Shown here: one piece after another, positions 1 through 62,289 of the stretch | How the letters are laid out: every line of letters starts with the position of its first letter | Numbering within the stretch: the stretch's first letter is position 1 | Assembly: GCA_963804165.1 (NCBI GenBank) | Contig: CAWDPO010000039.1 | Span: 1 to 62,289, forward strand | DNA from: an uncultured delta proteobacterium | GTDB lineage: Bacteria > Desulfobacterota > Binatia > UBA9968 | Length of the DNA: 62,289 bases | Reading direction: 5' to 3' | Notes under the pieces: model-generated | Databases searched by the model: none | What the model was told of the DNA's origin: nothing | Seen by the model: the letters and a program-made list of their open reading frames with translations, nothing else | Translations under genes and position numbers: made by a program

Positions 1-601
1 TGATCGTTCGCGATCTCAGAAGTCAGGATGTCGTCGGTACCTACCGCTTGCTGCGGGGATCGAAAGCGCGCCGACAATCGGCTTTTATTCCGAGAAAGAA
101 TTCGATCTATCGCGCATCAAAGCGCTTGATGGTGAATTGTTAGAGCTCGGCCGCTCGTGCGCGCGCAAAGATTTCCGCGATCGAGCGCTCATCCCGCTCA
201 TGTGGGAAGCTTCGTCGATTATGTCAGGCGCACCAAGTGCGTTACTTTTCGGCTGCGGCAGCTTATATACGACGGATGTTGCTGAAGTCAGCGCCATTTT
301 TGCCCTCCTCAAAAACAAATATTACGCGCCTGACCATTGCACGAGTCGAGCCCATGAAAGCCTGCCGCTTTAACCCTTTAGTCGGTGCCAATCCGTGCCG
401 ACGAAGCGGCGCTGTTCCAGAACTGCCGAGTTTGATCAAAGGCTATCTGCGCATCGGCTCGTTGGTCTGCGGTCCGCCGGCGCTGGATGCCGAGTTCGGT
501 ACGGCAGACTTCTTCTTGCTTTTAGACTTTGTGATTTGAAAGAGGGCTATTTAAAACGTTTGGGCTTGGTGGATGTGAGGGTGAGCGATGCGCCTGCTTA
601 A
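1..601 (+). CDS. olsB: GNAT-fold ornithine N-acyltransferase (OlsB-like), 5'-truncated by window edge, split by frameshifts
   Basis: Fragments in successive frames: [58 protein letters not shown]. It lies directly upstream of a lyso-lipid acyltransferase. Confidence 0.7.
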
Positions 602-1420
602 ACTCACCGCATTTCTTTCTCTCTGGGTATTATTTTTTGTCCTGGTCGGGATGGTTCACTTGTGGATCTCGATCCTGGCCTGCCCAATCGCTGGAAAATT
701 GTTAGCCGTCTCAGTCGCACTCATAATTCGCTGTTGCGCTCGATTCTCAATATAAAATTCACGGTTGTCGGCGACGAAGGCGAGCTTGAGCGCGGCGGCT
801 ATGTCATCATCGCCAATCACGTCGGTTACATCGACGGTATCGTGCTCGGCAGTATTTTTCCCATCGTCTTCGTATCAAAGAAGGAAGTACACAGTTGGCC
901 CATCGTCGGCCAGTGGAACATTCTCTGCGGGACGATCTTCATCGACCGGCAAAGAAAAGGCCAGGTCGGTAGGATGGTGCAAGAGATGTCGCGCAAGCTG
1001 AAGCAGGAAGCCAATATCCTGCTATTTCCCGAGGGCACCTCGACCAATGGCGAAAAGATGCTGCCGTTTCAGACCGTGCCGCTGGCGGCGCCGCTGCGCA
1101 GCCGGTCGGTGATCGTGCCGACGACCCTTGTATATAAACATCGAGAGCGGCCGGTGAGCCCGGCCAATCGCGATTCGCTTTATTGGTATGGCGACATGGA
1201 ATTCGTATCGCATTTCTGGAAGCTGTTAGGACTGCGCAGCATCGAGGTGCTGATAACGATCCAGCCCAAGATCGAATGTTTTCGCTATCGGGATAATTCG
1301 GCGGGACGCAAAAAACTGGCCGAGGACTGCTACGATAGAGTCCTCGGCCGGGTGACGGAAACTAGTTTAGATCAGGATGAAGAGACCGAAGCGGGCGGCG
1401 AGCCGTTACTTCCCACTTAA
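588..1420 (+). CDS. Lysophospholipid/lyso-ornithine-lipid acyltransferase (PlsC/OlsA family); one frameshift near 5' end
   Basis: NHVGYID (HX4D), FIDR and FPEGT motifs in ORF 662-1420. ATG at 588 begins a hydrophobic N-terminus in another frame. Confidence 0.8.
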
Positions 1421-1857
1421 TTGTTTCTTGATATTCTCGACGAACTCTTTGAGCATCGCGTCGGCTTTCTTGCGGATGATCGGTTGGCCGAACTCGCCGA
1501 TCTTGCCGAGAATATTCACGTCGGTTTCGACGACCAGCTCGGTCTAGTAGCGCTGATCTCTTTCAAGTTCATGATGGTTTTGCCGTTAACCGCGCCCGCC
1601 GCCATGCGGTCTTTCGCTTCAGCACGCAGCGCGGCGCGCCAATCGGTTTTGTTTTGCTCTTCAAGGATAATCTTGCCTTGCAGGTTCAACTTGATCGGGC
1701 CGACGCGCACGGTCAGCGCGCCTTCATAGGTTGTATCGTCGATCTTGCTGACCGAATCCACCCCAGGCAGCGACTTGGCTACCTTGGGCACATCCATCAA
1801 GAAATCCCAAAGCGGTTCACGGGCCACGGGGATCTGGGCTGTCTGGGAAAATTTCAA
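1406..1857 (-). CDS. CoxG/SRPBCC family protein, one frameshift near 1540
   Basis: LWDFLMDVPKVAKSLPGV..VRVGPIKL; C-terminus IIRKKADAMLKEFVENIKKQLSGK* in a second frame. Confidence 0.75.
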
Positions 1858-2795
1858 CGTTTTTTACCTTTCTTGACGGCCTTCTTTGTTGCCGGCTTCG
1901 GCTTCGGTGCCGCTTTGGCTTTGGCCTGCTGGCGAATGTCGGTGAGCGCTTTTTCCAGAGCGCGCCGGACGAATACCGCTGCCATATCGGTCTTGTAGGC
2001 TGCCGAGCCGCGGAAATCGCTGACCGGGTCGACGGCTTGTTTAGCCTTCTCTCCCGCTTCAGCAAAAGCTTCGGCCTTCAAGGGTTGGCCGCGCAGCACC
2101 GCTTCGGCTGCGGTGGCCCGGATCGGCGTCACGCCGACGCTACCCAGCGCGATGCGCACATCGGCGATGGTTTTCATCGTCTTGTCGAGAGTCAGCACTG
2201 CCGCCGCCGAGACGGTGGCATAATCATCCGCCGTGCGCGGCAAAAATTTAATATAGGCCGCGCCGGTGTTGGGCGCCTGTTTCGGCACCATCACTTCGGT
2301 GATGATCTCATCGGGATTGAGCAGAGTCTCATAATAATCTTTGAAAAATTCATCGAGGGGAATCACTCGGCTGCCGGACGGCGAGGTCGCTTTCACTGTG
2401 GCGCCAAGCGCGATCAGGCTGGGCGGGGGATCCTGGTTGGGATCGGCATGGGCCAAGCCGCCGCCGACGGTGGCCATGTTGCGTATGCGCAGGGTGGCGA
2501 CATGGTGATAAGTCTCGGCCAACATCGGCAAGCGCCGGCGCACTAGTGACGAGCTTTCCACTGCTCTATGGGAGGCCAGCCCGCCGATCGACAAGCCGCC
2601 GTCTTTTATTTCGATGCCGTTCAAGCCGCGCACCGAGCTCAGGCTGACCAGGCAGGTGGGCCGGACCAAGCGCTGTTTCATCATGATCACCAAGGCGGTG
2701 CCGCCGGCGAGCAACTTGGCGTCGCCGCCAAACTCTTTTAGTGTCGCGTGGACTTCTTTGAGACTCTTCGGGGTGCGATATTCAAAAGGTATCAT
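1854..2795 (-). CDS. Molybdenum hydroxylase FAD-binding medium subunit (CoxM/CutM family)
   Basis: FEYRTP, LLAGGTAL, IRNMATVGG, ADPNQDPP, DPVSDFRGSAAYK; Lys/Ala-rich tail. Confidence 0.9.
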   Translation of the reverse strand: MIPFEYRTPKSLKEVHATLKEFGGDAKLLAGGTALVIMMKQRLVRPTCLVSLSSVRGLNGIEIKDGGLSIGGLASHRAVESSSLVRRRLPMLAETYHHVATLRIRNMATVGGGLAHADPNQDPPPSLIALGATVKATSPSGSRVIPLDEFFKDYYETLLNPDEIITEVMVPKQAPNTGAAYIKFLPRTADDYATVSAAAVLTLDKTMKTIADVRIALGSVGVTPIRATAAEAVLRGQPLKAEAFAEAGEKAKQAVDPVSDFRGSAAYKTDMAAVFVRRALEKALTDIRQQAKAKAAPKPKPATKKAVKKGKKR

Positions 2796-2808
2796 GGCTG
2801 TGTCCTTA

Positions 2809-3276
2809 TTATTTCGCGAATTGATGCGCTTTCTGGATCGATTCGATGATCTTGTAATAACCGGTGCAGCGGCACAGGTTGCCCATCATCCAGTCTTTGA
2901 TTTCGTCTTCGTTGGGCTTGGGGTTTTCTTTCAATAAAGCAGTCGCCGCGACCACCTGGCCGGGGGTGCAGATGCCGCATTGAAAACCGCCATATTGGAT
3001 GAAACTCTTTTGCACCGGATTGAGCTCGCCATTTTTCGCCAGACCCTCAACCGTGGTGAGTTCATGGCCGTCCGCCATAACTGCTAAGGTTAGGCAGGAG
3101 CTGATCATGTCGCCGTCCATCAGCACGGTGCAGGCGCCGCAGACGCCGACGCTGCAACCTTCCTTGGTGCCGGTCATCCCGAGATCGTAACGCAAACAGT
3201 CGATTAACATGCGATTGGTCGGGACGTCGACCTCATGTCGTTTGCCGTTAACGCGAAATTTGATCTTCTTATTCAT
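2809..3276 (-). CDS. Molybdenum hydroxylase [2Fe-2S] small subunit (CoxS/CutS family)
   Basis: GCSVGVCGACTV..SSC, QCGICTPG, GNLCRCTGY. Confidence 0.93.
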   Translation of the reverse strand: MNKKIKFRVNGKRHEVDVPTNRMLIDCLRYDLGMTGTKEGCSVGVCGACTVLMDGDMISSCLTLAVMADGHELTTVEGLAKNGELNPVQKSFIQYGGFQCGICTPGQVVAATALLKENPKPNEDEIKDWMMGNLCRCTGYYKIIESIQKAHQFAK

Positions 3277-3499
3277 CGCTGTTCCTTTCTCAGAGTCTGT
3301 CGCGCGGAGTTTTCAGCACAGGCTGGAAAAAACCACTAGGGCCTTCTTATAGTGAGAAATTTTTCAAACTGCAAGCCATTTTCCCGGCAAATTCTCCTGG
3401 GAAACGATCGCTATTACGGCCGCCAATCGGCGTCGCTGGATTACTATCGCGGTGGCGCCCCAACCCCAACATTTTGTGCTTACGCAAGCCGTGATGGGA

Positions 3500-4683
<1,184 letters not shown>

Positions 4684-4808
4684 CTATTACAGACTTAAGC
4701 CTCTTAGCAGATTCGTAAGAATGCCATGAAAACGGAACCGACGCGACGGTTGCAATACTTCCACCATTTGTGGGAAAGAATAGGAGACTAATTATTGGAG
4801 GTGGCGCT

Positions 4809-5426
4809 ATGTTTCTTGAGATGAGAACTTATGTGTTGAAACCAGGGATGACGAATAACTTTGTCGAACGCTTCGCCGAGGGACTAACGGCGCGGCTGCA
4901 ATTTTCCAAGCTGCTTGGACTATTCTGCTCGGAAGTGGGCGGTCTGAACCGGGTGACTCATGTCTGGCCTTACGAGAGCTTCGAAGACCGCGAGCGCATC
5001 GGCGGCGAGGCGCGCAAGACTGGCAAATGGCCGCCCAAGACGCAAGAGTTCATTGTCACGCAAGAAAACAAGATCGTCCAGTTGGCGCCGTACTCGCCGC
5101 CGCTGCCGGAAAAAAAGCTCGGCGAGCTTTATGAGTTCCGCACCTACACTTATCAACCCGGCGCCATGCCGACGGTCTTTGAACGCTGGAGCAAGGTAAT
5201 CCGGCGCCGCACCAAAGTATCGCCGCTAGTTTTTGCCGGGCAGACGATCATCGGGCCGCTGAACCAATATATTCATGTTTGGGCCTACAAAGACGCCGGC
5301 GAGCGCGAGCGTCTGCGCGCCGAAGCGACGAAAACCGTTGAAGGTTGGCCGCCGCCTACCAGGGAGCTGCTGGTGATGCAGGAAAATACCATTATGACTC
5401 CGGCGCCCTGTGCGCCGTTTAAATAA
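4809..5426 (+). CDS. NIPSNAP family protein (two tandem domains)
   Basis: Two EMRTY/EFRTY..HVWPY/HVWAY..RER units; GGAGG RBS before ATG 4809. Confidence 0.85.
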   Translation: MFLEMRTYVLKPGMTNNFVERFAEGLTARLQFSKLLGLFCSEVGGLNRVTHVWPYESFEDRERIGGEARKTGKWPPKTQEFIVTQENKIVQLAPYSPPLPEKKLGELYEFRTYTYQPGAMPTVFERWSKVIRRRTKVSPLVFAGQTIIGPLNQYIHVWAYKDAGERERLRAEATKTVEGWPPPTRELLVMQENTIMTPAPCAPFK

Positions 5427-5605
5427 ACTCGAATGGAGTAATAGGTAAATTGCTTCAGTGCCGGTCGATGAGCGGCCTTGGAATCTATGACGACAGGGGG
5501 AGCGTTCGCAGCTCTCCCTGTCTTTATTTTGGCCGCGACGACAAAGTATCGCTTCGCGCAGTCTCTGGAAGTAATAAAAGTTTTCCGATACTCGTTCAGG
5601 TGTCC

Positions 5606-6708
5606 ATGTTTTATAAATCGCTGATTCGTCCAATGCTTATTTCGTAAAGATCCCGAGGTAAGCCACGAGACGATACTGGCGCTGCTGGCACGAGCAGAAA
5701 TTCTTTCCGTACTTTCGAAAATTTTTATAGAGTCGAAGACGAACGGTTAGGCGTCAAGATCGGACCGCTGACTTTTCCCAACCCGGTGGGACTGGCCGCC
5801 GGTTTCGACAAAAGCGCTCTGGCGCCCAAGATGCTATCCGCATTCGGTTTCGGCTTCATGGAAGTGGGCGCGATCACCGCCCAGGCTCAGCCAGGCAATC
5901 CCAAACCGCGGCTTTATCGATTGCCCGAAGACGAAGCTTTAATTAATCGCCTGGGATTTAACAACGAAGGCGCCGAAGCGATCGCCATCAAGCTCGACCG
6001 GTTACGCGCGCGCGGCGGGCGGCCGAAGATTCCCCTTGGCATGAACATCGGCCGCACGAAGATTGTCGAGACCAAGGATGCGGTGGCGGATTTTCTTTCG
6101 TGCTTCGAGCAACTTTTCCCCACGGCGATTTTTTCACTTTGAACGTCAGCTCGCCGAACACGCCCAACCTGCGCGACCTGCAGGAAAAAAGTTGTTACGC
6201 GAACTGCTCTCGGCGGTCCAGCAGAAAAATCTCGCACTGGCTTCGCGGTGCGAAAATTGAACCTAAAGCGGTTTTCGTCAAAATCGCTCCGGATATGGAG
6301 TTTGCCCAAGTCGACGAGATCATCGATGTCGTCCAGCAGGTGAAGCTCACCGGTATCGTCGCCACCAACGCGACGTGCGATGAAACGTGAGAGACTGAAA
6401 TCGCCCAACGGCGCCGAGCCCGGCGGATTGAGCGGCCGGCCCATCACGTCAATGGTGACGCATTTATTTCGCATATCTATCGAATCACCCGCGGGCGGCT
6501 GCCGATTATCGGCGTCGGCGGAATTTTTGACGCCTACGATGCCTACGAGAAGATCAAGGCCGGCGCCAATGCGGTGCAGATTTATACCGGCTGGATCTAC
6601 GAAGGGCCGGGGGCGGTAAAGCGGATCAACAAAGGCTTACTTCAACTGCTTCAGCGGGACGGCCTCAAACATATAGCCGAAGCGGTCGGCATCGATGTGA
6701 AATCCTGA
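5606..6708 (+). CDS. pyrD: Quinone-dependent dihydroorotate dehydrogenase; several frameshifts
   Basis: [81 protein letters not shown] across frames. Confidence 0.88.
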
Positions 6709-6716
6709 ACGCTGCG

Positions 6717-7298
6717 TCAGATCGTTTCTCCTACCCGCTCGCGGCGTGGGTGATCTTTTAGCCGCACGAAAGAAAGCTCTTCCTTCCACTGTACTAAAGC
6801 AGTGAATGTTTCGCGCCCGCGCAGCAGCGAGCGCTCACGGCGATCGCCGGTGAGCTTTAAAAGTTCAGGAAATAGCTCGCGGTGAAACAGAATCGGACTG
6901 CGCGTTTTGCCGTCGAAGCTCGGAGCGACGATCAATGCCGAGCTCTCATAAAATTTTTCGATCAGCGCGTCGATCAAGTCCTTGCGCATAAAGGGTTGGT
7001 CGCCGTCGAGAAACATGATCCCTTTGCTCTTTGGATGGATCGCCCAAAGGCCGGTGATCGCGGAAGCGCTTTGGCCGCGATTGTTGGAGTTCACCAGCCA
7101 GAATAGTTTATCGTCGACAAGATGGATCTGGCGCCGCGCGGATTTCAGATCGTCCAAGACGCAAACGATCTCGTCGAGAGCGGAGGCGAGGGCGCTCTCC
7201 AACAGCCATTGCAGCGCCGGCTTGCCGTTGAGTGGCAGAAAGAGTTCTGGTTCGCCTCTTCTCTGGGCTCCGGCGGCTAAAACGACAGCGGATAACAT
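6717..7298 (-). CDS. MocA/MobA-like NTP transferase (molybdenum cofactor cytidylyltransferase-like), degenerate motifs
   Basis: MLSAVVLAAG, GQSAS, FLDGDQPF, PILFHRELFPELLKLTGD. Confidence 0.7.
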   Translation of the reverse strand: MLSAVVLAAGAQRRGEPELFLPLNGKPALQWLLESALASALDEIVCVLDDLKSARRQIHLVDDKLFWLVNSNNRGQSASAITGLWAIHPKSKGIMFLDGDQPFMRKDLIDALIEKFYESSALIVAPSFDGKTRSPILFHRELFPELLKLTGDRRERSLLRGRETFTALVQWKEELSFVRLKDHPRRERVGETI

Positions 7299-7530
7299 GC
7301 GCAAACCTGCTCTGGGTATTGAAAAAAGCTCTTTTATGTATTCTTCGCGGGCTGAACTTGCATCGACAGCTTGATCAACATTGCAACCGTGGAAACCATG
7401 GTCCTCTCCCGTAGCTCTTTCGCAATCTCGTTGCAAGCTAACGCGGCAAAATTATTGAATGGCTAATCTTTCCTTCTCTTGCTCGGCCGCGTCGCTTGAA
7501 AGGCCAAAGCCTTTTGGCTAACGTCCGAAC

Positions 7531-8022
7531 ATGCCGCGAACATTTAGCATCGAAGTAGCGAAAGATTATTTCAATTTTGCTTCGGCTCATTTCTTGATAT
7601 TCGCCAACGGGCAAAGGGAACCGTTGCACGGACATAATTACCAAGTTTCCGTCGCCATGGAAGGCGAGCTCGACAGCGCCGGCGTGGTGCTCGATTTCAT
7701 TGCTTTCAAACCGCTCGTCAAGCGCATCTGCGATGCGTTGGATCACCGCACGTTGATTCAGACCGCCAGCCCGGCGATCGAAGTGCGCCGGCGCGCTCGC
7801 GAGGTGGAGCTGCGCTACAAGAAACAGAAGATAATTTTGCCGAGGCAGGACGTCATTCTCCTGCCATTGACGAACACAAGCACGGAACTGCTGGCGGAAC
7901 ATGTCGCCAATCAAATTCGCCAAAAAGTCCGCCGGACGTTTCCCCGAACGAAAATTCGTTCCTTGGAAGTCGGCGTAGAAGAGGCGCGCGGTCAGCGCGG
8001 TATTTATCGCGGTGAGTTTTAG
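7531..8022 (+). CDS. 6-pyruvoyl-tetrahydropterin synthase family (COG0720), EX2HGH (PTPS-III-type) signature
   Basis: FASAHF..REPLHGHNY, LDF, LDH, NTSTELLA, VEE. Confidence 0.85.
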   Translation: MPRTFSIEVAKDYFNFASAHFLIFANGQREPLHGHNYQVSVAMEGELDSAGVVLDFIAFKPLVKRICDALDHRTLIQTASPAIEVRRRAREVELRYKKQKIILPRQDVILLPLTNTSTELLAEHVANQIRQKVRRTFPRTKIRSLEVGVEEARGQRGIYRGEF

Positions 8023-8040
8023 CGCCGCAGGGCGCCGCCG

Positions 8041-8104
8041 GTTCAAGGTTCAATGTTCAAGGCCGATGCCCGACTTCACTACTCCCCGACTTTGAACCTT
8101 TGAA
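8041..8104. repeat. Heptamer repeats GTTCAA(G/T) x3 with inverted TTTGAAC copies between convergent genes
   Basis: gttcaag gttcaat gttcaag (8041-8061) ... tttgaac ctttgaa (8091-8104). Confidence 0.55.
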
Positions 8105-8157
8105 TGAAAAAGTTTAAAGAGTCGCCGTCCGTGACTCTAAACGCTTAGTCGGTCGGA

Positions 8158-8982
8158 CTACTGAGCCGCATTGGTCAATACCCAGCGCGCGACTTCATCA
8201 TGACGCGCAAACCAAACGTCCGGAAAACCTTTCATGTAACGTAGCAACTCATGCAGCATCGCCGACATCAATGGCCGCCCGCCGAAATGCGCGTGTACGG
8301 TCAGATTAATTAACGATGGTGCTTCGTATTTGTAAAGGTAATCGAAGGTATCTTTGTAGACGTTATAAAAATCCCGCGGACTAGAGCGCAACGTGCGGTT
8401 ATCGGTAAAATCGCTGTGCGCGATCGCGATCAGCTTGCCGTTGGCTGTTTCCAATACGTAGGGCAGATCGGTGTCGTTATAGTCGCCGTGCCAGAGAAAT
8501 CCTTCTTGGGCGAGCAGTGCAGCCGTGTGATCGGTTGGCGCCGCGACCGGGCTAAACCAGCCGGCGGGAGCGGTTCCTACGGCTTTCTCGATGATTCGTC
8601 TACAACGCTGGATGACTTCTTTTTCTTCCGCAGCCGAGAGGTAGGGAAGAATCAGGTCTTGAGTGTAAGAATGGCCGGCAATCTCGTGGCCGCGCTGGTG
8701 CACTTCCTTAACCGCTTCGGGAAAAACTTCCGCGCCCCTGGCATTGAGACAAACCGTTGCTTTGATATCGACGTCATCGAAGATGCGCATGAAGCGCCAG
8801 ATGCCGGTTCTGCCGCCGTACTGCGACCAGGATATTCCCAACAGATCGGCAGTCCCAGGCTTGAGCGAAGTCGTCATCGGTGAGTAGGGCGGCGCCTTTC
8901 CCACCGACCAGACTTCGAACATCACCGTGACCATGATCGCGAGCTTCTTGTGACCGGGCCAGTTTGAAATAGTTTTCTCCAC
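8158..8982 (-). CDS. Polysaccharide deacetylase / PuuE-like (CE4) protein
   Basis: YGGRTGIWRF, GHEIAGHSYTQD, GWFSP, DTDLPY, HAHFGGRP, VWFARHDEVA; GTG start 8982 inferred. Confidence 0.85.
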   Translation of the reverse strand: MEKTISNWPGHKKLAIMVTVMFEVWSVGKAPPYSPMTTSLKPGTADLLGISWSQYGGRTGIWRFMRIFDDVDIKATVCLNARGAEVFPEAVKEVHQRGHEIAGHSYTQDLILPYLSAAEEKEVIQRCRRIIEKAVGTAPAGWFSPVAAPTDHTAALLAQEGFLWHGDYNDTDLPYVLETANGKLIAIAHSDFTDNRTLRSSPRDFYNVYKDTFDYLYKYEAPSLINLTVHAHFGGRPLMSAMLHELLRYMKGFPDVWFARHDEVARWVLTNAAQ

Positions 8983-9014
8983 GATGATTTTCCGGCGCTG
9001 GCAGTGTGGGTTGC

Positions 9015-9959
9015 TTAACCGGCAAATTCCCGCCGCCAATGGTCGGCGATTTTCTCTAGATCCGCCGGCGGTATATCGACATCCGCTCCCGCGGCATTTT
9101 CGCGCATCTGCTCGGCGTTGCGCGCGCCGGGAATCACCACGCTGACCGCCGGGTGGGCGATACAAAAGGCGATCGCCGCTTGGACGAGATTTCTTACCGG
9201 GCCGTGAACCAAGAAACGCAGCTGGTCCGCTTTGGCCAATTCCTTGGCAAACGCTTCGCCCTTGAAACTACGCGCACGCACATCTTCGCCCTGAAACCTG
9301 GCTTCGTCGGCGATGGTCATTTTACCGGTCAGGATGCCGCGCTTTAACGGCACGCGCGCGATGACGCCGACGCCAGCTTGCTCTGCCAGCGGAAAGATTT
9401 TCTCCCGCGGCTCTTGGGCGAGCAGATTGTACTCCACCTGGATGGTTTCGGCGCGGCCGTCTTTGACCGCGGCGATGCCTTCTTCCATGGTATTGATGGA
9501 AACCCCATAGTGGCGGATCTTCCCGGCCCGCTTGGCGCGTTCCAACACCTCCCACACAGCACCGCGTTCGATCACTTCGACCGTCGGATTATGCAGTTGG
9601 TAAAGATCGATGTAGTCGGTTTGGAGCCGCTGTAAGCTCTCGTCCATGACCCGGCTGATGTACTCCGGATCGAAGATGCGCTTGCCGCGGTTCGGGCCGG
9701 CCATCACGTTGCCGCCCTTGGTCGCAAGGATGACCTTGTCGCGTTTTCCTTTCAGCGCGTTCCCCAGCAGCGTTTCTGAGTAGCCAGCGCCATAGGCATC
9801 CGACGTGTCGATAAAATTGACCCCTAACTCCAACGCCGTTTCAATGGCCCCGAGCGATTCGGAGTCTTTCATCGCGCCGAAGTGTCCGGCGTGGACCATC
9901 GTGCCAAGGCCGACCGCGCTGGTCCGTAATCCAGTTTTGCCAAGATTTTTGTACTTCAT
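9015..9959 (-). CDS. Aldo/keto reductase
   Basis: LGKTGL, DTSDAYG, LATKGG, DYIDLYQLHNP, GKIRHYGVS, IPGARN. Confidence 0.92.
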   Translation of the reverse strand: MKYKNLGKTGLRTSAVGLGTMVHAGHFGAMKDSESLGAIETALELGVNFIDTSDAYGAGYSETLLGNALKGKRDKVILATKGGNVMAGPNRGKRIFDPEYISRVMDESLQRLQTDYIDLYQLHNPTVEVIERGAVWEVLERAKRAGKIRHYGVSINTMEEGIAAVKDGRAETIQVEYNLLAQEPREKIFPLAEQAGVGVIARVPLKRGILTGKMTIADEARFQGEDVRARSFKGEAFAKELAKADQLRFLVHGPVRNLVQAAIAFCIAHPAVSVVIPGARNAEQMRENAAGADVDIPPADLEKIADHWRREFAG

Positions 9960-10073
9960 AACGTCCAAGATAGGACAGCTCGGCCTACGGTCGCAAGCTC
10001 TTCGGCCGACCTATGACCTAGGCCCGGGAACTTTTGCCGGGCGCTCTCGTTGATCCACTAGAACGGTGCGCGG

Positions 10074-10685
10074 TTGGACTCTAGGGATGCCCTTCATTAC
10101 AATGCCGGGACCGTGGCGCTGAGGAATGTCAGGAACCTTGAGCGGGAACGTTTCGGGTCGGAGATGATGACGCACCTGGATCATCTTTACCGCGTCGCGT
10201 ATTACCTGATTAAGAACGATGATGAGGCGCAGGATTGTGTCCAGGAAACCTGTGCCCGGGCGCTGAGTGCGCGAGAGCAATTTACGCCGGGCACCAATTT
10301 GAAAGCTTGGCTGACCAAGATCCTCTACAATTTTTTCTACGACTTCTACGCGCGTAACAAACGTGTCATAGCTGCCGAGGATCTCGTCGCCTCCGCCGGC
10401 CAGAAGCACGATTTCTTCGACAACTTGCCGGCGCCGAATCCCGGGCCGGAAGCGCAAGTGTTAGCGGAAGAGCTCGGTATGAGAATCAGCGATGGGTTGA
10501 AAAAGATACCCGACGAGTTTCGCGTGCCGATCGTCCTGGTCGATATGGGAGATTTTACTTATGCGGAGGCCGCCGAGATTCTTTCGTGCCCCGTCGGCAC
10601 GGTACGTTCGCGCTTGTCGCGTGGACGCCGACTATTGCAGAAGATATTGAGCGGGTATGTGCTCAAAGGCGAACCTGGATCGTGA
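10074..10685 (+). CDS. ECF sigma-70 factor (start may be ATG 10146/10165 region)
   Basis: DEAQDCVQET, NLKAWLTKIL, FTYAEAAEILSCPVGTVRSRLSRGR. Confidence 0.9.
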   Translation: MDSRDALHYNAGTVALRNVRNLERERFGSEMMTHLDHLYRVAYYLIKNDDEAQDCVQETCARALSAREQFTPGTNLKAWLTKILYNFFYDFYARNKRVIAAEDLVASAGQKHDFFDNLPAPNPGPEAQVLAEELGMRISDGLKKIPDEFRVPIVLVDMGDFTYAEAAEILSCPVGTVRSRLSRGRRLLQKILSGYVLKGEPGS

Positions 10686-10688
10686 CCG

Positions 10689-11492
10689 ATGAATTGTGAC
10701 GAGGCCCAAGAATGGATCACCGCGCTCATTGACAATGAGCTGTCGGGGCCGGAACGCCTCACCGTCGAGGACCACCTCAAGAGCTGTTCACAGTGCCAAC
10801 AAGCTTTTGGACGGGAACTGCGCCTCAAGCAGGAGATTCACCAGGCGAGCGCGCTCATTACTGCGCCGCAAGAGCTGCGTCAGACCCTTATAGCATCAGG
10901 GAGCAATACAGATCTATGGCGTCGCGCCGGATCATGGTTGAAACAATTTCTCACCACGCCCCTCGTTCGACCGGCGCTGGCCTTGGCGGCGCTGCTCCTG
11001 GTGATTTACCCGTTGATCTTTCGCGGCAGTCAAGGTCAGGGCATCGCACTCACGGCATTGACGACCCACGCAGAAATCGAAGCCGGTAGAAAACCTCTCA
11101 CCCGCGTCGCTGATGCTAACGCGCTCAAGACCCAGCTCGTGCAGGCGGTCGGCGGTCGGTTTGCGCCCATGGGTTTCGATCTATCTCCCATGAAGCTCCA
11201 TCCGGTGTCCGGTTTCATGGAAAAAATCAACGGGCGCGAAGTTCTCGTCACGGTTTATCAAGGCGAAGGCTCGAGCGTGACCTGCTTCACGTTTCTCGGC
11301 AGCGAATCCGACGCGCCGGCGGACGCCGAGAAATTTTATGATGCCGCGAAGAGGACCAACTTCTACTCGTTTGACAAGAGCGATGTTCACGCCGTGCTCC
11401 ACAGGGAAGGAGCCGTGATCTGCATCCTGGTTTCTAAAATGCCGGCGGCGGATCTCCTCGCTCTGGCACAGGGTAAGGCGCGCCATGCCTGA
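10689..11492 (+). CDS. Zinc-binding (zf-HC2) transmembrane anti-sigma factor
   Basis: MNC..HLKSCSQC (HX3CX2C), one TM segment, periplasmic domain; 3 bp after the sigma gene. Confidence 0.85.
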   Translation: MNCDEAQEWITALIDNELSGPERLTVEDHLKSCSQCQQAFGRELRLKQEIHQASALITAPQELRQTLIASGSNTDLWRRAGSWLKQFLTTPLVRPALALAALLLVIYPLIFRGSQGQGIALTALTTHAEIEAGRKPLTRVADANALKTQLVQAVGGRFAPMGFDLSPMKLHPVSGFMEKINGREVLVTVYQGEGSSVTCFTFLGSESDAPADAEKFYDAAKRTNFYSFDKSDVHAVLHREGAVICILVSKMPAADLLALAQGKARHA

Positions 11493-11512
11493 AGCCGACA
11501 AGTTAACGTACA

Positions 11513-11541
11513 TTGACAAGCTACGGCCAATTCCATACATT
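11513..11541 (+). promoter_or_regulatory. Sigma-70 promoter of tRNA-Gly
   Basis: TTGACA (11513-11518), 17 bp spacer, TACATT (11536-11541). Confidence 0.75.
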
Positions 11542-11568
11542 TTCATTTCCGACACTACCCTGAGCTGA

Positions 11569-11643
<75 letters not shown>

Positions 11644-11775
11644 AAAAATCGTCTGGCTGAATCGCTCACTTCAAGCGCTCTTATCGTCCCACCTGCGAAG
11701 CCAAAATATTTTGCGTTAGTCGCTCGAGCCCCGATGCAACGCGTCCTGGAACTGGTTGGCGCCGCGCAATTCAAC

Positions 11776-11807
11776 GCCCGTCACTCGACATCTGTCGAGT
11801 ATGCGGC
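11776..11807. promoter_or_regulatory. Tandem 14-bp palindromic putative enhancer (UAS)
   Basis: GCCCGTCACTCGAC (11776) and GTCGAGTATGCGGC (11794), 18-bp period, ~100 bp upstream of the sigma-54 promoter. Confidence 0.55.
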
Positions 11808-11906
11808 GCCATTTTGTCGTCATGGGTGACTACGAATCCTTTGGCATATTCCTCGTAATCTGCGAACTCCCCTAACCATAAGTGTTTTCTCAACATCGAA
11901 GGTACG

Positions 11907-11921
11907 TGGCATATCGATTGC
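11907..11921 (+). promoter_or_regulatory. Sigma-54 (-24/-12) promoter
   Basis: TGGCATATCGATTGC = GG-N10-GC, ~40 bp before ATG 11961. Confidence 0.8.
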
Positions 11922-11960
11922 GCTACTTCCTCTCGACAACAACGAAAGGAGGTGAATCAA

Positions 11961-12269
11961 ATGAAAAACACAAGATCACTTTTGGCGGCTTTGATTCTTC
12001 TGGGTAGCATCGCAGCGAGTGCGACAGCTTTCGCCGCCGACGGCGTCATTGCTAAAGACGAGTTTGTAGCAGGCAGTTACTGTCATCAGAAGTTTCAGGC
12101 AATGGAAGGAGAGAGTTTGGCGACCAATGAGCCAGTTCTCAAGAATCCAATTTCTGAAGATGTTATTGACTTCTACGGTCCGTGCGATGCAAGTCCGGTC
12201 GACCAAGATCAGGTTCAACAACAGAGACTAGAACGACAACACCGCTGGACGAACAACTACGAAGACTGA
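11961..12269 (+). CDS. Small secreted two-Cys protein, paralog 1 (SYC..DFYGPC..YED family), function unknown
   Basis: AAAGGAGGTG RBS; signal peptide ending AFA; two paralogs at 41038 and 41794. Confidence 0.85.
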   Translation: MKNTRSLLAALILLGSIAASATAFAADGVIAKDEFVAGSYCHQKFQAMEGESLATNEPVLKNPISEDVIDFYGPCDASPVDQDQVQQQRLERQHRWTNNYED

Positions 12270-12285
12270 GTGTTGCCGCAACGGT

Positions 12286-12310
12286 CGGAGCGGCGCATCA
12301 CGCCCCTCCG
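12286..12310 (+). terminator. GC-rich hairpin downstream of paralog 1
   Basis: CGGAGCGGCG/CGCCCCTCCG stem with one mismatch; no strong U-tract. Confidence 0.4.
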
Positions 12311-12681
12311 GTTCCCCCTGCCTCCAACCACCGACGATTCTGCAGGGAACCTAAAAACAATCTCGCCACTCTAAAACTCGACTATCAGATCACTGGATAT
12401 TTGCGCGTTGAATCGATCTGACTTTCTCGGTCGCTACAAGAGGTCGCTCCTCCAAACGGGCCTGTGGTCCGGTTTTATGTTTCCCAACTCGTACGCCAAA
12501 CAGGAATAACGCGTAGACAAAAATTCAGTTGTGCGGTTGTTCGGAAGCGCAGGAGCAGGCGGTTACTTGAGTGCGAAAATTTTGTCGCCATACGACAGCG
12601 ATGTGCAGTCAAATCTGACGTGCGACGCGAAAGGGCGCAAACACGCGGCGATGATTCAGTGTCGGCAGGCGGGTCAACGGC

Positions 12682-14088
12682 TTAAGATTTGACTGGCTGC
12701 CGCAGCTCCTTGGATTTCTCGCTCTGTACCAGTGGCGTGTAGTTAGTGCTCCGGGCGATGCCGAGTCTTTGCATTTTAGATAACAAAGTGGTGCGCTTGA
12801 GGCCCAAGCGGGCGGCCGCGCCGCGCGGTCCGCCGATGACCGCGCCGGCTTCCCGCAAAGCCTCGAGGATGCGCTGCCGCTCGACGTCTTCCAAAGTGCC
12901 CGCCATGGTCGACGCGATAGGATTTGACTGCTGCAGATCATGGGTTTGAATCTGTAATACGTTTCCTGGCGTCAGTATCACGGCTCGTTCAATCAAGTTT
13001 TGCAGCTCCCTAATGTTCCCGGGCCACGAATACCGACAAAGCGCGGTCATCGCCTCTTCGGGAATCGAATTAATTTGCCTGTTCATGCGCTGCGCATACT
13101 TGTCCACGTAGTGTTGCACCAAGAGCCGAATGTCGCCGGGCCGCTCTCGCAGCGGTGGAATCCGAATTGGAAAGACGTTGAGGCGGAAATACAGGTCCTC
13201 GCGAAATTGTTTTTCGTTGACCATCTGCGCCAGGTCCCGGTTCGTTGCCGCGATCAGGCGCACGTCGACGCGGATGGTTCGCCCGCTGCCGAGGCGCTCG
13301 AACTCCTGCTCCTGCAACACGCGCAGCAGCTTAGGCTGAAGCTCCACGGGAATGTCGCCCACTTCGTCGAGAAAAAGCGTGCCTCCATTCGCCAGTTCGA
13401 AGCGACCGATTTTCTGCGAAACCGCTCCTGTAAAAGCTCCCTTTTCATGGCCGAATAGCTCGCTCTCCAATAAGCCAGAAGGGATCGCTGCACAATTAAG
13501 CTTGACGAAGGGACGATTGGCACGGGAACTGTAGTTAAGGATCGCGCGCGCAAACAGTTCTTTTCCTGTGCCCGTTTCACCCAGAAGCAGCACCGTCGAT
13601 TCTGTCGGTGCGACAACTTCCACCTGATCCAGCACGGCATTCAACGCGTTGCTCTTGCCGACGATATCGGCAAACCTATGGTCCGCCGTATGGCCTCTCT
13701 GCTTCGGCGCCCGCTGATCGCGGGCAATGCCCTGGTGGATCGCGTCCAGTAGATCCTCATCGGCGAAAGGCTTGGTCAAGAACTCCAGCGCGCCCGCCTT
13801 TATGGCTCGGACCGACGTCGGAATATCACCGTGACCGGTGAGAAAAATAATCGGGATATGGATATCCGCCTTGGCCAGTTCCTGTTGCAGGTCGAGTCCG
13901 CTTAGTCCCGGAAGCTGCACGTCCAACACCAAGCAGCTCGGCCCATCGGTCTGCGGGTGAGCTAAAAATTCCTGCGCTGAAGCGAAGGTCTCGACCCGCA
14001 ATCCCGCCGATCGAATCAAGCTGCTCAGAGCCTCACGCACCGACGCATCATCATCCACAACGTAAATTAGAGGAGCTATTTTACTCAT
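12682..14088 (-). CDS. Sigma-54 enhancer-binding response regulator (FixJ-type REC + FhlA-like AAA+ + Fis HTH)
   Basis: REC VVDDD..LDVQLP..KPF; GETGTGKE, GAFTGA, LFLDEVGD, RLNVFPI, WPGNIRELQN, AAARLGLKRTTL. Confidence 0.95.
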   Translation of the reverse strand: MSKIAPLIYVVDDDASVREALSSLIRSAGLRVETFASAQEFLAHPQTDGPSCLVLDVQLPGLSGLDLQQELAKADIHIPIIFLTGHGDIPTSVRAIKAGALEFLTKPFADEDLLDAIHQGIARDQRAPKQRGHTADHRFADIVGKSNALNAVLDQVEVVAPTESTVLLLGETGTGKELFARAILNYSSRANRPFVKLNCAAIPSGLLESELFGHEKGAFTGAVSQKIGRFELANGGTLFLDEVGDIPVELQPKLLRVLQEQEFERLGSGRTIRVDVRLIAATNRDLAQMVNEKQFREDLYFRLNVFPIRIPPLRERPGDIRLLVQHYVDKYAQRMNRQINSIPEEAMTALCRYSWPGNIRELQNLIERAVILTPGNVLQIQTHDLQQSNPIASTMAGTLEDVERQRILEALREAGAVIGGPRGAAARLGLKRTTLLSKMQRLGIARSTNYTPLVQSEKSKELRQPVKS

Positions 14089-14180
14089 GTGGCAACTCCC
14101 TTTCGTTCAACGAGCCGGCTTGATGAGCGGAGAGCACTCGATATCCTCGCTCACCCGGCGTTGCGCTCGCGGTTTCGCTG

Positions 14181-14579
14181 CTACTTTTGTTTCTCCTTGG
14201 ACGGGCTATCGTTGGCCTTGAGAGCCATGTCGATCGCTTTCAATAAGGCTTCCTCGCTGAAAGGTTTGAGCAGGTATTCCACCGCACCGCCGTTAAGGGC
14301 TCGCGCCCGCGTCTCTTCATCGCCGTGCGCCGTGATGAAAATCACGGGCACGGCAAAATGCTCGGCTACCAATCGCCGCTGAAGGTCGAGGCCATTCATT
14401 CCCGGCATGCGCACGTCGAGGATCAAGCAGTCCGTAGCGCGGCGACACTCCGAGTTCAAAAATTCCTCGGCCGAACTAAACACCATAACCCCGAACCCGA
14501 CCGAGCGGATCAGACCGCTAAGGGATTCGCGGACTGAGTCGTCATCGTCGACAACGGATATCAGTGGAAGATGAGCCAT
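14181..14579 (-). CDS. Stand-alone FixJ-type receiver domain protein
   Basis: VVDDDDSVRESL, LDVRMPGMNG, FITAHGD, LLKPF. Confidence 0.9.
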   Translation of the reverse strand: MAHLPLISVVDDDDSVRESLSGLIRSVGFGVMVFSSAEEFLNSECRRATDCLILDVRMPGMNGLDLQRRLVAEHFAVPVIFITAHGDEETRARALNGGAVEYLLKPFSEEALLKAIDMALKANDSPSKEKQK

Positions 14580-14632
14580 GTGGATCTTTCAATCTGACAT
14601 TAATTTAGCAATCTTTCCCACCGTGAATCCAT

Positions 14633-14646
14633 TATACTTTGGTATA
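14633..14646. promoter_or_regulatory. Palindrome TATAC-N4-GTATA, candidate NodW/StyR-type response regulator box
   Basis: TATACTTTGGTATA ~55 bp upstream of the receiver gene start. Confidence 0.45.
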
Positions 14647-14656
14647 GGGAGGTAAA

Positions 14657-14680
14657 GGGCAAGGCGCGCCTTGCCCCTAC
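14657..14680 (-). repeat. GTAG-type REP-like palindrome overlapping the stop codon of the NodW-like gene
   Basis: Minus strand GTAG-GGGCAAGGC-GC-GCCTTGCCC. Confidence 0.55.
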
Positions 14681-15306
14681 GATTTTTGGGGCCGCGAAAT
14701 TCTCAGCTTCTCGCACATCCTGACCAGGTCGGCCAAAGACGCGGCCTGCATCTTTTGCATCACCTGGCCGCGATGAACTTTCACGGTGATCTCGCTGGTG
14801 CCGAGCTCGGCGGCAACCTGTTTGTTGAGTAGCCCGGAGACGACCAACGTCATCACCTCGCGCTCGCGCGGCGTCAACGATTCATGGCGGCTCTGCAGTT
14901 CCGCCATCTCCGCTTCCTGCTGGCGCGCGATCCGGTCGCGTTTTATCGCCTGCTGAATCGCATCCAGCAGATCTCGATCCGCGAACGGCTTGGTCAGAAA
15001 CTCGACGGCTCCCGCTTTCATCGCCCGTACGGAGGTCGGGACATCGCCGTGACCGGTAATAAAAATAATCGGAATGTCGATGCGCGCCTCTGCCATTCGC
15101 CTCTGCAGATCGAGCCCGCTTAGCCCCGGAAGTTGCACGTCCAACACCAAACAGCTCGGTCTATCGGCCTGCGGATGAGCTAAAAACTCCTGCGCGGAAG
15201 CGAAGGTCTCGACGCGCAACCGCGCCGATCGTATCAGGCTCGCCAAACCTTCTCGCACCGACACGTCGTCGTCGACGACAAATACGGTTGGTTTTGGCTC
15301 TGCCAT
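14677..15306 (-). CDS. FixJ/NodW/TodT family response regulator (REC + LuxR HTH)
   Basis: REC plus [38 protein letters not shown]. Confidence 0.95.
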
Positions 15307-15313
15307 AGCGATC

Positions 15314-17437
15314 CTAACGATGCTGCAGGAGCGTAAACTGAAAGGTCGCGCCGGGGCCGTCGTTCGGCGCGGCCCAGAGCCGTCCGCCGTGATTCTCGAC
15401 GATCGAGCGGCTGATCGCCAACCCCATGCCCATGCCTTTAGGCTTGGTCGTAAAGAATGCCGCGAAGAGATGATCGAGGCTTTCGGGATTCAGGCCGATG
15501 CCGGAGTCTTCTACTGCGATTGAAACTTTGTCGGATTCGTATTGATCGGAATGAACGAGCAAGTTACGCGGTCGATCCGTGACTGCGCTCATGGCTTCGA
15601 TGCCGTTCATCACCAGATTGAGAATCACCTGCTGCAGTTGCACCCGATCGCCCAGGACGCGCGGTAGACCCGTGGCCAGTGACATGCGCAGCGTGACGTG
15701 ATTTTTTTGTATTTCACTTTGGATCAAGCTCACGACCTCTTGGATCACTTCGTTCATGTCGAACAGCATTTTTTCGCCGTCGCTTTTTTTGAACAAGGCG
15801 CGAATCCGCCCGATCACGTCGCTGGCCCGGTTGCCGTCGCGAACGATGCGTCCCACGGCCTCGCGCGCCTCGTCGAGGTTTGGCGCTGCGCCCGCGAGCC
15901 AGCGCAAGCTGGCGTTGGCATTGGTGACGACTGCAGCGAGGGGCTGATTAATTTCGTGTGCGATGGAGGCCGTCAGTTCTCCCATGGTCATGGCTCGGGT
16001 GACATGGGCCAGCTCCGCTTGGGCCTCGCGCAAGGCCGCTTCGGCCTGCCTGCGCTGGACGCGCGTGCGTAGCGCGATGACTCCATAGGCTAAGTTGTTT
16101 GCAAGTTCCGTGAACTGCTCGAGCGTCCGTTCATTGAAAGCGTTCGGCTCTTTGGCGTAAAGAGTGAGCGCGCCAAACGGCGCGCCATCGGACATCAATG
16201 GCAGCGAGATGTTCGAACCATAGCCGCGCTCGAGCGCCTCCGCGCGCCAGGGTGCGATACCCGAGTCAGTTTGAATGTTCTTGGTCCACGCAGGCTTGCC
16301 GGTGCGGATTGCCGTCCCGGTCGGGCCATGACCTCGTTCGGCATCTTCCCAGGTGGCTTTCACGCTTTCCACGTATCCTTCGTTATATCCTGCCTGTGCC
16401 ACCGGCCGAATCGACCTTTCCAGGTCAATTTCCTTATAACCCACCCATGCCATGCGCAGCCCGCCGACCTCGACGAGAATACCACAGGCCGCCTGCAGGA
16501 GCTCGTATTCGTCGGTGGCGTGAACCAACGCCTGGTTGCACTGGTAGAGAGTCTGCAGCGTCCGATTCAGCCGCGCGAGGTTATCCTCGGTCTGCTTGCG
16601 CTCGGTGATATCGAGCAGGGCGCCGACCAATCGGATCACGGTTCCGTTCGGACCTTTGATCGGCTCGCCCATACTCTGCACGAAGCGCACGGAGCCGTCG
16701 GGACGAATAACCCGGCACTCAAGATCGTAAAGCTTCCCATCATGGACGACTTCATTATACCGTCGCTCGGCATATTGCCGATCTTCGGGATGAATTACGT
16801 GCTCGATGAAGTCTTGGCGCGACAACGAGCCGTTCGCCGGATCACGTCCCAGGATGCGAAAGACTTCATCGGACCAACGAGTGTGGCCGGTGAGCACATC
16901 GACTTCGAAGCTTCCCAAGTGGGCGACTGCTTGGGCCTCTTTGAGTTGGGCCTCGCTCGACAGCAGGGCCGCTTCCGCGTTCTTCCGTTCAGCGATTTCG
17001 GCGCGCAATTCTTCGTTGATGTGGCGGAACTCAGCCGTGCGCTCACGCACTTTCAACTCCAGCTCGTCGCGCGCCTGCTGAAGCGATTCCCTGGCGCGCT
17101 TTTGACTCGCGCTCAACCAACTGATCGACACCGCAGCGAGAAAAAATACCGCCATGCGCGGCAGGTCTTCCGCGCTGAAATCCAGGGCGTAGTAGGGCGA
17201 CGTAAAATGGTAATCGATCAGCGCCACTGAGAGCGCGCTCGCCAGCAATCCCGGGCCAAGCCCGCCCGACCAACTGCTGAGCACGACCGCGCAAAAGAAC
17301 AATGAGTTGGGCGTCGGATCAAAGTAGGTCCGCAGCAACTCTTTGATGATAAGCGCCGCGGCGACAGATAAGACGGCAAGTCCGTATCGGAGAATAACCG
17401 ACCCGACGCCGCGCGTCCATGTGTCACGGTTCAGCAT
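15314..17437 (-). CDS. Membrane sensor histidine kinase (DUF4118-like TM region, PAS, GAF, HisKA, HATPase), NodV/TodS-like core
   Basis: [10 protein letters not shown] region; PAS (IHPEDR..RPDG); GAF; [31 protein letters not shown]. Confidence 0.92.
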
Positions 17438-17587
17438 GACTGCGCGACCGATTGACAGCGTGTTCGAAGGAACACGGGAGATCGTAAACAAACATAATTG
17501 GCCTCAACTCAGCGATCGTGGCTCGCATGCAGCGGAATATCCAGTAGGGAGAGACGACTAACAACCTCTGTTTGTTCTGCTCACCGC

Positions 17588-18601
17588 TTACTTCTTCGTC
17601 GACGAAGCAGGAGCTGAGTTCGGTGCTTCGTCGTGTCCTGCCGGAGAGCGGCGCAGAGGCACATACAGAACCGACGGCCTATCTGCTCCTCCTTGGGGAA
17701 ATAAATCCATCAGCTCGTAGACAACCCTTGGCATATCAGTAGATATTGGAAGGCCGAGTTCGCGCGCCAACTCAACCGTGATTGGAAAGTCGTGTGTCCA
17801 GCGGCCCTCTGTCAACACTGCGGCTAGGCTCACGGCTTTATCTTTCGGTAAGCGATTGAGCAGGAGTTCGGAAACAAAGCTAGCAACCTGCAGGCGGGCC
17901 TTCGCCGCTACGTCAGCAAGCTCCAAAGTTTCATCCTTAATTCGGTTGACTTGCTTCAAACTCAAAACTCGCACGATCGACGCAGCCGGCATATCGCCGA
18001 TCTGCGGATCGACTGGACCGAGCACGGCATTGGCATCCATGACGATCTCGTCCGCTGCGAGCGCGATAAGGGTTCCACCGCTCATTGCGTAGTGCGGAAC
18101 AAAAACGGTGACTTTGCCCTTGTGTTCTACCAGAGCCTTGGCAATCTGCTCGGCGGCAAGGACCAGTCCTCCGGGTGTATGAAGAATCATGTCGATCGGC
18201 TGGTCGGGCGGTGTGAGACGGATCGCCCTCAGCACGGCTTCGGAATCTTCAATATTGATGTAGCTGCTCACGGGGACTCCGAAGAGGCTGATAGTTTCTT
18301 GCCGGTGAATCATTGCGATCACGCGCGATTTTCTCTGCTGCTGAAATTGATCGAGAACACTGGCTCTGGCAGCGTTCGTCCAATACGGTCCGAAAATTTG
18401 CTGGACAACCATGTAGGCCACAATCAACCAAAACGCGAACTTCCCTATGCGGGGAAGCGGGTGCCACCACCGATGCCGTGACGGTCTCATTGAGCTCAGT
18501 CGTTTTTCCGATTCGTCGCTGACGTTTTGTATTTCCATGAGGTTAAGTCCATCTATTTTTTTATGCACAGGGGGCAAGACCCATGCCATCCAACAAGACA
18601 T
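17588..18601 (-). CDS. ClpP/crotonase-class serine protease-like protein (SDH_sah type) with N-terminal TM anchor
   Basis: LHTPGG, AMSGGTLIALAADEI, LGPVDPQ, WTHDFPI; GGAGG before ATG 18601. Confidence 0.85.
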   Translation of the reverse strand: MSCWMAWVLPPVHKKIDGLNLMEIQNVSDESEKRLSSMRPSRHRWWHPLPRIGKFAFWLIVAYMVVQQIFGPYWTNAARASVLDQFQQQRKSRVIAMIHRQETISLFGVPVSSYINIEDSEAVLRAIRLTPPDQPIDMILHTPGGLVLAAEQIAKALVEHKGKVTVFVPHYAMSGGTLIALAADEIVMDANAVLGPVDPQIGDMPAASIVRVLSLKQVNRIKDETLELADVAAKARLQVASFVSELLLNRLPKDKAVSLAAVLTEGRWTHDFPITVELARELGLPISTDMPRVVYELMDLFPQGGADRPSVLYVPLRRSPAGHDEAPNSAPASSTKK

Positions 18602-18762
18602 TTGCACGCCTCCATGATTTGAAACGGAAGTGGCAGAAACCGAGGTCTTTTGTCTCTCCGTTGAGAAACAGGTTGACGGTTTCGTAAAAATAGCGACTCC
18701 TCCCAAGCAGTTTGCAATGTTGACAAGGGTTTGTAATCGCGGGAAAACCGTTTTTGCGGATG

Positions 18763-18777
18763 GCAAACTTGAACCCG
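18763..18777 (-). promoter_or_regulatory. Possible sigma-54 promoter for the ClpP-like gene
   Basis: CGGGTTCAAGTTTGC (GG-N10-GC); UAS-like pair at 18853-18866 and 18871-18884. Confidence 0.45.
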
Positions 18778-19120
18778 ATACCACTCATGATGCGAGCGGA
18801 TCGGCAGAGAGTAAAAACTTAAGCACCTTGCATAAAGGTCAAAGAATCAGGTGCCGAAATACCGTAACTTGTCTAACTGACGACACTGCTGCATTTATGC
18901 CTGTTGAAGGGCGGACCAGATTTAGAACCGTGCAGCAGATCCTTTTTCGAGATGTCGAATGCGCGAGGCGTAAAGTACTTCCTGATGGAACGTCCATACC
19001 GCCCAGGACCGATAACGACCAGCGCCGAGCACCGTCACCGAACGAGCTATGAATTCGAGAGTTGTCCGTATGGAACTCTCATAACTTGGTACAGGGTCTC
19101 GCTTGCTTCTCCACGGCTGG

Positions 19121-20540
19121 TTAGAGCTGCGGCAGATCCGCGACATTCCAGCCGCCGCCGAGCGCCTTCACCAGCAGCACGCTCGCATCCATGCGGTGGC
19201 GCAGAATGTCGACTTGGTTGCGTTCGTTGGCCAGTGCCACGGTCTGAGCGGTGATAACTTGGAGGTAGGTGTCGACGCCGCCTTTGTAGCGATTGGTAAA
19301 GAGCTGCAGGGATTCCCGCGCTGACACCACGGCGCGCTCTTGTTGCTGGGTTTCCTGCTCAAGGATGCGCAGCGCGGCGAGATTGTCTTCCACCTGTTGA
19401 AAGGCATCGAGCGTGGCCTGGCGATAGCTGGCGACGGTTGCATCATAGTTGGCGAGCGCCGCTTCGGAAGTAGCTTTCCGCCGACCGCCATCGAAAATCG
19501 TTTGCGCTAAAGAACTGCCGACCGCCCACAAGAAACTCGGCCAACCCACCCAATTTCGGATCGAGCTGCTTTCGAATCCGAGCAGAGCATCGAGTGTCAC
19601 CGTTGGAAAGTATGCCGCCTTGGCGATGCCGATCTGTTCGTTGGCCTCCGCGACGCGACGCTCTGCCGCCGCGATGTCCGGCCTTCGCTCTAAAAGTTCC
19701 GAAGGGAAACCTGCCGGTATATCCGGTGGCTGGAAATCCAATGGCGCTGGCGTAAGGCTAAACTCCGCGGGCGGCTTGCCAATCAGAATCGCGATGGCGT
19801 GCTCGAACTGTGCTCGCTGCACGGCGATATCCGTGGCTTGTACTTGCGTGGTTTCCAGTTGCGTCCGCGCTTGGGCCACATCCGACTTGGGCGCGGCGCC
19901 GCCTTCGAATCGATTGGTCGTGAGCTGCAGGGCTTCCTCGAAGGCTTTCACCGTGTCGTTGAGCAGCCGCTGCTGGGCATCCGCGCTGCGCAGTTCGAAG
20001 TAATCGAACGCCAGCTCCGCCTGCAAGCTTAGCCTGGCGGTCTCCAAGTCGGCGGCGGTTGCCTGGGCTTCCGCGCGGGCGGAAGTCACGCTCCGGCGGA
20101 TACGGCCCCACAAATCCAGCTCGTAAGAGACATCGCCGGTCAACAGAAAGTCGCGGGTTGACGCGCCGCTTGACGGTGGCTGGGTCTTCGTCGAATCGCG
20201 CAGGGAACTCGCGCTAGCCCCGGCCGAAACCGTGGGGAACAATCCGGCGCGGAAAAAACCGATCAATGCGCGCGCCTGGCGGTATCGCGCCTCGGCCACC
20301 TTCACGTTTTGATTGGCCTCACTCACTTGTTCTTCCAGCGCGTTCAGCTGCGGATCACCGAAGATCTCCCACCACTTGCCGCGCGGGATTTTGTCGCTCG
20401 GTCGCGCGAGCTTCCACCCCTGGTCCTCCTTGTAGCCGGCCGTCATCGGCACCGCGGGCTTGAAAATAATCCGGTCCCACCATGCAACCTGCGCACAGCA
20501 ACACCACAGCAGCAGTAAGACCGAGGTTCAATGATTTCAT
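19121..20540 (-). CDS. Outer-membrane efflux lipoprotein (NodT/OprM family); one frameshift near 20460
   Basis: LCAGCMVGPDY lipobox in ORF 20355-20540; WWEIFGDPQL, ELDLWGRIRR, ELLERRPDIAAAE, ALGGGW. Confidence 0.9.
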
Positions 20541-21754
20541 CGCGCGGCGCCTTGAGCGGGTGGAGTATTCACTTGAACGGTCGTCCCGCCGATCAGAGAG
20601 TCGCTTGGATTGACGATGACCGGATCCGTAGTCTGGAGCCCGGACAAAACCTCCACGCTGTTGCCGTAGTCGCGACTGATGGTCACTGGGACGAGTTGCG
20701 CGCGGCCGTTGCGAACCACGCCGACGCGCAAGCCCTCGGAGCGGAATAGCAAGGTATTGGCGGGCAGCGTGATGGAGCCGGTCGATTGCGGCAATTTGAG
20801 ATGAACGCTGACGTAAGCGCCGGGGAGCAGGGTGCCGCTGCGGTTATCCACATCGACCTCGACAAGCAGAGTTCGTGAGGCCGGATCGATGGAGTTGGAG
20901 TTGCGCGCGATCGTGCCGTCGAAAGTCTTGCCGGGAAATTCGTCGAGCGTCAAAAATGACGTCGCGCCCGGGCGCACTGCCTGCGCATAGAGTTGCGGCA
21001 CCGCGACAAAGACGCGCAAGATGTTGATTGCCGTGAGGTGGAAGAGCTCCTGCGCCGATGTACTCGCCCCCGAATTAATCAGCGCGCCGATATCCGTGTT
21101 GCGCGCCGTGATCACGCCGTCGAAAGGAGCATAAATCTTCTGAAACCCCTGGAGTTCCTCCAGGCGGCGGACATTGGAGCTGTTTGAGTCGACCGTGGCT
21201 TTCATCGCATGAAAGTTGCTCACAGCCACGTCGGTTTCCTGCTTCGACACGGAGTTCGTTTTCCAGAGGGCTTCCCAGCGGTCCGCGGTGATTTCGGCCT
21301 GGCGCAGGTTGGCCTGCGCGGTTTGCAGATCCGCCCGCGCTTGCTGCAGCTGCTGGTCCACTTCGGGGGTCTCGATCTCGGCCAGGAGCTGGCCCTTCTT
21401 CACCCTTGTCCCGATGTCAACGTGCCAACTTTTCACATAACCGTTCGTCCGCGCAAAGATCGGCGCATCGGTAAACGCCTGGGTATTGCCTGGCAGAACA
21501 ATCTCATTGTTGGGAGCGCCGGCCTTCGGATAGACCACGTTGACGATCGATGTCGCTGCCGCCGCAGTGGTCTGCTGCAGGTCCGCTTCCGCCCTGTTGC
21601 GACTGATCAAGCCAAAGGCAATCGCGACGACAAAAACTCCTGCCACGATGGTGAGAATCACATAAGTCGCGAATCCAATCCCCGCATGGTGGTCTGGATC
21701 GCGCGGGGTATTTTCCAATTGGGTTTCGGATTCTTTCTTCTCGTCATTGGTCAT
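20537..21754 (-). CDS. RND efflux periplasmic adaptor (membrane fusion protein)
   Basis: ARTNGYV..VDIGTRVKKGQLLAEI, IYAPFDGVIT, IDPASRTLLVE. Confidence 0.92.
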   Translation of the reverse strand: MTNDEKKESETQLENTPRDPDHHAGIGFATYVILTIVAGVFVVAIAFGLISRNRAEADLQQTTAAAATSIVNVVYPKAGAPNNEIVLPGNTQAFTDAPIFARTNGYVKSWHVDIGTRVKKGQLLAEIETPEVDQQLQQARADLQTAQANLRQAEITADRWEALWKTNSVSKQETDVAVSNFHAMKATVDSNSSNVRRLEELQGFQKIYAPFDGVITARNTDIGALINSGASTSAQELFHLTAINILRVFVAVPQLYAQAVRPGATSFLTLDEFPGKTFDGTIARNSNSIDPASRTLLVEVDVDNRSGTLLPGAYVSVHLKLPQSTGSITLPANTLLFRSEGLRVGVVRNGRAQLVPVTISRDYGNSVEVLSGLQTTDPVIVNPSDSLIGGTTVQVNTPPAQGAAR

Positions 21755-21801
21755 TGTATTGCTCCATGAAATAAATCGGCTGCCGTTGGCGCAGGGTTTT
21801 G

Positions 21802-24800
21802 TCATTCACCTACGGATTGAGTTGCGCCTCGTTTGCTGTGAAAAATGCTGAACACGGCCGGAACAAAAATCATCGTGGCCACCGTAGCGCACAGCAGTCC
21901 GCCGATGACCGCACGTCCGAGCGGCGCGTTCTGCTCACCGCCGTCGCCCAATCCAAGCGCCATGGGAACCATACCGATGATCATTGCGAAAGCGGTCATG
22001 AGCACCGGGCGAAAACGCGTGAACCCGGCCTCGATGGCGGCCTCGAGCGCATTGCCATGTTCGGCAAGCCGCTCTTTGGCAAATGACACGACGAGAATGC
22101 TATTGGCGGTGGCGACGCCCATGCACATGATCGCGCCCATCAACGCCGGGACGCTGAGCGTGGTGTGAGTGATAAACAAGAAGACGATGATGCCGGCCAA
22201 CGCGGCGGGCAACGCCGTGATGATAATGAAAGGATCCAACCAAGACTGGAAATTGACCACGATCAGTAGATAGACCAGGACGATCGCGAAACCGAGACCC
22301 GCCAGCAAGCCGATATAGGACGTGTGCATCGTCGAGAGCTGTCCGCGAATCTTGATGAAGCTGCCGCGCGGTAAGAGCTTTTGGTTGGCATCGACGATGC
22401 GCTGGATGTCACTGCCGACGGCGCCGAGGTCCCGGTCCTGCACGGAGGCATAAATGTCCACGACGCGGCGGATGTCATAGTGATTCAGCACCGCCATCTC
22501 ACTCGATCGCGTGATCGAAGCGACGTCGGCCAAAATCTCCGGACTCTTCATCGTCGCCGAAGTAATCGGCATGTTCTGAAGGTCTTGCAGGGATTGAATC
22601 CGGTATTGGGGGGTCTGGGTCGCCAAGTTATAGTTGACGCCATTTTGCCAATTCAGGAAAAAGGTCGGAGTCGTCTGAAAACTTCCGCTCAGCGACACCA
22701 ACAAGCTGCTGGCGACGTCCCGCTGGGTGAAGCCGCCGCCGGCTGCTTTCGTGCGGTCCACGTCGATATGGAATTTCGGGTAATCGAAGTCTTGCTGAAT
22801 GCGCGGATCGACGATACCCGGTACGTGGCGTATCTCGTTCAGTATCTTGTCGGCGATCTTTCGATTGCCTTGAACGTCAGCGCCCTCGATCTGAATATCG
22901 ATGGGCGCCGGCAAGCCGAAGTTCAAAATCTGGGTGACGATATCCGCGGGCAAAAAGTAGAAAGTGTTGCCGGGAAATTCACCGGGCAGCCGCTTGCGTA
23001 GCTCCCGGACATACTCAGCCGTGGGACGATGATTCTCCTTGAGGGACACCAGGATGTCTGCGTCCGCGGCGCTGATCAGGCCAGAGGTGTTGTGCATGTA
23101 ATTAATAGTGCTGTAGGGCAACCCGATGTTGTCGAGAATATTGTCCAGTTCCTGGGCCGGAATGACCCGCCGAATCGAGTCCTCGACGAGATCGGCAAGG
23201 CGCGCGGTCTCTTCAATGCGCGTGCCGGTCTTGGCACGCACGTGCAGGCTAAACTGGCCGCTGTCGGTGTCAGGAAAAAAGTTTTCACCCAGCCAAGGCA
23301 CGAGGGCCCAGGCGGAAAGACAGAGCAGAAGAAACACAGGGACAAACATGAACCGCCGATGAACCAGCGTCGTGAGTAGGCGCTGATAGCCGAGGCGAAG
23401 ACGCTCAAACCCGCGCTCGAACGAATCCTGAAACCGGATGAATGGATTGCGCGAAGTAGCCGCATGGTGATCTTTCGGTTTCAGGAGATACAGCGCCATC
23501 GTAGGCACGAGGGTTCGAGACAAGAAATACGACGCGAGCATGGCGAAGACCACCGCCTCGGCGAGCGGCACGAAGAGGTAACGCGCGACGCTGCTCAAAA
23601 AAAACATCGGCAGGAACACGATGCAAATGCTGAGCGTGGACACCAGGGCGGGAACGGCGATTTGCGACGCGCCGTCGAGGATCGCCTGCTTGATTTCCTT
23701 ACCCTGATCCAGATTCCGGTTGGTGTTCTCGATCTCCACGGTGGCGTCATCCACCAGCATGCCCACCGCGAGCGCGAGCCCGCCGAGCGTCATAATGTTG
23801 ATGGTTTCCCCTAAGAAGCTTAGGACGATGATCGAGACCAGAATCGACAGCGGGATGGAAACCGCGATGATCAGCGTGCTGCGCCAGCTTCCCAGAAAAA
23901 TCAGGATCATCAAGCCGGTGAGGCAGGCGGCGATGACGGCTTCGCGGATGACGCCGCTCACCGCCGAGCGCACGAAGATCGATTGATCCGCAAGCGCCTG
24001 AACTTTTAGCTGGGGCGGCAGCGTGGCCGCGACACGCGGAAGAATCGCGCGAATGCCATTGACGACGTCCAGTGTGGACGCGCTCCCCGCCTTGAGCACG
24101 GTGACGAGCACGCCGCGCAGGCCATCGTGCCGGACAATGTTGGTCTGCGGCGCAAAGCCGTTGCGCACGTGGGCCACGTCCCGAAGATAGATCGTCGAGC
24201 TGCCCACCTGCTTGATTGGAAGGTCGTTCAGTTGCTCGACGGTTCTGGGTGCGCCGTTGATATCGACGTCATATTCAAATTGACCGATTTTCGCCGTGCC
24301 GGAAGGCAATACCAGGTTTTGCAGATTTACCGCGTTCACCACGTCGGTCGCCGACAAACCCTTGGATTGAAGCAACGCCGGGTTCAAATCGATCATCACT
24401 TGGGTTTGTTTGCCGCCGTAGGGATAAGGCACCGCCGCGCCGGGAACCGTGACGAGTTGGGTTCGCAAAAAATTCAAACCGAGGTCGTTGAGCTGCTGCT
24501 CGGAAAGGCCTTCTCCTGAAAGAGCAAGCTGGATGATCGGCACGGTTGAAGCGCTGAAGTTGAGGATCAATGGGGGCTGCGCGCCGGCGGGCAACTGGCG
24601 CAGAGCGACCTGCGATACCGCCGTGATCTGCGCGTTGGCGATAGCGAGACTGGCATTCGGCTGAAGAAAAACTTTGATGATCGATTGACCGTTGATGGTG
24701 GTCGATTCGATGTGCTCGATGTTGTCGACGACCGTGGTGAGAATGCGCTCGAAGCCGGTCGTGAAGCGGCCTTCCATCTCTTCCGGGTTCAATCCCGTAA

Positions 24801-24951
24801 ACTGCCAGGCGACGGCAACCACCGGAATGTTGATATTTGGAAAAATGTCCGTCGGCGTGCGCTGGATTACCACGGGGCTGGCCAGCAAAATCAACAGCGC
24901 CAGGACGATAAATGTATAAGGACGATTAAGTGCGACTCTGACTATCCACAT
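21802..24951 (-). CDS. RND efflux permease (AcrB/AcrD/AcrF family)
   Basis: 1049 aa; DIFPNINIP, GMLVDDATVEIEN, GFTRFRPVLMT, APLGRAVIGGL. Confidence 0.95.
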   Translation of the reverse strand: MWIVRVALNRPYTFIVLALLILLASPVVIQRTPTDIFPNINIPVVAVAWQFTGLNPEEMEGRFTTGFERILTTVVDNIEHIESTTINGQSIIKVFLQPNASLAIANAQITAVSQVALRQLPAGAQPPLILNFSASTVPIIQLALSGEGLSEQQLNDLGLNFLRTQLVTVPGAAVPYPYGGKQTQVMIDLNPALLQSKGLSATDVVNAVNLQNLVLPSGTAKIGQFEYDVDINGAPRTVEQLNDLPIKQVGSSTIYLRDVAHVRNGFAPQTNIVRHDGLRGVLVTVLKAGSASTLDVVNGIRAILPRVAATLPPQLKVQALADQSIFVRSAVSGVIREAVIAACLTGLMILIFLGSWRSTLIIAVSIPLSILVSIIVLSFLGETINIMTLGGLALAVGMLVDDATVEIENTNRNLDQGKEIKQAILDGASQIAVPALVSTLSICIVFLPMFFLSSVARYLFVPLAEAVVFAMLASYFLSRTLVPTMALYLLKPKDHHAATSRNPFIRFQDSFERGFERLRLGYQRLLTTLVHRRFMFVPVFLLLCLSAWALVPWLGENFFPDTDSGQFSLHVRAKTGTRIEETARLADLVEDSIRRVIPAQELDNILDNIGLPYSTINYMHNTSGLISAADADILVSLKENHRPTAEYVRELRKRLPGEFPGNTFYFLPADIVTQILNFGLPAPIDIQIEGADVQGNRKIADKILNEIRHVPGIVDPRIQQDFDYPKFHIDVDRTKAAGGGFTQRDVASSLLVSLSGSFQTTPTFFLNWQNGVNYNLATQTPQYRIQSLQDLQNMPITSATMKSPEILADVASITRSSEMAVLNHYDIRRVVDIYASVQDRDLGAVGSDIQRIVDANQKLLPRGSFIKIRGQLSTMHTSYIGLLAGLGFAIVLVYLLIVVNFQSWLDPFIIITALPAALAGIIVFLFITHTTLSVPALMGAIMCMGVATANSILVVSFAKERLAEHGNALEAAIEAGFTRFRPVLMTAFAMIIGMVPMALGLGDGGEQNAPLGRAVIGGLLCATVATMIFVPAVFSIFHSKRGATQSVGE

Positions 24952-25055
24952 AATATAACAGTTACTTTAGTGATAATTTGTTAAGGGAGCGCCGAAGCGA
25001 GCGCCGACAAATTTCAGTTTCCCAATCTCCCGTTGTCTGGTTAAGCGCATTAGTG

Positions 25056-25070
25056 GCAAGCGATGTGCCA
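25056..25070 (-). promoter_or_regulatory. Sigma-54 promoter of the RND operon
   Basis: TGGCACATCGCTTGC, a near-perfect consensus; UAS pair GCCGCTGTGTCGAC (25157) and GCCGAAATACCGGC (25175). Confidence 0.85.
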
Positions 25071-25417
25071 ACTTCTTTGAAGATTGCGAAATCACTTTGA
25101 GCAGCGAAATTGAAACAGATGACTTCTATTATTTGCCGAGCTCGAGGAGATGCCGTGCCGCTGTGTCGACAGATGCCGAAATACCGGCGTCTAGGCAGTT
25201 TTTTATGATTTTTCAGTCGCGTTAACCGAATGAAGAGGCCGCTGAGTCGACGAGTTCAAGCGTAACTACGTGGGCGTCGCTTTATCGTCTCTGACCGGGA
25301 TCTTTTGATGGACACTGGAGCTTTGATAGGATAGCTGACGTTTAGGTCTTCTGCGCATTCATGCGACCGATATACTGAGAAAGATTTCTGATTCATCCAA
25401 GCGGAGGCGCGAGCGTC

Positions 25418-26983
25418 TTGAAGCTAGACTCTCTGACACTGCGAGTTTCCCATGCGGTTTGGCAATACGGGTTTGCCGTGCTGAGTGTCGTAGTGGCCCT
25501 GGGCATCACGAATTCGCTGGAGCGCTACACCACACTCCGCACTCCGCTCTTTTACATAGCAATAATCATCAGCGCATGGTTCGGTGGAATGGGGCCGGGG
25601 TTGCTATCTGTAGTGCTCTCCACGTTGGCAGTAGACTACTACTTTGCGCCGGGGGGCCAGACGTCGGTGTTAAGCATCGACAGCTGGCCATTCATCCTCC
25701 TGTTCTCATTGTCAGGCCTCGTGGCCTGCTGGATAACTGTTCAACGGAGGAACGCGGAGAAGGCGCTCAAGGAGGCGCGCGATGAGTTGGAAGCAAGAGT
25801 GGAGGAGCGGACCTCCGACCTGCGGCGGGCTAGTGAAAAGTTGCAGGTCGAGATCGCGGAACGCAAACGCGGCGAAGAGGCGTTACGAGAAAGGGCGAAC
25901 CTCCTAGACCTCACACACGACACTGTCTTCGCGCGCGACATCAACGACGTCATCACCTTTTGGAATCGTGGTGCCGAGAAATTGTACGGATGGACAAGGG
26001 ACGAGGCGGTCGGGCAGGTTTCTCACCGCCTCATGCAGACGGTCTTCCCGGTGCCGTTGGAAGAGATCACGGCAGAGCTAAATAGCACGGGGCGCTGGGA
26101 GGCGGAATTGATCCACACTCGCCGTGATGGAACACAGGTCGTGGTGGCGAGCCGGTGGGCGCTGCAATTGGATGCGACGGGAAAACCGGTTGGGGTCCTG
26201 GAGACTAACAATGACATCACCGAGCGCAAGCGGGCCGAGGAAGCGCTACACAAGGCGCAGGCGGAGCTGGCGCACGTCACTCGCGTGGCGACTCTGGGCG
26301 AGATGACCGCCTCTATCGCCCACGAAGTCAATCAGCCGCTCTCCGCTGTTATCACCAACGCCAATGCCTGTTTGCGCTGGCTCGCCCGCCAATCGCCTGA
26401 CCTGGATGAGGCGCGGGCCGCCGTGGAGCGCATCGTCCGTGATGGCAGCCGTGCAAGCGAAGTGATCGGCCGAATTCGCGCCCTCGTCAAGAAATCGCTT
26501 CCGCGGCAGGACTGGCTCAGTATCAACGACATGGTCCTAGAAGTCATCGCACTGGCGCGCAGCGAAATGCACATGAATCGCGTCTCGTTACAAACTCAAC
26601 TTGCCGATAACTTGCCGCTGGTGCGCGCAGATCGAATCCAGCTTCAACAAGTAATCCTCAATCTGATTATCAACGGCATCGAAGCAATGAACCGGAGTAA
26701 CGAAGCGAGCCGAGAGTTACGGATCAGTACCGGGAGGCACAGATCGAACGGAGTGCTGATTGCCGTACGCGATTCAGGGGTGGGGCTGAATCCGGAAAAT
26801 TTAGAACATCTCTTCGACCCTTTCTATACGACGAAGCCGGATGGAATGGGGATGGGGCTGGCGATCAGCCGTTCGATCATCGAGGCACACGGCGGCCGGC
26901 TGTGGGCGACAGCGAACGAGAGCAGGGGAGCGACGTTTCAGTTCACTTTGTCACAGGACGGCGAAACTATCTTGACGGACTGA
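25418..26983 (+). CDS. Sensor histidine kinase (DUF4118-like TM, PAS, HisKA, HATPase), paralog of 15314-17437
   Basis: GMGPGLL TM region; PAS WNRGAEKLYGW; IAHEVNQPL; QQVILNLIING; GMGMGL. Confidence 0.92.
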   Translation: MKLDSLTLRVSHAVWQYGFAVLSVVVALGITNSLERYTTLRTPLFYIAIIISAWFGGMGPGLLSVVLSTLAVDYYFAPGGQTSVLSIDSWPFILLFSLSGLVACWITVQRRNAEKALKEARDELEARVEERTSDLRRASEKLQVEIAERKRGEEALRERANLLDLTHDTVFARDINDVITFWNRGAEKLYGWTRDEAVGQVSHRLMQTVFPVPLEEITAELNSTGRWEAELIHTRRDGTQVVVASRWALQLDATGKPVGVLETNNDITERKRAEEALHKAQAELAHVTRVATLGEMTASIAHEVNQPLSAVITNANACLRWLARQSPDLDEARAAVERIVRDGSRASEVIGRIRALVKKSLPRQDWLSINDMVLEVIALARSEMHMNRVSLQTQLADNLPLVRADRIQLQQVILNLIINGIEAMNRSNEASRELRISTGRHRSNGVLIAVRDSGVGLNPENLEHLFDPFYTTKPDGMGMGLAISRSIIEAHGGRLWATANESRGATFQFTLSQDGETILTD

Positions 26984-27070
26984 GAGCGAACCGTTCCACG
27001 GGCAGATTCACCGCAAACGGGCAACGCGACTCCCGGCAGCCGAGCTGTTGTGCCGCCCAGCTCATTGAAT

Positions 27071-27242
27071 CTCAGTCGCTGATACGGCCGCGACTTGACT
27101 CGACGTCTTGATCCTGTCTGAAACTATCAGTGCTAGCCCCCACATGACCGACGGCCGCGCCGCCGCTCAATGTACTTTCGTGGGTCCGCAGAACACCCCG
27201 TGAGTAGAATGACAGTACCAACAATGCGCATCGAGCCTTCAT
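27071..27242 (-). pseudogene. Possible remnant of a small glycine-zipper lipoprotein
   Basis: ATG 27242 with GAGGG RBS; LLTGCS lipobox-like in one frame and STLSGGAAVG in another; sigma-54-like site CGGCACGACGATTGT at 27271-27285. Confidence 0.3.
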
Positions 27243-27501
27243 AATTCCCTCTGTGTGATTTAAGCAGTTAACAATCGTCGTGCCGTTTTGCTCAGAAAAA
27301 ACATCGCCGTTGATATTGTTCGCAAATGTCTCGTCAAGCCGCTTTGTTAAAAGGTGATGGATGAAGTCACTCTGTCGTCATTTTGACTCTGTGTCGACAT
27401 AGCGGCTCCGCGGTAGCGCGAATGTCAGCGACTCAGAGAAACCGTCTATTGCAATTTCCGCCTCTATTTGGATGCGGCGCAATGACATGCTTTACCGATT
27501 G

Positions 27502-27726
27502 CTATAAAGAAGCCGCCGCAGATTCGACCTGAGTCAGGATTTCAATCTCGTGACCAAAGACGTACGCGTTGATGCCGCTGTCCCAATCGACCTTGATCAG
27601 TTGACGTCCCAAGTTATCGATGACGTTTTGTATGGTCCCTTCGGAGAATTGGCTAATCAGCCCTTCGTGAGTCCTGATGGGTCTAACGGTGCGGCATCTC
27701 ATGCCGCTGGGGTTCAGGTTGATCAT
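27502..27726 (-). CDS. Small hypothetical protein (74 aa)
   Basis: GAGGAG RBS; globular-looking composition. Confidence 0.65.
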   Translation of the reverse strand: MINLNPSGMRCRTVRPIRTHEGLISQFSEGTIQNVIDNLGRQLIKVDWDSGINAYVFGHEIEILTQVESAAASL

Positions 27727-27769
27727 TGTGAAATCTCCTCGATTGTTTCTCTGGCTTTTGCGGAGCTAA

Positions 27770-27931
27770 TCAGTTCCATGTGACTTCTCTATGAATCACG
27801 ACATCGTCGCCATTCTCATCGATTTCAACGATCGGATCACACCAACACGATTCGGATTCCAGATGAAGGAGCGTGTTGGTGATTTCGTTTTCGATTGGAT
27901 GATGCCAACCAAGCAGCGGGTGGGTGAACAT
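27770..27931 (-). CDS. Small His/Cys-containing hypothetical protein (53 aa)
   Basis: AAGGAGG RBS before ATG 27931; H-x5-CWC...H motif. Confidence 0.6.
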   Translation of the reverse strand: MFTHPLLGWHHPIENEITNTLLHLESESCWCDPIVEIDENGDDVVIHREVTWN

Positions 27932-28134
27932 AAGTGATGTCCTCCTTGTCGATTTTTCACGCTTCGTTTGACTGCATAAACTTAGAGACCAAGCTCGGTC
28001 AATCCCGGATGACCATCCGGGCGGCTTTCTGGATTGCGAGTATTCCAAGGATTCTCCGTGAGACGCACCTTACGAGCAGCGCTGTGACGCGTGAATGGCG
28101 GCACAGGTGAACGCGTCTGCTTCCCTTTCGAGAA

Positions 28135-28794
28135 TCAGTATTTCGCTAGAACCTGCAGCAACTTCTGTTCACCCGCCGGCGGTTTTACCTTGCCCGCGAG
28201 AATGTCCTTGGCCGCGACCGGCTTACCGTAGTACTCCGCGTTGGCCTCGTCCCGAGTGGCGATTACCGTGCCCTCCAACGAAATGCCGGCAAAAAGTCCC
28301 TGGCTGATACTATACGTATACATGGCCGCCTGTAGCGCTACGTCCCCCTCCGCGGTACGCCCGACCGGACCGACCGCTGCGCTGAGGTTGGCTCCCAGGG
28401 TAACATTGCCGCCCTGCGAGAATGCGTTAACCGCTTGTTGAGTGTTGAGGACAATCACAAACTCAGTAACCTCCACCCCAGCTTGAAAGCCGACTCCGAT
28501 ACCTCCCGTACCGATCGCCGAAGGACCGCTCCAACCCTTTGCGGTTCGCGCGACGACAATGCCGCTCCCGCCTCGGGCACTGCCGATGAACCCGGCTTTC
28601 GTAACGGTCAAGATCGCCAGACCCTTGGCGTTTTGCATAACGCTACCGGGAATTGCTCGATCAGGGATCTCCTGAAAGCGCTGAATGATCGTCACGGCCT
28701 GATTGACGTCGTCCTGCATACTCGCGTGTGCGGCAGTGGAAATCAGAAACGCGGCGAAAAAAATTGCAACAATAGAAAAAGTAATGGTTCTCAT
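28135..28794 (-). CDS. YSC84/SYLF lipid-binding domain exported protein
   Basis: Signal peptide; KAGFIGSARGGSG, WSGPSA, GFQAG, AAVGPVGR, GLFAGISLEG, ANAEYYG. Confidence 0.9.
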   Translation of the reverse strand: MRTITFSIVAIFFAAFLISTAAHASMQDDVNQAVTIIQRFQEIPDRAIPGSVMQNAKGLAILTVTKAGFIGSARGGSGIVVARTAKGWSGPSAIGTGGIGVGFQAGVEVTEFVIVLNTQQAVNAFSQGGNVTLGANLSAAVGPVGRTAEGDVALQAAMYTYSISQGLFAGISLEGTVIATRDEANAEYYGKPVAAKDILAGKVKPPAGEQKLLQVLAKY

Positions 28795-28903
28795 CTTGGT
28801 GCTCTCCTTTTTTTCCGGCGAGCGTTCACTCATGCTGCGGTGCATGATCGCTGTGCGCCGGGATTTCAGTCGAGAAACCGCTCGCCTGCTAGACCATGAG
28901 ACA

Positions 28904-28918
28904 GCAAAGACTAAGCCA
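28904..28918 (-). promoter_or_regulatory. Sigma-54 promoter upstream of the YSC84 gene
   Basis: TGGCTTAGTCTTTGC; UAS pair GTCGATATATCGGA (29060) and GTCGAAATCTCGAC (29078). Confidence 0.7.
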
Positions 28919-29234
28919 GCTGGACAACGGTTTTGATTTTTGTGTCATCGATCTAAGGGAGCACCACAATTTATTATCTATTGTGAGCAACAAAGCTGAA
29001 GAAGCGGGTCACAATCGACGAGGTTTTTGTTCCGTCACCGCTCCTGACGGAAATGTCGCGTCGATATATCGGAATGAGTCGAAATCTCGACGGACGAGGG
29101 CGTGCCTTCGGCTGCGCTCTACGAATTTACTCGCTCAGTCTGTCACGGTCGGATTATGCCAGCCAATCGGGGTCGCTCACCGATTTTCCAGATGTCCGGC
29201 GAACTCCTAGCGCAGCGCCGGGATCAGGTAGGGT

Positions 29235-30875
29235 TCACCCTTTCCTCAATTTTCGGTAACGACGGATCAGGCTGTTGGTCGAGCTATCATGGCTGAGAGT
29301 CGGCTCTTCCTTGCTCTCTAGTTCGGCAATAATGTTTTGGGCCAATACTTTACCCAGCTCGACGCCCCACTGATCGAACGAATCGATGTTCCAGATGACA
29401 CCTTGGGTGAAGACCGAGTGCTCATAGAGAGCGACGAGCTTGCCGAGCGTTTCCGGCGTGAGCCGTTCGGCGAGGAGCGTATTCGATGGACGGTTGCCCT
29501 CGAAGACGCGGTGCGGCACGAGCCACTCCGGCGTGCCTTCTCTCTTAACTTCCTCGGGCGTCTTGCCGAAAGCCAGCGCCTCGGTCTGAGCGAAGACGTT
29601 TGCCACGAGCATGTCGTGATGCCGGCCAAGCGGATTGAGCGTTTGGTAAAACGCGATGAAGTCACAGGGGATGAGCCGCGTTCCCTGGTGAATCAATTGA
29701 TAGAAGGAGTGCTGGCCATTTGTGCCTGGCTCGCCCCAGTAGATTGGCCCGGTATCGTAGCCGGCTTTGTCGCCGTCGAGGGTAACGTGCTTGCCGTTGC
29801 TCTCCATCGTTAGCTGCTGCAGATACGCCGGGAACCGTTTCAGATACTGCTCGTAGGGCAACACCGCGACCGTCTGGGCGCCGAAGAAATCGTTGTACCA
29901 GAGGGACAAGAGGCCCATGAGCACCGGCAAGTTGCGCTCGAAGGTCGTGGTGCGAAAGTGCTCGTCCATCTGGTGAAAGCCATCCAGCATAGCGCGAAAA
30001 TTCTCCGGGCCGATCGCCAGCATCGTCGAGAGACCGATCGCCGAATCCATCGAATAGCGCCCGCCAACCCAGTCCCAGAAACCGAACATGTTGGCGGTAT
30101 CGATGCCGAACTTCGCCACTTCCGCCGTGTTTGTCGACACCGCGACGAAATGCTTGGCGACCGACTTTTCGTCGCCGCCGAGACCTGCGAGTGACCACTC
30201 GCGAGCGCTGCGGGCGTTCGTCATTGTCTCGAGGGTGGTGAACGTCTTCGATGAAATAATGAAGAGCGTCTCCGACGGGTCGAGATCCTGCACGGCTTCC
30301 GCGAAGTCGCTGCCGTCGACATTGGAAACAAAACGGAACGTCATGGTGCGCTCGCTGTAATGCTTCAACGCCTCGTAGGCCATCACCGGCCCGAGGTCGG
30401 AGCCGCCGATGCCGATGTTGATGACGTTGAGAATCGGTTTGCCCGTGTGGCCTTGCCAATCGCCGCCGGTCACCCGCTTGGAGAAATCAGCCATCTTGTC
30501 GAGCACGGCGTGGACCTGCGGGACGACATTCTCGCCATCAACAACGATGGATGCTGCTCTGGGCGCGCGTAGCGCGACATGCAAGACGGCGCGGTTTTCC
30601 GTGAGATTGATTTTCTCGCCGCCGAACATGGCGTCGATGCGCTCGCGCAGCCCGGATTCCTCGGCAAGTCGCAGCAAAAGCTTGAGGGTCTCGTCGGTGA
30701 TGCGGTTTTTCGAGTAATCCAGATAGAGGCCTACCGCTTCGGCCGTCATGCGCTCGCCGCGTTTCGGGTCATCGGCAAAGAGCTTGCGGAGATGGAGCTC
30801 GCGGATACTCCTATGATGAGCTTCAAGAGACTTCCATGCTGGACGATCAGTGAGTGGCACGATTTGTTTTGTCAT
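29235..30875 (-). CDS. pgi: Glucose-6-phosphate isomerase
   Basis: [44 protein letters not shown]. Confidence 0.97.
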
Positions 30876-30877
30876 CT

Positions 30878-31594
30878 CTAACTCCTTTTATTTCTTTGCT
30901 GGGCGGGAGAACGAGTCGTCGCGGGCATCGAAGCTCTGCGCTTGTCCGCTTTCTCCCATAGACGAAACCCGCCCAGGAAGGCATTGGCGTTGTCGCCATG
31001 GCGGCAACCCTTCGGCAACTCTTTCAGTTTCTTTACGTTCCCTCCGCCAAGAACTACGTCGTCCGGTTCGAGGGCGGCGATCAGACAATTCACCACTTCC
31101 GCGACAAGGCTCCGCCATTTCTTTTTTCCGCGCTTCTTCAAGCTTCGCGCGCCGACGTAATCTTCATAGGTTTTTTTCTTGTAGGAAAGGTGAGCCAGTT
31201 CCATCGGCTCGATGGCGCCATCGACGATCATGGCGGAACCGAGACCGGTTCCCAGCCCCAGGAACAACATCTTGCCGCCCTTGTAGCTTCCCAGAGCTTG
31301 CATGGCGGCGTCATTCATGACTTTGACCGGACGCTTGAACGCGGCTTCAAAGTCAAACCCCATCCAGCCGCGTCCAAGATTATGCGGCTCAGCCAGCAGT
31401 CGGTTCCGAACAACCATTCCGGGATAGCCCATCGAGATCACGTCGTACTTCCAGTCCCGGGTGAGTTTTTTAACTCCCGCAACCATTTGCTTCGGCGTCA
31501 AGCCGGGTCCGGAAGAAAACTTTCGCGACTCAGTCTGTCCGGTGGCGAGGACTTTTACATTGTTCCCGCCGATATCGATCACGAGCACGTTTAT
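30878..31594 (-). CDS. ROK-family polyphosphate glucokinase-like sugar kinase (start ambiguous: ATA 31594 or GTG 31624)
   Basis: [47 protein letters not shown]; adjacent to pgi. Confidence 0.85.
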
Positions 31595-31778
31595 GGCCGC
31601 CTCCTCAGTTGAAAGCGTTCGCACGGGCGCAAGCCATTATGCCTCACCAATGGACGAAAGACACTTTCACGGCGAAGCTTTTAGGGCAGGATATTTTCGC
31701 GCTTTCAATTCGGCCGGAGCTTGCGGCGATCATCCGATTTTTGGAGGCAGCACTCTTCCTGTTAACCGGTCGTTTGAG

Positions 31779-32537
31779 CTACTGGGCAGTGTAACCGCCA
31801 TCAACCGCAAAAATCTGTCCGGTAGTGAACGATACGCCGGTGGAACAGAGCCAGATGACGATACTGGCGATCTCTTCCGGCTGGCCGACGCGTCCGATAG
31901 GAGTCGCGGATTCCAGCATTTGCTTTGCTTCAGGCGATCCCGCCACGAAGTCGCGATACATTCGCGTCTCAATCGCCCCGGGTGCGACGGCATTGACTCG
32001 AACGTTCTGTTTGGCATATTCCAGCGCGATCGATTTGGTCATCCCGTTGACGGCGTGTTTGCTGGCAACGTAGATCGGCACTGTGGCTACGCCGATCAGT
32101 CCCGCAACGGAAGAGTTGTTGACGATGGCACCGCCGCCGGTCTTCAGCATCGCCGGGATCTCGTGCTTGAGCGACAACCAAACGCCTTTGACGTTGATGT
32201 CCATGATTTGATCGTAGGTTTCTTCAGTTTGTTCGGGGAGCGGCGTTAGTAACTGCTCGACGCCGGCGTTGTTGAAGGCAAAATCGAGCCGGCCGAAGGT
32301 CGCCAGCGTCTGTTCGATCATCGCTTTGACATCGCTCGCTTTCGAGACGTCGGTTTTGACGAAGATCGCTTCGCGCCCCAAGGCTTTGATCTCGGCGGTG
32401 ACTTCATACCCTTCCTTCTCGCGGCGCCCGCTGACGACGACCTTCGCGCCGTGTTTGGCAAACTCGATTGCGGCGGCACGGCCGATACCGGCATTGCCGC
32501 CAGTGATCAATGCGACTTTTCCTGCGAACTGATTCAT
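31779..32537 (-). CDS. Classical short-chain dehydrogenase/reductase
   Basis: TGGNAGIG, NNAG, YVASK, VNAVAPG, VDGG. Confidence 0.95.
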   Translation of the reverse strand: MNQFAGKVALITGGNAGIGRAAAIEFAKHGAKVVVSGRREKEGYEVTAEIKALGREAIFVKTDVSKASDVKAMIEQTLATFGRLDFAFNNAGVEQLLTPLPEQTEETYDQIMDINVKGVWLSLKHEIPAMLKTGGGAIVNNSSVAGLIGVATVPIYVASKHAVNGMTKSIALEYAKQNVRVNAVAPGAIETRMYRDFVAGSPEAKQMLESATPIGRVGQPEEIASIVIWLCSTGVSFTTGQIFAVDGGYTAQ

Positions 32538-32626
32538 AGAGTGCTCCTTCCTTGAACTTCTTAGATGGTTATTGATGAACGGCGGTTGTCGAGCTTTGCC
32601 ACCGCGCGTTTTGTTCTATCGTTTAA

Positions 32627-32792
32627 TTACTAGGGCAGCGCCTCGCCGATATCAAAGTACCCGTCGGTTGGCCCATCGTCTGGGAGCCTTGCCAGCCAGG
32701 CGCTGGTCTTACCGCCTTCACTCAATTCGCGCCGTCTCCAGCCCGATGCCTCGATTGGGTCCCGTGATGAATGCAACCTTCCTGTTGGTCAT
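32627..32792 (-). pseudogene. Carbonyl-reductase-like SDR remnant with a large internal deletion
   Basis: MTNRKVAFITGPNRGIGLETAR joined directly to EGGKTSAWLARLPDDGPTDGYF..EALP*. Confidence 0.65.
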
Positions 32793-32996
32793 CCTATCGA
32801 TTTCCTTCCCGTGATTTTCGTCAGGTGTCATTTTTGTCAGTGTGTGGCCGCTCGTATTCTGGACCTACGGCCCAGATTTTCGACATGATCCAAGACACCA
32901 GCAGTGCTACTGCACTCGCGATCTCCTTTTCATTGTTTGGGTGGTTCGATTTGAATGAGGTTCATTCAGCGTTTCGAATTGTACGAGGGAACCGGA

Positions 32997-33011
32997 GCAA
33001 CGCATATGCCA
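32997..33011 (-). promoter_or_regulatory. Sigma-54 promoter upstream of the SDR remnant and SDR
   Basis: TGGCATATGCGTTGC; UAS pair GCCGACATAACGGC (33108) and GTCGGAATGTCGAC (33127). Confidence 0.75.
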
Positions 33012-33326
33012 GGACAGACCAATATCGGAGAACGTCTAAAAATGTGAGGAATAGGGCAATCTCAGATGTGGCAGTTTGGCTTCAAACAGATTGTGACGAC
33101 GATCCTTGCCGACATAACGGCAAGGCGTCGGAATGTCGACCTTGCTGCGGTGAGCGATGCCCAGTTTTTTTATCCGTGCTTGAAGAGTTGTGCGCCTCAC
33201 CGCACTACAGAAATCGTTGCGCTTTTCAAAAAGAAAATCACCGACGAATGTATGATTGCGAGTCCTGGCCCCCCAATTGCTCCTTCGATTGTGTTTTAAG
33301 AAAAACTACCGAAAGGAACCTCTCAA

Positions 33327-33794
33327 ATGAACGCAAGAACCTCACCATTACAAGCCACCATCGTCAGGCCCGAGCAGGCGCTGTCGATCAAGCCTTTCGG
33401 CCTCGACCTGAAAGTACTCCTCACCACGGAGGCCACCGGCGGCGCTATCTCGGTCCTCATTGGATGGATCAAACCCGGCGAAGGCCCGGGCGACCACGTC
33501 CATTTTAACCAGGAAGAAATATTCTTCATCATCGAAGGCACCTATGAGCTGACCGTCGGTGACCAGACCTCGACGGTCGGCCCCGGCACCATCGTCTTTA
33601 TCCCGCGCAACGTCGTGCACCGCTTCAAGAACGTCGGCGACACAACAGGCTGCATGCTCGACTGGAGCCTGCCGGGTGGACACGATCAATACTTCAAAAC
33701 GATCTCCGAACTCGCCGCCAGCAGCGGCCTCACCGGTGAGAAGGTGACAGAGATAAACAAGAAGTTCGACACGAAGTTCCTTGCCGCTCCCTGA
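33327..33794 (+). CDS. Cupin domain protein
   Basis: GPGDHVHFNQEEIFFIIEG, GPGTIVFIPRNVVHRFKN; AAAGGA RBS. Confidence 0.9.
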   Translation: MNARTSPLQATIVRPEQALSIKPFGLDLKVLLTTEATGGAISVLIGWIKPGEGPGDHVHFNQEEIFFIIEGTYELTVGDQTSTVGPGTIVFIPRNVVHRFKNVGDTTGCMLDWSLPGGHDQYFKTISELAASSGLTGEKVTEINKKFDTKFLAAP

Positions 33795-34045
33795 GCTGCA
33801 TGCGGGCAAGCTGCTTCTGAGCACTCCTGTCGTGAGTTTGAAGATCGTCGGCGACGGACGTCCACTCTACAACCAGGTACAGAAATTCGGGAGGATCGGG
33901 AATGTTGCGGCCCGTATGTGGAATCGGAATTTCCATATCGAGGAACGACTCCGGCTCATCGATCGGTGAGGGTTTCTTAGAGCCGACTGCCTTAATTTAT
34001 GTCTCCTTACAAACGATTCGTACCTCCGCGTCCACAATTCGCGAG

Positions 34046-35062
34046 CTACGCACCGGCTGATTGATCCGAAGCTAAAGGTCGAGCCGGCGGCGCCATGAAC
34101 TCCGGACCAACCGGGTCGGTGACAAAATCACGAACAATCTCGTCGATGGCTTTCAACGCGGCGGCATCTAACTTCCACCCGTCGATCGCCGAAACCGGCG
34201 TCAGCTGCTGCGGATCGCGGGCGCCCCAAAGTGCCACGGTGACGAAGGGCTGGTCTAGGGTCCACCGTATCGCCAGCTCGAGGACATGCTTGCCGAAATT
34301 CTCTTGCGCAAAGCGGTCGAGCCGCTCGACGGCTTGCAAATACTGCGCATAGCGGGGTTGCTGAAATTTTGGGTCAATCTTACGGACGTCGTCGCTGGGA
34401 AATTGCGTGTTCAGTTTCATTTTGCCGCTCAGCAGGCCGCGGCACAGGGAGCCGTACGTCAACGTGCTGATGCCGTGGCTATGACAGTAAGGCAGCACAT
34501 CCTTTTCAACGCTGCGCTCGAACAGATTATAAGGCGGCTGCGCGGTATGGAGAGGCGCGGCTTGCTGAAACAAGTGCAACTGTTCCAAAGAGTAATTGCT
34601 CACTCCGATGGCCCGGATCTTTCCCTCGTTGTAAAGCTGGTGTATTGCCGCAGCCGTTTCCTCGATCGGAACCAGGGGATCGGGCCAATGAATCTGATAA
34701 ATATCTATGTAATCGGTCTTTAGACGGCGCAGCGAGTCAGTAATTTCTTTCATGATCCGGGCTTTACTTGAGTTGCGATATACTTGATTGCCGCGCCACT
34801 CCAATCCGACCTTGGTCGCGATGATCACCTCTTCGCGCTTGCCATATTGCGCCAAGGCTCGACCGACGAGCTCTTCGGCGCGGCCGAGCCCATACACCGG
34901 CGCCGTGTCGAGCAAAGTCATCCCGTGCTCCAATGCTTGGAGAATGGTATCGAGCGCCGCTTGTTCATCCGTTCCGCCCCACATGAAGCCGCCGATCGAC
35001 CACGTGCCCAGTCCGATGCGGGAAACGTCGCGGCTCAATCCATTCAATGTTACGTATTCCAT
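34046..35062 (-). CDS. Aldo/keto reductase, YhdN/AKR11B-like (general stress protein 69 type)
   Basis: IGLGTWSIGGFMWGG, DTAPVYG, IATKVGL, QIHWPD, C-terminal DPVGPEFMAPP. Confidence 0.92.
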   Translation of the reverse strand: MEYVTLNGLSRDVSRIGLGTWSIGGFMWGGTDEQAALDTILQALEHGMTLLDTAPVYGLGRAEELVGRALAQYGKREEVIIATKVGLEWRGNQVYRNSSKARIMKEITDSLRRLKTDYIDIYQIHWPDPLVPIEETAAAIHQLYNEGKIRAIGVSNYSLEQLHLFQQAAPLHTAQPPYNLFERSVEKDVLPYCHSHGISTLTYGSLCRGLLSGKMKLNTQFPSDDVRKIDPKFQQPRYAQYLQAVERLDRFAQENFGKHVLELAIRWTLDQPFVTVALWGARDPQQLTPVSAIDGWKLDAAALKAIDEIVRDFVTDPVGPEFMAPPARPLASDQSAGA

Positions 35063-35105
35063 GGTACGCGGGCCTCCGAACGAATTTCTTATGGAGAAGA
35101 TCTCG

Positions 35106-35507
35106 TTACATCAAGTCGCCGTCTACGACGACAACAAAGACTCCTTCGAGTTGGTCTTTCTCTTCGACGAGGCCGCGATCGACAGCGGTCCTTCGGATAC
35201 CGAAACTGTCAAACCAGCTCGCCGCGAGAAGCTCGCCTTCCTGATTGTAAATCTCCCAATAGTCGGTCGGTCGTTCGGTGGCCACGTCGTCATAGACATA
35301 CGCCGCCACTGCACCCATCACCTCTCCTTCGATCACCCACGGGTCAAAGGAGACGAGCCTCATAGGATGCTGCTCCGGTCCAGTAACCCTTTGTTGCTCC
35401 ACGGTGTTATCGCTGAGCGGTACCTCTTGCGCTCGAACAGTGCCGTAAATCAATAACGAGCCGATGATGCTCAAGATAACGAAGTAAAATTTATACCTAT
35501 ATGCCAT
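35106..35507 (-). CDS. Exported hypothetical protein
   Basis: GAGGGAGG RBS; hydrophobic signal ending VRA; acidic beta-rich mature part. Confidence 0.7.
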   Translation of the reverse strand: MAYRYKFYFVILSIIGSLLIYGTVRAQEVPLSDNTVEQQRVTGPEQHPMRLVSFDPWVIEGEVMGAVAAYVYDDVATERPTDYWEIYNQEGELLAASWFDSFGIRRTAVDRGLVEEKDQLEGVFVVVVDGDLM

Positions 35508-35577
35508 ATCTACCTCCCTCATTTCCCGATGATCGAAATTGCGTATCCAACTGAATGATCTCTGCCGTAAGTGTGTC

Positions 35578-35592
35578 GCCAAATTCATGCCA
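35578..35592 (-). promoter_or_regulatory. Sigma-54 promoter
   Basis: TGGCATGAATTTGGC (GG-N10-GC); UAS pair GTCTGAATACCGAC (35737) and GTCGGAATAGCGAC (35755). Confidence 0.7.
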
Positions 35593-36044
35593 GCGAGCCA
35601 GTCGGGAGACCGGATGCTCATCCATGGCGAAAAAAATCGTCGCCATAGATTAGGCACGCAAGGCAAATCGTAGTGTGAGCGCCGGCGGATTTACCCGCAT
35701 CGGCTAAGTGGCAAGAAGTGTCTAATTTGATTGGAGGTCTGAATACCGACACTGGTCGGAATAGCGACGTCCGTCACAAAGGGCCGGCCAGCGCAGCGCG
35801 GCTTTATTCCTTAGCGTCGCCAATAGTCCTTATTAATCGCTCCAGCGATTGGCGCCGTTCCCTTTCCAAAAGCTCGAACGTGTTCAAAGCATAGCGCCAT
35901 GCCGGCGAAATGAACCAACGAGGTGAAGTGGTCCGCATCTTCTGCGGCAGTACGACAAATCCATCAGAACGGAATTCATGACGTTTTCGCAAGAGAGAAT
36001 CCTCCAAAATCTTGCCAGTTAACCCGTTCGTGGCGTCTTGATCG

Positions 36045-36620
36045 TTAACTGCCCGGTTGCCAGTCCCATTTTCGCGTTTCCATATCGTTGCGGGTGAAAT
36101 GTACAACGATCAGAAGGGTATAGTCATTATAATTGGTTTTGCCGATCGCCGGCGGGCTCTTGTCGACGAATTTTCCGGTAGTGCCGTCGATCGCAAAAAT
36201 TTCGACTTCAGCGTAGCCGCTGTGACGGGCGTTTTTGAATAGCGCGATCTCCGGCATAACAAAACCCAGAACTGGAACCGTAAAGGCAGGAGCGCCGACG
36301 AACGACTGCCCTTGGTCAACCGCGAGAACGGGAGCGAAGACCTTCAAGTGGAGCTGCGCTTGGTTCGGGTCCGTGGCGATTTGTACCTGTTGTCCCTGTA
36401 GCCAAGCCGTGAAGAACTCTTTGGCGAAATCTTTATCGGAGGTAAGACCGTAGAAATCGACGGTGACGGTTTTCCCCTTGAATTCGTGAGTATCCAGCGT
36501 CGCTAAAGCGCGTTCGAAGGAACTGATTAAGAGCCGTTGTTCTATGCTCGATCGCGACGTATTGCTGACTTGAGTTGACATCGCGCAGCCCATAAGCAAC
36601 GTGAAGAGGCATGAAATCAC
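36045..36620 (-). CDS. Hypothetical lipoprotein (5' end uncertain)
   Basis: LLMGC lipobox; RSSIEQRLLISSFERAL; beta-rich C-terminal half. Confidence 0.7.
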   Translation of the reverse strand: MISCLFTLLMGCAMSTQVSNTSRSSIEQRLLISSFERALATLDTHEFKGKTVTVDFYGLTSDKDFAKEFFTAWLQGQQVQIATDPNQAQLHLKVFAPVLAVDQGQSFVGAPAFTVPVLGFVMPEIALFKNARHSGYAEVEIFAIDGTTGKFVDKSPPAIGKTNYNDYTLLIVVHFTRNDMETRKWDWQPGS

Positions 36621-36721
36621 AACGAGTTTTCGCGTGGCAAAATGTCTCTTGAATCTACAGCATCACTGAACGTAGATAGCCGACTCTTCCAAGGAGAATG
36701 CTTTCATTTATTGTCGAACCC

Positions 36722-37699
36722 TTATTCGACTTTGCCCCACGTCTTGTCCGGGTCGTACTCACGCAGAGCGTTGGCCGACTCGGCCGTCTTCGGGCCAAGA
36801 TCTTTCTGATAGAGAATCCCATCTTGATCGACAATGAATGACATTATGCCCGAGTTCGCGTGTTCCGCGGGATACGCTAGGAAAGCAAAGCCGCGAGTCA
36901 TCTTGCCGTGCACGATATAATTCTTCGCACCGCCGGACGCATATTTTCCTTGCCCCATCAGGACCCGGAAGTAATAACCCTGAAACGGGCTCGGGAGCGA
37001 GCTTAGTTTCTTTGCGTAACCTTCGGAGCCGGCATAGGCCACGAGCGGTCCGATCGGACTCTCGGGTTCACGGTTGCTTGCATTCCAATACAGGCCGTTG
37101 TGCTTTCCCTGATCGCTGACGAACTTCTGTGCATACTGTTTAACGCGGTGGTCGTGGGTTTTGGCATAATACTCCTTTTGTGCGGCGACTAATTCTCGTA
37201 GAACACCGATAGTCGCAATCTCATTTCGTCCGATCCGCCGAAATAATATCTCTTCCTTGCCGGCGCTGGTATCGAAGTACCAGGCGTCCTTCCTGTTCAC
37301 GAGCGGGATCGGCATCGGCCAGTTCTCGGCGCCGATGTATATCCTGACTGTTCCGTCGGGCTCTTCGACGAGACGATTCATCCTCTGATATTTCTCGGCG
37401 AACGCGTCCCGACTTTTTTGGTCCTCCACTTTGTCGCCGCTAGAGATGATCTCCTTTCCCGCGGGTCCAAAAATTTCCAGGAGATCTTCCTCGTTGCCGG
37501 CTTGAACCGCGCGAATCAACGCTCTGCTCGCTTTGTCGGGAGATGAAAACGTTTTTTGTCCCGCCGGTTGGGCCAATAGGGTCCATACAAATGCCAGCGA
37601 CCAGGCTCCAAAGAGCGCCACGGGGATAAATTTAACGAGAGTGTCCCAACCAATTTTTTGTAGGCTGTCTTTTATGCGCATGATCCTGCTCGCCTCCAT
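36722..37699 (-). CDS. DUF2950 family protein
   Basis: QKTFSSP, WPMPIPLV, GKEEILFRRIGRNE, GLYW, GYYFRVL, YPAEH..GIMSFIV, YQKDLG. Confidence 0.85.
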   Translation of the reverse strand: MEASRIMRIKDSLQKIGWDTLVKFIPVALFGAWSLAFVWTLLAQPAGQKTFSSPDKASRALIRAVQAGNEEDLLEIFGPAGKEIISSGDKVEDQKSRDAFAEKYQRMNRLVEEPDGTVRIYIGAENWPMPIPLVNRKDAWYFDTSAGKEEILFRRIGRNEIATIGVLRELVAAQKEYYAKTHDHRVKQYAQKFVSDQGKHNGLYWNASNREPESPIGPLVAYAGSEGYAKKLSSLPSPFQGYYFRVLMGQGKYASGGAKNYIVHGKMTRGFAFLAYPAEHANSGIMSFIVDQDGILYQKDLGPKTAESANALREYDPDKTWGKVE

Positions 37700-37740
37700 T
37701 CGTTTTCTTGCATTACAATTGCGTCGCGCCCGGAAGCCGC

Positions 37741-38829
37741 TTACCTGTGACTACCGCCTCCGCCGTGACCGCCACTGAAACCGCCATGCGCTCCACCGGC
37801 GACACCTCCGCCATGCATACCGCCGCTAAAACTAGACTGCCCGCGGGCGGCATCATGGTTTGCCAAACCACCATGGTCGAATCCACTGAATGCGCCGGGG
37901 CGTTGACTCGGCTCTATCCGCGGCGCGACGAACCCGCGATCGCCTCGATGGTCGATTGCTCCACCTCGACCGCCTTCAGCCCGACCCGGGAAACCACGCG
38001 GCTGGGCGCCTTGAAAACCGGCGCCACCGCGTATTCCGCCTCTGCGGTTAATAAAGGTGTGGCTCCGGGAGAAATACCGGTTGTGATTGAAAATGACGAC
38101 CCTGTCTCGCCAGTTGCAGCCCCAATTGTGCCAACCCCAATGATAATGGCTATGCCAAAACCCGATGGGATAGCCCACATCGAACCAGAGGGCAGGGCCG
38201 ACGAAGTAATCAAAGCCGAGATATCCCGGATACGTAATCAAGGGAGCGCCATAGACGACCCAAGGATCGTACTCCGGAAGATAAACGACCTGCGGATTGG
38301 CGGGTTCGATAATTATTGTTTGATGATCGGTTGTCACGCTCTGCTGCGCCGTGGTTTTAAGAGTGCCGGCGTCCTGCGCCCGCTTGCGCATCACCTGGAC
38401 GGCGTTGAGGACATCTTGTGATTGGTTGAAATAGGCGTCTCCCAAAGCCGAAGTCCAGGAAAGATTTTTGTCCATATTGGCGAGCACCGACGGAAATTGC
38501 GTGAGCGCTTTCACGCTGGGATCCCAGGTTTGTTTATCCACCTCGCTGGCCAATTGGGCGTCCTTTAGACCGGGATTTTGTTGCAGCCATCGGTTGGCTT
38601 CGACAATCTCGGTCGGATAAGTGGCCGCCGCCAAAACCTGCGCGACCAGCTCGTCGGGATACAACGCGATGGGCGCTACCAGTTGCTGCAACTTTTCTGC
38701 AGTCACTTGCGCCGGCTGGACTGCAGACTGGGGTGTAAACGCGGTATCTTCTGCCACTACCTCACACGCGCTGAGTCCGACTATCAGAGCCCATGAAAGG
38801 GCCGATGCCATAACCCGTTTGACTAACAT
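37741..38829 (-). CDS. DUF3300 family protein with Gly/Arg-rich tail
   Basis: LVAPIALYPDELVAQVLAAATYP, WDPSVKALTQFP, VYLPEYDPWVVYG. Confidence 0.88.
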   Translation of the reverse strand: MLVKRVMASALSWALIVGLSACEVVAEDTAFTPQSAVQPAQVTAEKLQQLVAPIALYPDELVAQVLAAATYPTEIVEANRWLQQNPGLKDAQLASEVDKQTWDPSVKALTQFPSVLANMDKNLSWTSALGDAYFNQSQDVLNAVQVMRKRAQDAGTLKTTAQQSVTTDHQTIIIEPANPQVVYLPEYDPWVVYGAPLITYPGYLGFDYFVGPALWFDVGYPIGFWHSHYHWGWHNWGCNWRDRVVIFNHNRYFSRSHTFINRRGGIRGGAGFQGAQPRGFPGRAEGGRGGAIDHRGDRGFVAPRIEPSQRPGAFSGFDHGGLANHDAARGQSSFSGGMHGGGVAGGAHGGFSGGHGGGGSHR

Positions 38830-38907
38830 GATAAATCACTCTCCTTGCTCGCCAGCGGATTTTCATTGATCCTTCGCGTCCGCTGGTTGTTTCGTAAGCC
38901 CTGTCGC

Positions 38908-39282
38908 TTACCAAAAATGATCGCGCCACATTTCCCGAGTGCTCCAATCGGCCAGGTCTTGTTCACGGCGTACGGCGTTCAAGTAAGTCTCTTGCATGTA
39001 GTTAAGCACGGGATCGGCAACGCCCTGATCGTGCAACTGGGCCAACTGCGCCGCGTTCAGGCGGTAAACAGTTTTCGAGTCGCGCATTTTATTTACGATA
39101 ATTTCGGTCGGCACGTTTTCCTTGCTCATCTGAATGACCTCGCTGACCATTGCCGGCTGCTCGGATGGGTCAACGCCGAGGGCGGCACAGCCGCTCAGGA
39201 GAGCGCTGCCTGCCAAAACCATCGATAGCGCAATTCCGCGGTACCAGTGCTCTTTCACTCTTTCGATCATTTGAGACAGCAT
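38908..39282 (-). CDS. Hypothetical lipoprotein
   Basis: LLSGC lipobox; EVIQMSK..IIVNKM..LAQLHDQGVADPVLNYM; GAGG RBS. Confidence 0.8.
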   Translation of the reverse strand: MLSQMIERVKEHWYRGIALSMVLAGSALLSGCAALGVDPSEQPAMVSEVIQMSKENVPTEIIVNKMRDSKTVYRLNAAQLAQLHDQGVADPVLNYMQETYLNAVRREQDLADWSTREMWRDHFW

Positions 39283-39357
39283 TTATTCCACCTCGAAAAA
39301 TGGCAGACGATGCAGGCTCGCATCGCAACCGCCTCGCACGTTCTAATCTAGTAATTC

Positions 39358-39372
39358 GCCAAATCCATGCCA
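39358..39372 (-). promoter_or_regulatory. Sigma-54 promoter of the lipoprotein-DUF3300-DUF2950 operon
   Basis: TGGCATGGATTTGGC; UAS pair GTCGATGGGATGAC (39507) and GTCGGCATGACGAC (39525). Confidence 0.7.
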
Positions 39373-39376
39373 CGGC

Positions 39377-39402
39377 AAAAAGCCCGCCGTTGACGGCGGG
39401 TT
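39377..39402 (-). terminator. Hairpin with T-tract on the minus strand (terminator or REP-like)
   Basis: CCCGCCGT-CA-ACGGCGGG-CTTTTT. Confidence 0.55.
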
Positions 39403-39795
39403 GGAAGAGCTAGAACGCGAATCAATGCGCAAGAAATACCGAGGCTTGTGATTGCGAATCGAATCGACGGTGTCCGGCAAGAGAAGCCTGGAGAATTGGA
39501 CTGAAGGTCGATGGGATGACGGGTGTCGGCATGACGACGACGCCGTCATTAGAGACGTATTGTCTGTGAAATCCAGATTGACGCAACAACGGGTTGTCGT
39601 CGATGCGTGCTTTGCTTGGGTGAGTAGCATTGGCTAACGGGCTCAGTAACGCGCTGGCGCCCCTCCGAAAAATCTGTAGACCGCGATGCAAAGGGGATGA
39701 AGGAGGACGGTCAAAAAAAACCACTCGTGCCGCTACGCGGTTGTGATACTTGGCCTCGCGTAATCGCGATACTCAAATTGCTGTGTTTTCCGGGT

Positions 39796-39948
39796 TTAGT
39801 CTTCGTTGTAGATGCGATCCATATCCCAATTGGTGCGGTATTTTTGGCACGCGGGTTTGTCGTAACTGTCGGCGGCAAGACAGCCGCATCCGGCTAGCAG
39901 TCCCGAAACCAAAACAAATACAATCCAGGCTGATACTGAGCGGCGCAT
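39796..39948 (-). CDS. Putative very small lipoprotein (50 aa)
   Basis: MRRSVSAWIVFVLVSGLLAGC lipobox; ends WDMDRIYNED; weak RBS. Confidence 0.5.
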   Translation of the reverse strand: MRRSVSAWIVFVLVSGLLAGCGCLAADSYDKPACQKYRTNWDMDRIYNED

Positions 39949-40043
39949 TGTGATCTTTTGTTTACCTTGGAGCGATGGACCGGACATCGTAGTCTTCGTT
40001 TTTGGGTGTCTTGGAAATCCGTTTCTTGGCGACTGGGCGCCGG

Positions 40044-40259
40044 CTAGTGAGTGTACACGCTCGGCATTTCCGTCGCGTAGCCGCGCAGCTCAGAGCTGTT
40101 CTTGGATCGATCGCCGTTCTTCCCGATCTCAAAAACCTGCAAAGTCGTTCCCAGTCGGCGAGCCTCCGAGGCGCAATCCGCGCACACCTTGATGTCGAGG
40201 ACGTCGGTAACAACTCGGAACTCAGCTTCTTTGTCATTGATGCATCTTTGACATTTCAT
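40044..40259 (-). CDS. Small putative zinc-binding protein (CxxC...CxxC), 71 aa
   Basis: MKCQRC..KVCADC; AAGGAG RBS. Confidence 0.7.
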   Translation of the reverse strand: MKCQRCINDKEAEFRVVTDVLDIKVCADCASEARRLGTTLQVFEIGKNGDRSKNSSELRGYATEMPSVYTH

Positions 40260-40362
40260 TTTGATCTCCTTCACTGCTCGGGTCAGACTTGGCTTCTTTT
40301 CTCTTTAATCGGAAGTCGTGAACCGATTGTAATTTATCAGTGCTTCCTAGAGAGAGAGTGTG

Positions 40363-40377
40363 GCAAGGTTTATGCCA
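40363..40377 (-). promoter_or_regulatory. Sigma-54 promoter
   Basis: TGGCATAAACCTTGC; perfect palindrome GTCGATATATCGAC (40468) plus GTCTAGATAGCGCC (40486). Confidence 0.8.
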
Positions 40378-40534
40378 GCCTTGTTTAGCCTGCCGATGAT
40401 CAGCGCAACTCACGACGTTGTGAGATCTTAGACCGGAATGATCGCTCATTTGTGATGCAACTTCCGAGTCGATATATCGACCCATGTCTAGATAGCGCCA
40501 CGACGAATCAAGTCGGGTACGATCAAAGTAGGCG

Positions 40535-40927
40535 TCAGCAATCTCTCGTGGTGTCGAGAGCCGTATGTATCGCGCCGAGCAAGGTATCGGCGGCGAACGG
40601 TTTTTGCAGGAAGTCGATGGCGCCGGCCTTCACGGCCTGAGCTCGCGCCGACGGATCGTCGCGGGCCGTAATGAAGATCATCGGAACCCGAAATTGCCTG
40701 TTGGCCAATCGACACTGAAGCTCTAACCCGGTCATGACCGGCATGTGGACATCCACGATCAAGCAACTCGTCTTATCGAGCACATTGGAACCGAGCAAGT
40801 CCTCGGCTGATGAAAAGATCTCGGCGGCAAAGCCGACGGATTGCAAAAATCCCTTAAGAGCATCGCGGACCGATTCATCGTCATCCACTACGGTTATGAG
40901 AATGCTCGTTGAAATGGTGTCTGGCAC
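40535..40927 (-). CDS. Stand-alone FixJ-type receiver domain protein
   Basis: VVDDDESVRDAL, VDVHMP, FITARDD, LQKPF. Confidence 0.88.
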   Translation of the reverse strand: MPDTISTSILITVVDDDESVRDALKGFLQSVGFAAEIFSSAEDLLGSNVLDKTSCLIVDVHMPVMTGLELQCRLANRQFRVPMIFITARDDPSARAQAVKAGAIDFLQKPFAADTLLGAIHTALDTTRDC

Positions 40928-40989
40928 GGCTTTGTGTTTCCTATTCGGAGAGCGGAGTGAAATAATTATGTTTCGAATTAAACTTGGTG

Positions 40990-41012
40990 GAGGAGGGAAG
41001 CCGCCCCTCCTC
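40990..41012 (-). terminator. Hairpin downstream of paralog 2
   Basis: GAGGAGGG/CCCTCCTC stem. Confidence 0.45.
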
Positions 41013-41037
41013 GTTCACCGTTCCAGCGTCTCCTCTC

Positions 41038-41346
41038 TTAGTCTTCGTAGTCATGCGCCCAACGATGGTAATGATCGAGTTCCTGCTCGTGGACTTGATC
41101 CTTCCCAGTTGGATCTTCGTCACAGGGTCCGTAAAAGTCTACGATGTCGCCCTCGCTTGGGTCCTTCAGAACTGGATGATCCCCAGCCAAGGTTCTCCCG
41201 CGTATCGCGGGAAACTTCAGGTGACAGTAACTTCCCGGAGTAAGCTCTTGTTTGTAGATTACTCCATCCGCAGCCATCGCCGTGGCGGTCGCGCCTAGCG
41301 TGCCGATTAAAAGCAGGCCCGCTAAAAATGACGTTGCGATTTTCAT
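41038..41346 (-). CDS. Small secreted two-Cys protein, paralog 2
   Basis: AAAGGAGGTG RBS; signal peptide; ADGVI..SYC..KF..DFYGPC..DQ..HRWAHDYED. Confidence 0.85.
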   Translation of the reverse strand: MKIATSFLAGLLLIGTLGATATAMAADGVIYKQELTPGSYCHLKFPAIRGRTLAGDHPVLKDPSEGDIVDFYGPCDEDPTGKDQVHEQELDHYHRWAHDYED

Positions 41347-41391
41347 GATGGTCACCTCCTTTCTTTTTCATTCTTCCAACAGAGGGGTATG

Positions 41392-41406
41392 GCAAGGTCT
41401 GTGCCG
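41392..41406 (-). promoter_or_regulatory. Sigma-54 promoter of paralog 2
   Basis: CGGCACAGACCTTGC; UAS-like GTCGAGATTCAGAC at 41495. Confidence 0.75.
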
Positions 41407-41744
41407 GAGCCTGTTGAGATCAAAAAGGACTTGAGAGTTGCCGAGTTACAATTGCGCACGCATCGAGATGAGATGTTTTGCGAGAGAAAAACGTGTCGAG
41501 ATTCAGACGAACGCCATGATAGTAACTTCCAAGTTTCGACGACCGACGTGAAGACGACAGCATGTCACCAAGGTTCGATGGTGGAGAATTTTCGAACGGA
41601 GAATTTTCTTCGGCCTGAGGAAAGCGGATGAAGCGTTCTCTATCGGCTGACGTCGTCGCTTGGAATTTGTAGCGGGAAGCTTAAAGAAAAGAATGGCACA
41701 AATGTTCTTTTGCTGAACTTCACTTGACGATGGAAGGAATGGCG

Positions 41745-41770
41745 AAGAGGAGGGCCGTGGCCCTCCTCTT
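41745..41770 (-). terminator. Perfect 12-bp-stem hairpin downstream of paralog 3
   Basis: AAGAGGAGGGCC-GT-GGCCCTCCTCTT. Confidence 0.55.
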
Positions 41771-41793
41771 TACGTTACGCCGTTTACCAGCAA

Positions 41794-42096
41794 TTAATCC
41801 TCGTAGTCGTTGGCAAAACGATGCTGGGCTTCCAGTTTTTGAGCCTGGATTTGATCCTTGCCAACGGGACTCTCGTTGCAAGGCCCGTAGAAGTCGATGA
41901 CCGCGCCGGACTGATTGATGACCGGGTTATCGGTATCAAGGCTCTGTCCCGTCATCGCATGAAACTTCTCGTTACAGTAGCTATTTGTGGTCAGCTCGTC
42001 TTTCGAGATAACGCCATCCGCGCTCATTGCAGTGTTGATTGATCCGAGTGCGCCTGTGAAAAGCACGGCTGCCAAAAATGATGTTGCCATTTTCAT
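41794..42096 (-). CDS. Small secreted two-Cys protein, paralog 3
   Basis: AGGGAGGTG RBS; signal peptide; ADGVI..SYC..KF..DFYGPC..DQ..HRFANDYED. Confidence 0.85.
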   Translation of the reverse strand: MKMATSFLAAVLFTGALGSINTAMSADGVISKDELTTNSYCNEKFHAMTGQSLDTDNPVINQSGAVIDFYGPCNESPVGKDQIQAQKLEAQHRFANDYED

Positions 42097-42136
42097 ATTT
42101 CTCACCTCCCTTCTTTGCATTCTGACAACTGATAAC

Positions 42137-42151
42137 GCAACGTCCATACCA
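42137..42151 (-). promoter_or_regulatory. Sigma-54 promoter of paralog 3
   Basis: TGGTATGGACGTTGC; degenerate UAS-like pair at 42241 and 42259. Confidence 0.7.
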
Positions 42152-42301
42152 GCCGAGGCATCCTGCCGTAACTACCTGATACAAGATGAATTGCAATTAT
42201 TCGGCAATGAGCAAGAGATATTTGTGAAGAGCGGCAGTGTGTCGAGATATCATCGAACGGCGAAATATCAGCGTCACGGATCGAAAGAGCGACTAGGATG
42301 A

Positions 42302-42874
42302 TTAGAGTTGCGGTGCGATCGCGGTCCAGCCGAAAATGGTAACGACATACGAAATCTCTTCGTCCGGCGACCACTGGCGAACGATGTCGATGTCGATTTC
42401 AGCGTCAGAAATTTGATCTCTCCAGGTATAACTGCGGATCGAACCGATTCTTGGTTCAGTCTCCGCCCCTGTCCAACGTTCCGGCGGCAAGGTGGTTTGC
42501 AGTTCGTCGATAAGTTGCGTGAAGCGACGTTCGGCTGTCTCTTTTTGCCCGCGATAGGCGAAGCCATAGCAGGAGACATAATCTGCGATTTCGTCGACGC
42601 CGCAATTCATCTCCGGGATCGTGAAATCGAGCGGATGCTTGGCCGCTCCATCGTCAAGTTTCGGGTCACGAAAAGAACGCCATGCTTCACCGCCCGCCGC
42701 CAGCGTAACCGCGAGCTGCCGCAGCGCTTCACGTTCTTGCTCCGCTTCGCTTGATGACATCATTCTCGGTTTCATCGCTATCGCGGGATTCTCTTCCGAT
42801 GCGATAGAAGTTTGACCGGCGATCAAACCGCTTAGGAAAACCGAAGCCGTCAAGATTAGTGTTGCGCGGTACAT
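42302..42874 (-). CDS. Exported hypothetical protein
   Basis: AAAAGGAGG RBS; N-terminal hydrophobic segment; two Cys. Confidence 0.7.
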   Translation of the reverse strand: MYRATLILTASVFLSGLIAGQTSIASEENPAIAMKPRMMSSSEAEQEREALRQLAVTLAAGGEAWRSFRDPKLDDGAAKHPLDFTIPEMNCGVDEIADYVSCYGFAYRGQKETAERRFTQLIDELQTTLPPERWTGAETEPRIGSIRSYTWRDQISDAEIDIDIVRQWSPDEEISYVVTIFGWTAIAPQL

Positions 42875-42909
42875 TCGTTTGTACCCTCCTTTTCGAAACC
42901 AACGAAGAC

Positions 42910-42924
42910 GCAACGACGATGCCA
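42910..42924 (-). promoter_or_regulatory. Sigma-54 promoter
   Basis: TGGCATCGTCGTTGC; UAS-like TCGACATCTGTCGAG at 43113-43127. Confidence 0.75.
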
Positions 42925-43421
42925 GCAGCCATGTGCAAAGATCCGACGTATTCAGAGAGACACCAGGCCGAGCCCACGAAGCAGAGCTCTTGGCTTCACA
43001 GATAGGTCCGGTGAGGGAAGATAGATACGGCGCATTCGCTTTGGAATGACTTCGCTGACGGCGGTTCTTGAATCACAACCGAAGACCAACTGAATCGAAG
43101 CGTCGAAAAACTTCGACATCTGTCGAGAGCGCATCGAAACTGTGACATTTTTCGCGGCGTGCCGAACGCGATGGCGCTGCCCTTTTTGTGGCAGTTAGCC
43201 GGTTACACCATTCGAAGTTTCCGGCAACAAAAGTTCAGAAATATTGAAACCGTACTGGATATACCACGCATCCACGCGCTCTCCGGGAAATCGGGCCCGC
43301 GACAATCGCCAGTCAAATCTTGGTTTGACATCTTCCGAGACGCTCTGATATAGACGCGCAATTTACTTTCTTACTGGCAAGTCGACCAGACGTGGCTTTT
43401 GTCGGGGGTTGGGGGGCTGCT

Positions 43422-46400
43422 ATGAAGGGACTTCTGGGCTTTGCTTCTCTGTTGCTGTTCGGCTTCGTCGTCGTGCCTCCTCCTCTCTCTGCACAACAAC
43501 CGATCACGCTCTACGTCAACCGCAGCGACCCGACCTGCGGCGGGCAGTCCCCTTGCTTCACCACCATTCAAGCTGCCATCAATGCGGCAGGTCCGGGCGA
43601 TGTCATTCACATCCAGGCCGGCACTTATCCGGAACAACTCTCAGTCACCGGCAAGAACAATTTCCAAGGTGCAACCGAGGTCGACCGAATCATCATCGAA
43701 GCCGACCCAGCCACGCAACCCGGCGAGGTTGTACTAACCGGCGCGCCCGGCGCGTGCACAGGAAATCATGCGATCCGCCTACAACAGTCCAAGTTCATTA
43801 CGATCCGCGGTCTCACCATCACCGGAACCGGCGGCCAGGCGATTTCCCTGCTCGGCGGCAACAATCAAAACCAGGACATCCACATCGAGCTCAATCGAAT
43901 CTTCGGCAACGGCAGCAGCTCCTGCGACGGCGGCATCACGGTGGCGCGCGGCAACCCTGGCACGCTGATCGTCAATAATCTCATTCATGCCAACGGCCGC
44001 AACGGCATTACTTTTATCGATGCCGACGGCGGGCCTCATTACGTCATCAACAACACGATCTACGCCAACCAGTGGAATGGCCTCGACGTCGCGCGCAACC
44101 ACACGATCACGCTCGCCAACAACATCATCAACAACAACGGCACCGCTCCTGGAACCACCGGCGGAAGATTCGGAGTGAGAAGGGAAAGCTCCACCAATCC
44201 GCAGCTGGCGGGAATCAAACTTTTGAACAATCTCGTCTGCGGTAATACTCAAGGGCAGATCTCCACTCAGGTGCTCGACTCCACGGACTCCAGCAACTTC
44301 ACGCCGCTAGGGAATGAAGGCACGGGAGTTGGCGCGCTTCCCGGCTGCGATCTACCGGGCAACTTATTTGCCGATCTAAACGGCCTCGACAACCTTCCCA
44401 ATACGGCGGACGACGATTTCAGTCTCAAGCCCAATTCGCTGGCCATCGACGTCGGTATGGACCCGCGTACCCTCGGCTTCAACCCATCTTACAATCCGAT
44501 CTTCGAAGCCGACTTTGTCATCGAAGGCATTCGCCCCGCCGATGGCAACGCCGACCGCGCGCCGGCCTTCGATGCCGGAGCATTCGAATTTCCCAATGCC
44601 CCGCCGATAGCCAACGCCGGAGCCAATCAGACCGTCTCAACCAATCAGCTGGTGACCCTGAACGGGACACAAAGCAGCGACATGGAAGGAACACCCTTGG
44701 CGTTTCAATGGACGATCGTCTCCCAGCCGGCTGGAAGTTCGATAACTCTCAGCGGCGCCAACACGGCAACCCCATCATTCACTCCGCTGATAGCCGGCCA
44801 ATATATTTTCCAGCTCGTCGTCAACGACGGCCAGTTCGCCAGCGCGCCATCGACGGTGGTCATTACCGCGGTGGGAACCAATCAAGCACCGACGGCGAAT
44901 AACACGAGTGGCTCCACAGACGAGGACACCGCGGTCGTGGTCACCCTAAGCGCGAGTGACGTGGACAGCGCGAGTTTGAGCTTCATCATCGTCGCCAATC
45001 CGACCCATGGCACGCTCAGCAACGTTACGGCACCCAACTGTGTCGCCAGCGGCTCGGGGTCAACTTGCAACGCCACGGTCGCCTACACCCCAACCGCCAA
45101 CTACAGCGGCCCCGACAGCTTCACTTTCAAAGTGAATGACGGCGGTGTCGATTCAAACATCGCGACGGCCTCGGTCACAGTCGGCGCCGTGAACGACGCG
45201 CCGGCGGCGAATAACGCCGGCGTGAGCACGAACGAGGACACCGCGGTGACGATCACGCTCGGCGCCGCCGACGTGGACAGCGCGAGCTTGAGTTTCAGTA
45301 TCATCACCAGTCCCACCAACGGTACCCTGAGCGCGGTTTTTACGCCTAACTGTGTCGCCAGTGGCTCAGGCTCCAACTGCACGGCGACGGTTAGCTATAC
45401 TCCCATCGCCAATTACAACGGTCCCGACAGTTTTACGTTCAAGGCCAACGACGGCGCGCTGGACTCCAACGTCGCAATTATCTCTATCACGGTTCAACCG
45501 GTAAACGACGCGCCGGTAGCCAATAGCGGCACAGCGATGGCTGCCGAGGACAACCCTGTCCTCATCACGCTCAGCGCAAGCGATATCGACAGTGGAAATC
45601 TGACTTTCACTCTTGTCATCGGCCCAAGCAATGGCAACCTCGGCCCGATCAGCTCGCCAACGTGCGCCAGCGTGCCTAGTGGGACCGGCACCCCCGGCTC
45701 GAATTGCACCGCTACGGTTTCGTATGCTTCCAACGCAAATTTCAGCGGCGCCGATAGCTTCACCTTCAAGGTGAACGACGGCAGCCTGGATTCCAACGTT
45801 GCGACGGTCAACGTCGCTGTTAACGCCGTCAACGATATGCCGGTGGCGGCCAATGATTTCTACAGCGCCGCCAAAGACACCGTATTTAACATCGCCGCGC
45901 CCGGCGTCCTCGGTAACGACAACGATTTGGACACGCAGGCGAGCAGCTTGACCGCCGTGCTCGTCAATGCGCCGGCCAACGCCGCGAATTTTGCCCTCAA
46001 CCCGGATGGTTCTTTCACCTACACACCCGCTGTCAACTTCACGGGCGCGGATAGCTTTACATACAAGCTTAACGACGGCAGCAACGACAGCAACGAAGCG
46101 ACGGTGGCCATCGCCGTCCTTCAGGCGAATAACGCTCCGATCGCGACCAACGACTTTTACAATACCGAAAAGGATCGCGCGCTCAGCATTCCCGTGCCGG
46201 GAGTACTGGCCAATGACAACGATCTCGATACGCCGCTCGCCGGCCGAACGGCAATTTTGATCGCCGGGCCGAGCCATGCGGCGTCATTCACGCTCAATCC
46301 CGACGGTTCCTTCGACTTCACTCCGCAGGCCAACTTCACCGGTACGGATACCTTCGCTTACAAAGTCAACGACGGCACCAGCGACGGCAACGTCGCCATG

Positions 46401-49400
46401 GTCACCATCGCCGTGATCGCGCCGAATACCTTTCCGGTTGCCAAAAATGATCCTGAAAGCACGAACGAAGACTCGGCAAAAAGTGTCCCGGCCCCCGGAG
46501 TCCTCGGCAATGACAGCATCGCGTTACTGACGAGTCCCACCGCTGTACTTGTCAGCGGTCCGACCCGCGCGTTGTCCTTTGCGCTCAACGGCGACGGCTC
46601 GTTCAATTACACGCCGCAAAACGATTTCTACGGTTCCGACAGTTTTGCCTACCGGATTTTCGACGGCACGAATTACAGCAACGTGGCGATGGCGAATATC
46701 GACGTGGTCTCGGTCAACGACCTGCCGATCGCTCAAGCTCAGAGCGTCAACACCAATCAAAACACGCCGGTAATCATCACGCTCAGTGCCAGCGATATAG
46801 ACAGCGCCGCGTTGACCTTCACTATCGCCACGCCGCCCGGCCATGGAACGCTCGGCAACGTCGGCGCGCCCAACTGCACGGTCGAGGGTCAAGGAGCCAC
46901 GTGTACCGCCACTGTAAGTTACACGCCAACGGCCAATTATTTCGGTCCCGATAGTTTCACATTTACGGCGAGCGACGGCGTAGGGACTAGTGCGTCTGCT
47001 ACCGTGTCGATAAACGTTATTCTGGTCAACCTTCCACCCACGGCCAATGCCGGCGGCCCGTACACCGGCAATGTCGGCGTGCCCGTGCAGTTTAACGGCA
47101 CGGGCAGCGATCCTGATGGAAATCCGATTACGTTTTCGTGGACCTTCGGCGACGGCGGCATCGGCAGCGGTCCCAACCCGACGCATACTTACAGCGCGCC
47201 CGGCACCTATCCGGTGGTCCTGACGGTTACCGACTCGTTTAATGCGAGCGCAATGGCCCAAACCACGGTGACCATCAACGCCGGATTGGTTTTGAATCCG
47301 ATCGGCAACAAGACGGTCAATCTCGGTGCGACTCTGACTTTCACCGTCTCGGCAACAACTGGGACTGGCTCACCCATCGGCCTATTCGTCGCGCCGCTGC
47401 CGTTGATGACCAATGCGAGCTTCAACGCCGGCACGGGTGTATTCACTTTCAGGCCAAGCACATTGCAGGTGGGAAGTTATCAGCTCACTTTTTCCGCTGT
47501 GAGCGGCACGCAGACCGTCTCGGAAACGATCACCATCACTGTTCCCAATCCGCCGCCAGGTGGAACCACCAGTGTCCGCGGACGCGTCGTCAATCTCGCT
47601 CAGACTCCGCTCGGCAACGTCAGTGTCACGCTCAAGTCGAGCGGCCACACGGCGCTCAGCGGTGCTGACGGTTTCTTCACGATTGCGGGCGTTCCTTCGG
47701 GAGTTCAGCAACTGATTGTCAACGGTCGCCAGTCCAACCTGGGCGTCTATGCGATCCTCGCGGTTGCAGTCGAACTGATCAACGGCGTGCTCAACGACCT
47801 TTCCGGCGCTATCTCGCTGCCCGACGTCGACATTGAGGCCGAGGTGCAGGTCAGTCCGACGTTCAACACGGTCGTTACCAACCCCAATCTTCCCGGCGTC
47901 GAAGTGGAAATCATCGGCGGCTCCGCAACCAACCCCGATGGCACGCCGTTTACCGGCAAGCTCTCGGTCAATCCTGTGCCGGATTACGGCCGGCCGGAAT
48001 CACGGCCTGAAGAGCTTCGCCCAGGGATGGCGGTGACCATTCAACCGGCGGGGATTCGTTTCAATCCCCCTGCGCGCATCACATTCCCGAACGCGGACGC
48101 CATGGCGCCCAGCAATGAGCTCAATCTGTGGTCGCTCAGTCCCGACACCGGCAAATTCAACATCGTCGGCAAAATGGCGGTATCTACCGACGGCCAGACC
48201 TTCATTACAGTCGAAGGCGGCGTCGCTGCCAGCGCATGGCATTTCCCATTGGCCACGGGCACGACATCCAACCCAAATCAAGGAAACAATTTCTGTGGAT
48301 CTTGTCGAACTTCCGTTGGATCCGATGCCAACTTGGAAGAAGGCAGCTTGTTTATCATGCATGCTGTGCCTTCCTACCGCTCGCTTGGACAAAGCCGGAG
48401 CCTTTCGCTCACCTATAGCTCGGTAAGCGCTGATCCGAGGCCGATCATTTCATTGGACAGCACCTTGGGTGTTCGCGCCGCGGTGCCGAATTCATTTTCG
48501 ACGCGTCTCAAAGTTGGTGGAGTGCAGCAAGGTGATGAGATTTTCACCAATAGCAGTTCTTTGCCTGAGGATGCCGATTCGACGTCGCGCATGTCGGTTC
48601 AGTTCGATGCGTCGAATTTGGTGACAGGCCGGTATCCGTTTGAGGCCACGGTTTTTAGCAACTACCTCAATTCGTCGGTCGGGGGGATTTCCACCGGCAA
48701 CGTGATCGTCGTCAACCGAAGCAACAGCGCTTTTGGCGCTGGATGGGCCATTACCGATCTCCAGCAGCTTCATCCCCAGTCTGCCGGCGGTGTGTTGCTT
48801 ACAAGCGGTGACGGCACGGCGCTGTTTTTCTCCGGCGGTCCCGATAACTTTACTTCTCCTGCGCGCGAGTTTTCCGCCTTGGCCAAAAACCCTGACGGTA
48901 CCTACACACGAACATATAAAGACGGGACCAAAGTCAATTTTAACGCGCAGGGCTTACAGACTTCGGTCATCGATCGAAACGTAAACACGACGAGCTTTGG
49001 CTACGATGGCAGTGGAAGACTGACTACTGTTACTGATCAGGTTGGTTTGGTTATGACGCTAACGTATAGCGGCGCGAGGCTTCAGCGGATCACCGATCCG
49101 GCCGGGCGACAAACGCAATTCCAATATGACCCAGCCGGTAATCTTACGCGTATTACGAATCCCGACACTAGTTTTGTAACTTACTCGTACGATGGCAAAG
49201 GTCATATCACCCAGGCGACAAATGAAAGAGGGTTTAGCACGGCCTATGCTTACGACTTCGCGGGTAGATTCTCGCAGTCGACGCGGCCGGGCGGTGAGAC
49301 CCGTGCGCTAGTTTCCAGCAAACTACGTGGTCTTGTCGACACTTCGGGCGGCCAGGGTACGCCGACAAATCCCGCGCCGATCGTGACCAGCTCAAACGCA

Positions 49401-52400
49401 ACCGCTTCGCTCACCGATGGTCGGGGCAACCACAGCAGATTCACTCTCGACTCGCTGGGACAAGTTACATCTCAAATGGACGCCCTCGGCCAGACCACGA
49501 CAACGGTGCGCGATGCTAATGGTTTACCGACGAGAATCACCCGTCCTAACGGCGCGGTCACGACGATGGCCTATGACGCTAAGGGGAACCTGCTTACTTC
49601 GACTGACCCCGTGGGCACGACAACGACGTTCACCTACGAGCCAATCTTCAACCAGGTCAAAACCATTCGCGATCCCAAAGGCAACGTCACGACGATCAAC
49701 TATGACATAAAAGGAAATCCCACCGAGATCATCGATGCGTTGAACAACCGCACGCAGATAACCTATGACTCCCGCGGTTTGTTAACTTCCGTAACATCCG
49801 CTGTTGGAACTTCTGTTCAGAACACAACGAGCTTCACGTACGACGTTCGCAGCAACCTGCTCACCACAACCAATCCCAAAGGCGACGTAACAACATTGGC
49901 GTACGATACAGCCGGCAATGTCAGCAACTCCACTGACGCAGAGAATCGCGTAACTCAGTTCACTTACGATCCGCGCAATCGCCTGATCACCGTTTTGGAC
50001 GCCGATCTAAAGACGACGCAGTACGGCTACGATCCCAAAGGCAATCTGACTCAGGTCCGAGACGCGAAGAACCAGCTCACGACCTTCGTATATGATGGTT
50101 TGGATCGTCTCGCGTCCGCAACCAATCCGCTGGGACTGACCGAAACGTTTGCCTACGACGGCAACGGCAATCTCACTTCGACAACCAACCGCAACGGCCA
50201 AACGATTGCGTTCAACTACGACGCAATTAATCGTTTAACCAACAAGGCGCGACCACCGACGTCGACGGAAACTGGGAACCAAGCGACGACGTATTCGTAT
50301 GATTCCGTTGGCAATCTCCTGAGCGTGGTGAATCCCACAATCGGAGTTTTCAACCAATATGATGCGGCTAATCGTTTGGTCTCGAGCCTTTCCACCGCCG
50401 AGACGGCGGTATCGAGTACGGTCACTGCGATAAACGTCGATACGACGATCAACGCCAATAATCTTCAATTTGAGGGCAAAACATTACAGGTGAATGGCAG
50501 AACGCTAACCGTCAGTGGAGCCCACACCTTTGCCAATTTGATACTTCTAAACGGTGCCGTGCTGACGCATAGCTCTACCACCGGTACCACCACAGGCAAG
50601 CTGGAACTTACAGTTACGGGGACACTGCAGATCGATGGTACGAGTCGGATTGATGCCGGTGGGCGAGGGTTCCTGGGATCGGGACAACCTGGCAATCCGC
50701 ATGGTTTAAGAGGCACGACGGTGGGATTTGCGGCAGGGAGTAGTTTACGAATTGGTGGAGGGTATGGGGGGTTGGGCGGAGCGTATCCGGACAATGGAGT
50801 TTCCAATCCAGTGTATGGAGATTTTCGGAACCCTAACGAGTTGGGTAGTGGAGGTTCGAGTTTAGAATCTTTTAATGTAGCTGGTAATGGCGGCGGATTG
50901 TTACGGATCGTAGCCCAGACCTTGCAGTTGGAGGGAGCGATCCGGGCGAACGGCGGTGCGGCGATTGTCAATGCGGCGGGAGGCAGTGGCGGAGGAATAC
51001 GGATCGACGTTGCGACGCTATCCGGGACGGGAACGATCACCGCGAACGGCAGTGCAGGGTTTCAGTTTGGCGGAGGAGGTGGCGGTGGCCGAGTAGCGAT
51101 TTACTATCAGAGCGCGACGGGGTTCAATTTTGCAAATGTGCTTGCCCAGGGCGGATTGAGTACCCACGCGACGCATGGTGGTGCTGGTACGATCTATCTG
51201 CAAGGCCCTACGAGAGAGAGCGGCGAATTAATTGTCGACAACAATAACTTGGCGGTGGCTTCGCTCTCGACTCCGATTCCTGGTTCTTTGACGGCAACCC
51301 TTTCGTTGACTCATTTGCGCGTTCGTCGCGCTGCGCGGGTCGGAGTAGATAGCCTGATAAGTCTTACTGGAGCCCTGGAAATTGCCACTACTGGCGAGGT
51401 TGTTGTAAGAAATCGTATTGACGCGAATAATCTTAGTCTTGGCGGCAACGCTGTTCTCACTCACCTGCCGACGACCGGAACGACGTCATTTAAGCTTGAA
51501 GTCAACACCCAAACCTTAACGATCGACGCGACGAGCCGGATAGAGGCGGACGGACGAGGCTATCTGGGAGCGGGTCGCCCTGGGAATCCGCATGGATTAA
51601 GAGGGACGACTCTAGGTTTTGCTGCGGGGAGTAGTTTACGAATTGGTGGAGGGTATGGGGGGTTGGGAGGAGCGTATCCGGACAATGGAGTTTCCAATCC
51701 GGTGTATGGAGATTTTCGCAACCCTAACGAGTTGGGTAGCGGAGGTTCGAGTTTAGAATCTTTTAATGTAGCGGGTAATGGCGGCGGATTGTTGCGGATC
51801 GTAACGCAGACGCTAACGTTGAATGGGGTGATTCGGGCGAACGGCGGTGCGGCGACTGTCAATGCGGCGGGAGGCAGTGGCGGAGGTATCCGCATTGATG
51901 TTGGGACACTAACAGGAACGGGATCGATTGCGGCGAACGGTAGTGCAGGGTTTCAGTTTGGCGGAGGGGGTGGCGGTGGTCGAGTAGCGATCTACTATCA
52001 GAGTGCGACGGGGTTTAATTTTGCAAATGTGCTTGCCCAAGGCGGATTGAGTACTCACGCGACGCATGGTGGTGCTGGTACGATCTATCTGCAAGGCCCT
52101 ACGAGAGAGAGCGGCGAATTAATTATCGACAACAATAACTTGGCGGTGGCTTCGCTCTCGACTCCGATTCCTGGTGCTTCGACGGCAACCCTTTCGTTGA
52201 CTCATTTGAGCGTTCGTCGCGCAGCGCGGGCCAAAGTGGATAGTACTCTGAACATCACCAACAATTTTGAAGTGGCCGGTTCAAGTGAAGTGACGTTGAG
52301 TCGGGTTTTTGCGGACAGTACGACATTAACCGGAGGTTCAGTTCTCACTCACCTGCCGACGACCGGAACATCGTCATTTAAACTTGAAGTTAACACCCAA

Positions 52401-55074
52401 ACGTTAACGATCGACGCGACGAGCCGGATAGAGGCGGACGGACGAGGCTATCTGGGAGCGGGTCGCCCTGGGAATCCACATGGATTAAGAGGGACGACTC
52501 TAGGTTTTGCGGCGGGGAGTAATTTACGAATTGGTGGAGGGTATGGGGGGTTGGGAGGTGCGTATCCGGACAATGGAGTTTCCAATCCAGTGTATGGAGA
52601 TTTTCGCAACCCTAACGAAGCGGGGAGCGGAGGTGCGGGGTTGGTTGCTGGCGATATTGGCGGTAATGGCGGCGGATTGTTACGGATCGTAGCGCAGACA
52701 TTAACGTTGAATGGAGTGATTCGGGCGAACGGAGGCACGGCGACTGTCAATGCGGCGGGAGGCAGTGGCGGAGGTATCCGCATTGATGTTGCGACACTAA
52801 CAGGAACGGGATCGATTGCGGCGAACGGCAGTGCAGGGTTTCAGTTTGGCGGAGGGGGTGGCGGTGGCCGAGTAGCGATCTACTATCAGAGTGCCACGGG
52901 GTTTAACTTTCCCAATGTAATTGCCCAAGGCGGAGTGAGCACGCACGGGACCAATGGTGGCACCGGTACGATTCACATCGCGCAGCAGATCGCCAAGCTA
53001 AGTCCGACTTTTGGTGACGCAGTGCCGGTAATGACCGCGCAAGGCAATATACGACGAGAACGGGGGCCAGTCAGCGCCGTGGCGTCGGGGATGGAGCGGG
53101 CTAGCGCTACCCCGAGCAGTGGCAACTTCGTTCTCAGCAGCACTGCGGTGCAAAAGCTCATCGGCGCTACAGATTTGCAGCAACGGAAAGTGGTTGCGGC
53201 TGATGCCCTCGCTGTTAGGGAGCCGTCGTCGGATCGACAGTACACGAACCGTTATCTCGCCTTGGTCGCCGAAGGAAAACTCAAACCCTTCGCAACAACG
53301 GCGATGCTGACCCAAGACGCGGAGTGTCCGATGCTCTAGCTCGAACCGTATCTGGTTCCGATCTCACGCCTCACGCTTCGCGCCCCATGCCTTCCGAGGT
53401 CCTCACTGTCGAAGACTTGGACCCCATCTACACCTACGACCTCAACGGCAATCGGACATCGATGATCGATCCAACAGGTTTGACGACGTACGCGTACGAT
53501 GCACTAAACCGGTTAACATCGATCACGAACAACAAGGGCCAAGTCACTTCATTCACCTACGACGCACTAGGGCGAAGAACGTCGATGACGCATGCCAACG
53601 GCGTGGTGACAAACTACACCTACGATGCGGCGTCTCAGTTAACGCGGTTAGCGCATCAGTCGGGTGCGACGTTGATCAACTCGTTTGACTACACGTACGA
53701 CAAAGTTGGCAATCGGAAGACCAAGATCAGCCGCGACGGTTTACATGATTACACCTATGACACTTTGAATAGGCTGACGCAGGCCACTAATCCGTTACCG
53801 ACCAATCCTCTGGAAACCTTTAACTTCGACCCAGTCGGCAATCGCACCAACTCCAATCAGAACGGCTCGTCCACATTCAACCAGGCGAATCAATTTTGGA
53901 AGACGCCAACTTCACCTACCAATACGACAACAACGGCAATCAAACCCTGAAAACGGCAAAGGCTGGCGGAGCCATCACAACCTATGAGTACGACGCGGAG
54001 AACAAGCTAGTGCGCGTTGTATCGCCGAGTAACACAGCGAACTACAGGTACGACGGACTGGGCAGACGAGTCGAAAAGGAAGTGATCGCCGGCACGACTA
54101 CGGTGACCAAGTACGTCCACGACATTGAAGACATACTGCTTGAACTGAACGGCGCGAACGCCATCGTCGCGCGTTACACCCACGGTCCCGGCGTCGACGA
54201 GCCGTTGATCATGGAGAAGAACAGCCAGTTGTTCCACTACCACGCGGATGGGTTAGGTTCAATAACGGAACTAACAAACCAATCCGGTACCTTGACGCAG
54301 CGCTATACCTACTCTTCTTTCGGCGGAATCGAGTCGCAGCTGGATTCGAATATCAGCCAACCCTACACCTTTACTTCGAGAGAGTTGGATACGGAAAGTG
54401 GGTTACACTATGTCCGTATTAGATATTATGACTCTACAATCGGACGGTTTATTTCTGAAGATCCGAAAGGTTTTACGGCAGGTGTTAACTATTACGGCTA
54501 CGTAGGGGGCAACCCCATTGGGCGGGTTGATCCTTATGGGCTGGATTGGTTAACAAACCTTTCCAATTTTTCTGCCGGAGCAGGTGATTACTTGTCGGGT
54601 GGATTCATGAACTCATTCAATCTGACGGAAAGGCTCATGGGACATGCGGCCATTCCGATTTCTGAATTATTACGTAAAGAACTAGTGGCGTCGATTGGCT
54701 TAGACGATATCGTCGATCAGTGTAGTGCGGCCTATCAGGCAGGAAATTACACGGGGGCCGTTCTTGGGACATCTATCATGTGGACAACCGGATTAAACGC
54801 CGGCTCGAATACGGTAATTTTTTCTCCGCTTAGTAACGCAGCCCGCGCTGCAAAAGAGGGAATTCCTATTGGGCAAACTTCTATTGGTAATCTATTAAAT
54901 TATGTCGACAAGAATATTTTCGAAATTCCGAGATCGGTTTGGTATGCCGCGTCAGGTACATATGTTGCTAATGCATCAGGCTCTGTCAATTCCGTTATTG
55001 ATACCGCTGGGAAAATAGTCAAATTCGAAATGAAGATTCTGAATATGTTGAATATTCCAATAGTTCCTAGGTAG
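43422..55074 (+). CDS. Giant secreted adhesin/Rhs (YD-repeat, teneurin-like) polymorphic toxin, ~3,880 aa when frameshifts near 53330 and 53895 are repaired
   Basis: In order: signal peptide; right-handed beta-helix; PKD-like and seven Big_9/cadherin-like repeats; carboxypeptidase-regulatory-like domain; YD repeats; Rhs core YYDSTIGRFISEDP..NPIGRVDPYGL; AT-richer C-terminal tip. ORFs 43392-53339, 53324-53950 and 53896-55074 are contiguous. Confidence 0.85.
44880..47030 (+). repeat. Seven tandem Ig/cadherin-like (Big_9) repeats of two types
   Basis: Units start N(D/Q/N)xP. Units 1-3 and 7 carry a Cys pair (e.g. NCVASGSGSTC); units 4-6 carry PGVLGND/PGVLAND. Confidence 0.8.
50560..52980 (+). 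repeat. Three near-identical ~890-bp tandem Gly-rich coding repeats
   Basis: AATTGGTGGAGGGTATGGGGGGTTGGG recurs at 50750, 51641 and 52529 (periods 891 and 888 bp). Confidence 0.92.
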
Positions 55075-55152
55075 GGAAGCAATATACAGGTTGACTCTAG
55101 CGACACAATATAAATAGGATGCCTATGATGTGCTTCTGATAGCTTCCGCAAG

Positions 55153-55520
55153 ATGAGTAATCTTTCTAAGAGTGAGTTGGTAACGGAATATCAACGCTCC
55201 CCTTTCGCGGCGATCTGGCGGAGGATTTGGAGGTTGCTCCCGAACTTCTCAGCGAGACATTCGCCTTTTTTTTCTTTGACGACGGTACGGTTCTATGGAA
55301 TCAAGGGTTTGGTCATATCGCTTTCCTCCAGGGTAACAGATCCCTAACCATGAAGTGGACCTTGGAGAATCGTATGGTGAGGGTGATACATTTCAGTATG
55401 GTTCATCAGTGGGATCCGCCGCATGATCGTGATCTGCTGAGCGATGCGCAGTTAGCGTATTTGAGAGAACGATTGACCGAACGCTTTCGCGCAAGAGGTG
55501 AAGATACAATTTTCCGGTAG
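55153..55520 (+). CDS. Putative immunity protein (Imm74-like); one probable frameshift near 55200
   Basis: Small gene right after the Rhs tip; C-terminal WDPPHD..LSDAQLAYLRERL..F..RG...F pattern. Confidence 0.55.
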
Positions 55521-55639
55521 GATCCGGGTCAGCCTGAGGGAAAAACAAATTCTTCTCCGCGGGAATCTTTGTGTCTACTTGACCGCCCGGCTAATGGGTG
55601 ACGCTAGGTGCAGGACTGAGGTAATCAAGCGACTGGTAT

Positions 55640-55745
55640 CGTCGACGGCGTTACGGCTACACGGTTCACGCCTACTGCTTGATGCCAACCATGTCCATCT
55701 GCTCCTGGAAAGTTCCACTCACCCGTTGAGCAAGTTCAGGCAAAC
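55640..55745 (+). pseudogene. Fragment of a second RAYT/Y1 transposase
   Basis: YGYTVHAYCLMP then, after a frameshift, NHVHLLLESSTHPLSKFRQ; matches YCLLGNHVHLLLETPQGNLSKLMQ of the intact neighbour. Confidence 0.65.
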
Positions 55746-55761
55746 TAGAAGGGGCAGGGAG

Positions 55762-56790
55762 TAGGGTCAGGCTTGCATAGATGAAACTGATTGCAATGAA
55801 GCGCACCGGGGAGTAGGTTGGGTCCATGGCGCGACCAGTCAGGATCGAATACCCCGGAGCTGTCTATCACGTGATCTGTCGAGGCAATAACCGCCAAGCG
55901 ATCTTTCGCGACGAGCCGGACCGAGTTAGATATCTCGAGAAGCTTTCTTTTTACTGCCGGGACAAATCGGTCGATCTTCTTTGCTATTGTTTATTAGGCA
56001 ACCACGTTCACCTGCTGTTAGAGACCCCCCAAGGCAATCTCTCCAAGCTGATGCAAGCCCTTCAGACGAGCTACACGGTCTCCTTCAACAAACGACACCG
56101 AAGGAGTGGGCACGTCTTTGAGCAGCGTTACAAAGCCCTGTTGGTCGATAAAGACAACTATCTGCTCCAAGTGAGCCGCTACATTCATTGGAATCCGGTG
56201 TCTGCCAGAATGGTGACCCGGCCCCAGGACTATCGGTGGAGCAGTTATGGGTCCTATCTCAAAGGCAAAGGGATCGCCGGTCTAAAGCCCGAAAAGGTCC
56301 TGGGATATTTCGTAGGGGGCAGAAAAAAGCAATTGGCCCAGTATCGAGAGTATGTCGAAGGAGGGATAGGGGAAAGGCAGCGCTATGATGAGCCAAGGGC
56401 GACAAAGCAGATGTTTATCGGGGACGAGGAGTTCATAGACAGGGCTAGGCGAAGAAGTACAACGGCAGCGATGAGAGAAGGGCATTATTCGCTCAAGCGT
56501 ATCGTGGGTGCGGTGAGCGAGGTGATGGGGATCGAGGAAGGAGATCTCAGGCGACCGGGGCGGCGTGAAGCCGTACAGCGGAGCCGGGAGCTCATCAGCT
56601 GCCTAGCGCGGCGCCACAGTGACGTCGGGTTGGGAGAACTCGCCCGATACCTGCAAGTCAAGGAGTTGTCGACGCCGAGTCATGCGGTGAGGCGGGCTGA
56701 GGAGCGAATGAAAAACGACCTGGGCTTTGCCCGTCAGCTCCGGCGAGCGTTGAAAATCCTAGACTATTCATCTATACAAGCCTGACCCTA
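55762..56790 (+). mobile_element. RAYT-type element bounded by 24-bp terminal inverted repeats
   Basis: Left TAGGGTCAGGCTTGCATAGATGAA (55762-55785); right (56767-56790) reverse complement TAGGGTCAGGCTTGTATAGATGAA, 23/24 identical. Confidence 0.8.
55826..56785 (+). CDS. REP-associated tyrosine (Y1 HUH) transposase with C-terminal helical HTH-like domain
   Basis: MARPVRIEYPGAVYHVICRGNNR, NHVHLL (HUH), GHVFEQRY, RYIHWNPV, YRWSSY. Confidence 0.9.
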   Translation: MARPVRIEYPGAVYHVICRGNNRQAIFRDEPDRVRYLEKLSFYCRDKSVDLLCYCLLGNHVHLLLETPQGNLSKLMQALQTSYTVSFNKRHRRSGHVFEQRYKALLVDKDNYLLQVSRYIHWNPVSARMVTRPQDYRWSSYGSYLKGKGIAGLKPEKVLGYFVGGRKKQLAQYREYVEGGIGERQRYDEPRATKQMFIGDEEFIDRARRRSTTAAMREGHYSLKRIVGAVSEVMGIEEGDLRRPGRREAVQRSRELISCLARRHSDVGLGELARYLQVKELSTPSHAVRRAEERMKNDLGFARQLRRALKILDYSSIQA

Positions 56791-56830
56791 AACACTTGAC
56801 CCTGGTAATATTCTCGTTCTTGAGTAACGC

Positions 56831-56865
56831 AAAAAAGGGCAACAGGTCGGTTTGCTCTTTTTTTT
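56831..56865. terminator. Bidirectional intrinsic terminator-like hairpin
   Basis: AAAAAAGGGCAA-N9-TTGCTCTTTTTTTT. Confidence 0.65.
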
Positions 56866-56934
56866 CGATTTGAACCATGTCGTTTCGGTTAAGCTTGCTG
56901 AACGAAAAAAATAAACCGAAGGAGGGTCAAGCCC

Positions 56935-57341
56935 ATGGCTGATGAAATTCAGCGCGTCCAATATTTCTATACGGAAGTTTCCGACAAACCTGGAGAGGGT
57001 TTGAAGGTTCTCAACGCCCTGAGAGATGAGGAGTCAATCTCTCAGCCTTTGTCGCCTTTCCTAAAGGGCGACGGGCACAACTCGATTTCGTGCCCATGGA
57101 TCAACCGGCTTTTAGGACGGCAGCAAAGAAGACTAAAGTAAGGCTCATCGGTCCGAAAACAGCTTTTCTTATTCAGGGTGATGAGAGGACAGGTGCGATC
57201 GCGGACACTGTAGCCAAGCTGTCTGGTGCGGGTATCAATATAACAGCGCTACATGCTGCAGCTGCTGGTGCCGGGCGGTATGGAGCGATCCTCTGGGTTA
57301 AACCGCGTGATGTAAATAAAGCCGCTAAAGTCCTTCTGTAG
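56935..57341 (+). CDS. Tandem ACT-domain protein; one frameshift near 57030
   Basis: DKPGEGLKVLNAL and DERTGAIADTVAKLSGAGINITA; AAGGAGG RBS. Confidence 0.7.
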
Positions 57342-57977
57342 AGATAAGGACAAGTGTGACCGAGAAATCTCGATGGTGGCGCTTTAAAGAGGCAATTTCT
57401 TATGCTGCATGATCACAGATATGCCGCGTAGCAACTCGCGCCGCTCCAACTGATCGAGATGGAGCGGTTCGCGGGGACGTTGTTGGAAACGCTGCTGCAA
57501 TAGTTCTTTTTGGTAATCGGCCAAGCAAAAAACTTGGCTTTTTCTTTTCACACAATCTGGATTCGGTTCGCCAGACTATGGGTGGATGGCCCGTTGATGA
57601 AATTGAGGCGTCGTTCAGATCAATCTTTTGGTCTTTTCCCTCGACGAAATGTTGTCGCCGCTAACAAGAATCTATTTTACATGTGCTGAAAAACTCAAAT
57701 CCCAGATCCGAACCGTGAGTTGCGACGATCGATTATCGCGCCAGCTTACTCTATCAGGTTTAATCCCGCAAACCACAGGTTATTTGAAAAACATCGCAGA
57801 AAATGGTTACAGAACATTTGCCACGCGGTTGAAATAGATGGCCGGGGGATGTGACTGATACACGCTAATTGCTATAAGCATAGGTGTTCGCGGCTTGCGC
57901 AAATTTTTGGTGCGCCGATGCCAAATTGGCGAATCGACAAGAAAATAAGAAATTGAAGTTTCGCAGGATGTTGTAAG

Positions 57978-58857
57978 ATGCGCGCCGTGGTCATCGGAGC
58001 CAACGGTCAGCTCGGCACCGATCTGGTCAAGATTCTTTCCGGTTGGGATATCGAAGGTTTGACGCACAGCGACCTTGATATTCGGACGTGGTGCGGGCGC
58101 GTGCGGTTCTCTCCCAGTTAAAACCGGATGCCGTGATCAATACGGCTGCTTTCAATCGCGTGGACGATTGTGAGGATGACCTGGACCAGGCTTTTTCGGT
58201 AAACGCTTATGGCGCGCGGAATCTTGCCCGAGTTTGCGCTGATTCGGATTGCGCGCTGATGCATATCAGCACTGATTATGTCTTCGGCGGCGAACAGGCT
58301 TCTCCTTACACTGAGGACGATGCGCCTAATCCGCTGAGTGTTTACGCGGGTCGAAGCTTGCCGGTGAGTATTTTGTCCGAAATATTTGCCCAAAACACTT
58401 CATCGTGCGCACTTCAGGTCTCTATGGGCAGGCCGGGTCGAGCGGTAAGGGCGGCAACTTCGTGGAAACGATGATCCGATTGGCCGGGGCGGGAAAGCCG
58501 CTTCGGGTGGTTGAGGATCAGGTTCTGACGCCTACCTATACAAAGGACTTGGCGCAGCGCCTCAAAGCACTGGTACAAACTCAAGCTTACGGCCTCTATC
58601 ACATCACCAATCGCGGGCAATGTTCCTGGTATGAGTTTGCGGCTCAGATTTTCTTTCTTCTCGGTCTCAAGCCGGATTTTGCTCCGACGAAAACCGAGGC
58701 TTTTGGCGCCAAGGCCCAGCGTCCGGCCTATTCGGTTTTGGCGCCGGCGAAGCTCAGGCAATTCGGGATCGGGGATCTGCCCTTGTGGAAAGACGCTCTC
58801 GAGTGCTATTTGATCAGAAGGGACACCTGCGGAAGTAAGCTCGGGAGTCCATTGTAG
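57978..58857 (+). CDS. rmlD: dTDP-4-dehydrorhamnose reductase; frameshifts near 58085 and 58350
   Basis: IGANGQLG, INTAAF..VDDCE, ISTDYVF, PLSVY..SKLAGE, VEDQVLTPT, RPAYSVL. Confidence 0.88.
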
Positions 58858-59075
58858 ATTATAGATCGTGCAAGGGATCTAACTTCATGTTAGCTATAAA
58901 GTTCAGGGATTCCTGGTTCTCGTCGGGGAATGATACCTGGGAGTGAGAACTTTGGCCTGCCATTGAGTGGCGCTCTGATAGCGTAGTCGGTTTATTTGAT
59001 CTCATCGCTTTGTGTGGGGCATGAATAAAGTCTGTTTGCGCGCGTCGAAGTTGAAATGAAGCATTCAATTAACCC

Positions 59076-59900
59076 ATGAACCCGCATCAAGCACCCCGTA
59101 CATCCATCGGCGAGCTGTTCGCCAGTTTATGGCGAAACCGTAGCCTAATTGTGCAAATGACGAAACGCGACGTTATTGGTCGGTATCGCGGCTCTGTTTT
59201 GGGACTCGCGTGGTCATTTTTCAATCCCCTCCTGATGCTCATGGTCTATACATTTGTCTTCTCAGTGATCTTCAAAGCCCGCTGGGGCGTGGGTGGCGGG
59301 GAAGACAGAGCCGGCTTCGCCATCGTGTTATTCGTCGGCATCATCGTTCATGGCTTGTTTGCGGAATGTACCAACCGGGCTCCAGGGTTGATTCTCGCCA
59401 ACGTTAACTATGTAAAGAAAGTTGTGTTCCCGCTCGAGATTCTTCCGTGGGTGGCGATGGGTTCCACGTTGTTCCACTCGGGAATCAGCTTGCTTGTGCT
59501 GCTCCTGGCTCAGCTTTTGTTGAACCACACCATGCCCTTTACGGCGGTGTTTTTCCCGATCATCATCTTGCCGTTATTGCTCGCCACGATGGGCGTGGCA
59601 TGGTTCCTGTCGGCCATCGGCGTCTACCTCGCGATGTCAGCCAAACCGTCGGTCTTCTTACCACAGTGCTTTTGTTCCTCTCGCCTGTCTTTTATCCCCT
59701 TTCCGCCTTGCCCGAGGAGTATCAGATCTGGCTGAAATTAAACCCTCTCACCTTCACTCTTGAAGAAGGGCGCAAAACACTTATATTTGGCCAGATTCCC
59801 AACGGGGTAGGCTGGGGGCTATATAGTTTCATCAGTATCGCGATGGCTCGGTTTCTGGTGGTTTCAGAAATCGCGCAAGGGGTTTGCCGATGTCCTCTGA
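59076..59900 (+). CDS. wzm: Polysaccharide ABC transporter permease (Wzm); frameshifts in 3' half
   Basis: [50 protein letters not shown]. Confidence 0.88.
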
Positions 59901-61255
59901 GGAAATCGCCGTTCGCGTGGCCAAATTATCGAAGCTCTACGAAATTTATGACAAGCCGCCGGATCGTCTGAAGCAATCCACGCTTCCGAGATTGCAGCGG
60001 TTGATCCGCCAGCCGCCTAAGCAATACTACCGGGAGTTTTGGGCGCTCAAAGATGTTTCTTTCGAGGTAAAGAAAGGCGAAACCATCGGCATCATCGGGC
60101 GCAACGGCTCGGGAAAATCACATTGCTGCAAATCATCTGCGGCACGCTGGCGCCAACGAGCGGCATAGTTGAGACGAACGGCCGCGTAGCGGCTCTCCTG
60201 GAACTGGGTCCGGTTTCAATCCGGAATTCACCGGCCGGGAAAATGTTTTCATGAACGGTGCCGTCCTTGGGCTCATGCGGGAAGAAATCAACGCGCGCTT
60301 TGACGAGATAGTTGCCTTTGCGGATATTGGAGATTTCATCGAACAACCCGTGAAGACGTATTCTAGCGGTATGGTGGTTCGCCTTGCATTTGCAGTGATC
60401 GCTCATGTGGATGCTGACATTCTCGCAATCGACGAGGCCTTGGCTGTAGGCGACGCATTTTTCACACAAAAATGTATGCGCTTCCTGCGCAAATTTATGG
60501 AAACCGGTACCGTGCTCTTTGTCAGCCACGACACCGGCTCCGTCAAAAACCTTTGCAACCACGCCATCTGGCTAGAAAAAGGAGAAGTATTACAAGAAGG
60601 CAGTCCGAAGGATGTATGCGAACTGTACCTGCAAGCATTTTACGAAGCGCAGCAAGGTAAAAGCAGCACCACAAAACTCATAGCAACCAAAAACCAGGAC
60701 ACCACTCTCCCCCTAAAAGACCAGCGCCTGGAATTTATTAACGCCAGTAATTTGCGCAACGACCTGCAAATTTTCAAATTCGATCCCGAAGCTGCGTCAT
60801 TTGGCAAAGGTGGTGCCCAAATTACCAGCGTTGAATTTCTCGGCAAGGAGGGTTCACCGCTCGCTTGGGTAGTCGGGGGTGAACAGGTCACGCTGCGTGT
60901 CCATGCAATAGCACACGAACCATTGGAAGCTCCAATTATCGGCTTCACTATTAAAGACCGCCTAGGTCAAGGTCTGTTTGGTGACAATACCTACCTGAGC
61001 CGCAGGGAAGACCCGTTATTTTGTGAAGCGGGAAACGAAATTCAGGCAGAATTCACATTTCTAATGCCGACATTGCCTGCTGGCGACTACAGCGTAAATG
61101 TGGCTATCGCAAATGGAACACAGAGTCAGCATGTTCAACATCATTGGATATACGATGCGGTGCTGTTCAAGTCAGAGTCCAGCAGTGTCTCAACAGGACT
61201 CATTGGTATACCTATGCTGCACATAAAACTCGATGTGCCAGGGAATTTGGCGTGA
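59890..61255 (+). CDS. wzt: Polysaccharide ABC transporter ATPase (Wzt) with C-terminal carbohydrate-binding domain; two frameshifts
   Basis: [35 protein letters not shown]; C-terminal [18 protein letters not shown]. Confidence 0.9.
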
Positions 61256-61272
61256 ACAAAGAATCTGAAAAT

Positions 61273-61302
61273 ATGGAATTTACCGGCGAACGATTTGGTT
61301 GA
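61273..61302 (+). pseudogene. N-terminal stub of a SAM-dependent methyltransferase-type gene
   Basis: MEFTGERFG* 17 bp after the wzt stop. Confidence 0.45.
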
Positions 61303-61395
61303 GACGGACGGCCGGGTGGCTCGCGCGAAGCGCGGAGCCGAAAGCATTTTGCGACGGTGTAGGTCATTTCCAACGCATCAAACGGTAAGAGAATA

Positions 61396-62274
61396 GTGAC
61401 TCATCCTGGCGAAAGTTTAACTGTCGGTTGTGTCGCCGACAACACGGCAAAGTACCTTGAACAAGCTTTGCGGTTGTTACAGTCATGGCGCTGGTTCGCC
61501 GGCTCTATGTCTGCGGCTGATTTCCACCTATGCGTGGTTGATGAGATAGATCACAGCTATCGCGCGTTATATGAAGAGTACGGCGCGAAAGTGCATGTCG
61601 TGCCTCGGGTCAGCACCCGCCACCCGCCATCCAACAAGCTGCGGTTTTTGGAGCTTCCACAGGCCGGCGATTCAGATCGCGTGTTGCTATTAGACAGCGA
61701 TACGATTGTCGTCGGCGAACCAACGGGATTGATCTCGGATGCGGATTTCCTCGCTAAGATCGCGGATCATCCCACAACGACTCCTGACGTCTTTGAGAGT
61801 GTGTTCGCTGCCTTTGGAATCTCGCTGCCCGCCGCCGACCAACGCTGCACTGTGCGCGGGGACTGGACCATTCCGTACTTCAACAGCGGCGTGCTGGCTT
61901 TCTCGCGCAAATCGATGCGCGCGCTGGTTCCGGAATGGATTCGAATCAATTCCTGCCTGATCGAGCAGATGGAGTTGCTGAAAGAAAGCGGTTATTTTTG
62001 CGAGCAGGCAAGCCTTAGCCTTGCTGTCGCGGCTACCGGAACGTCGTTTCAAGTCCTTGGCAACGACATGAATTTTCCCGCGCACCTTAGAGAAGAACCG
62101 CTTGATTCGGTTTTCGCCAATACCGATCCTGTGATCATTCATTATCACTGGCTGGTGGATGAGCGAGGTTTGATTGAGCCGTCCCCATACCCCAACGTCA
62201 ATCGGCGCATCCAGCAGTTCAATGATCGATTGCTGAAAGAGCAATGCTTACGTTTCAATAATGGCGGTTTCTGA
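61396..62274 (+). CDS. GT-A fold glycosyltransferase-like protein (GT8-like)
   Basis: NKLRFL, LLLDSDTIV (DxD), YFNSGV, EQASL, IIHYH. Confidence 0.7.
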   Translation: MTHPGESLTVGCVADNTAKYLEQALRLLQSWRWFAGSMSAADFHLCVVDEIDHSYRALYEEYGAKVHVVPRVSTRHPPSNKLRFLELPQAGDSDRVLLLDSDTIVVGEPTGLISDADFLAKIADHPTTTPDVFESVFAAFGISLPAADQRCTVRGDWTIPYFNSGVLAFSRKSMRALVPEWIRINSCLIEQMELLKESGYFCEQASLSLAVAATGTSFQVLGNDMNFPAHLREEPLDSVFANTDPVIIHYHWLVDERGLIEPSPYPNVNRRIQQFNDRLLKEQCLRFNNGGF

Positions 62275-62289
62275 AACGACAACCATAAC

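Follow-up and report, generated by a model that had tools for sequence, protein, structure and literature searches.

Small proteins with predicted sigma-54 promoters

A 62,289-nucleotide contig of an uncultured delta proteobacterium (Desulfobacterota, Binatia, UBA9968), referred to below as the window, carries three similar genes for small proteins with signal peptides, each apparently transcribed on its own from a sigma-54 promoter, which raises the question of what these proteins do and what induces them. The three reading frames of 100-102 aa and their common signal peptide, reported in the first-pass annotation of this sequence, were present at the following positions and are about 55% identical in pairwise comparison.

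11961..12269, forward strand: ORF1, family member of 102 aa, with a signal peptide of about residues 1-25 and a mature protein beginning at ADGVI
11948..11954, forward strand: ribosome-binding site of ORF1, GGAGGTG
41038..41346, reverse strand: ORF2, family member of 102 aa
41794..42096, reverse strand: ORF3, family member of 100 aa

An automated listing of open reading frames places all three starts further out, at upstream GTG or ATG codons; the ATG starts at 11961, 41346 and 42096 are favoured because the annotated GGAGGTG ribosome-binding site lies 6 nt before each, and because of the family alignment. The invariant columns, 41 of 102, include both of the cysteines and the C-terminal YED that had been singled out, and third codon positions take most of the differences from orthologues (11, 12 and 33 by codon position for ORF2 against its orthologue at locus L014).

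The family to which these proteins belong is widespread among soil bacteria and comprises 1368 clusters at 90% identity and 366 at 50%, nearly all of 60-150 aa and all called hypothetical, with at least 11 members in this genome. A soil RNA library, in the form of assembled contigs, gave a weak hint of near relatives. The earlier statement that the family was not recognised was borne out, there being no Pfam match at E<=10, a single NCBIfam match (0.34) that lay on the signal peptide, and no match in a PDB sequence profile search. Structure prediction gave a confident AF2 model (pLDDT 89.5, pTM 0.74) consisting of a small three-stranded sheet and a C-terminal helix, for which no structural neighbour was found with Foldseek (best E 1.3) or VIA (best Z 2.8). 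The nearest named Atlas cluster, MarB (PF13999), was rejected, since its value of 0.76 is a chance-level score and there was no Pfam match. ZraP, Spy and CpxP are helical; their family (CpxP/Spy/ZraP, LTXXQ) was likewise rejected, with no Pfam match at E<=10 and a model of three strands and one helix. The CusF domain had no match in Pfam or NCBIfam, and the fold searches (Foldseek, VIA) list no small beta-barrel chain of the CusF kind, although the fold may yet be such a barrel.

Across the family the conserved core reads YCHxKF...DFYGPC(D/N)xxPxG...Q. Both cysteines are retained in 249 of 269 family proteins, a pattern suggesting that one disulfide probably pins the fold, and the polar residues next to them are similarly frequent (H42 in 235, D70 in 259, Y72 in 259 and Q88 in 242 of the 269), with His42 replaced by Asn in ORF3 and in 12 of the 269 members. 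The N-termini of the three proteins begin with MK and continue through a hydrophobic stretch to AFA, AMA or AMS ahead of ADG, and a simple rule of charge and hydrophobicity detects a Sec-like N-terminus in 85 of 90 homologues; export of the family proteins is very likely, in agreement with the periplasmic or secreted location first proposed. The YED tail, by contrast, is invariant in the three copies but restricted to a close subfamily, and two lipoprotein paralogues in the same genome are without the entire C-terminal helix, so the core of the function must lie elsewhere.

Predicted promoters and 3' hairpins

Each gene had been assigned its own sigma-54 promoter about 40-45 bp upstream. With a site model of TGGCAC-N5-TTGC, in which the GG and GC dinucleotides lie 10 nt apart, candidate elements with 1, 1 and 2 mismatches to the consensus were located for the three genes, ending 39-45 nt before the ATG.

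11907..11921, forward strand: sigma-54 -24/-12 element of ORF1, TGGCATATCGATTGC, ending 39 nt before the ATG
41392..41406, reverse strand: sigma-54 -24/-12 element of ORF2, CGGCACAGACCTTGC, ending 45 nt before the ATG
42137..42151, reverse strand: sigma-54 -24/-12 element of ORF3, TGGTATGGACGTTGC, ending 40 nt before the ATG

Orthologues of ORF3 share the TGGTA variant seen in its element. Sites with <=1 mismatch number 11 in the window against 4.75 expected, a count reached in 0 of 100 shuffles, and sites with <=2 mismatches number 77 against 62.7, a weak excess reached in 4 of 100. The main support for the predicted promoters is fixed-distance conservation among homologues, rather than this excess. 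Of 95 homologues, 30 have a sigma-54 site that ends 33-50 nt ahead of the start codon, most often at 40 nt, compared with 1.3% of random 60-nt windows and 5 of 95 homologues on the reverse strand, and independent metagenome loci, fetched via the neighbouring gene, have the site in 47 of 49 cases and the upstream box in 39 of 49. Invariant columns in nine orthologous upstream regions gather in the box, the -24/-12 element and the ribosome-binding site, and the layout of a stand-alone unit that had been proposed for each copy is kept in orthologues. When the 95 homologues are divided by kinship to the window, 17 of the 21 closest members have the site, against 5 of the 24 at intermediate distance and 8 of the 50 remote ones. 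The suggested link between family and sigma-54 promoter is therefore upheld among close relatives and the metagenome loci, but not in the 65 of 95 homologues in which the site is missing; predicted sigma-54 control is conserved, yet restricted to one subfamily and not family-wide. The genome contains rpoN (one Sigma54_DBD match, 210 bits) and about 29 places resembling enhancer-binding activators. Its candidate sigma-54 regulon is very large, at 143 units, so sigma-54 control alone says little about function.

A hairpin was also found 3' of each gene.

12283..12311, forward strand: hairpin 3' of ORF1, weak, z -1.3, without a T-run
40990..41012, reverse strand: hairpin 3' of ORF2, 9-bp GGAGG/CCTCC stem, z -1.1
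41745..41770, reverse strand: hairpin 3' of ORF3, strong, 11-bp stem, -28.5 kcal/mol, z -4.6

The annotated hairpins are thus present, but only that of ORF3 is strong and none of the three is followed by a T-run. A simple scan of 40900-42400 returned no canonical terminators and no sigma-70-like promoters.

Putative enhancer boxes and neighbouring genes

Upstream of the promoters lie putative enhancers of two kinds.

11785..11798, forward strand: perfect palindrome TCGACATCTGTCGA, putative enhancer (UAS) of ORF1, 122 nt upstream of the promoter
41493..41526, reverse strand: conserved upstream box of ORF2, GTTACTATCATGGCGTTCGTCTGAATCTCGACAC, putative enhancer
42239..42272, reverse strand: conserved upstream box of ORF3, GCTGATATTTCGCCGTTCGATGATATCTCGACAC, putative enhancer
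43113..43126, no strand: perfect palindrome TCGACATCTGTCGA, 202 nt upstream of the promoter of the gene for a 190-aa secreted protein

The boxes of ORF2 and ORF3 are about 105 nt upstream of the promoter, and the distance across conserved boxes is about 105-120 nt. The palindrome TCGACA-N2-TGTCGA (<=1 mismatch) occurs in 24 copies in 7.5 Mb, 7 of which sit 109-202 nt upstream of a sigma-54 site; the palindromes near such sites precede ORF1, the C17 paralogue, the 190-aa protein gene, two RND operons and one other. This shared palindrome supports the regulon that had been postulated, as far as ORF1, the RND operons and the 190-aa protein gene are concerned. It is absent upstream of ORF2 and ORF3, which have in common a conserved box unlike it, and a second activator therefore probably governs both. 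The relevant neighbours in the window are the following.

10074-10685, forward strand: ECF sigma factor, upstream of ORF1
10689-11492, forward strand: zf-HC2 anti-sigma factor, directly upstream of ORF1
12682..17491, reverse strand: operon convergent with ORF1, kinase to activator, candidate cognate regulator
15314-17491, reverse strand: DUF4118-PAS-GAF histidine kinase of the convergent operon
14677-15306, reverse strand: LuxR-type regulator of the convergent operon
14181-14579, reverse strand: receiver of the convergent operon
12682-14088, reverse strand: NtrC-type sigma-54 activator of the convergent operon
19121..25179, reverse strand: RND efflux operon (outer-membrane factor, adaptor, pump), probably of the same regulon
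25056-25070: perfect sigma-54 site of the RND efflux operon
25166-25179: palindrome of the RND efflux operon, 1 mismatch
40535..40927, reverse strand: single-domain response regulator, 113 nt downstream of ORF2
42302..42874, reverse strand: secreted protein of 190 aa (c60), encoded upstream of and next to ORF3-type genes in a conserved arrangement
42910..42924, reverse strand: sigma-54 element of the 190-aa protein gene

One activator gene lies 668 nt from ORF1, and none lies within 27 kb of ORF2 or ORF3. The arrangement of one or more family genes convergent with a kinase-activator operon recurs on contig C16 of the same genome and at loci L025, L029, L031 and L040, and genes for true sigma-54 activators occur within 6 kb at 13 of about 82 loci against about 4.6% expected, a modest enrichment. 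On C16 a stretch of 5 kb takes in two family genes, an RND operon and an activator. The single-domain response regulator keeps its position after the ORF2-type gene in L012, L013 and L014. Both kinases in the window span the membrane in three closely spaced segments and lack a periplasmic domain, which leaves the earlier suggestion that the small proteins are ligands for these kinases without support. Among 61 assessable loci, the 190-aa protein gene has a family gene directly downstream in 55. Its product may have a Mog1/PsbP/DcrB-type fold (an antiparallel sheet backed by helices), with VIA Z values of 6.1-6.4 to DcrB, PA1624 and SciW and of 7.3 to the top-ranked tRNA synthetase, all of them middling, and Foldseek E values of 5e-3 to 3e-2.

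Promoter type tracks clades on the family tree. One clade, like typical ECF sigma targets, has a conserved ECF-type promoter of the GGAAT...GTC kind, GGAATTTTT-N~14-GTC, and lies divergent from an ECF sigma/zf-HC2 anti-sigma operon, whereas the three copies in the window appear to use sigma-54. At 18 loci a family gene has an ECF sigma gene as a neighbour, and at 17 it has a homologous anti-sigma gene, among them the one directly upstream of ORF1. An operon of family gene, YncE-like propeller, cupredoxin and cytochrome c is kept in L028, L030, L038, L058, L060, L063 and L078. In other clades, family genes lie inside solute-binding-protein operons or arrays, with thioredoxin and DoxX genes near some; these mixed neighbourhoods fit a generic periplasmic accessory protein, and equally other roles.

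Candidate functions

The preferred explanation, held at about even confidence, is that the three proteins are inducible periplasmic outputs of NtrC-type two-component sensors, most likely serving in protective or accessory binding under envelope or xenobiotic stress. Sigma-54 promoters generally need an activator to remodel the closed complex, and each gene would form its own transcription unit for sigma-54 RNA polymerase, inactive as long as no NtrC-type activator is bound some 105-120 nt upstream to carry out that step. For ORF1 and the C17 paralogue we infer that this is likely to be the regulator encoded in the convergent operon (12682-17491), while ORF2 and ORF3 would probably answer to the second activator. 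The exported protein, of about 75 residues after cleavage, would reach the periplasm by the Sec route and be made alongside efflux pumps and the putatively Mog1/PsbP-like protein, as an output of membrane-embedded sensors.

Known systems offer partial parallels. According to PMC4987338, the periplasmic chaperone ZraP is made from a sigma-54 promoter driven by ZraR of the enterobacterial ZraSR system; the likeness lies in a small periplasmic protein in a separate sigma-54 unit, ZraP having an NtrC-type regulator and envelope-stress induction. Unlike ZraP, the family is multi-copy and has no sequence match to it, and the kinases here are without a periplasmic domain. BaeR is an OmpR-type regulator that acts at sigma-70 promoters, whereas control here would be by sigma-54, and the family proteins are not homologous to Spy. 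Spy, a small periplasmic protein, is comparable in that the two-component system BaeSR induces it along with RND efflux pumps (mdtABC, acrD); the core BaeSR regulon is spy, mdtA and acrD (PMC3160322), while here the palindrome precedes ORF1 and two RND operons. The AF2 fold is unlike Spy, CpxP and ZraP, an observation that counts against the preferred explanation, as do the mixed neighbourhoods of other clades, the modest enrichment of activator genes, the size of the candidate sigma-54 regulon and, for ORF2 and ORF3, the lack of the palindrome and of a nearby activator gene.

That same palindrome, together with the C16 cluster, would also suit a periplasmic metal- or substrate-binding shuttle for co-regulated RND pumps, in the manner of CusF and CusCBA, with the Cys/His/Asp/Tyr cluster as a site rather than a disulfide. 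The conservation of H42, D70, Y72 and Q88 beside the cysteines, and the cupredoxin and cytochrome c genes after the family gene in an ECF-linked clade, point the same way. CusF is an exported protein of about 80 residues tied to an RND pump under two-component control, and the family is also small, exported and RND-linked; however, CusF is a beta-barrel with Met/His/Trp ligands, whereas the family model has three strands and a helix, and its conserved residues are Cys, His, Asp and Tyr. This role is unlikely, given that the His is Asn in ORF3 and in 12 of the 269 members, that a disulfide is the simpler reading of two invariant cysteines in a protein that is exported, that the window's pump, scoring under the cut-offs of both multidrug and CusA/CzcA models, is not classed as a heavy-metal pump, and that no pump lies near most family genes.

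ZraP and CpxP tune their own kinases, and the family proteins could be periplasmic feedback regulators that adjust their own induction by binding a sensor, such as the neighbouring zf-HC2 anti-sigma factor at its periplasmic domain. The title of a reference listed in PMC4987338 calls ZraP a repressor of ZraSR, and the ECF sigma and anti-sigma genes beside family genes, the conserved ECF-type promoter of the family genes there and the single-domain receiver after ORF2-type genes are all in keeping with such a loop. Nevertheless, the arrangement is the same as that of an ordinary ECF target gene, the window's kinases offer no periplasmic domain and many family genes have no regulator nearby, making this quite unlikely.

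A small partner of periplasmic electron-transfer proteins, either redox-active or carrying a cofactor, would account for the seven propeller-cupredoxin-cytochrome c operons, the thioredoxin and DoxX genes near other members and the invariant Cys and Tyr, but is very unlikely, as the three copies in the window are without such neighbours, no family gene was detected beside the genome's own propeller-cupredoxin pair on C11 and a CxxC motif is absent. A role as an antimicrobial peptide or a signal between cells, secreted under the control of a two-component system, is suggested by small, exported, multi-copy products whose genes stand in tandem, have promoters of their own and adjoin genes for kinases and efflux pumps. 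It is most improbable, given that lipid-anchored versions exist, the leader is Sec-type with an AxA site and not double-glycine, many members lie within solute-binding-protein operons and family neighbourhoods showed neither a recurrent immunity gene nor a dedicated export gene.

Alongside the preferred explanation of inducible periplasmic outputs under stress, a more specific and rather doubtful proposal is that the family protein and the putatively Mog1/PsbP-like 190-aa protein constitute a hitherto undescribed two-protein periplasmic module that handles, by sensing or buffering, an envelope-borne signal and feeds back on the regulators via the anti-sigma periplasmic domain or the single-domain receiver. 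If true, this module would be a new envelope stress response of soil bacteria, wired by evolution to either sigma-54 activators or ECF sigma factors.

Three paralogous genes and their protein family

The three small paralogous genes described in the first-pass annotation were all found at the positions it gave:

11961-12269, + strand: ORF1, family member, 102 aa
41038-41346, - strand: ORF2, family member, 102 aa
41794-42096, - strand: ORF3, family member, 100 aa

A mechanical listing of open reading frames begins each gene further upstream, at GTG or ATG codons, but the ATG starts at 11961, 41346 and 42096 are favoured by a GGAGGTG site 6 nt ahead of each, by the alignment of homologues and by an excess of third-codon-position differences from orthologues (for example, 11/12/33 per codon position between ORF2 and homologue locus L014). 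The proteins share 55% pairwise identity with 41 invariant columns, and their N-termini read as Sec signal peptides, with AFA, AMA or AMS followed by ADG. Other genomes contain separate orthologues of ORF2 and of ORF3 (81% identity), indicating that their duplication is old. The 3' hairpins proposed for each gene are present, but only that of ORF3 is strong (z -4.6 against shuffles), those after ORF2 (z -1.1) and ORF1 (z -1.3) being no better than shuffled sequence; none is followed by a T-run, and a simple scan of 40900-42400 found neither a canonical terminator nor a sigma-70-like promoter. One soil metatranscriptome contained a 309-nt contig spanning 41790-42098, with 32 differences from the window, and a 151-nt contig spanning 41205-41355, no more than a hint that an RNA library contains near relatives; parts of the window without such cover carry no meaning in this comparison. 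Among sequencing runs, the best contained at most 0.18 of the sampled window words.

Consistent with the earlier statement that the family is unrecognised, no match to its proteins was found in Pfam (E<=10) or in a PDB sequence profile search, and the sole NCBIfam match (0.34) fell on the signal peptide. A profile of the three sequences reached 1368 clusters at 90% identity (E<=1e-3), all labelled 'hypothetical' and none with a Pfam domain, while a 93-sequence profile reached 366 clusters at 50% identity without restriction on length (220 at E<=1e-10). Nearly all of these 366 are proteins of 60-150 aa, so the family is taken to be a stand-alone domain; an Atlas search returned the family's own unnamed clusters and nothing else. 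Both cysteines are kept in 249 of 269 proteins, as are a histidine after the first cysteine (235), a glutamine within the helix (242) and the D, Y and G of DFYGPC (257-259 each), and the N-terminus is Sec-like in 85 of 90 homologues. The C-terminal YED, described as invariant, is confined to the close subfamily, and tails elsewhere are basic or acidic (e.g. RERRRRYGSD); the residue three from the end is nevertheless commonly Tyr, with Y in 139 and F in 10 of 153 aligned tails.

Structure prediction combined with Foldseek gave a confident model and no usable neighbour. The AlphaFold2 model of mature ORF2, built with 93 sequences (pLDDT 89.5, pTM 0.74), has strands at residues 6-11, 15-21 and 43-48 and a helix at 57-75; the best Foldseek hit to the family model had an E of 1.3, and a Foldseek-independent scan (VIA) of 48,161 chains gave a best Z of 2.8, to an anti-CRISPR protein. 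For a predicted model of 77 residues, absence of neighbours is no proof of a new fold. The protein family is new and its fold perhaps new too. No literature on Binatia with sigma-54 was found, in a search for which a family without a name is hardly accessible by word, and absence of the family from print is weakly supported.

The distribution of the family is patchy. Carriers, judged by record title, are mostly 'Candidatus Binatia' and 'Deltaproteobacteria' metagenome bins with 1-8 copies each, and a few are titled Verrucomicrobia, Pyrinomonadaceae, Syntrophobacteraceae or Eisenbacteria, where short-contig bins may be mislabelled. The family occurred in 0 of 300 other genomes sampled from the phylum of the window's genome (a sample, so that absence is not proven) and in 6 of 151 sampled from the class of the L014 genome, that genome counted. 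The assembly of the window's genome (7.5 Mb, 81% complete, 5% contamination) holds nine clear members, of which the one on contig C9 looks lipid-anchored, along with two short lipoprotein versions that keep the two-cysteine core, as YC(H/N)xK and VVDYYGPCD, and lack the entire C-terminal helix. These two, and a tandem pair of family genes in the same genome, are:

L090:88-300 (contig C12): short lipoprotein version, 70 aa
L089:124-327 (contig C13): short lipoprotein version, 67 aa
C16:26087-26722 (locus L005): tandem family gene pair

A perfect sigma-54 site lies 50 nt upstream of the C13 version. The first gene of the C16 pair has a sigma-54 site but a TAG at codon 2 (ATG TAG...), which may mark a pseudogene or an error of assembly; the second, 60 nt further on, has its own ribosome site and no promoter.

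Sigma-54 control within a subfamily

Each of the three window genes is preceded by an element of the GG-N10-GC type, resembling TGGCAC-N5-TTGC:

11907-11921, + strand: sigma-54 element of ORF1, ending 39 nt before the ATG
41406-41392, - strand: sigma-54 element of ORF2, ending 45 nt before the ATG
42151-42137, - strand: sigma-54 element of ORF3, ending 40 nt before the ATG

Sites with at most one mismatch number 11 in the window against 4.75 expected, a count reached by none of 100 shuffles, but the excess is weak once two mismatches are allowed (77 versus 62.7 expected), and the case for sigma-54 therefore rests on conservation rather than on window counts. A site was counted in homologues if it kept GG and GC, had no more than two mismatches and ended 33-50 nt ahead of the start. 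Of the 95 family genes with enough upstream DNA, 30 had such a site (modal distance 40 nt), compared with 5 of 95 on the reverse strand and 1.3% of random 60-nt windows. Sites were found for 17 of 21 genes closest to the window's proteins, 5 of 24 at intermediate similarity and 8 of 50 distant genes, and promoter type is clustered on the family tree, with 9 changes in sigma-54 state against a shuffled mean of 24.6.

Other clades differ. The family genes of one are divergent from an operon for an ECF sigma and a zf-HC2 anti-sigma factor; they have a conserved promoter, GGAATTTTT-N~14-GTC, and head an operon for a YncE-like propeller, a cupredoxin and a cytochrome c; a third lies among solute-binding-protein genes and has neither promoter type. 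Sigma-54 control is thus a property of a subfamily, and the description of each gene as a stand-alone sigma-54 unit holds for the window's three and their close relatives but not for these clades. Within the subfamily this control is, as judged from sequence conservation, real and conserved, and ORF1-3 are very probably genuine sigma-54-controlled genes for exported proteins.

Upstream of the family gene at loci L021, L023, L028, L030, L038, L058, L063 and L078 (ECF-linked clade), promoter and ribosome site are separated by a short inverted repeat, GGCC...GGCC (e.g. GGCCGATGATCGGCC), which may form a 5'-UTR stem-loop. A scan of the window's genome for the ECF-type motif gave 18 sites, 0 of them adjoining a family gene.

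The window's genome encodes rpoN and about 29 activators. Its candidate sigma-54 regulon is very large: 438 sites have at most one mismatch, and 143 of these are followed within 140 nt by a ribosome site and an ORF. Many candidate units encode small secreted proteins or lipoproteins, including repeated families such as MKSIDVNLHKPSYWQ... (contigs C18, C35, C40, C43) and MRQRKVIKTTLGDLIVAV... (C1, C24). Two further features lie within the window:

40044-40274, - strand: small protein of ~71 aa with CxxC...CxxC, a further sigma-54 unit, promoter 40363-40377
17588-18784, - strand: SDH-type ClpP-like protease ORF

Small Cys/His proteins similar to the former are also behind sigma-54 sites on C30, C35 and C40. 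The protease ORF contains a sigma-54-like site in its 5' part (18574-18588, -); since its Pfam match begins only at residue 109, its start may lie 3' of that site, and the gene may be another sigma-54 unit.

Putative enhancers and candidate regulators

Alignment of nine orthologous upstream regions revealed three conserved islands within otherwise diverged DNA. Two are the -24/-12 element and the ribosome site; the third is a 34-nt box ~105 nt upstream of the GG. In place of this box, ORF1 and a paralogue on contig C17 have the perfect palindrome TCGACA-N2-TGTCGA, which lies 121-122 nt ahead of the promoter. With at most one mismatch this palindrome has 24 copies in the genome, 7 of which are followed 109-202 nt downstream by a good sigma-54 site, at:

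ORF1
the C17 paralogue
the gene for a 190-aa secreted protein, 42302-42874, - strand
the RND operon of the window, whose promoter (25056-25070) is perfect
a second RND operon, on C16, adjoining another family pair
one further gene

In the second RND operon the adaptor gene (C16 ~22200-23820, -) reads as two ORFs of 172 and 185 aa, which may reflect a frameshift or an assembly error.

The operon convergent with ORF1 has genes for a DUF4118-PAS-GAF kinase, for two receivers and, at 12682-14088, for an NtrC-type activator, and a family gene convergent with a kinase-activator operon recurs on C16 and at loci L025, L029, L031 and L040. We infer that the convergent activator binds the palindrome (TCGACATCTGTCGA). 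A separate short ORF (33036-33200, -), ending ...RIKKLGIAHRSKV, resembles the C-terminal DNA-binding end of an activator, the rest of the gene being absent, and is perhaps a gene fragment.

A conserved partner gene

For the secreted protein of 190 aa whose gene immediately precedes ORF3, 108 homologues were found, every one of them hypothetical. Among 80 metagenome loci retrieved via this protein, a family gene lies directly downstream on the same strand in 55 and is absent in 6 with enough room, the downstream DNA being too short to judge in 19. The gap is 204-209 nt in 29 of the 55, and 205 nt in the window. Among 49 adjacent family genes open to examination, 47 carry a sigma-54 site at 31-45 nt from the start and 39 carry the box. 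Of 63 genes for the 190-aa protein, 58 have a sigma-54 site of their own, and 23 of these 58 also have the palindrome 115-214 nt upstream. The AlphaFold model of the partner (pLDDT 83.8) shows middling similarity to Mog1/PsbP/DcrB-type periplasmic proteins (Z 6.1-6.4, with a tRNA synthetase as top row at 7.3), and prediction of its complex with mature ORF3 scored 0.00 in two runs without controls, which speaks neither for nor against an interaction. Further features around the partner and its paralogues are:

C40:28260-28779 and C40:33938-34381: paralogues of the 190-aa protein, one split into two frames and one with a sigma-54 site upstream
43392-55074, + strand: 3315-aa ORF, divergent from the 190-aa gene, with RHS-repeat ORFs after it

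No family gene adjoins either C40 paralogue. A single-domain receiver follows ORF2-type genes in the window and at L012, L013 and L014, and DUF3300/DUF2950 genes further along are common to L012 and L014, not L013.

Possible function

The mode of regulation is a known one, the novelty lying in the protein family. The first-pass interpretation is partly supported. Its suggestion that the proteins are kinase ligands is unlikely, since each of the two kinases has three membrane segments set close together and lacks a periplasmic domain. From sequence comparison, the family genes share a putative enhancer with RND pumps and have a conserved linkage to a second secreted protein. Membrane-embedded two-component sensors would act through NtrC-type activators to induce the family genes, and induction would yield a burst of periplasmic protein, as the strong ribosome site suggests, together with efflux pumps. 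Protection against envelope stress is a tentative proposal for the role of these proteins. The closest working analogies are ZraSR-ZraP, with a periplasmic chaperone under sigma-54 control (PMC4987338), and BaeSR, whose regulon includes spy, mdtA and acrD (PMC3160322). Membership in the ZraP or Spy families was ruled out on sequence and predicted fold. Other possible roles are those of a shuttle for metal or substrate, of a regulator feeding back on the anti-sigma factor (periplasmic domain, residues 112-267), of a redox partner or of a secreted peptide.

To our knowledge, small exported proteins are the least annotated portion of bacterial genomes, and the ligands of DUF4118-type kinases are largely unknown. 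This family comprises more than 1000 sequence clusters in soil metagenomes, with a confidently predicted fold that has no solved neighbour, and its regulatory signposts are unusually clean (enhancer, -24/-12 element and strong ribosome site); together with the conserved partner gene, these features make it directly testable. Its promoters could serve as reporters to find the signal of DUF4118-type kinases, and the small size of the proteins suits quick structural and binding work. If the family does prove to be a periplasmic stress protein, the arrangement in which a two-component system induces an efflux pump and a small periplasmic helper would have arisen independently outside Proteobacteria.
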